Positions 1 to 64,000 of a stretch of DNA of 64,000 nt are shown here, in pieces (position 1 is the first letter of the stretch; each line of letters opens with the position of its first letter). Both the position numbers and the translations under genes were made by a program. The notes under the pieces were generated by a model that ran no database searches, was not told the origin of the DNA, and worked only from the letters and a program-made list of their open reading frames with translations. The DNA is from Octopus bimaculoides. Taxonomy: Eukaryota. Location of the stretch: the NCBI RefSeq assembly GCF_001194135.2, contig NC_068982.1:125486796-125550795 (forward strand), read 5' to 3'.

Positions 1-2129
1 TAAAGGTGAACCCAAAACTATTTTAGAACTTGTTATTTCGGTATCTAAAACAATGGCACCATTTGCCAATTTATATTGGTGAATGACTACAGAAATGCTA
101 TTTTGTATTTATTTTTGATCCATGCCTATGACAAAATGAACTTACCAATATTTAGATACCTCACTCATTGATTCATCACAATATTTCATTATTCTCGATC
201 TTTATTCAACTTTGGAACAAGAGAGCCTAAAAGAGGCAAGAAACCCAAATAGTGGGACATTTTTGTACCAACTGGAATTGAACCTGGTTAACCTGGTTTT
301 CATATTTGCCTCCGTTCTTTTATGAAAAAAAAATTTTTTATGTTTTTTTTTGTCTTATTGAAAGAACTGACCAGCTGTATAGATGTAAATACAACTTTTT
401 CTTCTTCCTTTCTTCCTCTTTTCTTTCCTTCTCTTTTCCATTGACACTCCTTTCAGATACACAGGCATACACACATACACGCACACACACACNNNNNNNN
501 NNNNNNNNNNNNNNNNNNNNNNNNNNNNNNNNNNNNNNNNNNNNNNNNNNNNNNNNNNNNNNNNNNNNNNNNNNNNNNNNNNNNNNNNNNNNNNNNNNNN
601 NNNNNNNNNNNNNNNNNNNNNNNNNNNNNNNNNNNNNNNNNNNNNNNNNNNNNNNNNNNNNNNNNNNNNNNNNNNNNNNNNNNNNNNNNNNNNNNNNNNN
701 NNNNNNNNNNNNNNNNNNNNNNNNNNNNNNNNNNNNNNNNNNNNNNNNNNNNNNNNNNNNNNNNNNNNNNNNNNNNNNNNNNNNNNNNNNNNNNNNNNNN
801 NNNNNNNNNNNNNNNNNNNNNNNNNNNNNNNNNNNNNNNNNNNNNNNNNNNNNNNNNNNNNNNNNNNNNNNNNNNNNNNNNNNNNNNNNNNNNNNNNNNN
901 NNNNNNNNNNNNNNNNNNNNNNNNNNNNNNNNNNNNNNNNNNNNNNNNNNNNNNNNNNNNNNNNNNNNTTATCCTATTATTGAATGTTCACGTCTGGCCG
1001 CATAGCCTTTTCCGTTTGTTTTCCTGTCTTGTTTTTTGTCTGCCACGACATTCCTCCACGGCACAGGTTTAATTTGTGTATACAAATTTAATTTGCGGTC
1101 CATGGGAAGAGCCATTTTAACGATCCATCCTACCCAACTCTTCGAAACGCCGGTATTAAAATGGGGGTAGCTGATGAAGGAAAATGTTCTCTATGTGGCT
1201 TGTGTGTTTTCTGTACTCTGGTTATTATTATTTTCTTGTCTACGTTTTGTTTGCAATGTCCTGTACCCAGATATGCACCTATATATACAGGTAGACGTAG
1301 GTATGCACATACCTGTATGTATATATGCATATACTCATTTATTATTTGTTATATATATATATATTTATGTATGTATGCATGTATGCATATGTACATATAT
1401 CCAAGACAATTCCATGAATAAGAAGAATAATACATCTGCACATTCTTTTTTATTGTTATACAGTATATTTAATCTAAATCTGTCCGACACGTGTTTACTG
1501 CATGGATATCTCGCAATGTGGTATTTATTTGCATCTGGTTTGTTCATCTGGTTAAGAGTCTATACAGCTTTATTCAAGGTGTTGCACACTGCTGTGGTTT
1601 GAAGCAAACTAAAATATGTTGGTTTAGGTGGTATTATATTTGGTAGGGGACGGTAATTTTTGAGTGCAAAGAATTAGAGAGGAACATTTTAAAACCTGAT
1701 ACGGTTATAAAAACGGTTATTGGATGACCCTATGATTACCCTAACGTTGGAAATTTGAATCATGACTACTACATCCGAAGCTTGCCTTAACTGTCCACTA
1801 GCCTCAATCGAAGTAAAAAGGGAAAATTTCAGAATTAGAGGTTTATAATTAAAGGTCACTAAGTCAAATATAATTTACATGTAAATACCATCCTTCTAGA
1901 CAGAGAATATAGAATAAAGAGTAATTTAATTCATATATGAAGTTTTACACACGAAAACAAAAAATTATTTGAAGAACAATTATTATTAGGATATAAGTAA
2001 ATGAGATATTGCTCTAATATTTACCATGTAAACTATAGCACCTCCAGTCTCTGTGGTATTTAATTAGAAATCTTATCTTGAGAAATATTTGAATACTTTT
2101 CTGTGAAGGTGCGCACATATGAGGGCTGA

Positions 2130-2930
2130 TTAATTTTTGTTGTTTAATAACTGGTATTTAGACGTGAAAATATGGAGTATTTCTCCTAGACATAAATTGC
2201 ATTTCATGCCTCCGATTACGTAAGGCTCTGTCCTGCCAATAATTTCCCATTCTATATCAAAGTTCGTGTTTCTATCTTTTAAGGACCGAAGAAACCCACT
2301 TACGTTTGTGCTATGCATTTTCTCTCTATCCTTAAAGAAAGCTAGATGGTTATCTAATCTCATTTGAATGTAGTCGAGCACATTTCAGTATAAAAATGTG
2401 AAATTTTACCTGATGTAACCCTACTCATGTACACTATATTTTCCCTCAAACGTTGTGCGTTGAGAAGGCAGATTTTCTTGTCATAGCTACAAAGATTTTT
2501 ATCGATACTAGCTCTACCTGCGCTAATGGGATCAGAATAAGAAACCTCCATATCTTTGTCTAAAGCTCTGCTAGTGTTTACATTTGGGCTATACTTTCGA
2601 TTTTGCATGCTATTTTGTCCAAAGTTTCTCACATTTAGTTCGCCTATTTTTGCAGATTAATTCACTACCACGTATTCCCTTTGACTAGTGCTGATATCTA
2701 GATGTGTATGGTGTCCGACATTGTGACGGTAGTAGCATATACCAACACAAATCTTCCTCATTCAAGATGTGCCAGCGCACGATACTGAATGGTTCCGTAC
2801 TGACTATTGACCACCAACCGGTTGTCACGGTACATTGTGATGATCCAACTCATGAAAAGGGCCAGAAAAGGCTTTTGATTAATCTAAGTTGATCAAGGTC
2901 CCACCCATGCCAGGCTCCTTACCTACCCTC
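2130..2930 (-). mobile_element. Degenerate Penelope-like retroelement (RT remnant plus GIY-YIG endonuclease)
   Basis: Frameshifted translation CSYDKKICLLN..NIVYMSRVTS..YTEMCSTTFK / RLDNH..EWEII..KCNLCLGEILHI matches the PLE GIY-YIG/CCHH region. MYRDNRL near 2818-2836 resembles the YRDD RT motif. Confidence 0.75.
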
Positions 2931-4124
2931 TCTGTAATGTATCGCATGAGATGGCTGTGATGGATAAATTTGTTTGGGATGTCTCATACTTACGCATCCA
3001 ACCAGACCACTAACTTCAAGCTCCAAACTCTTCGTTAACAGTTTGGACAAAATCATGAAGTCTGATAAGCGCCCTCTCCAGCTGTGTTCTTCAGCCTTCA
3101 GACGCCTGCTGAGATAGGCTCGTTTACTCGGGCCATACTCACTACTTCCATTCATTTTTCCGAAAAATTATTGGATGTTAGCACATCCCTCGCCACCGCC
3201 ATATTCTTCATGGGGAATTTTGGAAATCAATAAAGACTTCGCTGAAGATAAAAGTGTCTATCCTAATAATTGTTTCAAATACCAGTATAAGGCTTGCTAT
3301 TTGTGGAGATGGGTTAATCAGTTATACTGACTCCAGTATTTGACTGGTTCTTTATTTTATCGAACCCCGAAAAGATGAAAGGTAAAGTTGACCTCGAGGT
3401 AAAGAGCCTGAACAAATACAGGAAGGAATTTTGACCGACGCTCTAACGAATCTACTAATCTCTCATCTTCAATGTCCAGCTGAATAGTAATCATTACCTT
3501 TTCCTTCCTACTATAGGCACAAGACCTGAAACTTTAGAAGAGAAAGCGAGTCGATTGCATCGAACCCAGTGCGTGACTGATACTTATTTCATCGACCCGG
3601 AAAGGATAAAAGGCGGAATTTGAACTCTGAGTGTCAGGTCAGACAAAATTCCGCTAAGCATTTTGCCCTGCGTGCTAACGATTCTGCCAGCTCACCGCCT
3701 TTAGTTGAATAATAATCATTTCCTTTTATTACTTCAACAATAAAGGTTAAGATCGAATCCTGTGAATTTTTGGAAATAAGAGACAAAGTAATCGTGCTAT
3801 TTTTCTTTTCTGCTAGATAAGAGCATTAGTGATGTCCCGAAAGCATTTAAAACGGAGAATATAAACCTGTTTAACAATATGGCCTTCATTGTTTGTCAAA
3901 TAATACTTCCTCTGAGAAACTTAATTTCTCTCACACCTTTTCAATATTCCTTCTTTGAACAATCCATTCAACAATTACTCGTTTACATTTTCTTTCTTGC
4001 TTCTTTTCTTACCTATCTTTTCCTTTTCCTTTTTCATCTGTCTTCCTTCTTCCCTCCGGTTTCTCTTTCATTTATTAGTGCGCTAATATATATATCGGCT
4101 TACCCTCTTTTTAATACATATGAG

Positions 4125-4410
4125 CAGAGGTTCTCAAACTTTTTGGGCCACCGCTCCCCTCATAGCCACATAATACCCTCAGCGCCCCACCCCTATTTTT
4201 ATGTGTAAATAAATATTTTATATTTTACTAATGTATATACACTATGAATCATTTGATATTTAATATATTATACAATTTGTATACAATACTATAATAATAA
4301 ATATTTTATATTTTACTAATTTATTTATATACACTATGAATAATTTGATATTTAATATATTATACAATTTGTATACAATACTATAATAATATAAATTCAT
4401 AGCGTCCCCC
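4125..4410 (+). mobile_element. hAT/Charlie-like MITE 5' part with an internal ~90-bp tandem duplication (4208-4295 / 4296-4387)
   Basis: Starts CAGAGGTTCTCAAACT, a hAT-Charlie-type TIR. The two near-identical AT-rich units are directly visible. No matching right TIR was found. Confidence 0.45.
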
Positions 4411-4620
4411 ATTCAACTACCTTCCTCCCAATGCCTCCTTTTTCTCTACCACTCCCGCCCCCTTTTGATACTAGCACCCACCTGGACCCTCTCAACGCCC
4501 ACAGAAGTAATAGCTTGTCGTATACTTTTACAGGTGTAATAACTTGTCCTGTACTTTTCTAAGTTTATAATCTTAAGAATACTACTTTTCATGCTCGCAT
4601 TTTTCCATGTAATATATATA

Positions 4621-4772
4621 TTAGGTTGGTACATAATTATTGCGGCTTTTTCCAAAAAAATTTATTCAACAAAAACAATAACAACATTTAACGAAAGCAT
4701 CCTTAAGTGATTATTCCGGAGCATATTCACAATCTACTTCAATTACTTCTTCCCATTTGCTTGGCAGCCGGT
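4621..4772 (-). mobile_element. mariner (DD34D) 3' end with TIR
   Basis: TA followed by TTAGGTTGGTACATAATTATTGCGGCTTTTT (Hsmar1-like TIR). Minus strand encodes RLPSKWEEVIEVDCEYAPE*, a mariner transposase C-terminus. Confidence 0.7.
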
Positions 4773-4788
4773 CGGAATAATCATTTAA

Positions 4789-5505
4789 AGAGGCTGTGTA
4801 GAAAGATGAATAGAGGCATAACGTCGCCGTCACTATTGATCACTGCAAACACTATGATGTTGTCTGGATATTTGATTTTTATCACTCACGGTACATGTTT
4901 TGGGAACGCAGCAAACCAACGGTTGTTCTGTGTGTTCATCATCTGATCCTAGCAGAATTTTTTCTCGTCTGAGAAAAACCAAGGCATGTTCAGTTGGAGA
5001 GGATGGTTGAGTTTGTTGAGTTTGTTCAAAAGCTTTTTTGTGCAGTCTTTCCTCTTGTCCTTGATGGCTTGGGATAAAAATCGACCCTTTCTTATTTTGT
5101 ATGAGGAATACCGAATGCCTTCATGCACTGCCTGCCTGATAAGAAACTCAGACACTCCCATGTCCCTGGCAAAGGACTTGATTGACTTGGTGGGCCTGGA
5201 TCTCACCAACAAATTCAGCAGTTCAGAGTGAGTTTTCCGAGCTTCTGTACCTTCGTAATTATCATTAGATTCATCCAACTCTCTCCGAGTCGTCTGCACA
5301 GTCCTCAGATTGACACCCAAACACTCTGAAATGTTCGTATTGGAGCTTCCGGCGTGAATGCCAAGCAGTACAGCATGTCGTTCCCAAAGTTCTGACTGAG
5401 TAAATTACGTCATGGTGCTGTTTTCTCACAGACAGTGCCCAACTGACCCTACTATACTGTGTAGTTAACAAAATCAAAAACAAACAATGCGCGGAATTAA
5501 AAATG
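4789..5505 (-). mobile_element. maT/DD37D-type Tc1-mariner transposase 5' fragment
   Basis: HTH region LGVNLRTVQ..KSFARDMGVSEFLIRQAVHE, then WFFSDEKKFC, ..NTQNNR.. and SDGDVMPLF, as in maT-family transposases. Truncated before the second Asp. Confidence 0.8.
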
Positions 5506-5506
5506 T

Positions 5507-5771
5507 ACGTGTGTGTGTGTGTGTGTGTGTCTGTGTGTGTGTGTGTGTGCGTGCTTGTGTAAAGATCAGTGTCACTCTCTCTTTCTCTCTAGCTCTCTTT
5601 CTCTTGTTGAACCTCCTGTAGCCATATTTAGTTTAGGTGACTTTATTCATTAAGTTGTTGACTTAACCATTGCTCATTCACATCATGTCTATTTGAAGAC
5701 GAACTGACGCAACTGACTAATGCTGTTTTGAGTGGAAACAATAAGCTGTAAGACTGAGTTCGTTTTTAAAG

Positions 5772-5858
<87 letters not shown>
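5507..5858. repeat. (TG)n and (CA)n microsatellites, representative of dozens of (CA), (TA) and (GA) runs in the window
   Basis: Directly visible. Other runs at about 7.6, 11.3-11.9, 13.1, 18.9-19.1, 20.5, 21.2, 22.8, 23.7, 46.4 and 49.4 kb; most large N gaps abut such runs. Confidence 0.95.
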
Positions 5859-5860
<2 letters not shown>

Positions 5861-5862
<2 letters not shown>

Positions 5863-6715
5863 GGGGTTGGACAAAATAATGGAAACACTTTAGTATCATA
5901 GCATCATAATTTTATAATATCTATAAAACCTTCAAAAGCTTGTTTATTTTTATGTTTTTTTATTTATTATTAGTGTTGCTCAATATGTTTTGCTAAAATT
6001 ACTGTTTCTTTTAGGATATCATCAGGAAAAGGTAATTAAAATTCATTAAACTGACAGATCTATCGGACTTGCAAAGAGGTCAAATTGTTGGTGCTCGTAT
6101 GGCAGGCGCTAGTGTAACGAAAACAGCCGAAATGTTTGGTGTATCAAGAAGTACTGTCTCGAAAGTAACGACAGCCTTTAACGAAAAGGGAAAAACCTCC
6201 TAGTCGAAACAAAACTCCGGAAGAAAACCAAAACTTTCAGATAAAGACTGTCGGACTCTTACGCAAAATTGTTAGAAAGGATCACAAAAGTACAGCTCCC
6301 AAAATTACTGCAGAGCTTAATGACCAACTCGAGAACCCAGTTTCCACAAAAACTGTTCGCCTGGAGCTGCACAAAGCCGGATTTTACGAGAGGGCTGCAA
6401 TGAGAAAACCACTACTTTCAAAAACAAAACGTTATAAAGCATTTAGAGTGGAGTAAAAACCTACAGAATTGGTTCCTAGAGCAGTGGAAGAATGTCATTT
6501 TCTCGGATGAGTCATCTTTTACCTTACTTCCGACCACCGGCCGAGTATACATGTGAAGACAGCCGAAAGAAGTATTTGACCCAGACTGCTTTCTTCCAAC
6601 TGTTAAACATGGAGGAGGATCTATGATGATCTGGAGGGCTATATCTTGGAAATCCGCCGGCCTAATGGTTTCCCTTCATGGCAGAATTAATAGTCAAGAT
6701 TATTTAAGCATTTTA
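5861..6715 (+). mobile_element. Tc1 (DD34E-type) transposon 5' half, defective
   Basis: TA followed by TIR CAGGGGTTGGACAAAATAATGGAAACAC. Encodes QRGQIVGARMAGAS..SGRKPKLS..VIFSDES..TVKHGGGSMMIW..INSQDYLSIL, with stops and frameshifts. Confidence 0.9.
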
Positions 6716-6990
6716 TGCTTAAATTTAAGCGTATGGTGGGACTGGGAAGGGATTATCCATTACGAATTGCTTGAACGGAACCAACGGTCAACGCGGAACT
6801 CTATGTTCAACAGATGGAACGACTCAACACGGCTATTCAAGAGAAAAGACCTAATTGGCAGCATGAAGTTCTGCTGCACGACACCGTCCACCCCCATATT
6901 GCCAATATAACCAAGGAAGACATTCAAACGCATGGCTGGGAAGTGCTGCCACACCCGCCGTACTCTCCTGATTTGGTACCAACGGTTTTC
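6716..6990 (+). mobile_element. mariner transposase catalytic-domain fragment
   Basis: LSVWWDWEGIIHYELL..VNAELYVQQMERL..LLHDTV..WEVLPHPPYSPDLVPT contains the mariner WVPHEL-family YSPDLAP motif. Confidence 0.9.
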
Positions 6991-7622
6991 AAGCGGTCGG
7001 AGAAACACACACACACACACACACACAAACGCCTTCCATACAGTTTCCGTCAACCAAATTCACTCTCAAGATATTGGTTGCTTGGTGGCTATAGTAGAAA
7101 ACATTTGGTTAAGGTGCCGCGCAGTGATACTGAACTTGAAAATACATGGTTGTAAAGTATTGCCTGCACCAATGGTATTATTTAACATTATTTGGGAAAT
7201 GGCTTATAATTTAATAACTGTAGTTGAAAATCTTGAAGTTTATAAAATTTGTAATATATGTAATGTAATATATGTAATATATGTAATATATGTAATGTAA
7301 TATATGTAATGTATAATGTCATTATTCGTGGGCTGGACTTAGTAAAAATAGGGGTATTTCATGTCTTTGTTGTTATGAAATATCAGTGTGTTTAGAAAGG
7401 TTATGAATAGTTGTGAATTATATTTGATATTTTAAAACTTGGAAATTGGTTCTTTGGTTGGGGTTTTTTTTTTCTTTTTGGGTGGAGGGTTGTCGATCTT
7501 AAATGTAATAAAGAAGAAACTGCTTCAATTGAAAATAAAATGTTACTGCCATTACGCATTTAAAATGTGTGAGTGTGTAAGAGTGAGTGTGTGTGAGTGT
7601 GTGTGTGTGTATGTGTCTGTCA

Positions 7623-7666
<44 letters not shown>

Positions 7667-7729
7667 ATGTGTGTGTGTGTGTGTGTGTGAGTGCGTGTGT
7701 GTGTTTGATTGGTGGTTGGATATATACTC

Positions 7730-8095
7730 ACATACATGGCCTGACTTACATACATGGCCTGACTTACATACATGGCCTGACTCTACGTCGGTTATAACGA
7801 TGATCATTCACGTGAATGACCATGGGATTGCAACTAGAAAGTTACCCTCCGAGGCACAAGTCCGGGCAAGGTTGTTTACAGAAGACCAGTAGTCGCCCAT
7901 GCATACCAGCCTCCCCTCTCCACTCCACCGATGTTATCCAAGGGACAGGAAAAGGCCGACACAGCTTGGCATCAGTGATGTCGCAACTCATTTCTACAGC
8001 TGAGTGAACTGAAGCAACGAGAAATAGAGTGTCTTGCTCAAGAACACAACACGCAGCCCGGTTCGGGAATCGATCTCACAAACTCACGATCTAGC
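7730..8095 (-). mobile_element. tRNA-derived SINE with an 18-bp tandem tail (ACATACATGGCCTGACTT x~3)
   Basis: B-box-like head near 8060-8090 on the minus strand. Shares the core tgagtgaactgaagcaac...ttgctcaagaacac with other SINE copies here. Confidence 0.55.
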
Positions 8096-9565
8096 CACTG
8101 AGCCAACGGAACAGCCAACTCGTAAAATTAACGCGCAAGTGGCTGAGCACTCCACAGACACGCATACCCTTAACGTAGTTCTCAGGGAGGTTCAGCGTAA
8201 CACAAAATGTGGCGAGGCTGGTGCTCTGAACTACAAGTAGATCTCACTTCTGGGATAACAAAAAAATAAAATGTCTTGCTCAAGGAAAGAACGTGCCGCC
8301 GGGAATCGAACTCACGAGCTTACGATCGCGAGCCGATTGCCCTTGTCATTGAGCTATGCGCCTTTACACTTGCATACAATAACGCATATACATACATTGG
8401 TCTCAAATTTTAGAACAAGGGCAACAATTTCGGGTGGGTAGGTAAGTTGATTATGTAGTCTCCGGTGCTCAACTGTTACTTACTTTATCGATCCTAAAAG
8501 GATGAAAGGCAAAATCGACCTCTGCGAAATTTGAACTCAAAACACGAAGACGAACGAAATGCCGAAAAGCATTTCGCATTTCGTCCGGCGCGGAAATGAT
8601 TCTGCCAGCTCACCGCCGTCGCATATACATATTAACGTTCAACTAAAATATTTATTTGCAACGCAAATGACACTTGTTAACAATAAAATTTTGGTGCAAG
8701 ACCAGCAATTTTAGGGGAAGAATATAGTCGATTACCATCAACCCCAGTGCTCAGTTGGTACTTTGACAACGAAAAGATGAAAGGCAAAATTGAATGGAAT
8801 TTGAATTCAGAACGTAAAGAACCGAAAAAAAATGTCACTATGTAGTTTGTCCGACGCGCTAGCGATTCTGCCAACTCTCTGCCTTACACTTGCATACAAT
8901 ATTGTATTCACACACACATACATACATACATACATACACACAAGAAGTGGGTATTAACAAAGGTAAGCTTTTATCGTTTTTAACTGCATGTCGTAATCTT
9001 ATACTTCTATAGGCTTATCTCTAATGAGTTCTGGTTTGAGGCTACGCAGCTTGATAAGACTGGAAAAGAATTTGCACATGAGGTCATTACACGACGTCAT
9101 TACAAGAAAGAGATCAAACATATTTAAATTTGCCAAATATAAGAATTCCTTTCGATTTTCTTATCGGTGTTTAATTTTGACATGGAGACAAATGTCATGG
9201 CCTTAACTTTCCTTCTTTATTCAAGTGTCTCTATGTATTTTCTCGTCAGAGGAAGTGGTGACATGGCTTAAAACTATTTCCCGTCTTAGAGAAGTAGGTT
9301 CTGTATTAGGCACGTACGATATATTCATTCAGTAACTGGCCTATTCACAATGTATATACATTAAATATGATTGAGATAAAGAGTCGACGTAATGAGAAGC
9401 AATGAGCAGTGTGTCCTTTATGAACGATATGTAGTGCTAAAGACAGAATATGAACTAAAAGCATTCGTAAGGAAGTGGGTAGGAAGTTTGCTTCCCAAGC
9501 ACTTGATTCCGGATCCAGTCACACTGTGTGGAACCTTCTACTATAACCGCAGGTCAACCAAAGTG

Positions 9566-9605
<40 letters not shown>

Positions 9606-9939
9606 CTTATAAGTTGGGGATATAATCATGAAAATGATTATATCAGTGACTAGCGTTAAAAAAATGACCATATCGGTAAAATTAATTTTTGAGTATATAA
9701 TTATAAAGATATAATTATAATTAAGGGCGCTGGAATGCCGGTGCCTATACGCTAGAAGTAGATGTCAAATACCTACAATCCACTCTAAGTTTGTTCTCTC
9801 TTTGTAACCCAAGGTCGAATGCTAGGTAATGAGCAAGAAGATCCAATATCTTAAGATTTCGTGCTCTGTAACAAAGATTACTTTACACTCTTCAGTAGAG
9901 ATATACCGACAATATATAAGCGAAAAATATTTATATATA

Positions 9940-10112
9940 GGCATAGGAGTGGTTGTGTGGTAAGTAGCTTCCTTACGAACCATATGGTTCCGAGTTCAGT
10001 CCCACTGCGTGGCACCTTGGGCAAGTGTCTTCTACTATAACCTCGGGCCGACCAAAGCCTTGTGAGTGGATTTGGTAGACGGAAACTGAAAGAAGCCCGT
10101 CGTATATATGTA

Positions 10113-10154
<42 letters not shown>

Positions 10155-10345
10155 TCTCCCAACATCACTTGACAACCGATGCTGGTGTGTTTACGTCTCC
10201 GTAACCTAGCGGTTCGGCAAAACAGACCGATAGAATAAGTACTAGGCTTACAAAGAATAAGTTCTGGGGTCGATTTGCTCGACTAAAAGTGGTGCTCCAG
10301 CATGGCCACAGTCAAATGACTGAAACAAGTAAAAGAGTAAAAGAG
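9940..10345 (+). mobile_element. tRNA-derived CORE-like SINE (family A), full length
   Basis: A/B-box head (GGAGTGGTTGTGTGGTAAG..GTTCCGAGTTCAGTCC), CORE-like ggcaccttgggcaagt, internal (TG)n and an (AAAAGAGT)n tail. More than 10 related copies occur in the window. Confidence 0.85.
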
Positions 10346-11306
10346 TATACATACCGATATATGTATGTGTGCGTGTGTGCGCGCGCGCGCACGTGGTATG
10401 TGTGTGTGTGTGTGTGTGTGCGTGCGTGTATGTGTGCGTTTCTTTGTGTTTGTCCTCATCACCGCTTGATAACTGATGCTGGTTTGTTTACGTTCCCGTA
10501 ACTTAAAAGAGATCAATAGAATAAGTACCAGGCTTTAATGGAAAAAAGGCACTGACGTCGATTCATTCGACTAATAACAGATAAAAGTAAAAGATAACTG
10601 AATTTGAACTTGGATGCACAAATTTAACCCTTCTTATCTCCGAAATTCAGTTAATAAAGGCTCTAAATGGCTCTAAAAGACTACGAAAACTAGCTATGTG
10701 CCTCAAAGTAAGGTGCTTTCTACTGATCACAGAACCATGTCTCCAATAAACCTGATGCGTTCTTTTTATCCAATATAAATTATGTTTAATTGCCGATTTG
10801 TTTTTACGATGTCCTGTAGTTTGGAGAGAAATATCTGTTGAAGACGGCTAAATATAATTGACATGAATTTATATGCTGTATTTTGGGTGTTGATATTTTG
10901 CAAGTTTCCCGACAGACTCATTCCCCTTTTGAATAAAACAGGAAGCAGAGTGAAACAGTCTGACATTAGAGAAACATAGCGATTGGCCTTACATTTCCTG
11001 TCTTTTCAACTGCACTCAAATTTACGCACAGATTTCCACATATAATCAAATACGAAAACACTATCACACACAAACACATGCACACGCTATTAGCAGTACT
11101 TTACATGTCTTCGAATTTTCACATTTATCATGTTTTCCTTCTTTTCTTTTTTTTTTTTCTTTCACTTTCACACTTTCCCATCCTCTCTTACTTTTACTGT
11201 CATGTTCCCAATCTTCCCCTATCTCTCCCTCTCTCTTTCTCTCTTCCCGCTCATGCACATCTTCCAAATCTCATTTTGTTGCCCTTTTCACTCTCTCTCT
11301 CTCTCT

Positions 11307-11338
<32 letters not shown>

Positions 11339-11804
11339 CCCCTCTCTCTCTCTCTCTCATTTCGTACCTTTCTCATTCTTCTCATATATATATATATATA
11401 TATATATTATGTGTATATATATATATTATGTATATATATATATTATGTATATATATATATTATGTATATATATTTATATATANNNNNNNNNNNNNNNNNN
11501 NNNNNNNNNNNNNNNNNNNNNNNNNNNNNNNNNNNNNNNNNNNNNNNNNNNNNNNNNNNNNNNNNNNNNNNNNNNNNNNNNNNNNNNNNNNNNNNNNNNN
11601 NNNNNNNNNNNNNNNNNNNNNNNNNNNNNNNNNNNNNNNNNNNNNNNNNNNNNNNNNNNNNNNNNNNNNNNNNNNNNNNNNNNNNNNNNNNNNNNNNNNN
11701 NNNNNNNNNNNNNNNNNNNNNNNNNNNNNNNNNNNNNNNNNNNNNNNNNNNNNNNNNNNNNNNNNNNNNNNNNNNNNNNNNNNNNNNNNNNNNNNNNNNN
11801 NNNN

Positions 11805-11873
<69 letters not shown>

Positions 11874-14145
11874 ATACGCCCATTTCGTTAATTATCGCTG
11901 TCTCTTTATTTCTACGCCATGCCGTTTACATTATTCTGTATAGTAAATATTTTCTGAAGTCCTTTCACTTGAAATATTATTCACTCACGTCGCATACATC
12001 CTATTTTCAATTTTCACTTCCATTCCAGTACTTACTATAAGCTTCCTTTCCCTTGGGTGAAAGGCCGATTAGGCCACCGAACGAGTTCTGAATGTGAGAG
12101 CGAGAATAATAATGATTTCAACCACAAGGATAAGCTCACAAATTTCTTTCAGAATGGGTAGAGTTCTTTTATGCGAATCCACTCCTTAGCTGCTTACGTA
12201 TATTATTTGCCTTGCAAGGGTGAAGGATAATATTAGCAAATGTGAGAAGGGAAAGTAAAAGTTACTGGATAAATCGTCGATTCTGTCACGTATTTCTTTT
12301 GAGATCTGATATAATTACCTTCTCGAATCATGCTCACTTATTAGGGCCGGTTTGCCGGTCCGTCGCAGGGTTACTCATCTTTACCAGCTGAGTGGACGGG
12401 AGCAACGTTAAATGATGTGTTTTGCTCAAGAAAACAACGCATTACCCAGTCCAGGAATCGAAACCACAATCTTACGATCATGAATTCAACACCCTAACCA
12501 CTAAGCCACGCGTCTCCACTTTACATCTGATATGATTGATATCAGGAATCTTATCTTTTACTTTTTCAGTCAATGTACTGCGGCTATGCTGGAGCACCAC
12601 TTAGAAAGGTTTTAGTCGAGCACATCAATTCTAGTGTGTTTTTTTAAAAAAAAACTCTGGTGCTTATTCTTTCGATCTCTTTTGCTGAACGTTTTAAGTT
12701 ACGGGGACGTAAGCAAACAAACACCAGTTGTCAAGCGGTGGAGGTGGGACGAACACAAACACACATGTATACGTTAGAAACTGTGTGGAAGTTCGTTGTG
12801 CGTGTATATATATATTATATACATAGGCGTGGCTGTGTGGTAAGAAGCTTGCTTCCCAATCACATGATTCCGGGTTCATTCCCACTGCATGGCACCTTGG
12901 GCAAGTGTCTTCTACTATAGCTTCGGGCCAACCAGAACCTTGTGAGTGGATTTGGTAGACAAAAACTGCAAGAAGCTAGTCGCATATATATGTGAAATTG
13001 CGTGTGACCCTCTGATGAGGATTTGCTATGATTGATAAAAAAATAAAAATAAATAAGTGGAAATTTTACCGGTGTATGTGTTAAATTATAAGGCACCAAA
13101 AGAGACACAACAGTATATATATATATATATGTATGTATGTATATATATATATGTATGTATATATATATACACACACACATATGTATATATAAANNNNNNN
13201 NNNNNNNNNNNNNNNNNNNNNNNNNNNNNNNNNNNNNNNNNNNNNNNNNNNNNNNNNNNNNNNNNNNNNNNNNNNNNNNNNNNNNNNNNNNNNNNNNNNN
13301 NNNNNNNNNNNNNNNNNNNNNNNNNNNNNNNNNNNNNNNNNNNNNNNNNNNNNNNNNNNNNNNNNNNNNNNNNNNNNNNNNNNNNNNNNNNNNNNNNNNN
13401 NNNNNNNNNNNNNNNNNNNNNNNNNNNNNNNNNNNNNNNNNNNNNNNNNNNNNNNNNNNNNNNNNNNNNNNNNNNNNNNNNNNNNNNNNNNNNNNNNNNN
13501 NNNNNNNNNNNNNNNNNNNNNNNNNNNNNNNNNNNNNNNNNNNNNNNNNNNNNNNNNNNNNNNNNNNNNNNNNNNNNNNNNNNNNNNNNNNNNNNNNNAT
13601 ATATATATATATATATATATATATACTTTATTGAAAAGCAGCAAAAATATCACAGACTGTTACTCAGTTTCACATTCCTGTTTGTCGGACAGTTTTGTTT
13701 ACAATGGAACGAAAAAAAAAGGTTGTACGCAAACATATACAATTAGTTTAATGGATACACATTTGAAAATGGTTTTGTTTCATTGATCCTCTCAGCTACC
13801 GGTCGTTACAACGACCAGTTGCCTGCAATGAACAACTTTCGGTATAAAATCATTTTATTGTCAAATCGAAGAAAACCTTAAATCAAATAAAGCTTATAAA
13901 AGGACAGATTCTAAATACCTAGGGTAAATAATTATTCGTAAAATATTAATCAATTAATACATTAAAAGTTATATCCGTTTTTAAAAAATGTTTCACGTTG
14001 GATTACATTTACATTTAGCAGCATATGCACTTACTAAACCCTCTATAATATACATATATACACTAAAACATACCGACGCATGTACATAGCTACATACATG
14101 TACAGACATATATAGGCGGACATAAACATATATAAAAATAGCTAA

Positions 14146-14185
<40 letters not shown>

Positions 14186-14756
14186 ACTCACACATGCACG
14201 CGCACAAAATTTCCTGGCGTATGCTTATACAAGTTAGTTGTTACAGGCAAAAGAAAGAGAAGGAACACAATAAGTATGGGGAGGAGGAAGAAAATAGTGG
14301 AGAAGAAGAAAAAGAAAGAGAAACAGAAAAATAGCGAGAGAAAAGGGAAAATAGATAGGGATAGTGAATGCTACATAATGGCGTTCGCAAGTAACCAACA
14401 ACGTTTAGATACATCATATAGTTTGCGCAACTAACACATAAAAACGAACATATAAAAGTACATGTATATCTAGATAAGTGTAAATATATATACATATGTA
14501 AATATCCATATGTGCGTATATTTACAAATATACGCACATATGGATACTATATAAATATACAAAAATATGTACGCAAATACATGCTCACATATATAAAAGT
14601 ATACGCACATATCCATACACATCTATATATGTATGCACACACATATGTATATGTACATATATATACACACATATACATACGCATATGCATACGTAAATAT
14701 ACATACATACATACATATAAATATAAATATATAGATATATCTACGTCATGATGTAT

Positions 14757-15330
14757 ATTACTCTTTACTCTTTTACTCTTTTACTTGTTTCAGTCATTTG
14801 ACTGCGGCCATGCTGGCGCACCGCCTTTAGTCGAGAAAATCGACCCCAGGACTTATTCTTTGGAAGCCTAGTACTTATTTTATTCGTCTCTTTTTNNNNN
14901 NNNNNNNNNNNNNNNNNNNNNNNNNNNNNNNNNNNNNNNNNNNNNNNNNNNNNNNNNNNNNNNNNNNNNNNNNNNNNNNNNNNNNNNNNNNNNNNNNNNN
15001 NNNNNNNNNNNNNNNNNNNNNNNNNNNNNNNNNNNNNNNNNNNNNNNNNNNNNNNNNNNNNNNNNNNNNNNNNNNNNNNNNNNNNNNNNNNNNNNNNNNN
15101 NNNNNNNNNNNNNNNNNNNNNNNNNNNNNNNNNNNNNNNNNNNNNNNNNNATATACATATATACATATATACGATGGGCTTCTTTCAGTTTCCGTCTACC
15201 AAATCCACTCAAGGCTTTGGTCGGCCCGAGGCTATAGTAGAAGACACTTGCCCAAGGTGCCACGCAGTGGGACTGAACCCGGAACCATGTGGTTGGTAAG
15301 TAAGCTACTTACCACACCAGCCACTCCTGC
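14757..15330 (-). mobile_element. SINE family A copy spanning a gap
   Basis: Reverse complement of the 9940-10345 element; tail at about 14760, head at about 15330. Confidence 0.85.
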
Positions 15331-15829
15331 GACTATATACATCTACATATGTATGCACACACATATGTATATGTACATATATATACACACATACACATAC
15401 GCATATGCATAGGTAAACACACACACATGTTTATACATACATACATACATACATACATACATACATACATACATACATACATACACATAAGTATAAATAT
15501 ATAGATATATCTACGTCATAACGTATGTATGCAAATAATTTTTAAAGAAATTGCCCGGTGTGTATATTAAAATGTAAAATGTAAAATAACATAATTAAAT
15601 ACGTGAGTAAAAATAAAAATAAAAATAAAATAATAAAAAATAAACTTCGGCAAAGCTTAAGCTTAAAATTAAATTTATAAAACAGCCGAAAAGTTTCTTA
15701 AAGATGAATTTGAAATAAACGTTAGCGTTGCGATGCAAAATAACTATTCCATGTAAAGTCAAATTCAAATAACACAGTAAAAAATATATATATTTCGAAA
15801 GTCAAAACACGGTATTTTGTCGGTTGACA

Positions 15830-16363
15830 TTTTAAATTTTGTGGCGTGCCTGCAGGAATGTAAGAGCTCGCGTCTCTAGTTCAAAGCATTTTTTATCTCG
15901 GAACAAGATGAAGAACTTTTCTGAGAGTCAAAGATTACATTTCATAGGTCCTTTATAAGCTCCATGTCTGTATGCTGATACTTTTTCTAGAATTTTCCAG
16001 GTTACATTGAAAGGACGGGTCTCATTCTCTTTCAATTCCCAGACATGCTTTGCAAGACTAGTCGCTGTCCTTTTCTCGGGGTATCGGAAAGAATTTCGGT
16101 GGGAATAGAATCGAGTCTTGAATGAATTTTCTGAAGCCCCTGTGTATGTTTTCTATACCTGTGAGCCATTTATTTGCACTTTGGCTTTATAAACAATGCC
16201 TTTTCCAAGACATTTTCCTTCCAACGGACAGCAAGTCTCATCTTTGCAGTAGCAATTCCTCAGATTAGATTCGGCACTGTAGGTGTCTGTAATGATTTTT
16301 GTATATAAATACACCAGAGTAAGCGACTATTCTTGCAAAGCATGTCTGGGAATTGAAAGAGAA
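15830..16363 (-). mobile_element. Penelope-like retroelement 3' fragment (GIY-YIG endonuclease)
   Basis: RNCYCKDETCCPLEGKCLGKGIVYKAKV..TYTGASENSFKTRFYSHRNSF..SLAKHVWELKE..WKILE..KCNL*LSEKFFIL. Confidence 0.9.
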
Positions 16364-16573
16364 AATAACCTAACGGTTCGGCAAAAATGACCGATAGAAT
16401 AAGTGCTAGGGTTATAAACAATAAGTCCTGGGGTCAACTTCTTCGACTAAAAGCCTTTAAGATGGTGATCCAGCATGGAACGTTAAATAAAGAATTATAC
16501 AAAATCTGACTGCCTCCTTTATCTGAATATACAATATCTGTTCATCATTTCAAACTCTCTATACATAGAGTCG

Positions 16574-17170
16574 TTAATCTGTAGCGAGTGATTGAGTTTC
16601 TTCATCCAGATGGGTGCGAAGGGTGTCGGTGCTTGGTTGGTTGCTCAGGCCAAGAGTGGTATAGAAGAGCTGGGGGAATTTATCGCAGATGGTTGGCGGG
16701 GGATCAAGAAATGCAAGTTGCTCTTCGTGTCCTCGACGTCTGAACTCTGCTTCTTGACGTCTGTTATTTTCCATCGGGTCCGTTCCCTTGACGATGAAAT
16801 GCCGCCACTTTGGGAGATCCTTGGTGATTATCTCCAAGGTATTTGGGTCAATGAAGCAACGGAAGAGAGTGGCCTTGAGCTGATCTCGGAAACGAAATTT
16901 GGGGGCTCGACGTAGTCTGGTGCCTGAGGTCAACTTTGCAAAGAGGAGTTGACGGAGGAGGCAGTGCCATGCCATGGTAGCTTCACTATTGGGCAGTCTG
17001 GTCTGGAGAAGGACCTCTTGATTGGTAATATAGTCCTTCCATCGAATACCCATGATTGCGCGAAGATTGAGCCGTAGGAAACGTTTGATTTTCTTCAAGT
17101 CACATTGATACAACACATACATCTCACAACCGTAGAGGAGTGTGGAAAGGACGACAGCTCGGAATACCTC
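16574..17170 (-). mobile_element. RTE/BovB-type LINE 3' fragment
   Basis: [57 protein letters not shown] is the post-RT region of RTE ORF2. Confidence 0.9.
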
Positions 17171-18029
17171 ATACACACACATCCATACACACACACACAC
17201 ACACACGCACGCACACACGCACGCACACACGCACACGCACGCGCACGCACACACACGCACACACACACACATATGTATGACGAACTTCCACACAGTTTCC
17301 GACTATCAATATTCACTCAGAGAGCATTGCTCGATTAGTCATTCTAGGGCTAGAGTAGATCACAACTGGCCATGGTTCCATGCAATAGGATCGAACCCAG
17401 AATTATAAGGTTGCAAAGCGAGCTTCTTAACGACACACTCATGCCTTTCTAAATTCGTAACAGAGGAGCCCAAATTTGGGGCAAAGCACAAAGGCATGGT
17501 TCACCACAACAAGGAATATAATAGACGATGATCCGAGAACACGACAAATATTTAGTTCATTGACTCTGAGATGTTAAGGAGAATTGACCTCTGTCGAACT
17601 CAGAATGTAAACGTTATGAATGACTTCTACAAAGCCCTAAAATCATCGCTCTATGTCTTGTTGCCATTATATCACCTATAGAGCTGATATTGGTAGAATT
17701 ACCAGTTCTCTACCGAAAAAATGTGAGGTAAGTCTAAAGCCTAAAGAAAAAAATATTTTGTAGCGTTTCATCATCATTCAGCTGGCATTTGATTTTGTGG
17801 CATGATAAACAGATGTTGGCTCTGAAAACTTTCAGGACTTATCTTTTTGCAGGTTGCTATTTTCACCAAGATAAACTTTATATAAAATAAATAAGAAATA
17901 AGTAAATAAACTAAAACGGAACCAAATCTGACCAAAGATAACTAAATTAAGATTATTTATCGCGTTTTAAGTACACATCTCTACACATACCAACCTAACA
18001 AATTTGGTTGACATGTATATGTATATCTA

Positions 18030-18901
18030 CGAGGTCTGATCAATAAGTATCCGGACGGTTGCCATAGTAACGAAGCTAAAGCACACAGAGTAAGTAAAAC
18101 TGCTCGGCAAATATTGCCCTTGAAATCTGCTGTGCATGCGCACTAAGTTTTAACGTTCTAACTCACTTCCGCTGTTTACAGCAGTGCTTGGAAGGAAGGT
18201 GTGTAGCGTGTGCTCGTCGCATTGACCATGACAGAATAAGTTGTCATGGCGATACCTGCTGAGAGGCCTGCGCAAAGTTGCAGAAAATGTATGGAGAGGA
18301 GTGTATGAGCCGCACAGAAGTGTACGAGTGGTTCAGACGTTTCCAAAGTGGTAGAAAAAAATGTCGATATTGACGAACGTTCTGGGAGATTTGCAACCAG
18401 CGGAACTGAGAAAATCATCACAGATGTGCGTGCAGCTGTGGGGAGAAATCGTCGAAATACCATCCGTGAGTTATCGGTTCAGTTCAGTCCATTATCACTG
18501 AAGATTTGGGGATGAGACACATGTCTGACAAGTTTGCACTCAAACTGCTTTCAGCTGACCAAAGAGACACTCGGGTTTAAGTTTCACAAGATCTCCTTTA
18601 TTGCGTCGAGAGCAATGAAAACTTTTTGAAAACTTTGCGTGGGCCTCTGAGCAGGTATCGCTAAGCTTTTGGCACAATTTGATGCAGATTCTCTGCTCAA
18701 CCTTCTCTGTCATGGTCAGTGCAACGATCACACGCTACACACCTTCTTTCAAAGCACTGCTGTAAACAGCAGAAGGAGCAAGTACGTTAAAACTTAGTGC
18801 GCATGCACAACAACGTTCAAGGTCAATCTGTGCCAAGTGGCTTTACTTGTGGGCTTTAGCTTCGTTACTATGGTAACACTCCGGTTATTGAGCAGACCAC
18901 G
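18030..18901 (+). mobile_element. Non-autonomous mariner with ~270-bp inverted arms
   Basis: TA flanks on both sides. Termini CGAGGTCTGATCAATAAG and TTATTGAGCAGACCACG. The centre encodes a mariner N-terminus (EVYEWFRRFQSG..DERSGR). Confidence 0.92.
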
Positions 18902-18937
<36 letters not shown>

Positions 18938-18956
18938 TGTGTGTGTGTGTGTTTGT

Positions 18957-18992
<36 letters not shown>

Positions 18993-19018
18993 NNNNNNNN
19001 NNNNNNNNNNNNNNNNNN

Positions 19019-19117
<99 letters not shown>

Positions 19118-19559
19118 ATATACATAAATAAAGACACACAAAGTAAATTTAATGTGTGGCGGAACGGTTTAGAAGTTCGCTTTGCGAACTCAAGGTTTCG
19201 ACTTCGATCCGACTGCGATGCGTCTTGGAAAAATGTCATTTTCTATAACCTTTTCTCGACCCCAGACTTTGTTAGTCACATTGGGTAGATGGAAGTTGTA
19301 TTGAACACCAGTGAATGGATTAAACAGTTGTTCCAAAAGGCACATCCTCACCACACATGCTTATTCCGTCTGATAAGTACATTAAAGGTACACTTGTCTA
19401 TGGAATCCTCAGCCATTTACATGTTAATTCAAGAACGGGTAATTTAATTTGATTGAGCAACTGAATCCTCACTGTTTAACGACGGAGATCCACAAAACTG
19501 AATATGAGATCTTTTGAAAAATTTTCTAATATCAAAGAAAACTTAGGTACATTTATCTC

Positions 19560-20330
19560 ATTCTTGTTACATCACCTCACTTACATAGCAGCTTTCAATG
19601 AGTCCTTGGTATTACAAAACTGCCGATTGGTCACCAACGCCATTTTCTTTAGATGCCCCAGTCGTGGTAATCCATGGTGTTCCAGGGAGTGAGGAGATCA
19701 CATGCTAGCAGTCACATAATCGTGAAATTTTTAGGCCGGACATTCGCAAGTCATGAGGGTCGTGTGAAAGGGATGCAGAGTCTTGCAGGAATGTGTTCAG
19801 CTTTCCTTAGGCCAGCCCTCCGTTCGTAACTCAAGCACTGTATCTAATATCTCGATGTAGTTGGTGATATTGGCCTTGAGACCCTGTAACATGTAAGGCA
19901 GCATTGCATGACCCTCATTTCTCATGACCCACCCAGGATCATGAGAGAAACAATGTGAGAGAAACAATGTGGAAACAATGTGCTTCACAGTCTGTGCTTT
20001 GATAGGGTGCACACAACACCATGTATCACTCTTTCTGTTCACCTTCTGGTCCTGGTCGAAGTTCACTTCGGAGAAAACCAGAGAATTGCTCAATTCTCGA
20101 TGTGTTCAGAATTTATTCAGCAATTACTTCGATCGGATCACACGATTCTCTTGGAACTTATCGGATACGAACTGTCTTCTCCTCACCATGTACTGACGTC
20201 CTCGGCATCGTGCGTCTGATAAATAGACTCCGATTCATTGAGTTGCTTGGTGATGACCCTCGTCGGCTTTCAGATTTATAGTCCATATCCTGGGCGAACT
20301 TTGACTTCCTGACGACCAGCCTCTGATTTA
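19560..20330 (-). mobile_element. maT/DD37D-type transposase fragment, degenerate
   Basis: VFSEVNFDQDQKVNRKSD..NEGHAMLPY..GLKANITNYIEILDTV..FLQDSA..NFHDYVT, followed by a degenerate SPDLNPMDY. Confidence 0.8.
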
Positions 20331-20542
20331 CGAAAATGTTTTTGTTTTTTTTTCTTCTTTTAACAACGGTTGACATGTGCTATCGTTCCTTGGGACGAGG
20401 AGACTAAAATTCTATCAACTCGATTATCTGCTAGTGCTAACGTCTGTTGCCCAAGTGAGCAATGTAAGTCAATCAACTTGACGTCATACATGCTTTAAGG
20501 AAATAAACAGTAAACATATCCTTATTTGGAAAATGTATGTTT

Positions 20543-20638
<96 letters not shown>

Positions 20639-20959
20639 CCTTATTTAGAAAATACTTCCTCACCCAAATTACACCGATATTAATTTTGGGTTTGAAATAA
20701 AATATTATCGTTCTTCTCTGTTCATTTATTTAGTTTCATATTACTTAGTTTCTGTTACTTCGTCTTACAGGTCTCGAAAACATCCGCCAATGAGGTCATG
20801 CTATTCTTGTCTCCCTCAGCAGTAAAGAAACACAGTCACAGTAATATAACAGCTAGCATCATCATTATCATCACCATCACAGTCTTTGAGCATCAACAGC
20901 ACATAGTAAAAGCCTTCGCGATCGCTTTAAATGTTAAGCCTTATATTTAGGAGTGATCT

Positions 20960-21175
20960 CCCCTGGCAAACGCACTCCTTTAACATAGCAATAGCTATAG
21001 GTCAAAGACTTCTCTTCAGAACCAAAATATACTAATATACTTCAGACTGTAGCAACTACTAATCCTCTGCAAAACTTGGGTGTAATCTTCTATGGAATAC
21101 TGTTACTATATCTGGAACGGTGGTGATGCTACAAACGCTGACATCGAAGATCGCATCCACAGAAAGTCACTCACA
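20960..21175 (+). mobile_element. CR1/Jockey-like LINE ORF2 fragment
   Basis: SDLPWQTH..MEYCYYIWNGG..EDRIHRK is a post-RT CR1-type motif. Confidence 0.6.
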
Positions 21176-21236
21176 AATACGTTCTAGCCTCTGATCCACA
21201 AATGTGCTATCTCCTCTCTCTCTCTCTCCCTCTCTC

Positions 21237-21286
<50 letters not shown>

Positions 21287-21333
21287 NNNNNNNNNNNNNN
21301 NNNNNNNNNNNNNNNNNNNNNNNNNNNNNNNNN

Positions 21334-21386
<53 letters not shown>

Positions 21387-22358
21387 GCGTTCTATCGCTT
21401 CACAAATACTTTGTAAGTGGAATTTAACTGACAGATATTGTATGTATAGAGGCCCGTCGAGTGGATTGTACCTGTATTTAGAAGATACAATCATATCATA
21501 CATTGATTCTGCTTGAACATTACATTAAGGGTACAAGTGACTGTAGAATACTCAGCCACTTATAAGTTAACTGAGGACAGGTAATGCAGTTGATAGAACA
21601 ACCGAGTCATCATCGTCGAACAACGCAGATCTCCCGCAATATAGACCATTCGTTATTCTGTAAACAGTTTATTTGCTCTCGTTAAGTATATATTAACTTT
21701 ACAGCTCAACTTATCTACAACTTCATCCAAAATTTTTTTTCTTCTGCTTTTATTAAAATGACCTTTAAAAATTCAGGAAGGGAGTTTACCGAGTGACTTT
21801 TGACTTTTACCTGCAAATTCAGTTCTTATATCTTTAGTTTCAAATTTAAACAAATGAAATCCACGAATAAATAGAGATTAGTTAACACATAGTTTAGAAA
21901 AAAGAGAGAGGGAGAGAAACAAAATTTCAAGTAAATTATATACTCTCAATTTTTTTTTCTTCCTTAATTAAAGAATAGGGCTCGGTCTCATGGCATTTGC
22001 AAAACCTGCTTGACACGAAGTAGATAATACGGAAAGTGGGCAGGATGTGCAGTTTGCTACTTTTGAGGAACATATGTTGAGCTAAAACAACAGCAGTTGA
22101 CGTCGCAGGGAAAAGAAAATGTGCCTCGGTAAGACGGTGGTCATAGTTAATTAGTGAATTAATCATTGTCAGCAGAATCGTCAGGTTTGAATAAAAACAA
22201 AACCGTACCAAAGTGAAACTGTCTAAGCAGGGGTACGCGTAAACTGAGCTACAATTGTATTTGTGAGGCGGCCATAATAGGTTTTCAAAGATTGTGAAGT
22301 CAATAATTTGTACTGATTTTGTGACTTTATATATATATATAGCTATATTGGCAACTGT

Positions 22359-22744
22359 GGAGGCGCAATGGCCCATTGGTTACGGCAGCGGACTCACGGT
22401 CATAGGATCGCGGTTTCGATTCTCAGACCGGGCGTTGTGAGTGTTGATTGAGCGAAAACACCTAAAGCTCCACGAGGCTCCGGCAGGGGATGGTGGCGAA
22501 CCTTGCTGTACTCTTTCACCAAAAACTGTCTCTCACTCTTACTTCCTGTTTCTGATGTACCTGTAATTCAAAGGGTCAGCCTTAAGGGTACACGTGTCTG
22601 TGGAATGCTCAGCCACTTGCACGTNNNNNNNNNNAAAGGGTCAGCCTTAAGGGTACACGTGTCTGTGGAATGCTCAGCCACTTGCACGTTAATTTCACGA
22701 GCAGGCTGTTCCGTTGATCGGATCAACGGAAGCGACGGAGTGCC
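22359..22744 (+). mobile_element. tRNA-derived SINE (family B)
   Basis: Head GGAGGCGCAATGGCCCATTGGTTA..GGTTTCGATTC and tail ..GACGGAGTGCCA. Near-identical to 25806-26170 and 50913-51269. Confidence 0.85.
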
Positions 22745-22801
22745 ACTATACTGGCAACTAAAGTATGTATTTGTGCATGTATGTGTATGACTGAACGTAT
22801 G

Positions 22802-22890
<89 letters not shown>

Positions 22891-23713
22891 ATGCATGTAC
22901 ACACACACGTACAAACATACAAACAAGGTAAATTCTTATACTTGTATATAATATACTTGTACATAATTACAACAGCTTAAACATATTCTTACAATATCAT
23001 GAATAATTTTATGATTTTATTCTGAATCCGTCCTTATATGTGCTGTATATGGCGTAGGAGCACCACCCTTTGGAAGATAGGCACACCAGGACATCCAGTT
23101 GAAGACCACCTTCTGACCAATGGGTGCTTTTTGCGGAATTACAGTCACTCAGACCAAGCACCTGGTAGAATATTTATTCATCCCCAATGGCGTGTTCCTC
23201 TTCAATATTTTCAACCAAACATTCACAACTGAAACGCTTCAAGAGGTCCACATATAGCTTTAACATAATAGTTTATGTAGAGAACACGGTCTGGAAGACT
23301 TAGACGGTGGGGTGAGGGAAATCACCTCCCCAACAAACTGAACATTTTCACTCACAAACGCAACTCAAGCAAGACCATCTTCTGAACCTCGAAGCATCTG
23401 AAGCCTGTCCAAAGAACAACCTACAAATTCTCCTGCCTTCTAAAGTATAGCCTATCGGTCCCTTGCTAAAAGAATTTACCTACTAACTTTGCAGAATCCT
23501 CCTGTCCTCCACTTCTCATCTATGATTGTTCTGTAAGCAGTAGTCCAGAGAGAAATTTAATGAAAACAATGTCGTTTACCTTTGAAATCAGCAAAGCACT
23601 CTATCATGTCTGTCAAGTGAACCTCTTGGCTTGGCTCCATCTGTCTTTTGTCTTCTTGAACTGGTGGTTTCTGGTCAGATCACCACACCACCGGCAACAT
23701 GTATTGATGGAGG

Positions 23714-23818
<105 letters not shown>

Positions 23819-24179
23819 TCTCTCTATCCCTCTCTCCCCCTCTCTCTCTCTGTTTCAACTGTAGTGTGACCGAATGTCTGATTTGTCTCTTACGCTCTAC
23901 TGCTGTAGTTTATCGACTTACTTGCAATCACATCAATAATACTTACTCTTACGTATATGATGACCTTTCATACCTCTTTAAACTTCTGTACTCAAGTATC
24001 ATCCACATGCAGTCTAGACACTTCAGACAAAACCTGCTCTGGTTCCATGAGAGAAAAACCTCAAAAACACGCTGTAAATATTTCAGTAGCACAAATTACA
24101 ATCACTACACATTTCATGAAAACTGTTGCACACTAGTTCCCTAAATACGAACAGCAAGCAACTAGAACCATCAAGGGAG

Positions 24180-24700
24180 CTAAAAATCCTAGACCTTACC
24201 ACCAGAGACGATCTAACTTGTCCTGTCTTCAATATAAAGAATTCATCACAGATACTGAGTTTTCTTCAAAGCCAAAAAGATTCTCCGTCCACTAACAACT
24301 AGTAACTTTCTAGAAGACTCAGTTAAAAACCGCAATGGAGTTCTGCTCCTACATTTGGAACGGTACTGTTATTACACGCATAAACATCCTGGACCGCATC
24401 CAAAAAAGTCATCTCATCATATCAGTCTTTGACCCACAGAGCTGTTGTCTCCTCCTATCTCAGCCTTTAGCACTTATACTACAGTGACTCTACTCTCGAA
24501 GAAGGCTGGTCTCATACCACCTCCATTCAAACACTTCCGACTTATTTGTATCTCTCATATCGTGTCTAACTTCCCAAGCCCAGCATTAACTTCTCCGCTT
24601 TGTCCTTCCTTGCTAAAACGTTTGTCCCCTGAAATTCTCACTTTGCATATGTTTTTTCTACAACCGTCAATAATTCTTCTGCATGAACGTTAACTGCGTT
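24180..24700 (+). mobile_element. CR1/Jockey-like LINE 3' fragment
   Basis: MEFCSYIWNGT..ILDRIQK..QSLTHR..GLIPPP, across frameshifts. Confidence 0.7.
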
Positions 24701-25805
24701 GGCTCAGTGTTTTGGGAAGGCCAATCAAAGCTATGGGTATAGACCCTTACTTCAGGTTGAACCAGTAAAAAATTAAGTCAATAAAAACATTAATACAAAG
24801 ACAACTTTTACAGCAGTGATGGTTAAATTTCGATTGAATCAAAGTTTTATCAAAATCTGAGGGATTTTAATGAAGATACTACAGGTAAAGAAACTAAATG
24901 TCTAAAAGGTATTTAATATTGTTTATAATTCTAGCATAAGACCAGTATTTTGGAAAGAGGGAACAAGTTGATTAAATCAACGCAGTACTTGATTGATACT
25001 TTATTTTATCGACCCCGAAAAGATGAGAGGCACAGTTGACATCGACAGGATTTGAATTCGGAACGTAAAGTGTCGAAAGAAATGCTACCGCACATTTTGT
25101 TCGACGCGCTGGAGAGTCTAATATGTTGTTGCTAGCATTCAGGTCAGGTCTTAGGTTTGAGAATCCCTTACTCTCTTTCATCAGTTTCGTAGGTCAAAAG
25201 GATCATGGACACAAGATTTCATCCTGATTATGCGATAAAAAAAAAATGCTTCCATCAACTTTAATTGAAATAATAAATAGGAAAACAGGAAGTGAAGAGA
25301 AAATGGGAGATAGAATTAACAAGATGAGAAATAAGGGAGAAAGGGATATGATACTATTTTGTGGTGAATGTTAATAAGACTACAAAAACAATTTCGATCT
25401 GGGAATGAAGCAATTTCATTTCACGTACACGGTCAAATATCTGGTAGCAACTAAATATACATCACAACAACCCATTGCCCTTTCCTGACAAAGTAAGAAC
25501 AACGTCATCCTGTGTCCCCTTTCCTGAAATATACTGGATTTCTTTTTTTACTTTATAAAAAAAAAAAAAAAAATTCATGACATTTTATCTTAAGAGTCTG
25601 AATTAGTTTCATTAGAATTTAAGCTTCCTTTTTATTATCCTTCATGTATTAAATTTTGACATTTTTTTGTTTTACAACTTGAATCTGACTAATTTTGGCC
25701 AGGAACGAAACCTCTTTGCGCATGAGTCAATGAAGAGTTCACTAAATATTCATTCGACGTGTTAAAATGGCATCTTCCTGTGACCTTGAACAGGANNNNN
25801 NNNNN

Positions 25806-26170
25806 GCAATGGCCCCCCGGTGGTTAGGGCAGCAGACTCGCGGTTTCGATTCCCAGACCGGGCGTTGAGTGTTTATTGAGCGAAAACACCTAAAGCTCCA
25901 CGAGGCTCCGGCAGGGGATAGTGGCGAACCCTGCAGTACTCTTTCACCACAACTTTCTCTCACTCTTACTTCCTGTTTCTGTTGTGCCTGTAATTCAAAG
26001 GGTCAACCTTGTCACACTGTGTCACGCTGAATATCCCCGAGAACTACGTTAAGGGTACACGTGTCTGTGGAGTGCTCAGCCACTTGCACGTTAGTTTCAC
26101 GAGCAGGCTGTTCCGTTGATCGGATCAACTGGAACCCTCGATGTCGTAAGCGACGGAGTGCCAACAACAA
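25806..26170 (+). mobile_element. SINE family B copy
   Basis: Same head, body and (CAA)n tail as 22359-22744. Confidence 0.85.
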
Positions 26171-27769
26171 ATACTATAAACAAAGAGGAGGTGAACACTT
26201 TTCATCAGAGGTCGACTCAGTTAAGGTTGAACTTGAATTAAACCAATAATAACTACCATCCTGCAGACTGAATTCTTTTCTTGACCCCCAACACTCACAA
26301 GTCCAGTTAGCCAGTTTCCATGACATGGACGCTTCCTTTAAACGAGACGCCAGTCCATTGCCGAGTTCAAGCACAGCAATTTTTGAGGGAAGGGGGAAAA
26401 GTTGATTAAATCGACTCCAGTATGTGACTGGTATTCTATTTCACCGACCCTAAAGGGATGAAAGACATGAAAGTTGACCAAGACGGGACATGAACTCAAA
26501 ACATAAAGAGCCGAAAGAAAAGCTGCTAAACATATTGTCCAGTGTGCTAACGGTTCTGTCAGCTCGCTGCTAATGCAGGCCGAATTACGAAGTTAATTTC
26601 TTGCGCCATAGTTTTTTCGTAAATGGATAACATTATCTATTTCTTCTGATTAAATAAACGACCACTCCAAATGTTGGTACGTGACTGAATCACAGAGTCA
26701 TTAATATGTCACAATTTTAATTCAGACGCACCAACAGGATCGAATTTAAATATTGCAAAATTCCACTGCGGCGCCTTGATGTATAGGTCATCTCTATTTC
26801 ATAGACGACAAACACTATTACTTTAACACGATGCAGATCAGCGAGAGCATTGCTTTTGTTTGTTTTTTTTAATCTTCTTGATATAACAGATAAAAATGCA
26901 TTTCTTCGCTATACTAAAATAGACATATGGACTAAACTAATTTAACCTGTCCTACATTTAACTATATCTTTGCAATTCTTTGCAATGCTGAACGTAATAA
27001 GTTAATCCTCGAGAGATTCTTGCTGACATCTAGTGATACAAAAATTCCTAAAGCAGCGAGATAAAATAATAATTTACGATGAAGGAGAGTCTTATTTTAA
27101 GACCAACAGAACTGAGTACGTCAAAGATAAGATACTAAGATGCATGGCAACTAATAACAGCCTTCGTCGTCAAAATTCGTTTTAATAAAGTTCAAAAAAT
27201 TAATGGTTCCAAATTTTGGAACAAGGTCAGCAGTTTCAGTGAAGGCAGATGTTAGGTCAATTAGATTGATCCAAATACTCGCTCGGTACTTTATTTTATC
27301 GACCTCAAAAGGACGAAAGGAAAATTTTACCTCGACAAGATTTGAACTCAAAACTTAAAAAAGAAATGTCGATAAGCGTTTTGCACGAAGTATTAACGAT
27401 TCTGCCAGCTCGCTAGATGAATCTTTTAAGGTTTCAAACGAAAACCTTAGATTTTCGTCTGACCCCTTTAGATTCGAAAGAAAATGAGAAACGTATTTGG
27501 TGGCTATGAATAGAGTTCAAGCTGTATAAGGAAGAAGACAATGAATCAAGGAATGTATTGAAAGGTCACAAGACAGAGTAGTCTAGGTTTAAAGATAGTT
27601 TAGAGAAAGTAATTAGTTGAAATAGCTAAAAAAAAAACCGAACTACTTACTTGTGCGTGTGTGTAAACACACACACATACATATCTATATATATATATAG
27701 ATATATATATATATACAGATACATGCACACACACATATATATATATATGTATANNNNNNNNNNTCGAAG

Positions 27770-27930
27770 CGGCAACTTCTTCGAACCGTTCCCGCCAGAA
27801 CGCAAACTGACCAATCACAGCCCTTAATAAGGTCACGTGATAGTGTTTTTCTACTACCGTCTTGGAGCTCCCTTAATGCTTTAAATAGAGCAACTCATAC
27901 CCAGCAAATTTGTCTCGGTTCAGTTCTCTT
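27770..27930 (+). promoter_or_regulatory. Pol II promoter-like cluster (CCAAT, E-box, TATA-like, Inr-like)
   Basis: GACCAATCA at 27809-27817, GGTCACGTGA at 27831-27840, TTTAAATAG at 27880-27888 and TCAGTT at 27920-27925. Locally CpG-rich and followed by a CAG/CGA-rich leader. Confidence 0.5.
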
Positions 27931-30604
27931 TGAGATCTGTTCTGTGTACCATACGACAGCAGCAGCAGCAGCAGCGGCAGCCAACGACACATCAACAGCT
28001 TTGTCCAACGATGACCACCGCCGTCGCCACATCAGCANNNNNNNNNNTGTACCATACGACAGCAGCAGCAGCAGCAGCGGCAGCCAACGACACATCAACA
28101 GCTTTGTCCAACGATGACCACCGCCGTCGCCACATCAGCAACACGAGTCTACGACTACTAACCAGCATCATCGTCATGACCAACACGATTCTACGACTAC
28201 TACCAAGCAGCATCAATCACCACCAGCATCAACACGACTTACTATGTACACCAAACTAAACCACCGCGGCACATCTCTCTCTTCGATTCTGTTAGGTGAC
28301 TCAGCTTCACCACGATAAATAAACAGACAAGAGATTTCAGCCAGCGACGAACGACGAACATCTGTATAACAAGAATCACGGCNNNNNNNNNNNNNNNNNN
28401 NNNNNNNNNNNNNNNNNNNNNNNNNNNNNNNNNNNNNNNNNNNNNNNNNNNNNNNNNNNNNNNNNNNNNNNNNNNNNNNNNNNNNNNNNNNNNNNNNNNN
28501 NNNNNNNNNNNNNNNNNNNNNNNNNNNNNNNNNNNNNNNNNNNNNNNNNNNNNNNNNNNNNNNNNNNNNNNNNNNNNNNNNNNNNNNNNNNNNNNNNNNN
28601 NNNNNNNNNNNNNNNNNNNNNNNNNNNNNNNNNNNNNNNNNNNNNNNNNNNNNNNNNNNNNNNNNNNNNNNNNNNNNNNNNNNNNNNNNNNNNNNNNNNN
28701 NNNNNNNNNNNNNNNNNNNNNNNNNNNNNNNNNNNNNNNNNNNNNNNNNNNNNNNNNNNNNNNNNNNNNNNNNNNNNNNNNNNNNNNNNNNNNNNNNNNN
28801 NNNNNNNNNNNNNNNNNNNNNNNNNNNNNNNNNNNNNNNNNNNNNNNNNNNNNNNNNNNNNNNNNNNNNNNNNNNNNNNNNNNNNNNNNNNNNNNNNNNN
28901 NNNNNNNNNNNNNNNNNNNNNNNTATATATATATACGAGAGGGTGATGAGAGAAGACCTATACATTGTGTTTTCTGAGATTTTAGAAAAGTTTTTGATAT
29001 ATTTTGGTTAAATGTTTGCTATCTCGTTAGAGCTCTCTCCCTCTCTGTTTCTCTCGAAAAAATTTTTTACGATGTGGTTGTTATACCCTGTGTGCAGCAA
29101 AAAGTGGGGACTGGTGAAGTTATCGTAAATAGTATAATAACACGTGAATTGATTGGGATGTAAATGTAGTTTACATCTTCTCATATTACCTTTTGCTTGT
29201 TTCGGCCATGCTGGGGCATCGCCTTGAAGAGTTTCGGTCGAAAAGAATCGACCCCAGTATTTATGAGGTTTGATAAGTCTGGTACGTATTCTATCAGTTC
29301 TTTTACTGAACCGCTATGTTAATGGAACGTAAACAAACCAACACCGGTTGTCACGCGATGGCGGGGAGCATCAACACATGTACATATATGTGTGTGTGTG
29401 TGTATACACCAATGTTCCACAACCGGTATGTCGCGGCACTGGTGTGCCACGAGACGATGCTAGATGTGCCGCAGTGTAACCTGAATATAATTTTTTTCCC
29501 TATACTTTTAGTTATAATTTTAGTGCAGGTGTGCCGCCGAATTTTGAAACGAATATAAGTGTACAGCAAGTGAAAAAATGTTGCAGAACACTGACATACA
29601 CGACGGGCTTCCACACAAGTTTCCATCTTCCAAATTCACTCACAAGGTCATGTGACCAGCCCAAGACTACGGAAGACACTTGACGGAGATGCCGGGCAGT
29701 AGGACTTAACCCAAGACTACATGGTTACAAAACAAGCTTCTTCACCACACAGCTATGCCGACACCTGTTATTTTTATACTGTTTTTGGACATCAGTGTGT
29801 GGTGAGTATTGAAGTATCTTCCCCAGTGGTGCTCGAGTGTACTCAAGTGTTTCACCTAGCACGTGTTATTTGGTGAAGATAAGAGTTCTATGCGTATATT
29901 TCTAACATTTATGTTTTTGTTCTTTTACTTCTAAGTTATCCTTCCACATTAGTGTTGAAATGTTTATGTACTGGACAATATATCTATGTTGCAAGGTTTT
30001 CACCATCGTCTACTATATCGTGTGCTATCATAATGTAATTAGAGAGTCGACGTGCCGTAGGATTCTTTCATATTAATGTAACACGTAAGATGTATGATAA
30101 AATGTTTTACCTTAGGTCAAGATTTTTTTTCAGTGCTACTCTAGTTGTTCTGTTAAAGACTATTTTATCCAATTGTACTTTGCCTGTTATTTTGTTGGTT
30201 AAGTTTGGATTTATGCATAATTTGATTTACTTTATACCTATGTATGAGAGCGGATGGTGTGACATTCGCAAGATCAACGAATCTGTCAAGTTTTATTGTA
30301 ATATAGAAACTGCGAGATGAATCAAAGGACTCATCCATCAGATAAAAGCGAAGCCATATTATTTGGGGTTCGTTCTGTGATATGAGTGAACTTTGGATTT
30401 TGATACGGCCACTGATGAAGTTTGGTAATATGGGGGAAAAGAGGAGAATCTCAGCCTCATACAGCTGCACTGCTAATCTGGTAATAAAATTAACCGGGAG
30501 AAACAGTTTTGAAGAATTAGATGGAGGTTGACCGTGGTACCAGATTGGAATATGGAAGAGGCTGTCTGAAACTTAAAGCTATTAGACTTATATTCTTTTC
30601 TATT

Positions 30605-30995
30605 CTAGGCACAAAGCCCGAAATGTTTCGGCGGAGAGGGGGCCAGTCGATTAGATCGACCCCAGTACTCGACTGGTACTTAATTTATTGACCCCGAATT
30701 TATGAAAGACAAAGTCAATCTCAGCAGAATTTGAACTCGGAACGTAAAGACAGACGAAATACCTATTTCTTTACTGCCCACAAGGGGTTATACACAGAGG
30801 GGACAAACAAGGACAGACAAACAGATTAAGTCGATAACATCGATCCCAGAGCATAACTGGTACTTAATTTATCGACCCCGAAAGGATGAAAGGCAAATTT
30901 GACCTCGGCGGAATTTGAACTCAGAACGTAACGGCAGACGAAATACCGCTAAGCAATTCGCCCGGGGTGCCAACATTTCTGCCAGCTGGCCGCCT
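30605..30995 (-). mobile_element. Two tandem tRNA-derived SINEs (family D)
   Basis: Reverse complement of ggcggc(c)agctggcaga..ttctgagttcaaattccgccgaggtc..cctttcggggtcgataaa. Related copies at about 3.3-3.7, 8.4-8.9, 25, 26.4, 27.2, 45 and 60.2-61.9 kb. Confidence 0.8.
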
Positions 30996-31080
30996 TTTAT
31001 TTTTTTATTTATNNNNNNNNNNNNNNNNNNNNNNNNNNNNNNNNNNNNNNNNNNNNNNNNNNNNNNNNNNNNNNNNNNNN

Positions 31081-31447
31081 CCTCGTAGAGCTTTAGGTGC
31101 TTTCGCTCAATAAACACACACAACGCCCGTTGTGGGGATCGAAACCGCGAGTCCGCTGCCCTAACCACCGGGGGGCCATTGCGCCTCCACAAAATAAATG
31201 CGCCCTTTTAAAGCCTAACCAGGCTCACGGGCTCGGTTTCCCGATTTCAATGGCGTGCGTGTTCCCCAGCTGGACGGGACGCCAGTCCATCGCAGCATTA
31301 CTCATTTTTGCCAGCTGAGTTGAGTGGACTGGAGCAACGTGAAATGAAGTGTTTTGCTCAAGAACACAACGCATCGCCCGGTCCAGGAATCAAAACCACA
31401 ATCTTTATCATGGTGCTGACATCCTAACCACTAAGCCACGCACGCCG
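31081..31447 (-). mobile_element. SINE family C (31195-31447) abutting a family B head (31081-31188)
   Basis: 31195-31447 is near-identical to 61416-61672. 31081-31188 is the reverse complement of the family B 5' end. Confidence 0.8.
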
Positions 31448-32820
31448 CCTTTAATAAACTTAATATTGCAGAGAATGACTGCCAATAGTCATCCTCTGCA
31501 ACATGGCGAAGAGAAAGAGAAGTTGGTAGGAGACACCAGGGAAAGAAAAAGGCGTTAAAAGTTTTGGCTTTTATTCAGTGCCTGTAACTCATAAGACAGA
31601 GCGAGTACAAAGGTGTTTGGGTTTCTCCACGTAAGAAGCTCTGGTGCGCAACTAGTCTGGAATTGTTGGGTTTATGAAGGAAATATATATTGGGGATTTT
31701 TTAAAAAAGGGGAGAAGTGGTGTTAAGAGAAAGTAGAATAGAATTTAAGGTGATAAAAGTGAAGGAGCCTTAATTCTGGTTGTAGAGCGTGAAGTATTAA
31801 CCAAGTGCATCTAAACTAGAACAACACAGTCGTTGAAGTCTATTAAGTTGATTAAACAATACGCAAAATATTTAAAAATTTTTATACAATTCCAAATAAT
31901 ATTTAATTTTACCAATAGGATTCTAGAAACATCGAATGGTTATGGAGGCCCATCTGAGTAAAATAGGAATCAAAAGGAGCAAAAAAAAAAAAAAAAAAAA
32001 TGGTTGAAAACCACTGGTTTAAATTATAATCCGCAAGTTATTCCCTTGACCTTTATTTTCGGTATCAGAGAATTTGAACTTGAGACGTAACTAAATATTT
32101 TAATGTACTGAATCTCTCTTTCATTGCAGTCTTTATTCATCTCTAACATCAAAATTATAATTTGAATATTCAAGTATAGTCAATCAAATTTCTCAGCTCG
32201 ACACTTTGTCGATTCTGTAAGAACAGGGAACAAAGTTGACTCATATGAGATGTAAGCTCAGAAGATATATATACCATAAGGCAATTTTTAGGTCAATTCT
32301 GCCAATCATTCATATATATATATATATATATATATATGAATTGAAAAACATGTTTAGTCAGATATTCACAAGCCTTTCTAAATGGATTTAGGTGCTTAGA
32401 GTTAAAGAAACTCCTCCAGAATATATATTTACATTTTGGTAGGCGTTAGTGTTAGCAATGACATATGACCAATTAATCACTTTCAGCTGACACATACACA
32501 CACATGTATCAGTTCAGCAGTCTTAAGAATAATGATGTTAGTTAAATGTATATCAAATTGGTTCAGGAAACATGGTTGTTTAAAAAAATATAGAAATGAC
32601 AAACAGATAGATGTTAAAATTACTGGAAATGTTGCCTATACAATTACAACTAAGGTTGAAAATAATGTTTAAGAAAACCTTAATAAGCAAAACGTGTGAA
32701 TGTAATTTTCGCTGGCACAAAATGCCATGTTTATATGAACAGAAACCAACAGTAAAGGCTTCGACAGAATTAGATCAGATAACAATTTTAATAGAAAATT
32801 AAAGGTCTTTATATTAATAA

Positions 32821-33695
32821 CTAGCAGAGGCACCCGGCATTGCTCGGGAATGAAATTGTTGCTTATATACTTGAAGAAAAAAAGGCAAAATATGCTGTAT
32901 AGAAATTTGAGGACATTCTGTAGATGGACTCTCAGATGAATGATGGCTGTGCGCCTCTCATGAATGGGGAAAATTGAAGATGTGCCAAAAAGCCTCATTG
33001 GTACTTGGAAACTTTTACGAAAATTAAAATGGGGATTAAATGAAAAAAATGATTTACGTGAATATCCTCACAATAGTAATTGAAATAAATGGCGATTGTG
33101 GAACCCCACGCGCGTCTTTGTAAATATGTTTGTATACATTTATGTATGTGTGTTTGTAAGGGACAAAGAGGTTTGTCATGTATACGTACATGCATAAATA
33201 TACATACATCTTTGGATGCATGAATATGACAACACAGCCCTTGACTCACTCACACTCTCTCTTACAAACACGCACGCGCGCGCATACACACGTGTGTCTT
33301 TGTAAATATGTTTGCATACATTTATGCCTGTGTGTGTTTGTAAGAGACAGAGTGTGAGCGAGTCAAGGGGTGTGTGTATGCGTGTGAGACAGAGTGAGAG
33401 AGCGGTGTGTATGTAGTATTTACTCTCTCATACACACGAACACACACAAAATAGAGAGTGAAGCTTTTTGCCGCTGTTACGTCAATACCGGAAGTTGACA
33501 TTGAAGAACCTTTTTAAAGAAGTGAATCTTAAATATAAAGCAATATTATTTATTTTTAATTTAAAAAATCAAATGAAGAGCCTAACATTTATCCGAGGTC
33601 AAATTATTCATGCATCACAAGTATGGAAGCATTTGGTGAAGTCGATTTCACGTGAAAAGCGATTACACACACATCTGTTTTATATATAGTATAGA
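32821..33695 (-). mobile_element. Complete non-autonomous Helitron (875 bp)
   Basis: Minus strand: A|TCTATACTATATATAAAA ... hairpin CCCGAGCAATGCCGGG ... CTAG|T. It has 5' TC and 3' CTAG ends, an A|T insertion site, no TSD, and an internal microsatellite. Confidence 0.85.
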
Positions 33696-34589
33696 TAACA
33701 ATTGCCATCCAAAGCAGACTACCAAACTAATATAGTGTATTGATCAAGGCTCAAGACAAAAACCAACATGAGAACTGCTCTGGCAATGCCTTAAACAACA
33801 ATTGAAAAAAAGGCTCCCTTGATGTGGTGAAGCATTTGCTTGTGAGGAAAACTGAAAGCAGTTTACTGAAATTAGATGAGGAAATGTCAGAGGAAAGCAA
33901 TTTGATTAACTAGAAGCAGCCTCCCAACATGTAATAGCAATCATGGAACCTCAGTATTCAAGAGTTGAAACCATAAGTTAAGTAGTTATGAGAATGAAGT
34001 CAAAACTGTTTTTGACCTTCCTATACAACCCATTCTCCTCTAAATATCAAAACCATTCCCTCACCCACTCCTGATGTCACTTTAAAATTATGCATTTTAT
34101 TATACAATGGTGTTCTATGCCATTGAAACAGCTGCTGAGCACGAATTATGAACTTTTTATGTCAACAAATAGTTCTTTGTTCATTGTGTGAATAAAAAGC
34201 AGAAAAGTATTAACTTCACAGGTAAAGAAAGTTTTATTTTACAAAATTTTATAGAAAGATAAAGGCTGCTCCATTTTACTGTTTACAAAAAACAACTTTA
34301 TATGTAGACACGAAAGAGAGCACCTTTATCGGTGACAATCTTGTCTGTGCAGATGCTAGTACACATATGTAATACTAAAAGCATATGTAATATATGGGCG
34401 AGTAAAACAAGTTGGAATGACAATCCTTTTTTACTGCTATTACTTGGTCCCCTCAAAGGATTCTTTGTTGGCTCAGTGGTAGAAGTTATGGAAGAGTAAA
34501 GCGTTGACAAATCTAAAATGTAAGGATTCTGACTGATGTATCTGATTACACACTCCCCACAGAAGGACAGGAGGAATGAAAAACTCTTC

Positions 34590-34753
34590 ATTCATATCAC
34601 TCTCGGAGTGGTTGGTGCTTAGGAAGAGCATCCAGCTGTAGAAACTCTGCCAAATCAGATTGGAGCCTGGTGTAGCCATTTGGTTCGCCAGTCCTCAGTC
34701 AAATCGTCCAACCCATGCTAGCATGGAAAGCGGACGTTAAACGATGATGATGA
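34590..34753 (+). mobile_element. RTE-tail SINE/LINE 3' fragment ending in (GAT)n (family E)
   Basis: ..catggaaagcggacgttaaacgatgatgatgat, the same as 43190-43466. Confidence 0.75.
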
Positions 34754-35114
34754 TAAAGAGTAATTTCTCTCTGCAATTATTCAAAATTATGTTTATCTTT
34801 TATAAAAATAAAAAGCAACATCCTTATTTAATTTGTTGGTCATTGGACTGTGGCAATTCTGCTTGTTTTAAACCTGGTGCTTACATTATCAGATAGACCA
34901 TTATGCTTAGAACAGACAAACCAACACCAATTATCAAGAGGTGGAGAATACAAACACACAAGATGGGCTTCCACCAAATCCACTCACAAGGTATTGGTCG
35001 ACCTGGGGCTATAGTAGAAGACAATTGTGCAAGGTGCCTCTAGTGCAAACATAATATCTGTAATAAAAGCACAACACATAGAACAATACAAAGGCAAAAA
35101 ATGTTGTTAAATCT

Positions 35115-35120
35115 TTTATT
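35115..35120 (-). terminator. Polyadenylation signal AATAAA (probable innexin 3' end)
   Basis: Minus strand reads gtattAATAAAagatttaacaacattttttgcctttgtattgttctatgtgttgtg. Confidence 0.5.
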
Positions 35121-35961
35121 AATACAAAATTACAGTTTACTTTACAAAATTGGTCCCTCATCCAGCCCAAATCATTACAGAAATAGTAGTGAGATTTCAC
35201 CAGTCACAGCTATATATATATATATGTATGTATATATATATATATATTTATTTATTTTAAGAGGAATGAAGATAAGGAATATTCTTTACAAAAATAAAGA
35301 TATTTGGACGGGTAATAATGTACAAGGGAAAGTGTCTTGTAAAGGAGCTCAATGAAACAGATATGCATACAATTTCCTGTACATTATGAAGACATTATTA
35401 CACAGACTAAGCTAATTGTTCCAGTTTTAAACATTAAAAAAGGTTTTAAAATGGAAAACTTGTATAATATTCATTTAACCAAGTGTTAAATGCTCATTTA
35501 AATGGTTCCATTCATTTCCAGCTAATGGAATGTGGGGTGGGAAATATAACCCAGGAATAGGTTATTTGTAACAAACAGCAGTAAACTAGTTTTGCATGAT
35601 GAGACTGGATGTTGACAACCCAGTTGGAAACACAAAAGGGATGGGGTTAGCAAATCTTTAGATTTGATAAGATGATTGTATTGTCACAAATAACTATACT
35701 AGACTATATAGTAACAGTCTTTTTATTAGATACACATTATCCCAAAATGGAATGTGTCAGATACTGCAAAGCTGGGGCAAATACCCAGCTATTCCAAGTT
35801 AGATATAGCTTATACATAAGCTAGTTAACTTTACAAGTATTTTGCATAATAGCAAAGACAAGAATCAACCAATTGAAAAACTAGTAAAAAACCCCACATA
35901 ATTTAATATACAAGACCCTAGAAATTACACAAATTGTTGCAGTGCTCAGCAAAGTCATAGC

Positions 35962-35963
<2 letters not shown>

Positions 35964-36054
<91 letters not shown>
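35964..36054. repeat. (TG)~45 microsatellite, read as (CA)n on the innexin sense strand
   Basis: Directly visible perfect dinucleotide run. Confidence 0.95.
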
Positions 36055-36056
<2 letters not shown>

Positions 36057-37120
36057 CAAATTAAACATGATGATAGATGAAGGTACAAGATATTTCAGAC
36101 AAGTTATGTGAAAATGATATTTCTTACACCAACAAATCACTGGAGATGGGTAAAATGTATTCTTTGGTCTGTTTATCTCAAATGAAAAGATTAAAAATGC
36201 TGATAATTATTATGGAAATTCTGAGCTAGATACCAGCTACAAATGGAAAGGGACTTTCTAATTCTTTTACCAGAAAAAAAAAACAAACAAAAAAAAACAC
36301 TATGAATAAAAATTTAATTATAATTCATAATGGATCGATGATGCATATCCTGCAAATAGTCGCAAACAAAATATTTTTTAAAAATGGACTACTGATATAT
36401 TTATTTTAAAAATGTATGACCAGTGGAGAGAGAGAGAAAAAAAGAGAAATCAGTAACTTGATGAAGGTTTATCACAACAGTTTCATATTCTAAAATTACG
36501 CTTTAGATAGCAGCTTAATAGAATATACACCACAATTTTTATGCATAGTATTATACTACATTCTACAAGTACAAATGGATATTGATAAATGCCTTAGTTG
36601 GAATACGTAATGTATAAAGTCTTATTCAAAATACATAAATTGGGATGGAAAAAAATGAATAGAAGGAAAAAAAACACAAAGTGAAATCATGCAATGAGAA
36701 AAAAAAAAAAAAAAAAAGTTCTTTTTGATTTTTTTTCACTAAATGAAATGGAAAAAATATCAACATAGAATATTATGGAACACTACAGAAGATTTTACAT
36801 AACAGGAAAATCTGATAAGCTGAGTATATAAAATGGCAACTACAGAAATTACTAACAGTTCTTTGTATATGGAAGAACAGTCTTGTAATATAAAACTATG
36901 AAACTAATTTCAAATTTATTTATTTAAGAAACAAATGAATATTAGTTAAGGTTAAAAATTTTCAGATATATTTTTCGAAGTGTCAGAAAATTTCTGTAGA
37001 TTGCCTTGAAATAGAAGTTTACAACTATTATAAATATCAAACTGTTTGGTGGGGTTCCTTTATTGAAATTATTGGTTTGCATTTACATTTTAAAGTGTGC
37101 TTCATTTAAAGGAAGCATTC

Positions 37121-38285
37121 TTAACTAGTTGGCTTCTCTTTGAAAATCTTCCATAACTGTTTCACCAAATCTGTCAAGACTAGGTCAGTTGAATTTTTAC
37201 CTATTACTCTTAAGACAAAGACTCCATCATTGCGTAAATAGTTGTCTGCAAAGTTTCTATATTGTTTTTTATCGTTATTGATTAGTGGAGTAGCTGAAAG
37301 TTTCAAGTATTTCTTAACGTATGCTGCATTGTTACGTCGGTAAATCATGTAATAGAGCCAACTTATCATGTTTGCTGAAGCTAAAATGGCTACAAAAACA
37401 AACCAGAACCAAAGGAAAATAAAAATCTTTTCATTGAACAGGTTAATAGGCAAGACACATTGGACAGTAAATCGTTGCAGATTAGTCATTTGCCGAATAC
37501 TGAAATCACACAAAGTGACTCGTGGAAATAGTGGTGATTCTTTAAAAGCACCATATTCGTTGAAGTGTTGCATCACTTGGAAACCGTAAATGCCAAAATC
37601 AGTTGATAGAAAACTGTTTAACATAAAGAACTGTCCAATGATATTTACAAGATATAAGACTTTAATACTGAGATAAAGACCAGATAAATATGTTCCTTCA
37701 CGTTTACCACAGAAGCAGCAGCAAATTTTGGCAAACTTTTGGCGAGTTTTCACAACGAAATTACAATGGTAAATACGATTAGAATCAAGCCAACGATCCA
37801 TGAAATATGCTATGTGCTCGATAGTTTTCTTGCGATCATCAGGTGAACCATATTGAGTCTTCTCTGATAATTCACAAAGCTTGTCTAAATTAACGCCTGA
37901 GGTGCCATGAAGAATTCTCCAGAGCAAATTCGGGGCTTTAAACAAAAGAGCTTGAAAAAGAAGAATTAAAGGCACCCACTGGTAGTATGTCAATTGCCTG
38001 TCTTCTCTTTCATTAATATTAACAGGAATCGTGTCTGACATTGGAATATAGTAAGTATTTGAAATCCAGCATATCCATTTGGTATAGGCAACATATGCTC
38101 CTGTGAATTGGGCTGGGCACCAACAGTGTATTGGGTCACCAACCAACTGGCCTGTAGTGACTACTATTGCAAAAAGAACAAGGACAACCGATGAGTATAT
38201 ATGGCTCATGCGATCAACCCAGTCATCATTGGCTGCTGAAGTTAGACGGGAGAAGGTGGAGAAGGATCCGAACACACCCCACACC
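37121..38285 (-). CDS. inx: Innexin (invertebrate gap-junction/hemichannel subunit), main coding exon
   Basis: Translation has the innexin signatures DDWVDRMSH, CWCP...CWISNTYY, YYQWVP, FPRVTLCDF and QCVLPINLFNEKIFIFLWFWF, with four hydrophobic segments. The acceptor tttctttctttgcag| ends at 38286, so the exon starts at 38285 in phase 2 (G GTG TGG...). Stop TAA is at 37123-37121. The ORF-track start MFFFLCR is intronic. The symbol is family-level only. Confidence 0.97.
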
Positions 38286-38794
38286 CTGCAAAGAAAGAAA
38301 AACAAAGCTAATTAATATTTCTGAGCTATAATTACATCTGATAAATAATCGACAATAATCAAACTGCAAACATTTATGTAGGAAAAATGTACAATTAACC
38401 GTTGATAAGTAATAGTTACAAGCATGTAAATGCAGTAGAACTTAACATGTTTGTAGCTATTTCTAGATAAAAGAATATTTATGCAAAGTATACGAAACAT
38501 TTTCTTTACAAATTTGATTTAAAAAAAAAATTTTTTAATTTAAGAAAAATTAAATATTTTTCAAAACAGGTAAAAAAAAAGAAAGATTAAATATACTCAC
38601 CACCTGTCATGAATGGTATATGAAATAATATTTATCAATTTAAATATTTTACAATTCTATAGTGACATGGCTTTTTATAGATATACATTATTTAGCTTAG
38701 ATTTTTGCACTGGAGGAAGGCAAAAGCATTTTAGCAGTAGCATGCTTCTCAAATAGAGCTTATTTTAATTGAATGTCCCTTCTCTTTCAGACAA

Positions 38795-39920
38795 TAATTT
38801 GTGGAAGGTAGGTTTGGTGAGATTGTTCAGATGCTTGAGTGGAGATGTACAATTTTGTGCTGTTTCCAAGAAGTAAGGTGGAGAGGAAGTTCTGCTAAGT
38901 TTCTCACAGGCAAAGAACATAGGTATAAGATTTTCTGGGAAGGTAACACTCATGGGATTGGTGGTGTGGATATACTCCTTGCTGAGAAATGGGTTGATAA
39001 AGGTACTCAAGGTAGTCAGAGTCTGTGATAGAATACTTAACCTTAGACTAGTGCTGCAACATGGATTAGCAACCATTATCTTGGCCTATGCCCCTCAGCC
39101 AGGCCTACCTGATGAACAAAAAGAGCGATTTTATGACACACTCTTTGAGACTACCTTGTTGATGAATGACAGGGACCTTCTCTTCGTGGATGGTGACTTA
39201 AATGGGCATGTTGGACAACATCCAGAGAACTTCCATGGTGTACATGGTGGCAAAGGATTTGGTTCCCGCAATGAGGAGGGAACCAGGATGCTGGAGTTCT
39301 GTGATGTAAATGATCTAATGATCTGTAATACCAACTTCAGGAAACCAGCCAGTCACCTGTTCACCTACCAGTCTGATAGGCACACTAGTCAGATTGACTA
39401 CATTCTCACCAGAGAATAATGAGAAAGATGGCTACTTATAACTGCCAAAACATTCCCAGGTAAAGAATGCACCCCCACAACACAGGTTAGTAGTTAGCAA
39501 CTTCAGGATCAAGACTAAATGGCTGTCCAGAAGATGACCAGTGAGGGAAAAAAAAGGGTCTGGAAGCTTAAGGATCCTCTGAATGGACAGCGCTTTTGAT
39601 GAAAAAGAGGATATAGCATCACATAATGTGGAGGACAATTGAGGGTTCCTACAGGACAACCAGTTGAGGGCTACTGACCAGATCTGTGGCTGATGCAAAG
39701 TCCCCTCTTGACCTAAGGTGACATGGTGGAACAATGTAGTTGAAGGGCCATTAGGGAAAAGAAACTGGCATGGACGGACTGAAGGTGTGGTGGTAGCAGG
39801 GAACTGAATCAGATTGCCAGAAGTGAAGCTAGGAGATACAGGTTTACTTAGCCAGAGAGAAAGCAGATAAGAAAAAATTTGCCAATGTTCTGTGTCATGA
39901 GGACTAGAGACTTCAAGCGT
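38795..39920 (+). mobile_element. RTE-clade LINE endonuclease region, defective, antisense within the innexin intron
   Basis: CCFQEVRW..AYAPQ..GDLNGHVG..GFGSRNEEG..LEFC..NTNF..SQIDYIL are APE-type endonuclease motifs; frameshifted. Confidence 0.92.
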
Positions 39921-40115
39921 TTCTTTAATAATAATGCATATGGAGTTCAAGATAGTGGTTCTAGTGTACAAAACTTAAATCATTCTATATAATTATGTGT
40001 ACATACATGTAGAATGATGTGTGTATACACATGCGTGTGCATTTATAAATACATAATCTTTTGTTTTTATCATTGGACTACACCTATGCTGGAACTTGAG
40101 TTTAGTCAAATTAGT

Positions 40116-40162
<47 letters not shown>

Positions 40163-41689
40163 CGTAGGCATGGTTGTGTGATAAGAAGCTTGCTATTGTG
40201 TGGCACATTAGACAAGTGTCTTCTACTATAGCCTTAAGCCAACCAAAGCCTTGTTAGTGAATTTGGTAGACAGAACCTGAAAGAAGCTAGTTGTGTATGT
40301 GCATGCTTGCCCCCTACCACTGCTTCACAACCTGTGTTGGTGCATTTACATTCCCTGGGGCAGGGTTGATTCGTTCAACAAAGATTCTTCAAAGTGCCCC
40401 AGCATGGCTACAGTGAAATGACTTGAAACAAGACATAGCCTAAGGCTATACTAGAAAACATTTGGAAAAAATGTTGTGTAGTGGGATGAGCCACATGGTT
40501 GGGAAACAAGTTTTTTTATCCACAGCTATTCCTGCACACACACACACACATAAATATATACACACTTCAATATATATATATATATATATACACACTTCAA
40601 TATATATATATATATATATACTACATATGTACACACGTAATTACATATATATGAAAAAGACTAAACGGTTTAAGTGAGGCCTATTATCATTTAAATACAT
40701 TAGCAATGTTATTTCTTAAAATCATTTGAAATCATTATACGAATTTACATATTTTATAAACATTTAAAATCTCAATTGCATTGAGGCTACAAGCCACAAG
40801 AGATCTAAAGGTGTTAAACTTTATTTTACATAATTCCCCCACTCCACTGATGCTTATTTAGAAATAGTTTCACACGAATACTTAATAATTAAAACTGTAT
40901 GTCAATCATTTATTTACTTCATCACATCACCACCACCTGGGAGAAATATTTGTTCTTGTGTCACAGAAAATTTAGTGTATAACAGACCACATGTTTACAT
41001 TGTAATTCCCCCCCCCCATGTTTTATTCTATTGTTTTTTGTTTTTCCAAAAGCAACTGGAGAGATCCCAAAAGCTGCTGATTTAAATGTGTCCAATTGCA
41101 TTTAATGGCAACGTGTCAGCCATTGCTGACTGCAAAAGTCATTGACAAGTTGACAACCAGCTAACAGCAAATAGTAACCTTTTCCCAAAAGGTGGTCTAG
41201 TCTATTCACACACACACCCACACACACACGCACACAAATACACAGCAAACTAATTTTTCAATCCAAGCCAATTTCAAAAACAAAAAAAATTTTTCTTCTA
41301 TTTATCTAGCCTTGAGTTAAAACTAAACCAAGCAACTACAACTACCTTACTACTGTCTCGTAAGCTAGTCACATTACATTTTGAACTCAAATATTACACT
41401 AAAACCAACTAGATATGACTAGCGAAAGACTTCTTTCAATGTTTTTACTGGTGTCTGGATGGAGGAAGGTAGAGAGCTCATGACTTTCGCAAGATTTTAT
41501 AAATTGGTGAGATTCTGGGGATGGGGCAGTGTTGATACTCTGAGTGTTTTAATACAGAAATGGGAAGGAGAGTGAATGCAACAAGGGTGAGACAGAGTAG
41601 AAAGAGGAGTTAGTAAGGGACACTTTAGACAAGGAGGTTATCAGTCCAGCTAGCTGTGAGGAACAGCAGCCACTATCCTATCCCTTCTT

Positions 41690-42032
41690 TTTCTTTTATT
41701 TGTTTTCAGTCCTTTGACCGTGGCCGTGCTGGAGCACCGCCTTTAGTTGACAAATTGACACCAGGACTTATTCTTTGTAAGCCTAGTACTTATTATATTG
41801 GTTCTTTTGTCAAACCGCTAAGTTACGGGGACGTAAACACATCAACATTGGTTGTCAAGCGATGGTGAGGGGACAAACACACACGACAGGCTTCTTTCAG
41901 TTTCTGTCTACCAAATCCACTTGTTCGGCCCAAGGCTATAGTAGAAGATACTTTGCCCAAGGTGCCACACAGTGGGGGTGAACCTGGAACCATGTGGTTG
42001 GTAAGCAAGCTACTTACCACGAACCCACTCCT
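41690..42032 (-). mobile_element. SINE family A copy
   Basis: Reverse complement of the family A head and tail. Confidence 0.8.
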
Positions 42033-42297
42033 GCACCAGGAATAGCAATAAAAACTAGTGAATATCAACTGGGGCTTTGTGAAAGCTATTTTATTAGAGA
42101 ACTTCTCATGAAGTAGATTTAATGAATTTCAACTCCTAAGATATTAAGGAACTCTTTAACCCTTTACCATCTAGCCATATTCATGTATGACTTTATATTT
42201 TTTCAAGCGCAGGAGTAGGTCATCACAGATTCAATACAATTAGATAACACTGCTCGCAGTTTAACTGCAATTATTTTTTTTGATGAATGACATTTAA

Positions 42298-42565
42298 GAG
42301 TGGCTGTGTGGTAAGTAACTTGCTTACCAACCACATGGTTCTGTGTTCAGTTCCACTGTGTGGTACCTTGGGCAAGTGTCTCTTACTATAGCCTCGGGCT
42401 AACCTTGTGAGTAGATTTGGTAGATAGAAGCTAAAAGAGTCCCGTCGTAAATATATGTGTGTGTGTATGTGTTTGCCACCCTACCATCTGGTGTGTTTAC
42501 ATCCCCATAACTTAGCGGTTCAGCCAAAGAGACCAATAGAATAAGTACTAGGTTACAAAGAATAA
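42298..42565 (+). mobile_element. SINE family A copy with a rearranged tail
   Basis: Family A head and body; the tail is interrupted by a templated insertion (see findings). Confidence 0.8.
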
Positions 42566-43189
42566 TTTCATTTGACTGCTCATGACTTTCGCAAGATTTT
42601 ATAAATTGGTGAGATTCTGGGGATGGGGCAGTGTTGATACTCTGAGTGTTTTAATACAGAAATGGGAAGGAGAGTGAATGCAACAAGGGTGAGAGAGTAG
42701 AAAGAGGAGTTAGTAAGGGACACTTTAGACAAGGAGGTTATCAGTCCAGCTAGCTGTGAGGAACAGCAGCCACTATCCTATCCCTTTTTCTTTTATTTGT
42801 TTTCAGTCCTTTGACCGTGGCCTTTAGTCAAGCAAATCAATTTGCTTGACTAAAGTATAAAAGCGCCCATTATTTATGGGATGACCTAATATATGTAGGT
42901 TAACTGACTTTTTTCAGTTTCTATCAATGAAAACAAGGCATTTGTGCCCCTAAGCCTACTCTGTTGAATGGTTGGTGTTAGGAAGGGCATCCAGCCATAA
43001 AAACTGTACTAAAAGACACAGAAGCATGGTTCAGGCTCCTGCCTGCGAGGTCCTGTCAAACCGTTCAACCCATGCCAGCATGGAAGGAGAACGTCAAATG
43101 AGGATGATGAAGGCTATAGCAGAAGACAGTTGCCCATGGAACTGAGCAGTGAGGCTGAACCCAAGACCACATGGTTGGGAAGCAAGCTT

Positions 43190-43466
43190 CATCGTTGCCA
43201 GTGCCCCTGGACTGGCTTGTGCGGATGGCACATAAAAGACACCATTTTGAGCGTGGCCGTTTTCGTGTGGGTGACACGTAAAAGCACCCACTACACTCTC
43301 TGAGTGGTTGGCGTTAGGAAGGGCATCCAGCTGTAGAAACTCTGCCAAATTAGATTGGAGCCTGGTGTTGCCATCCGGTTTCACCAGTCCTCAGTCAAAT
43401 CGTCCAACCCATGCTAGCATGGAAAGCGGACGTTAAACGATGATGATGATGATGATGATGATGATG
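43190..43466 (+). mobile_element. RTE-tail SINE (family E) with (GAT)n tail
   Basis: Near-identical in reverse to 46555-46925. Confidence 0.8.
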
Positions 43467-45634
43467 ACACACACACACGTACATACATGCAAAAGATACA
43501 CAAATATTCATGTCATTTAACTATGCCCATTTAGATTCTTTTTACACAAAATTGGGTTGACTTATCTTTTAAACGGTGTCTATGATGCACAGCTTCCATA
43601 TTTTGCCTTACTTTTTGATCTGCTATTGTTTCATTACAAAAAGATAAATTTATCAATTTTACATGAATAAATGTTATGAGCAAAGTTTCACCAGATAAAA
43701 CTTAAGAAGTCAATGTTCCCTCTGATATAAGGCTGAAAGAGTGCAAAGAAGTTTTTGTTTTCAAATGATTCCAATGTACAAAGTTGTTTCAGTTATCTTT
43801 GTGACACAATGTAGACTAGTGATTCTTACCCTGGGATGGGGGAAGAACTCACAAAGGGGGAGCAACAGTCAGGAGAGGAATGGTCTGAGTGTTTTTTTTT
43901 TCCCCCTATTCCTCTGAACAGCCAAGCTAAGATTTAACTAGATTATAAAGAAAAAAAAAATCTTTGGAAGTCCATTTTGTATAATATTTACTTTAGGATT
44001 CAAGCAGCTCTTTTTAGATGTTACCCGATAATTTCATGTCAGTGGCCAATGCTTGGAAAGAACCGGTAATAAAAGATTTGCTAGGAAAGAAGTTCATTGG
44101 ATAACAAAAAATTCGAAGAGAAAAATATGGCTATAATAAACATTTATAAAAGGATTACTAAGTTCTAGAATGTAAACATAAGCCCATTATTTAAAGTTAA
44201 CTGCAAAGCAGTAATATATGTGCTCGGTTCCTATTCTTCTCATGTTTTTGTCTTACACATCAAAATGAAAATATAAAGTCAACAACAAAGCTACAAAACA
44301 GCTTGTTATGTCTTAATTTTCTACACTTTTGTTCTATTTCTGCTGAAATACACTGCCTTTGTTTTAGTTTTAAGAATAATGAATAATTTACTAAGATAAC
44401 TCGGTCTGAAGGTGGTGTTTGGAACATAAATTAACATCAGAATTTTGATAGGTTTTAATTTAGATCACTTTTATGGAACATTGCATCATAGAACCCAAGA
44501 GCAGTCTCATAGCACCTGTTGCTATGAAGGAATCGCTACATAATGATGTGAAAATCAGTAACTGACATGTATGAGACAGCATGCAGTAATGAGATGAACC
44601 ATTTTTTGTTAGGCTGAAAGGAGACTGTTTTGCAACTAAGGTGTCAATATAATAGCAACCATGTTACCCACTTTTCTTAATTGGTGAAGTCGATGTTTTT
44701 TTTTCACTTCTTCCTTTTACAGAATTCATATTATTCCTATTAAACTATATTGTAACAGAACGAGATCTTGTTACTCTGTTGCTCCATTTATATAGGAAGG
44801 AGAAATCATTTCCTTCTTAATAAGTATATCTTAACTTGTAAAACTTTCAGGTTTTGCTAGTAAAGGATACTTTTTTAAAGATATTGTCTAAATATTGGTT
44901 TAAAATTTTGGCACAAAGCCAGCAATTTCAGAGAAGGATTGATTACAACAACCCCAGTGTTGAACTGGAACTTATTTTATCAACCACAAATGGATGAAAG
45001 GTAAAGTTGGATGAAATGCCATGAAGTAGTTTGCCCAGCAAACTACCAAACATTTCTGCCAGCTCTCATCATAAGATCTTGAACAGATATAAAGCATTGG
45101 ATCTATTTCAAACTTTTTGCTCTTCTTTTCAATACTAATTTTGTTTTCCTACAAAAAATAAAGAACAAAGATTCTTTGTAGTCAAGATCACATTAAAATC
45201 TGAACCAAATGATTTAAGTATTTACATAAATTTTAAGTTTGTTTCACATGGGAAGATATAAACCTATAAACACTCACTTTTGTCTATAATTTACTTTTTG
45301 AAAGCAATTGAAAAATACTTTCCCCAATATTTTTCACCCTTATTATATCCAACTTAACATGGAGGTCTTGTTGGAACACCGAGTATCATCACGCTCTTTT
45401 AACATGTTTTCCATGCTGGACATGGGTCGGACAGTTTGACTGGAGCTAGCAAGCTGGAGAGCTGCACCAATGTCTTGGTTTCTACACCTGGATGTCCTTC
45501 CTAACACTAACCACTTTGCAGTGTGTGCTTTTAATGTGTCACTGCACAAACACTTTTAAGTAAAACTACAAGCACTTTTGTGTGGCACTGGCCCAAGTGC
45601 TTTTTATGTGACACCAGCACAAGACTTGCAATCG

Positions 45635-46054
45635 ACCTTGTTACTGCAGATCCTCACATATAGGTGCTTGGTGCATAAAAGCACAGACACACAGATCATA
45701 GCAGATGAGAATTGTCTGTGATGAGCAGCCGAATTCCCATATGTGATTTTATTCTACTAAAAAGCATCAGTGAAAAGCATCCGGTCACGACATGCCTATC
45801 AAATCTCACTGCTACAATATATAGAATATCAGCATCTTTTAAGACACTAATGTCGCAAATAGCCAGCAGATTTATAACAAAATTCATTATTAATTATGGA
45901 AGCAGTATTCACCAGATGTTTCCCAGTGGTGATTTCCAGGAGAAGGAAATTGTAATATAGGAATTTTGGCACACATGACAGGCAATTCTCATCTGTTATA
46001 ATTTGTGTGTGCTTTTAGGCACCAAGTGCCAATATGAAAGGACCTAACAAAGGT
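45635..46054. repeat. Foldback element with ~80-bp imperfect inverted arms
   Basis: 45661-45723 (ggtgcttggtgcataaaagcacagacac..cagatgagaattgtctgtgatg) pairs with 45972-46036. Confidence 0.7.
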
Positions 46055-46433
46055 AATAACACAGTATTCAGTATTCTAACAACACATCCATGTTAAGTTG
46101 GATATAATGGTTACTATATGGCATTGATACTGCTTATGTTGCTAATATTTCATTTTTCACTGTTTTCAAAGGCACAAAAGTGACCATGTTGTTTAGAAGA
46201 TTGCTACCCAACCAAGAGGTTTTGAATGCCAACCCACTGTGCAGCAGCTTGACAAGTGCCTTCTGCTGAAGCCAGAGGCCACTCACACTTGTGACCGAAT
46301 TTGGCAGATGAAAACTATAGGAAAGCTATGTGTGCATATTGTTCAAAATCCATGTTCATAAGCTTTTATATTGTCTTCCTAAATACCAAATATTAAGCAA
46401 TCATTTTATTGATTAAAAACAGAAAGACAAGAG

Positions 46434-46497
<64 letters not shown>

Positions 46498-46554
46498 TTT
46501 CCAGCATGGACAACAAATGTTAAATGATGATAACAATATATCAATATATATATA

Positions 46555-46925
46555 TATCATCGTTTAACGTCCGCTTTCCATGCTAGCATTGGTAGGAAGA
46601 TTTGACTGAGGACTGGTGAAACCAGATGGCTACACCAGGTTCCAATCTGATTTGGCAGAGTTTCTACAGCTGGATGCCCTTCTTAACGCCAACCACCTAG
46701 AGTGTAGTGGGTGCTTTTACATGCCACTGGCAAGAAGGCCAATCAGGCAGTACTGGCAACGGCCATACTCAAAATGGTGTATTTTATGTGCCACCCACAC
46801 AAGAGCCAGTCCAGGGGCACTGGCAACGATCTCGCTCGAAAATCCTTACACATGTCACGAGCACAAGTGCCAGAAAGGCGATGCTGGGCACAGGTGCCAT
46901 CCTGATTTCGCTTTCGCTTGCCCCA
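46555..46925 (-). mobile_element. RTE-tail SINE (family E)
   Basis: Begins catcatcgtttaacgtccgctttccatgctagc, the reverse complement of the family E tail. Confidence 0.8.
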
Positions 46926-47756
46926 ATAAGTCTTCACAAGCTAAGTTTATCTCACATATTAGTTTCGATCAGAAAAATTTAAATGAAACTAAGGTATAAA
47001 AGCAAACTACATTGGTAGCAGTCAAATTTTTCATTCAAGAGTCTTTTATAACCCAATATTTACATGTTTATATTATATATATAGCTTCATCTATTTAAGT
47101 TCCCCCGTTCAAAATTTGTGTGTATGCACATGCACTGTAAAGCACACAAAACATTTAGTTCAGTAGTGACCCTCACTCAATTAATATGATCTTTTTCTTT
47201 AAATTTATTTAACCTAAACATGGTATTATTTCTAGTGGGAAGTAAAAAGGGGAAGAGATCAGGACTTTCTTCAAAATAATATTCAACTAGAGCATTACAT
47301 CACAGCCTTGATAGCGATAGTTTTACTGAATGTTGCTGATTGTAAGAAGGATTTTTAAACATTATTGCATAAGTGGTTTTGCTAATGTGGTAGGGATACT
47401 TGTACATATAACTAAACCAAAAAGTCAAAATGTTAGCCAATATCTAGAGCTGCTACATGCAGTAATGATACATAAATGGCAGGCAGTGGAGCAAGACATG
47501 CAGTGAAGCATTTGACAATATTGTTTTCACCTAATAGACAGCTCAGATTTAAAGTTAGTAGAGTTTAAATGAAAAGGTGCCGATCTTGAATACCAGTTCA
47601 GTAACTATTTAGGTCATAAAACTAGGTAAAAAAAAAAATTATGCCTGTTGAAACATACACGCACCAAGGAGAGCAGTTAATGGGATAGCTTTACAAATCA
47701 AAAATCAGCAATCAATTACTACGGTTAAGTATTATACATCAAACCTAAAAATTTGA

Positions 47757-47975
47757 CCCTTTAGGATCTAAACAGGCTATATCCAACCAAAATATTGTAC
47801 CTGCTTCATGTTCAAACTGGCTAGATCCAGCCTTTCACATCCACCCTACAATGTCAATCTAGAAATATAAACAATCACATCATCAATTGATATCTCAAAG
47901 CAACAAGATAATTCATGATTAATTCAAAGCAATATGAATAAATATATTTCACGGAGAAACTTCAATGCTAAAGGG
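47757..47975. mobile_element. piggyBac-like MITE
   Basis: TTGA|CCCTTTAG ... AATGCTAAAGGG|TTAA: TTAA-type target site and CCC..GGG TIRs. Confidence 0.65.
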
Positions 47976-48066
47976 TTAAATACCACAGCATTTAATACAT
48001 TTGATACCAACCCACATAAGATCACTTGTGGTTCTGATGCAAATTACCTGTTTTAAAGTGATTTAA

Positions 48067-48277
48067 CCTTTTAGCATTCAGATTACTCAATCAAATGCAA
48101 TGCTTATTTATTCATATTGTCTTGAATTAATCATGCAGCATCTTGTAGCTTTGAGATTTCAGCATAATTATCTATTTTTAGAATGGCATTGTAAGGTATG
48201 TATAAAAGGCCAGATTTGGCTATTTTTAACATGAAAGTGGGATATTTTGACCAGATATGGCCAATTTAAATGCTAAA
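48067..48277. mobile_element. Second copy of the same piggyBac-like MITE, inverted
   Basis: TTAA|CCTTTTAGCATT ... AAATGCTAAA|TTAA. The interior is the reverse complement of 47757-47975. Confidence 0.65.
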
Positions 48278-48531
48278 TTAAAACTTTCCATCAAAATGTC
48301 ATGTTAACTTATGCAAACACCAGCTTGAGTTATTTTAAATTCTTCATTGTATTAATAATTGACTAACACAAGGCAAGTGCATTTCAACATAAATATAGTA
48401 ATAAATACGTTAAATCCTGAGCTTATTCTATCATAGTCATGCTTCTATGACCTAAGGTTACTAGCACCACTTGATTCTGTAGACAAAACCTGTAAGGAAA
48501 CTAGTTAATCCTGGATACCTAAACCATTTTT

Positions 48532-49089
48532 GGATCTTTTTTAAAACGGGGGCCACATTTTTCATTAACAAAACACTTTGAAACTTGGAACACTGGTAGA
48601 ATGTGTCATAAAACATCTTTTTCTCTTAGTCTTCTTAAAAAAAAAAGAAATCCATAAATTATTCCATGTTAAAGTTGTCGAATTTCTGTAATTTCAACCA
48701 ATCACTGACGTCCATTCAGTCGATATACATTAAGTGCCGACTACATAAACAAACGATTCTGAAACAATTAACCCTAACCCTAGGGTTAGGGTTAGAGTTA
48801 AAGCAAATTTAAAATGAAAAAAGCAAATAAAACGAAGGTATGGAGATTAAATACGCTTTACATCGCTTAATGAGCCAAAGGAGTAAATGTAAACAACTGA
48901 ATACTTGTCAGTGATTGGTTGAAATTATCGAAATAAGAATTTTTTACATGAAATAAATTCGAATACAAAAATATTTTTCTGTTCTATAACACAAACTAGA
49001 TAAGTATACGAAGTTTGAAAGTCTTTCGGTACCAAAAACACTACGTAAAACATTAATGAAAAATGTGGCCCCTGTTTTAAAAAAGATCC
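48532..49089. mobile_element. MITE with ~38-bp TIRs and an 8-bp TSD (Merlin-like)
   Basis: TIR GGATCTTTTTTAAAACGGGGGCCACATTTTTCATTAA with its near-perfect inverse at the right end. Flanks CCATTTTT / CCATTTTC (7/8 match). Subterminal inverted repeat at 48691-48720 / 48894-48926. Confidence 0.8.
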
Positions 49090-49423
49090 CCATTTTCCCC
49101 TCCAGTTAAATATAAACTTGAGCGGCAGAGACATAGCTTTCATAGACAACAAAATGCTCTCAATAGGATAAGGAATATTGACCACCACATGAAGGCTAAT
49201 AACTTGAACTGAAAATGCAATTATGCTGAAAGCTTCATTAGAGTTAATTTTACTACAGCATCTTCATTTTTATTAAAAATTCACAGGATCTCTCAAATGG
49301 TTACAAAGAAGATAAAGAGAACGAGTTGAAGAGCAACATTATTAAGCAAAATAACTAAATGTAAGAGAAAAATTTAATCCAAAGCCAAAACAGTTCAAAC
49401 TAGAAGCATGCAGAGAGAAGTGT

Positions 49424-49480
<57 letters not shown>

Positions 49481-49664
49481 TGTAGAAAGACATGTATATA
49501 GAGAAAGAGAGAAGGGGGGAGAGAGAGAGAAAGAGCAAAAAGGAAGTAGGGAGAGAGAGCAAAAAGGAAGTAGGGAGAGAGAGCAAAAAGGAAGGAGGAG
49601 CCAGGACAGAATAAGCTATATTGACTAAACATTCTACATGGGAGAAAAGTTGAGTTTCACTTAC

Positions 49665-49720
49665 CCCATTGTTTTATTTAAAAGGGCTGGTTAGGATTGA
49701 GTATACAGATATTTTCCTAA
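49665..49720 (-). CDS. Candidate alternative start exon of the innexin (coding part 49669-49665, ATG GG)
   Basis: Acceptor ttatttttctaacag| at 49722-49721, then ...AAAACAATGGG|GTAAGT. Good Kozak context (A at -3, G at +4) and a perfect donor, phase 2. Gives MGVWGVFG..., 389 aa in total. Confidence 0.5.
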
Positions 49721-50912
49721 CTGTTAGAAAAATAACTAATTAATTAAAATTCAAGATAAAATAAAGACTAATAACTTATTAATGAAACATTTCAAGTCTT
49801 ATTTCTTACATCTATTATAGAGTACAAAAAGTAAAAATTTACATTATAAATATAACACCAGCTGAAATAAAAGCAATAAGCCTATCTGCTGGAGGAGTGT
49901 TGACTGGTGTTATAAACGAAGCATTTTGCAATGACATTATTTTAATATCCATCAACCTCTGTGACTTATTTTACACACTTAAGCTTTTTGAATTTCTGAT
50001 TGTGTAAAGTTCAATAACCAACTGCTGTCTCAACACCAGAAACCAAGACTAATGATTGAGTCTAAGAAACAGAATATTTGTTTAGTCAGAGCATCTGATA
50101 GAATATGCTTTGCAGCATTTCTTCTGGCTCTCTGCACATTGAGTTCAAGTCCCAAGATCAACTTTACTTCTTATCAGATTACCAGATTACCAGTCAAGTG
50201 ATGGGATTAATTCTCTCTCTGGAAGAAGTCAATTATGACCTAGAGAAAGATGGGCACAGCCCTATTGTAATAAGCCAAGCATCTTCCTAAAATTTATCTT
50301 TAATGTATTTCAAAGCATACCACGTGAACCTCTTTGTCAAATCCCTTTTAGATAAGCTTTCAGAATTATTGAGCCTCCAGTGATTTTCCTTGGTTGCTTT
50401 GGTAATTCAGGACTTGTTTTCCGGCAACTAACACTAAATTTTCCTACACAAATGAATCAGGCATTCCTGTATGGAAAAGAAATACCAAGATTGGACTACA
50501 AATAGTGAATTACATTACTTTTCACGACTGACTCCCATCAATTTTTTTTTCCATTTGTTTAACTAACTCAACTAAGAGCATACCTACATATTTTTTATTC
50601 ACAAATAAAATTTCTATTTTGGGCCTAGACCACAATTTTTGAAAATGCGCTACTTTACGAAATTCATCTGAGAACTCCAGTTCAGAGCAACTATATTCCT
50701 TTACTGTGGTTACAGTGTAGGACTTATGATCGTAAGATTGTGGTTTCGATTCCCAGTCTGGGCAATGCATTGTGTCCTGTCCAGTGAGGAATATATATGC
50801 TAGAGAAACCAGCCCAATGCTCCTTAAAGAGTAATGTGGACTAACTAATATTCCTTTATTACCACTTACTCCTAAGCTATTATCTATTACCAGCTTCTAC
50901 AACAGATTTAGT

Positions 50913-51269
50913 GGAGGCACAATGGCCCAGTGGTTAGGGCAGCAGACTCGCGGTTTCGATTCCCAGACTGGGCATTGTGTTTATTGAGCGAAAACACCTA
51001 AAAGCTCCACGAGGTTCCGGCAGGGGATGATGGCAAACCCTGCTGTACTCTTCCACCACAACTTTCTCTCACTCTTACTTCCTGTTGTGCCTGTAATTCA
51101 AAGAGTCAGCCTTTTCACACTGTGTCATGCTGAATATCCCCGAGAACTATGGTACACGTGCCTGTGGAGTGCTCAGCCACTTGCACGTTAATTTCACCAG
51201 CAGGCTGTTCCATTGATCGGATCAACTGGAACCCACGACGTTGTAAGCGACGGAGTGCCAAGAACAACA
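50913..51269 (+). mobile_element. SINE family B copy
   Basis: Same sequence as 22359-22744 and 25806-26170. Confidence 0.85.
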
Positions 51270-54200
51270 GATTTAGGTTGTACCTTTAAACTTTTGTAAT
51301 AAAAAGAAATTAACAACAAAAAAAAACCCACCACCACTAATGGAATACATCCAAAATATTTCCTCTGCACAGACACCATATATAGAAATATTAACACTTT
51401 ATTAAACCTTCTAAACACAAACTAGAACCAAATACAATCTCGTATGACAATCTAGAGAAACTCTTTACAATATTCAAGCATTAATGAAAATGTATAATAT
51501 ATATGTAATGCCCTTTTACAATCTAAGCTCAGTATTTATGAAAAATGCTAAGTGACCTCATCATCAGATTATGAAATTATTCAGATAATATACAAATGTT
51601 GATTAATAATAGTCTAAAAGTCAAATTTCTGATTCAGATAAACAATTCTTTATTATTCAAATGATTATTTCTCAGTCTTTCCAATTTAAATTCATCTAAT
51701 CTTGTAAAATTGTCCTTGAACACCCACACTTGAACTGGAGAGAGGTCAGGGAAAATGGAAAGCAGGTTTAGTTTGAGTGTATAACCAAAACTCAAATTGT
51801 AATTTCATCATTTTATGTCCATGTTCGATGCTGACATGGCTTGGACAATTTGACATGACAGATCTTACATTAAAGTACACCATTTGCTTTTCATTGATCT
51901 TTATTAGAAAGTGCTCTTCAAATTTTATCTCAAATTACTAGCTTCTTGCCAGAAAAATAATTCAAGATTTAATATTTCTTCATGGAATGTGTTGTCTAAA
52001 GTAAGAAATCTACTTTCTTGGTACTCTAAAGCTTTTGACTAAATACAGTGGTGCACATATGTAAGCAAGGATGTGTACATCTGAAAGTCTAGCAATACTA
52101 ACCTTCATAATGGAAATTAGTTTGAAATTAACATAGTATCTCTTTGCCAATAACATATATGTTTAATTCTGTCTCCAAAAATGTCAGTCTCAGGATTTTA
52201 AAAATTAAGTTCATGAGACTAAATAAATAGCAAACTTCCCAGGCACAGCCTTCAATAAAATCAAATTTTATTGTTATTTTTTTTAAAGTTCCACTTTTCT
52301 CATGGAAAAAAGCTGTTTTTTTCAAACTGGATTGTCTTCTTTGCAATGGCTAAAGCAGGAAGAAGCAATTTATCTGAACTGGAAAAATTAATTCAGTTGT
52401 ATCTACTGACACCTATCGACCTTGATGACCTGAATATGTGACATTATGATTTCAAAATAGAAAAACGTAACGTTTAATGAATAATCTAAGACAATGAATG
52501 CTAAAAGTTCATAAGCACAGATTACATGAAAAACAAAATAACTATTTAGCTTAGGTTACTAGAAGACATCAACATATAAACGACAACTTAAGATATTAAA
52601 AAGAACTCTGCAGAGAAACAGAATTATCCATTTCAGTTCGCCTAGCTTGTAAATATCTTAAAGGTCTCTCCCAAGATTATGTAGGACTCATAGTTTGTAA
52701 GCTGTTTTGGTGCATCACGTATTCCTCAGTAAACTTGATGAAATGCTGGCGAAAACAATCTAAACTTGTATTTGAAAACATCCAATTCTTCATGCAAATA
52801 GTATTTGCTGGCTGGTTGTGTTGTTAAGAAACGCTTTCTGCAAATTATGATTTCGTGTTCGATTCTTCTTTTCAGTACCACAGGTATTGTTCATACCAGC
52901 CTAGGTCAAAGATCTTGCGAAATTTGGTAGATAGAGAACAATTTGAACGAAACAATTGTTGCATTCAGTAAATGAAGTAGTGAGTAGTGAAAGTAGTCGT
53001 TCATAGTGAAAGAAGTTCAAAGTGAAAGTAGTTCAAAAAATAATTCATTCATATTGAAGACTTCGTAGTGAAACTGTCATTCATTCATGAAAATAAGTCA
53101 TTACATACAAAAGATTGTAGTATTGTACTTTCATTTTCTCGCTGTTTCGATCAGTAAAGTAGCACGCAAATATATCATCTTTAAAAAATCTTAAACATTT
53201 CAAATTATATATAAATGTAGCTTTGGGCTTCCTTAACATTTGTCAAAGAACTTTTTCAATTAAAATACATTTTCAGCCTTCAACAGTCGGAAAAATACCA
53301 TTCCAAGTTTTTATGAAGCTAACTGGGACAATAATAATAATGTTTTCATTGAATAAGAAGCATACCTACAGTTTTAACCCATAATCACCGACTTTGTTTC
53401 TTCGTAATTTAATGAAAAATGGTAATTTCTTAATGAAATTCTGCAAAGTAAATAAAAAAAAGCACCCAGTACACTCAATAAAATTTTGAGTTAGGAATCA
53501 TATTCAGCCACACAAACTATGCCAAAGCAGACATTGGAGTTTGACGCAGTCTTCTGGTTCATCGATCCTGTCGAACCATCCAAACCGTGCCAACATGGAA
53601 GATGGACGTTAACTGATGACTTTTATCAGCGTAGTTTTAATTCACACACTCCAAGACTTGTCCCTGCATAGTTTCATTAAAAAATACGAAGAAACAAAGT
53701 CGGAGAGACGTGAAACTGTAGCTATGTCACAGAATATGCATAACTTTAAGAGTATTCTACAGAGACGACGGGAATTGCGAGGAAACCGTCCGGAGCAACC
53801 GTTCGCATTCTTGGGCAGGTAGCAGACTTAATGTGTCGCTCAATTTAACATCGCATCTGGCCTTGGAGTACCTTTAAGGAAGTCCGTTTCAGTAGCTTTA
53901 AGACAAATGTTAACCTTCTTCCTTGCACTGAACAATCAAAAACATTAATAAAGTAAAAAAATATCTCAGATAGAGCATGCATGCAACAGCAAAGCTTGCC
54001 TTATGTACCAGGATTTATTCTGGTTTGTCAAATATTACGAATGGATTATTTTTGGCAGAAGAGAGCTGAACAGAACTCTAAATTAAACAAAATAGTGATA
54101 AAGAAAAAAAAAAAAAAAANNNNNNNNNNAAAAAAAAAAAAAAAAAAAGAAAAGAAAAAAAAAGGAAGACTACTTACTGACTCCTGAGGAAAAGATATAA

Positions 54201-57200
54201 CAGAAAAATAATGAAAATTTAAATCATTTTCGCATAAGAACCATAAAGAGAAAAATAATGATGAAACAAGAGTAGAAAATAATTCATAAATAATTATTAA
54301 TTCAATTCAATCGATGATTAATTACATTAAAACATTAATATTTGAAATTCATGCAAAAAAAAAAAAAAAAAAGTAAATATTAAGCAACAAAAAATTGTAC
54401 TTAGAAAGTTTTTAAATCTGCTTCCTACAGGGCACTTCAAAAGCAAGGTTTGAGAATGAATACACACATCCACATTGATTATTTTAAATACCAATTTTCA
54501 AAGTGATATTTATTGATTTATTCTTTAAGATTTTTTATTTAGTTACTGTGAAAGTATGACGAAATCTAGAAAACATGTCAAAATACATTTGTATTATAGA
54601 TTTTATACTCTTCGACTACTTGAGGAAACATTTTTGAATCACCAAGTTAAAAAGTGCATTTCTTGCTAAGTCCGAAAGTGCATTTCTTGCTAAGTCCGAT
54701 AAAATGTAACGATAAGTTTATTTAGTTATTTACCTAAACTTTCTAGATAATTTCTAGAAGATTAACATACGTTTATTTCAAAAGACAGCATGCATTTATT
54801 CCTATTTTGAACGGTTGATCCTAGAAGTGATAATCTGAATTTTTTCTCACAAAGAAATCGTAGTTGTCAGAAAATTATGATGGAAAAAATGCTTAAAGGA
54901 GGTTTCCATTAGATTCTGATGATTACAAAATAGAACATTAGCCATTTACGACGAGATTAAAGTTCAAGCTCGACAAAACGAAGAACGAGTGAAGCATACG
55001 ATAACAAGGACTGTCAGGGCATTGGAAGACGCAATACGGCAGAACTTTCCAACTTTTTTCTTACCTTCAAATAGATTGAGAAGCAACCAATCTAGCGTCC
55101 TAAATTAGAGTTAAAACGGTTTCAAGATAAAGATGTATAGTAAGCTAAGCAAATAACGACGCAGTGTTAGGAGTGCCATGAAGTTGCCTTCGTGACGCTA
55201 TCACAGCAAGATATCTTTTACATTTGCTTCAATCATCAGACTACGGCCAAACTGGGGCACCCCCTTGGCGGGTTTCGGCTGTTTTTTAAAAAAAAATTCT
55301 AGTATTTATTCTATCAATCTTTTCGCCAAACCATAAGTTACGGGGGCGGAATCAAACCAATATCAGTTGTCAAGTGGGGTAAACACAAACACATACAAAA
55401 GCCGGGCTTGCAGTTTCCGCCAACAAAATTCGCTCAAGACATTGCCCAAGGTGCCGGATAGTGAGACAGAACCTAAAACTAAGTTCTTAAACACAAGGCC
55501 TATATAAGCAATCTTGTTTACAATCGAATCTCGTAAACTTAGGACCGTTGAATTCTAAATAGGAGAAAACGGAGACAAGTTTTAATAAAAATTGACTGGG
55601 CTTCAAAATACCGTGTTGATGAATATAATTGTGCCTGTGGCGGTTCCAGGTACAAAGGAAAATCTTGGCAAGATAGAACAAATCAATAGAAAAAAATCTT
55701 TTTGATTACAATTTTTCGAACATTGGTAGATATTTCTAACACAATTAGCAACATAGGAGGATGTCGATTTACTCATCTTCTGTATTCGAAAAATTTTGGA
55801 AGATAAGTCGACCTCGCTAAGATTTGAACACTTGAAAGTGAAAAGATGTATTTCAATACCATGAGGCATTTTGGGCAGGATTGCTTGTCACTGACTTGAA
55901 AAATTATAATGAAAATGAATTTCTAACATGTGAAACTACAAATGGGTGACGTGATCGATGAGTAGACCCAAGTTACTCAAGTTCTTAAAAGAGAACAGTG
56001 TTGTAGTAACTGCCCCTACCTCGAAGCCCCATACATCATGAAAGGAGCACGGGAGAGGGCAAAAATGCATAATAATAGAAATTTTTGGATAATCATTTTT
56101 CCAGGATTATTTCCGTTGTATGAAAGAAGTATACAGGCAAAGTAAAGAAAACAATTCTTTCTGCTTTTCTCTGGTACTTCGAAGTATAGGTATTCCATAA
56201 CTCCGCCCGCAAAGGGACGAAATAATCAAATCCCTCCGATATGGTTTCTACTATTCTCTCTTTTAAACAAGAAACATTGTAGGGCTTCTGTAATTCTCGC
56301 AAGTGCGGGGACGAAATTTGCTTAGGTGTTGGAAACACGGGTCCAACCTAAGATGCTTGAAACAGTTTTTTTTTTGTCCACCGACCACAAAAAAAAAAAA
56401 AAAAAAAAAAAAAGTGACTGCGTTTGTATCCCCCGTTCCCGAGCCTATGGTTTATTTATTCAAAACAGATACACTTTACATTAAAAAGATGACCAATTTG
56501 CTATGCTAGATCTCCAGTTTGTAATCTAAAACTTAGTCATGTTTTGCAAGTGTTTTTACAACTAACTTTACGCTGGACTTAATAAATAGTTTTGAACAGG
56601 AATCTGACAAACTTGTACCAGTTTGATGAGCAGTTTAAAGTTACTCCAGGATAGTTAACTGCATCATTACAAAGCATTTACATTTAGATGCAAAAAAACC
56701 TCCATATATTTAGACGTGTTGTAGCCGTTCTAGAAATCAGTTTTAATTAACATTCGAACATGGTTCGGGTTATCTATAAACATTTCGATAAATTTGATTG
56801 GTAAATTATAAGAAAAAAATACAGGAATAAAATTTTCATAGACTATGCTAAAAATATTTAAATTTCAAATTTAATAACTTAATTTTTAAAAGAACCTAAA
56901 ATCAATGTGATCGGGACAGAATTTCTCAAAATGCATTTCAGGGCGAAAAGTAAATAAGGTTACATGAAATTAAATAAAAATTGAAAATCAACTAATTTTA
57001 CAATAATACTGCATAGAAAAACGCGCCAAAAAGTACAGACATGTTTTTAAAAAAAAACAAGTTTATTAAGGAAACTGCATTGTAAATGCACATTTTTATA
57101 CAGTCTATAGTTTAAGTTTACTTTCATTTGATTTAACAAATCACAAAAAATACCCTAATTCGCACACAAAAGTTAAAAGCTGAAAATAAGATAAATAAAG

Positions 57201-59326
57201 ACTAGACCCCAATCTTTTGTTACTACCCTCCACTTATTTACCGGGCGCCATTGTCAATATGACACCATTTTAGGGAGAAGTCTCTCTTTTAACTGTCAGA
57301 ACAATAAAAGTAGAAAAAATAAAAACCTATACTACTACTATACTTGTATGATAATAAAGTGAATTTTTCTTACAACTGACTGTCTACATCACAAATAGTA
57401 CATACATACAGTGACATACAACAAGCACAGACCGTGAAAATCAAACCCCCCCTCATTCACAAAGCTCTTTAACCACCGCCACGTTGTTAAGTGTCTATAA
57501 CATGTTCCAGATTCACTATATTTACCATTATTGATTATACAAAGGAGACGGAATTCAGAAAAGAGCTGCAGCCTGACGAAAACCTTATCTATTATAAATG
57601 TAAATTTTTAAAAACATTTTCTATAAAAAATAATGGCATTTTTAAAAATGATGGTAAAGAAAATTCTTTCTTCCCTTACATGGGAGGAAAATTTTCCGCA
57701 AGGATTTGTTTATCAAACTTCTGAAAGTCGCCAGAAAAAAAAAACAAAGTATGGAATTATTAAGCAAGGCATAGTAAAAATTAAACGAAAATGCTATTTT
57801 GCTATTAAAGTAATACATGTAGACGACAGTAAAAGCGAATATTCTTCGGCTAATTCTACTGCCAGTCTACATTGCTCAGAGAGCTTCTCTAAAAATTGAC
57901 AGAAATCCCTAGGTGCAGGTGGAAAGAGGGGAATATATCGACTCAGTCCCTCATCTCAGTCATAGCTGAAGCATGCGGGAAATGCATGGGGAGGGGGAGA
58001 AAAATCGATTTAATATTCAACTAACAGGACATTCTCCAAAAATACCATTATTGTTCTGGACATGCTTACATCATACTATTCAAATCTCTTCTAAACCTTG
58101 AATATCCCATTATCAATGAATATTTTGTAATCAATAAGATGCAATAGATTTAGTTATCAGTTAAATACTGATAAACTTTTAAGGGGAGGAAGGCAGCAAT
58201 AACCAGACTTGCAGCCCTTAAGAACCGCCATCGCCATTACTGTTCAGATTCTTTATTTCAAAAAATCTAGAGTTTAAAAAAGATGGAGAAGTATGTATAA
58301 AAATATATTAAAGAAAAGAGAAATGAAAGCCTAGTCAAAAATGCTTTTAAGAAATAATCGGAAAAAAACGAGCTGAGTTTGTTGTGCCAATAAAACAGTA
58401 ATTAACCTTCAACATAAAAAATACAAACTACGCCAAATTAAAAACGTCAGACACGTGTTATATTATTTACATTCATAAGTATCCATTTACCTATTATTGA
58501 GAATCAGAACCCTATAAAATCTCTGACCCTTAAACGCTATACTAACACGAAATCCCTCTCCTCTAATAAATCACTAAATTTATAACTCTGGGATTTTGTA
58601 AAAATTCCATAGATTTGTAAATAATAAACTCAGCAATTAACTGTCCTGGTAGTAATATTATGATTTCGTGGGAGGTACAATTTTATATTGTATATATATA
58701 TGCATGCGTGTGAAGAATATTCCACATGCTACATAATTTACTTTATATTCAGATACAAATAAAATGGAAAGATGGATCTTTGAGCTTCAAGCATTCTTCT
58801 TTATAGAACTCGCTTAATTTGTTGGGATTAATTTAATTGTTCGATACTATAAATATAGTCAAATGCTAAAAAAAAAATTTCGAACGTTTTCTTTTATAGG
58901 AATAATGATACTAAAATGTTAGTTCAGTCGGAGCTCAGGTAAATTAATTGATTAAAGAGAACTGTAGCGGCGGTGTTAATAAGTTCAAAAACAAAACAAA
59001 AAAAAAACTTTAGTCTATGCATGTAATAAAGAACATTCCATACGTTAAATGTATTGTCTTTGGTATACAAACTGTACTTACATGTTTTCTTTGAAATCAA
59101 CTAGAACTGATGTTTAAACTTGCAAGTTTCTTTTATAAAAACTATGCAAAGAAAACTTTTATATTAAGAAGGATGGCTGAGAATAAATGCTATCTCATAA
59201 ATTTCCTTCATCAATATCGCGGCTTCTTTCTCTTCTGGCTTTCAGTTTCAGAAAAGTGCACATTTTTGGAAAGCCCCCCTCAGAGAATATCGTCTATGCA
59301 CGTCGGTTGTAAACATTAGAACTCAC

Positions 59327-59420
59327 ATCAGTAAGTAGTTCGTAGATAAAACACACGCTCGGCGACGACGACAGACCAGCTCTCTCTTTCTCTGCAAACG
59401 ACACTTTTTGTTAACAATGA
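59327..59420 (-). other. Candidate first exon of the innexin; ends in AT, forming ATG on splicing to the main exon
   Basis: Inr-like TCATTG near 59420, a CpG-containing leader, then ...TACTGAT|GTGAGT (consensus donor at 59326-59321). AT plus the first G of the exon at 38285 gives ATG in frame (MVWGVFGSF...). Confidence 0.5.
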
Positions 59421-60249
59421 CATTTCTCACTCATACTACTACCTCTGTTATGTTCTCACTCATACCACTCCCTCTCTCATTTCCTTCAGCTTTTTTATCA
59501 GGCTTCCACTTCTTTTATCAACTTTCCTCTTTAAAACTTTCCACCACCCTTGTCTTTCTTCCTCTTATTTCTTCTTTCAGTCCAATTGTTTCCTCCCGGC
59601 CTTCTCCACGTTTGTTACTCTGTATATCTATTTAGTAGACCCAACATCACAGGCGTTCCAGTCGTGACAACGTCATTTATTTTTTTTTTATTTTTCAAAC
59701 ATAAGTTTCTGTAAAACAAACATAATCTAATATCTCCTTCCGTTTCTTTCAGACTGTTAAGTGTGTGATTTGAAGGAAATTTGGATTCTAATTGCAGCAG
59801 GTCGAGTGACCAACTAGCTTATTTATTATTATTATTTTTTTAATTATATTACATTAATTCGTTTGTTTATATTTAAACCTCCTTGTGGTTGCACTACACA
59901 CACACAGATACCTACATCCAGAGTGTCTCGTAATGTATTGGTGGGCACATTTCAAACGCAAGTTACTAGGACTTAAGCAAACATAGTTATTAAGAAAAGT
60001 ATATACTACATAACCAAGGTACAGGAATTCAGGGTTTGAATATTAGGTCTTTCAGATAGCTACCAACTCCAAGAGGGCATCTCCGGGCTCTCCCTTTCAT
60101 GGCCATAATAGTACGATGCCACAGATCAGCTGGTTTGCGTTGTTTCTTTCCAAGTGTTGTGTCTCATCATTACTTTATGAGACACCCTGTGTGTGTGCGA
60201 GAGAGAGCAGTGACTCGTTTAAAAGTTATTAACTATCTTATTATTTGCC

Positions 60250-60610
60250 AAATTCTGCCGCGGTCTACTTTGCCTTTCATCCTTTCGGGGTCCATGAAAT
60301 AAGTACCAGTTGAGTACTGAGGTCGATGTAATCGACTATCCCCCCCACTCCAAATTTCAGGCCTTGTACCTATAGTAGAAAGGATTATTATTATTATTTA
60401 GACTGGCAGAATCGTTACCATGCCGTGCGAAATGCTCGACGGCATTTCGTCCGTCTCTGTGTTCTGAGTTAAAAATTCCGCCCAGGTCAGCTTTGCCTTT
60501 CATCCTTTCGGGAGTCGATAAAATAAGCACCATTGAGGACTGGGGGTCGATGCAGTCGATTTACCCCCTCCTCAAATTTTAGCCCTTGTGCTTTTAGTAG
60601 AAAGGAGCAT
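60250..60610 (+). mobile_element. Two SINE family D copies
   Basis: ctttgcctttcatcctttcggg..ataagtaccagttgag..ggtcgatgtaatcgac occurs twice. Confidence 0.75.
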
Positions 60611-61415
60611 CGTTATTATTTGCATGCATGGTTGATTGGTTAATAAGTGCGTCGTTGCGAATTCACGAAGTGTCTTTGACTATAGTTCCGGATTAATCAA
60701 TGCCTTGTGAATAAATTTGGTTGATGGAAACTGTACCTGTACTTTGGCATTTCGGCAAAATTAACCGGAAAACTAAAGTCTAGACTTAAAAACAAAAAAA
60801 AAAAAAGAAGAAACACGAGGGTCGATTTCTTCGACTGAAATCATTCTAGGTGGTGTCCTGGCAGAGCTGCAGTCCAATGACTGAAGTAAGTAAAAGAATA
60901 AAAGAAATAGGTGAGCATGTATTCTTAGTGCTTTTTACTATAGGTTTTTTTACCTTTTATGATAGTGTAGTAGAAAAAGAATACATCGTTATATGTTCAA
61001 GAGCATCAGCAATCCATTTTGGACACCGATGGTTCTTTGAGAACTTAGGTGAAGTTAAGCTGCGGTGTCCTCACTTCAGTAGAAACACTGGCAAAGTTAC
61101 TNNNNNNNNNNNNNNNNNNNNNNNNNNNNNNNNNNNNNNNNNNNNNNNNNNNNNNNNNNNNNNNNNNNNNNNNNNNNNNNNNNNNNNNNNNNNNNNNNNN
61201 NNNNNNNNNNNNNNNNNNNNNNNNNNNNNNNNNNNNNNNNNNNNTTACATTCTGGGTTCAAATTCCGCCGAGGTCCTCCTGAAAGTCGATAAAATGAAGT
61301 ACAAAGTAAAGTACTGGTGTTAATTGTATCGTCTAACCTCTCCGCTTTAAATTGCCACTATTGTGCCTAAGTTAGAAACAATTATTATTATTATTATTAT
61401 TATTATTATCAAAAA

Positions 61416-61672
61416 ATCAAATCAAATGCGCCCTTTTAAAGCCTAGCCAGGCTCATAGGCCCGGTTTCCCGGTTTCAATGGCGTATGTGTTCCCTAGCTG
61501 AACGGGACGCTAGTCCATCGCAACGTTACTCATTTTTACCAGCTGAGCGGACTGGAGCAACGTGAAATGAAGTGTTTTGCTCAAGAACACAACGCGTCGC
61601 CCGGTCCAGGAATCGAAACCACAATCTTACGATCATGATGCTGACATCCTAACCACTAGGTCACGCGCCTCC
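61416..61672 (-). mobile_element. SINE family C copy
   Basis: tRNA-like head at about 61672 on the minus strand with an (ATTTG)n tail; matches 31195-31447. Confidence 0.8.
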
Positions 61673-62390
61673 ACTGTTATTATTATAGAAGCTTAAATAA
61701 CAAACAATAGTTAGTTTAGAAACTATAAGGTAACGAGCTGGCGGGATCTTGGTGCATCGAACAAAATGCTTAGCAGCATTTCTTTCAGCTCTATACGTTC
61801 TGAGTTCAGACCCTGTCGTGGTCAACTTTGCCTTCCGTTCTTTCTGCGTCGATGAAATAAAGTACAGGTTAACGACTGTAGGTGATGTAATCGACTAAAC
61901 TCCCCAACCTCTGAAAGCTGCTAGCCTTGTGCCAAAATTAGAAACCCTTATCTTAAAAAACTATACCATTTTGTTCATGTATTAACTTCAGTCCCAGTGG
62001 ATGGGTACCGTATTTACCGTCATACAAGTCGACGAATGAGTAATATATAGCGTAAACATTAAAATATCGTGACTATGTTTCAAAACCACGCTGCATTTCA
62101 CATGGAATTTTTGGTCCTCCGAAGTCGTTTTGGTGTATAAACGATATACACCAGACTCTATACACCAGGTGAAAGTGGAAGCCATAAGGTGGTCGTTCAA
62201 GCTGTTAGAAATAGCAACCAATCTCTCTCACCGCACCCAACTGTCTTAAACCCTCCACGTCGTTAGCGACGGAGTGCCAACATATATATATATATATATG
62301 TAGTAAGAATTTAAAAAAAAAAAAAAAGACGAAGACGGGTATGTAAACAACAAACAGATGTATTAGTTAAACGCTCGGGAAGTGAGAAAG

Positions 62391-62429
62391 TCTTTTACGT
62401 TTCGAGCCTACGCTCTTCGACAGAAAGGA
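62391..62429 (-). ncRNA. Minimal type I hammerhead-ribozyme-like motif (Penelope pLTR type), variant core
   Basis: Minus strand: CCTTT-CTGTCGA-A-GAGC GTAG GCTC-GAAA-C-GT-A-AAAG. Stem II is perfect, stem III is the palindrome ACGT, and stem I is 4 bp. The core reads CUGUCGA instead of CUGANGA. Confidence 0.5.
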
Positions 62430-63628
62430 ACACAGAAATAAATAGGGAGAGAAAATAGAAAAAGGTATAGTGGCTAGCGATCTATCATTGCGAATATATA
62501 TATATATATATATANNNNNNNNNNNNNNNNNNNNNNNNNNNNNNNNNNNNNNNNNNNNNNNNNNNNNNNNNNNNNNNNNNNNNNNNNNNNNNNNNNNNNN
62601 NNNNNNNNNNNNNNNNNNNNNNNNNNNNNNNNNNNNNNNNNNNNNNNNNNNNNNNNNNNNNNNNNNNNNNNNNNNNTATATATATGCAAGCATACACACG
62701 GTAGAATCTCTATCACTGATACTGTCTCTGAGATTAGAAGGTAAAAATTCATTTCTGAGGGCGCCTAAAATCTTAAAATGACAGTAACCCCAATAACATC
62801 AGCCTTATTCAAATTTGGGGGAAATAAAGACAATGCAGGAGTGGTTCATATTTTCTAATTAGAGGGTCTTGTTTCTTAAATTAATTTGATTATTTTGTGG
62901 AGGTTTTAGATGGGACTGAGAGTTGCTTGTAGAATTGCTTGTGGAATCGTTTGGTATCCCGTTTGTGGGATATATCTATATAGGAATAAAAATTGTGCAT
63001 TGAAGCCTCTGGTTACTTATAGACGTAAGCTGTCCTCTACTTGATACTTAATAATATCGTAATGTACTGAGCTATGTCGGACTTCCTCCTCCCATAAGGG
63101 GATCAGAGAAGCCGGGCGGCCAATTTGATCCAGGTGATATGTAACACCTCCTGCTACGAGGCTTAAACTAATGACTTTATTAGAAAAAAGTGTTGTTTTA
63201 GCTGATTCATCAAAGAATTCATCACATTTCACGGAGTTCAGACTGCGACGGTGAGAAAACAATTGACAGAATGAGAAATCTTTGGTTTTTGCTCTGACGG
63301 CCAAATTACTAATAGAAACTTGTTAGTTTAATAAACATGAATACATAATGTACGCTTTAGAAACCTTCCATTGTATTTTATCATCACATCTAATGAACAA
63401 GCCAAGCTCTACATTTGATATTTATCTTAGATTTCGATAAATCACAGTCTGAAAGTCTTCTCAAAAAAACCAACCAAGCCTGAAAATTAATTTCGCTTAA
63501 TTTTCAGTTTAACGACTTCATTACTCCCTTCGTCAGCATGACGCTTTCCTCTACTAAAACTATGATTTCACACAGTTCGCAAAAATTACGAGGAATTTAT
63601 AACGAAAGTGAATATCAAATAGTGTATA

Positions 63629-64000
63629 CTAGCAGAAATACCCGGCGTTGCCCGGGTTAAAGAGAATAATGAAATCTAAAAACGCCGTCTAGACTACGCA
63701 TCATCTTTATATATAGAGATGTATATACACACACGCACCCAAACACGTATATATATGTATATCAATATAAATATATGAAAGTCAATGAAGTTTCGTAAAA
63801 GAAGGTAATCATGTACATACTTTCTTGCTGTTGTGATTATAACACCTCGTTGTAAACAATGTTCCTTGTTTTCCCTTGTGGAGCATATACAAATAGGTTT
63901 TTTTTGCTGCCCACTCTTGAGCAACCAACATACAGTTGTCCATGTGAGAAGCAGGGCTCTTCCAAGAGAAGACCAGCTACAGACAGTGTTTGACCCTGAG
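63629..64000 (-). mobile_element. Helitron 3' end with the C-terminus of the Pif1-like RepHel helicase (63998-63837), continuing beyond the window
   Basis: Open frame QGQTLSVAGLLLEEPCFSHGQLYVGCSRVGSKKNLFVYAPQGKTRNIVYNEVL* (Helitron helicase motif VI region). Terminal hairpin CCCGGGCAACGCCGGG, then CTAG|T at 63632-63628. Confidence 0.9.

What the first reader, a model, noticed from the sequence alone, without database searches (positions are those of the whole stretch)
38285..59420. Innexin start codon may be assembled by splicing (AT|G) across a 21-kb intron
Seen: the main exon starts at a strong phase-2 acceptor with a lone G and has no upstream in-frame ATG. The promoter-like exon at 59420-59327 ends ...CTGAT|GTGAGT, so joining gives ATG GTG TGG (MVWGVFGSF...). 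Established: innexin N-termini line the pore funnel (C. elegans INX-6 structure) and alternative N-termini set gating and rectification (Drosophila ShakB isoforms). Inference: start-codon creation depends on exact splicing, and the gene may use several first exons to vary the N-terminus.
Basis: partly seen in the sequence, partly recalled or inferred. Interest (0 to 1): 0.8.

Follow-up and report, generated by a model that had tools for sequence, protein, structure and literature searches.

The report
Octopus innexin split start codon

Summary
The minus-strand exon 38285-37121 encodes a complete innexin apart from its start codon. It begins with a lone G after a strong acceptor, and an in-frame stop lies just upstream. 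So the ATG must come from splicing.

However, the motif is no more frequent than chance, it reads CTGTT|GTGGGT in Octopus sinensis, and it lies outside the annotated coding range. The annotated and conserved donor is AAAACAT|GTAAGT, with AT at 59083-59082. It is identical in O. sinensis and conserved in Argonauta.

Public models give three N-termini:
- M-VWG: AT + G.
- MSQ-VWG: AT + a conserved 6-nt microexon (54183-54178) + G.
- MG-VWG: a separate exon ending ATGGG at 49669-49665.

In a second, more distant cephalopod species (not named by the tool), assembled mRNA compared with genomic contigs shows the junction directly. The same AT|GTAAGT...cag|G layout occurs in limpet, whelk and scallop innexins and in an octopus paralogue.

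The assembly gap (54120-54129) lies in an intronic poly-T run and does not affect the reading frame.

Verdict: the mechanism is right and the donor is misplaced. The feature is already captured by annotation. Interest is modest.

The parts
37121..38285 (-). Main coding exon: the G that completes codon 1, then 387 codons (VWGVFGSF...KEKPTS) and the stop codon TAA at 37123-37121. It encodes the whole innexin.
   Evidence: Pfam PF00876 Innexin E=7.3e-95. Matches INX-6 (5h1q) at E=1.9e-46. 100% identical to the RefSeq O. bimaculoides innexin unc-9 isoforms.
38286..38314 (-). 3' splice site: polypyrimidine tract tttgtttttctttctttgcAG (AG at 38287-38286), with the in-frame stop TAA at 38314-38312 upstream.
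   Evidence: The acceptor is conserved in another octopus species (L004/L005: ttctttctttacag|GGTGTGGGG) and in the more distant cephalopod genomic contigs (tttttcag|GGTGTGGGG).
59082..59083 (-). The 'AT' of the split start codon; last two bases of the upstream exon (...TTCAAAGAAAACAT|).
   Evidence: The annotated coding range of the gene in GCA_001194135.2 starts exactly here. The same site is the coding start in O. sinensis (L002 position 10001) and Argonauta hians (L003 position 10001).
59076..59081 (-). 5' splice site GTAAGT of the AT-donating exon.
   Evidence: Identical in O. sinensis and GTGAGT in Argonauta.
54178..54183 (-). Optional 6-nt microexon GAGTCA (ttttcctcAG|GAGTCA|GTAAGT). AT+GAGTCA+G gives ATG AGT CAG, the MSQ- N-terminus.
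   Evidence: One search is the only match to the pattern needed for MSQ. The roughly 40-nt block including the polypyrimidine tract and GTAAGT is conserved in O. sinensis and Argonauta. MSQVWG isoforms are XP_014772954.1 (O. bimaculoides) and XP_036354388.1 (O. sinensis).
49665..49669 (-). ATGGG at the end of an alternative ATG-bearing exon (aaataaaacaATGGG|GTAAGT). ATGGG+G gives ATG GGG, the MG- N-terminus.
   Evidence: One search finds a single ATGGGGT between the AT exon and the main exon. The context is conserved in O. sinensis (L002 19241) and Argonauta (L003 21916). MGVWG isoforms are XP_014772955.1 and XP_052821541.1.
49665..49720 (-). Possible extent of the MG exon if it is an internal cassette exon (56 nt), preceded by a conserved acceptor-like TTTTTCTAACAG at 49732-49721. 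Inferred, not shown.
   Evidence: The 23-nt block ttagttatttttctaacagttag is identical in Argonauta within otherwise diverged sequence. Joining AT to this exon gives ATT TAG, so the first AUG would be the MG one.
59321..59328 (-). Probably a chance or species-specific motif inside the promoter or 5'UTR block.
   Evidence: Not conserved in O. sinensis (TT|GTGGGT) or Argonauta. Motif frequency equals chance. Lies upstream of the annotated coding range.
58936..59573 (-). Conserved promoter / 5'UTR / proximal-intron block around the AT donor.
   Evidence: Mostly 92-100% identical to O. sinensis (two 60-nt windows dip to 72-77% at a 14-nt indel at 59150-59061), against about 87% for the surrounding intron. 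Five collinear short blocks are shared with Argonauta.
54120..54129 (.). Assembly gap inside an intronic poly-T run. Not part of any exon.

Best explanation
This is the Octopus bimaculoides innexin 'unc-9-like' gene on the minus strand. One large exon (38285-37121) encodes the entire channel protein except the first two bases of its start codon.

An upstream exon ends in ...AAAACAT at 59083-59082. Splicing its GTAAGT donor to the cag|G acceptor at 38286|38285 removes a 20,796-nt intron and creates AUG GUG UGG (M-V-W-G-V-F...).

The main exon starts with the third base of a codon, and that base is G. Other upstream exons can therefore attach to it:
- A conserved 6-nt microexon (GAGTCA, 54183-54178), included between AT and G, gives MSQ-VWG.
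- A separate exon carrying its own start (ATGGG, 49669-49665) gives MG-VWG.

Shown here: the exon and splice-site anatomy, the annotated isoforms, conservation across octopods, the mRNA-versus-genome junction in a more distant cephalopod orthologue, and the same architecture in gastropod and bivalve innexins.

Inferred: that the three N-termini (mature ends V-, G-V-, S-Q-V- after Met removal) change the pore-lining N-terminal helix enough to alter channel gating or docking.
For: Main exon:
- It lacks a start codon, and an in-frame stop lies upstream of the acceptor.

Annotated coding ranges:
- The coding range starts at window 59083, 'AT|GTAAGT'.
- The longest product on record for that gene is the 389-aa MG form, whose ATG is at 49669. 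The range must therefore span several isoforms, and none of them starts upstream of 59083.
- The O. sinensis and Argonauta coding ranges start at the homologous AT|GT(A/G)AGT.

Isoforms:
- RefSeq/GenBank list MVWG, MGVWG and MSQVWG forms in 3-4 octopod species.
- The exon ends needed for MG and MSQ each occur once, at collinear and conserved positions.

Transcript evidence in a more distant cephalopod orthologue (74% identical):
- Ten of the 24 RNA-derived Logan contigs that carry this protein were read, and all ten read ...ggaaatATGGTGTGGGG.
- Genomic contigs read ...tttttcag|GGTGTGGGG.
- Similarity between the two starts exactly at the G of ATG.

Other molluscs:
- AT|GTAAGT ... cag|G is also found in Patella vulgata, Pecten maximus and Babylonia areolata.
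- An O. sinensis paralogue has it too; its annotation lists a 2-nt coding piece.
- Among 120 mollusc homologues, the isoform junction residues are M, Q, R, G and E, all NNG codons. Nineteen database entries carry '[FYCHSLP]R|' read-through N-termini, as expected from ...yyy cAG|G.
Against: - No O. bimaculoides transcript could be retrieved. For this species the junctions rest on public gene models plus conservation, not on reads seen here.
- The tool reports only coding ranges, not exon tables. The 5' end of the AT exon and the transcription start are unknown, and the exon may not be the first one.
- The functional effect of one or two extra N-terminal residues is untested.
Confidence: 0.85

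Rival explanations
1. One reading: an exon at 59420-59327 ending CTGAT|GTGAGT is the one spliced to 38285. It would supply the AT, either exclusively or as an O. bimaculoides-specific alternative donor of the same 5' exon.
For: - The motif exists with a perfect GTGAGT.
- It lies in the conserved promoter/5'UTR block, and the block starting at 59426 is conserved even in Argonauta. Transcription may therefore start upstream of it.
Against: - ATGTRAGT frequency equals chance.
- O. sinensis has TT|GTGGGT there, and Argonauta has no such site.
- The annotated coding range starts at 59083, not 59328.
- The 59083 site is the one conserved in all three octopods.
Confidence: 0.1
2. There is no split start. 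Translation starts inside the main exon, at the GTG/TGG region by non-AUG initiation or at Met26, and the AT|G models are gene-prediction artefacts made to rescue an open reading frame.
For: - Prokaryote-style ORF callers do produce 'MWGVF...' from GTG (P0164).
- Gnomon can force start codons.
Against: - Assembled mRNAs of the more distant cephalopod orthologue carry a real AUG fused to GUGUGG that is absent from the genomic contigs.
- The 25 residues before Met26 are conserved across molluscs.
- AT|GTAAGT donors with an A-rich Kozak-like context recur in Patella, Pecten, Babylonia and octopods.
Confidence: 0.03
3. The MG-encoding exon is a true alternative first exon with its own promoter, not a cassette exon downstream of the AT exon.
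For: - Alternative first exons are common in innexin genes (ShakB; own knowledge).
- The tools give no exon table, so this cannot be decided here.
Against: A 23-nt pyrimidine-rich block ending CTAACAG sits 56 nt upstream of the donor. It is identical in Argonauta within otherwise unalignable sequence and looks like a branch point plus acceptor.
Confidence: 0.35

Closest known systems
Innexin family (Pfam PF00876); C. elegans INX-6 (PDB 5h1q/5h1r)
   Same: Full-length Pfam match (E=7.3e-95). Homology to INX-6 over residues 12-372 (E=1.9e-46). The YYQWVP motif and paired extracellular-loop cysteines are visible in the translation.
   Different: Only about 30-35% identical to INX-6. The first 11 residues, which are the part that varies here, are not in the alignment, so nothing here shows how they sit in the pore.
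Drosophila shaking-B (ShakB) N-terminal isoforms from alternative 5' exons
   Same: One innexin gene gives proteins that differ only at the N-terminus through alternative 5' exons. In ShakB this sets the rectification of electrical synapses (own knowledge, Phelan et al. 2008).
   Different: ShakB isoforms differ by tens of residues. Here the difference is 0, 1 or 2 residues (M / MG / MSQ), made by a split start codon, a 6-nt microexon and a 5-nt coding exon end. No functional data exist.
Split (intron-interrupted) start codons in eukaryotic genes
   Same: ATG interrupted after the second base by a canonical GT-AG intron. The annotation of the O. sinensis paralogue lists a 2-nt coding piece.
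   Different: Usually sporadic in single genes. Here the position is shared by innexins of cephalopods, gastropods and bivalves, and it also accepts alternative upstream exons.
Neuronal microexons (3-27 nt)
   Same: A 6-nt, frame-preserving exon with a strong polypyrimidine tract and consensus GTAAGT, conserved across octopods.
   Different: It lies inside codons 1-3, immediately after a split start codon. Its tissue specificity is unknown.

Membership tests
Innexin (PF00876) | Significant full-length match to the Innexin profile | tested here: met
   E=7.3e-95, residues 21-381 against profile positions 1-332 of 333.
Innexin (PF00876) | Sequence homology to a structurally solved innexin | tested here: met
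   INX-6 (5h1q), E=1.9e-46, residues 12-372.
Innexin (PF00876) | YY(x)W motif in TM2 and two cysteines in each extracellular loop | tested here: met
   TYYQWVPLILLFQ; HCWCP...ICW in loop 1; TLCDF...VQCVLP in loop 2 (translation).
Innexin (PF00876) | Forms gap-junction or hemichannel conductance | not testable with these tools
   Needs expression and electrophysiology.
Split start codon (AT|G) | The coding exon lacks an in-frame ATG before conserved residues, and an in-frame stop lies upstream of its acceptor | tested here: met
   TAA at 38314-38312, no ATG before 38285; the first internal Met is codon 26.
Split start codon (AT|G) | An upstream exon ends in AT followed by a canonical GT donor, at a conserved position | tested here: met
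   AAAACAT|GTAAGT at 59083-59076. Same site in O. sinensis and Argonauta.
Split start codon (AT|G) | mRNA carrying the joined AUG in this species | not testable with these tools
   No O. bimaculoides transcript contigs were retrievable. It is shown only for the more distant cephalopod orthologue and implied by RefSeq models.
   Motif count 7 against 6.97 expected. TT|GTGGGT in O. sinensis. Absent in Argonauta.
Microexon | AG|N(3-27)|GT, frame-preserving, conserved, and matching an annotated isoform | tested here: met
   AG|GAGTCA|GTAAGT at 54185-54172. Conserved in three octopods. Explains the MSQ isoforms.

The most novel reading that the evidence does not exclude
The 'main exon starts with a lone G' layout may be an ancestral molluscan innexin design that works as a universal socket. 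Any upstream exon ending in two bases of an NNG codon (AT, CA, GG, GA, AG/CG) can be attached. Cephalopods would then use a split AUG, a 6-nt microexon and a 5-nt coding exon end to make channels whose pore-lining N-termini differ by one or two residues and in N-terminal processing: free Val or Gly versus probably acetylated Ser. That would tune voltage gating or rectification of electrical synapses cell by cell.
Probability: 0.25. Interest if true: 0.6.

Novelty: already known. Interest (0 to 1): 0.3.

Why it matters
For genome annotation:
- This is a clear case where an ORF-based reading fails. The gene has no start codon in its genomic sequence.
- Public protein collections hold many mollusc innexin entries with false N-termini. 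Examples are '...FCR|' read-through of the acceptor and 'MWGVF' from GTG.

For biology:
- The innexin N-terminus lines the channel funnel.
- A conserved mechanism that makes M-, MG- and MSQ- variants of one channel is a cheap, testable source of electrical-synapse diversity in cephalopod nervous systems.

The gene models already exist in RefSeq and the phenomenon is a known kind. The main value here is correcting the donor position and showing that the architecture is shared across the family.

Tried and rejected
- Looked for O. bimaculoides transcript contigs carrying the junction. An exact look-up of the 388-aa isoform found nothing on record. N-terminal fragment searches with 128 aa and 71 aa returned no octopus fragments.
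- The Logan contigs L004/L005, 98% identical to the query over the 79% they cover, turned out to be unspliced genomic DNA of another octopus. They gave acceptor conservation only.
- The 5'UTR of the more distant cephalopod orthologue has no detectable similarity to the octopus upstream region, so it could not locate the octopus exon.
- A TATAAAAG (59137-59130) plus TCAGTT (59110-59105) pair upstream of the AT looked like a TATA/Inr core promoter. Argonauta has only a TA microsatellite there, so no transcription start is claimed.
- Pfam scans of eight other window ORFs, taken as possible transposon fragments, gave no hits.
- Six literature searches or look-ups found no paper describing split start codons in innexins.
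- Searching for ATG-TCN/AGY-CA|GT as a single exon end for the MSQ form found nothing. The answer was the microexon.
Full report
**What is at the coordinates**

On the minus strand, an acceptor ttctttctttgcAG (AG at 38287-38286) is followed by GGTGTGGGGTGTGTTCGG.... Taking 38285 as the third base of a codon, the exon reads VWGVFGSF... for 387 codons to the stop TAA at 37123-37121.

- The product is a complete innexin: Pfam PF00876 at E=7.3e-95 and INX-6 structures at E=1.9e-46.
- Upstream in frame there is a TAA at 38314-38312 and no ATG.
- The first internal ATG is codon 26, after a segment that is conserved across mollusc innexins.

CTGAT|GTGAGT is indeed at 59328-59327|59326-59321. It does not stand up as the real partner, for four reasons:

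- ATGTRAGT occurs 7 times in the window against 6.97 expected from dinucleotide-preserving shuffles.
- There are two copies on the minus strand upstream of the main exon. The second is AAAACAT|GTAAGT, with AT at 59083-59082.
- The public annotation of this chromosome (GCA_001194135.2, CM046602.1) gives the gene a coding range that maps exactly to window 59083-37121. The longest product recorded for that gene is the 389-aa MG isoform, whose ATG is at 49669. The range must therefore span several isoforms, and none begins upstream of 59083.
The 59083 site and its surroundings are identical there.

Argonauta hians has no ATGTRAGT in the corresponding upstream stretch. Its annotated coding start is TTCAAAGGAAACAT|GTGAGTA, which aligns with TTCAAAGAAAACAT|GTAAGTA in the window.

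**The three N-termini**

A protein search returned RefSeq/GenBank isoforms that differ only at the very start:

| N-terminus | Length | Species |
|---|---|---|
| MVWGVF... | 388 aa | O. bimaculoides, O. sinensis X3, Argonauta X2 |
| MGVWGVF... | 389 aa | O. bimaculoides XP_014772955.1 / XP_052821541.1, O. vulgaris X2 |
| MSQVWGVF... | 390 aa | O. bimaculoides XP_014772954.1, O. sinensis XP_036354388.1 |

I looked for the exon ends these forms require.

- **MG form.** ATGGG|GT occurs once between the AT exon and the main exon: aaataaaacaATGGG|GTAAGTgaaact at 49669-49665. Its context is conserved in O. sinensis and Argonauta.
- **MSQ form.** No single exon end fits. A 6-nt microexon does: ttttcctcAG|GAGTCA|GTAAGT at 54185-54172, so that AT+GAGTCA+G gives ATG AGT CAG. 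It lies in a block of about 40 nt conserved in all three octopods, within otherwise diverged Argonauta sequence.

The resulting intron lengths are:

- 20,796 nt for the M form.
- 4,898 nt plus 15,892 nt for the MSQ form.
- 11,379 nt downstream of the MG exon.

A 23-nt block ttagttatttttctaacagttag lies just upstream of the MG exon and is identical in Argonauta. It looks like a branch point plus acceptor. This suggests the MG exon is a 56-nt cassette exon (49720-49665). Joining AT to it gives ATT TAG, so the split AUG is not formed and the exon's own AUG becomes the first one. This last point is inference.

**The assembly gap**

The Ns at 54120-54129 lie in a long T-run about 47 nt 3' of the microexon donor.

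- A single BLAST alignment with O. sinensis crosses it (window 60053-53445 against L002 9017-15534).
- The sequence after the gap (ctttatcactattttgtttaatttagagtt) matches O. sinensis directly after a much shorter T-run.

The gap is intronic in every isoform, so continuity of the reading frame does not depend on it.

**Transcript-level evidence**

I could not retrieve O. bimaculoides transcripts. A second, more distant cephalopod orthologue (74% identical; the tool does not name the species) is carried on 24 Logan contigs.

- Ten of the 24 contigs were read. All ten are spliced mRNAs with a 5'UTR of 500-590 nt, reading ...ttggaaatATGGTGTGGGGTGTATTTGG.
- Genomic contigs of the same or a very close species read ...tttttctttttgtttttcag|GGTGTGGGGTGTATTTGG.
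- BLAST similarity between the mRNA and the genomic contig starts exactly at the G of the ATG (mRNA position 594, genomic position 2300).
- The similarity of that mRNA to the octopus window also starts exactly at 38285.

This is direct evidence that the AUG of this orthologue group is made by splicing.

**A family-wide layout**

Four further genomic loci show the same structure:

| Species | Upstream exon end | Main exon start |
|---|---|---|
| Patella vulgata | aatcaaaAT\|GTAAGT | tttcag\|G TTT GGT |
| Pecten maximus | aacaaacAT\|GTAAGT | attacag\|G ATC AGT |
| Babylonia areolata | cttagcAT\|GTAAGT | gtgcag\|G TCT ATA |
| O. sinensis paralogue | gcagatAT\|gtaagt (annotated 2-nt coding piece), plus an alternative exon ATGGGTTCAGACGAGGA\|GT | tttccag\|G ATT GGC |

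A chiton innexin is the exception. It has an intact ATG one base after an acceptor-like acag.

The 120 best mollusc homologues point the same way:

- 63 start with M 17-22 residues before the DDWxDR anchor.
- 19 carry N-termini of the form ...[FYCHSLP]R| followed by the conserved sequence. That is what translating ...yyy cAG|G from unspliced DNA gives; the window's own TTG-started ORF reads MFFFLCR|VWG.
- Where isoforms differ, the junction residue is M, Q, R, G or E, all NNG codons.

The G-first main exon with interchangeable upstream exons is therefore a shared molluscan innexin architecture.

**The upstream region**

Window 59573-58936 is mostly 92-100% identical to O. sinensis, against about 87% for the introns. 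It dips to 72-77% in two 60-nt windows at a 14-nt indel just upstream of the AT. It also contains five short collinear blocks shared with Argonauta.

Its proposed 3' end is the unsupported part. The transcription start cannot be set with these tools.

**How it most likely works, and how sure I am**

- Shown: the anatomy, the conservation, the annotated isoforms and the junction in a more distant cephalopod orthologue.
- Inferred: after Met removal the mature N-termini would be V-W-G, G-V-W-G and S-Q-V-W-G. The last is probably N-acetylated (general rules of N-terminal processing, own knowledge). The innexin N-terminus lines the pore funnel in INX-6, and N-terminal isoforms set rectification in ShakB (own knowledge). 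The variants could therefore tune gating. The alignment to INX-6 starts at residue 12, so nothing here tests that.

**Novelty**

The isoforms, and hence the split start, are already in RefSeq/GenBank models for several octopods. Split start codons and microexons are known kinds of feature. I found no paper describing this for innexins. The family-wide conservation and the microexon reading are small additions, not a new kind of system.

Noticed in passing
window 59268-59279 (minus strand): GGGGGGCTTTCC, an NF-kB/Rel-type motif (GGGRNWYYCC), lies about 190 nt upstream of the AT donor. It is identical in O. sinensis and reads GGGGACTTTCC in Argonauta, inside a 39-nt conserved block.
   Followed up: partly
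window 58936-59036 (minus strand, inside the first intron): An intronic element of about 100 nt (…TTGAACTTATTAACACC…TTAATTTACCTG) is 98-100% identical to O. sinensis and 73% identical to Argonauta, where the surrounding intron does not align. It may be a proximal enhancer or splicing element.
   Followed up: partly
window 49721-49743 (minus strand): The block ttagttatttttctaacag|ttag is identical in Argonauta. It suggests the MG-encoding exon is an internal 56-nt cassette exon rather than a first exon.
   Followed up: partly
L018 1460-1510 (chiton Liolophura sinensis innexin): This innexin has an intact ATG one base after an acceptor-like ...ctctcgacag|T. The intron appears to sit 3 nt further upstream than in other molluscs, in the 5'UTR, or has slid.
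   Followed up: no
database proteins P0012, P0019-21, P0028, P0032-34, P0040, P0048, P0050-51, P0053, P0065, P0083, P0088-89, P0095, P0097; P0164, P0166, P0167: Many mollusc innexin entries in public protein collections have artefactual N-termini. They were translated through the polypyrimidine tract and cAG|G ('...FCR|') or started at GTG ('MWGVF') on unspliced contigs.
   Followed up: yes
window 7726-7769 (minus strand): Three ATGT(A/G)AGT copies lie exactly 18 nt apart, so they sit in a short tandem repeat. They account for three of the seven motif hits in the window.
   Followed up: no
window 493-968, 11483-11804, 13194-13598, 14896-15150, 28383-28923, 61102-61244, 62515-62676 and eight shorter runs: There are fifteen assembly gaps in the window. 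Several are flanked by TA/TG/CT microsatellites, seen as the YIYIYI and SLSLSL 'ORFs'.
   Followed up: no
window 38952-39419 (+) and 16574-17293 (-): These ORFs have a retrotransposon-like look (for example ...GDLNGHVG..., and an RT-like tail) and lie in the intron and downstream of the gene. No Pfam match at E<=0.01.
   Followed up: partly
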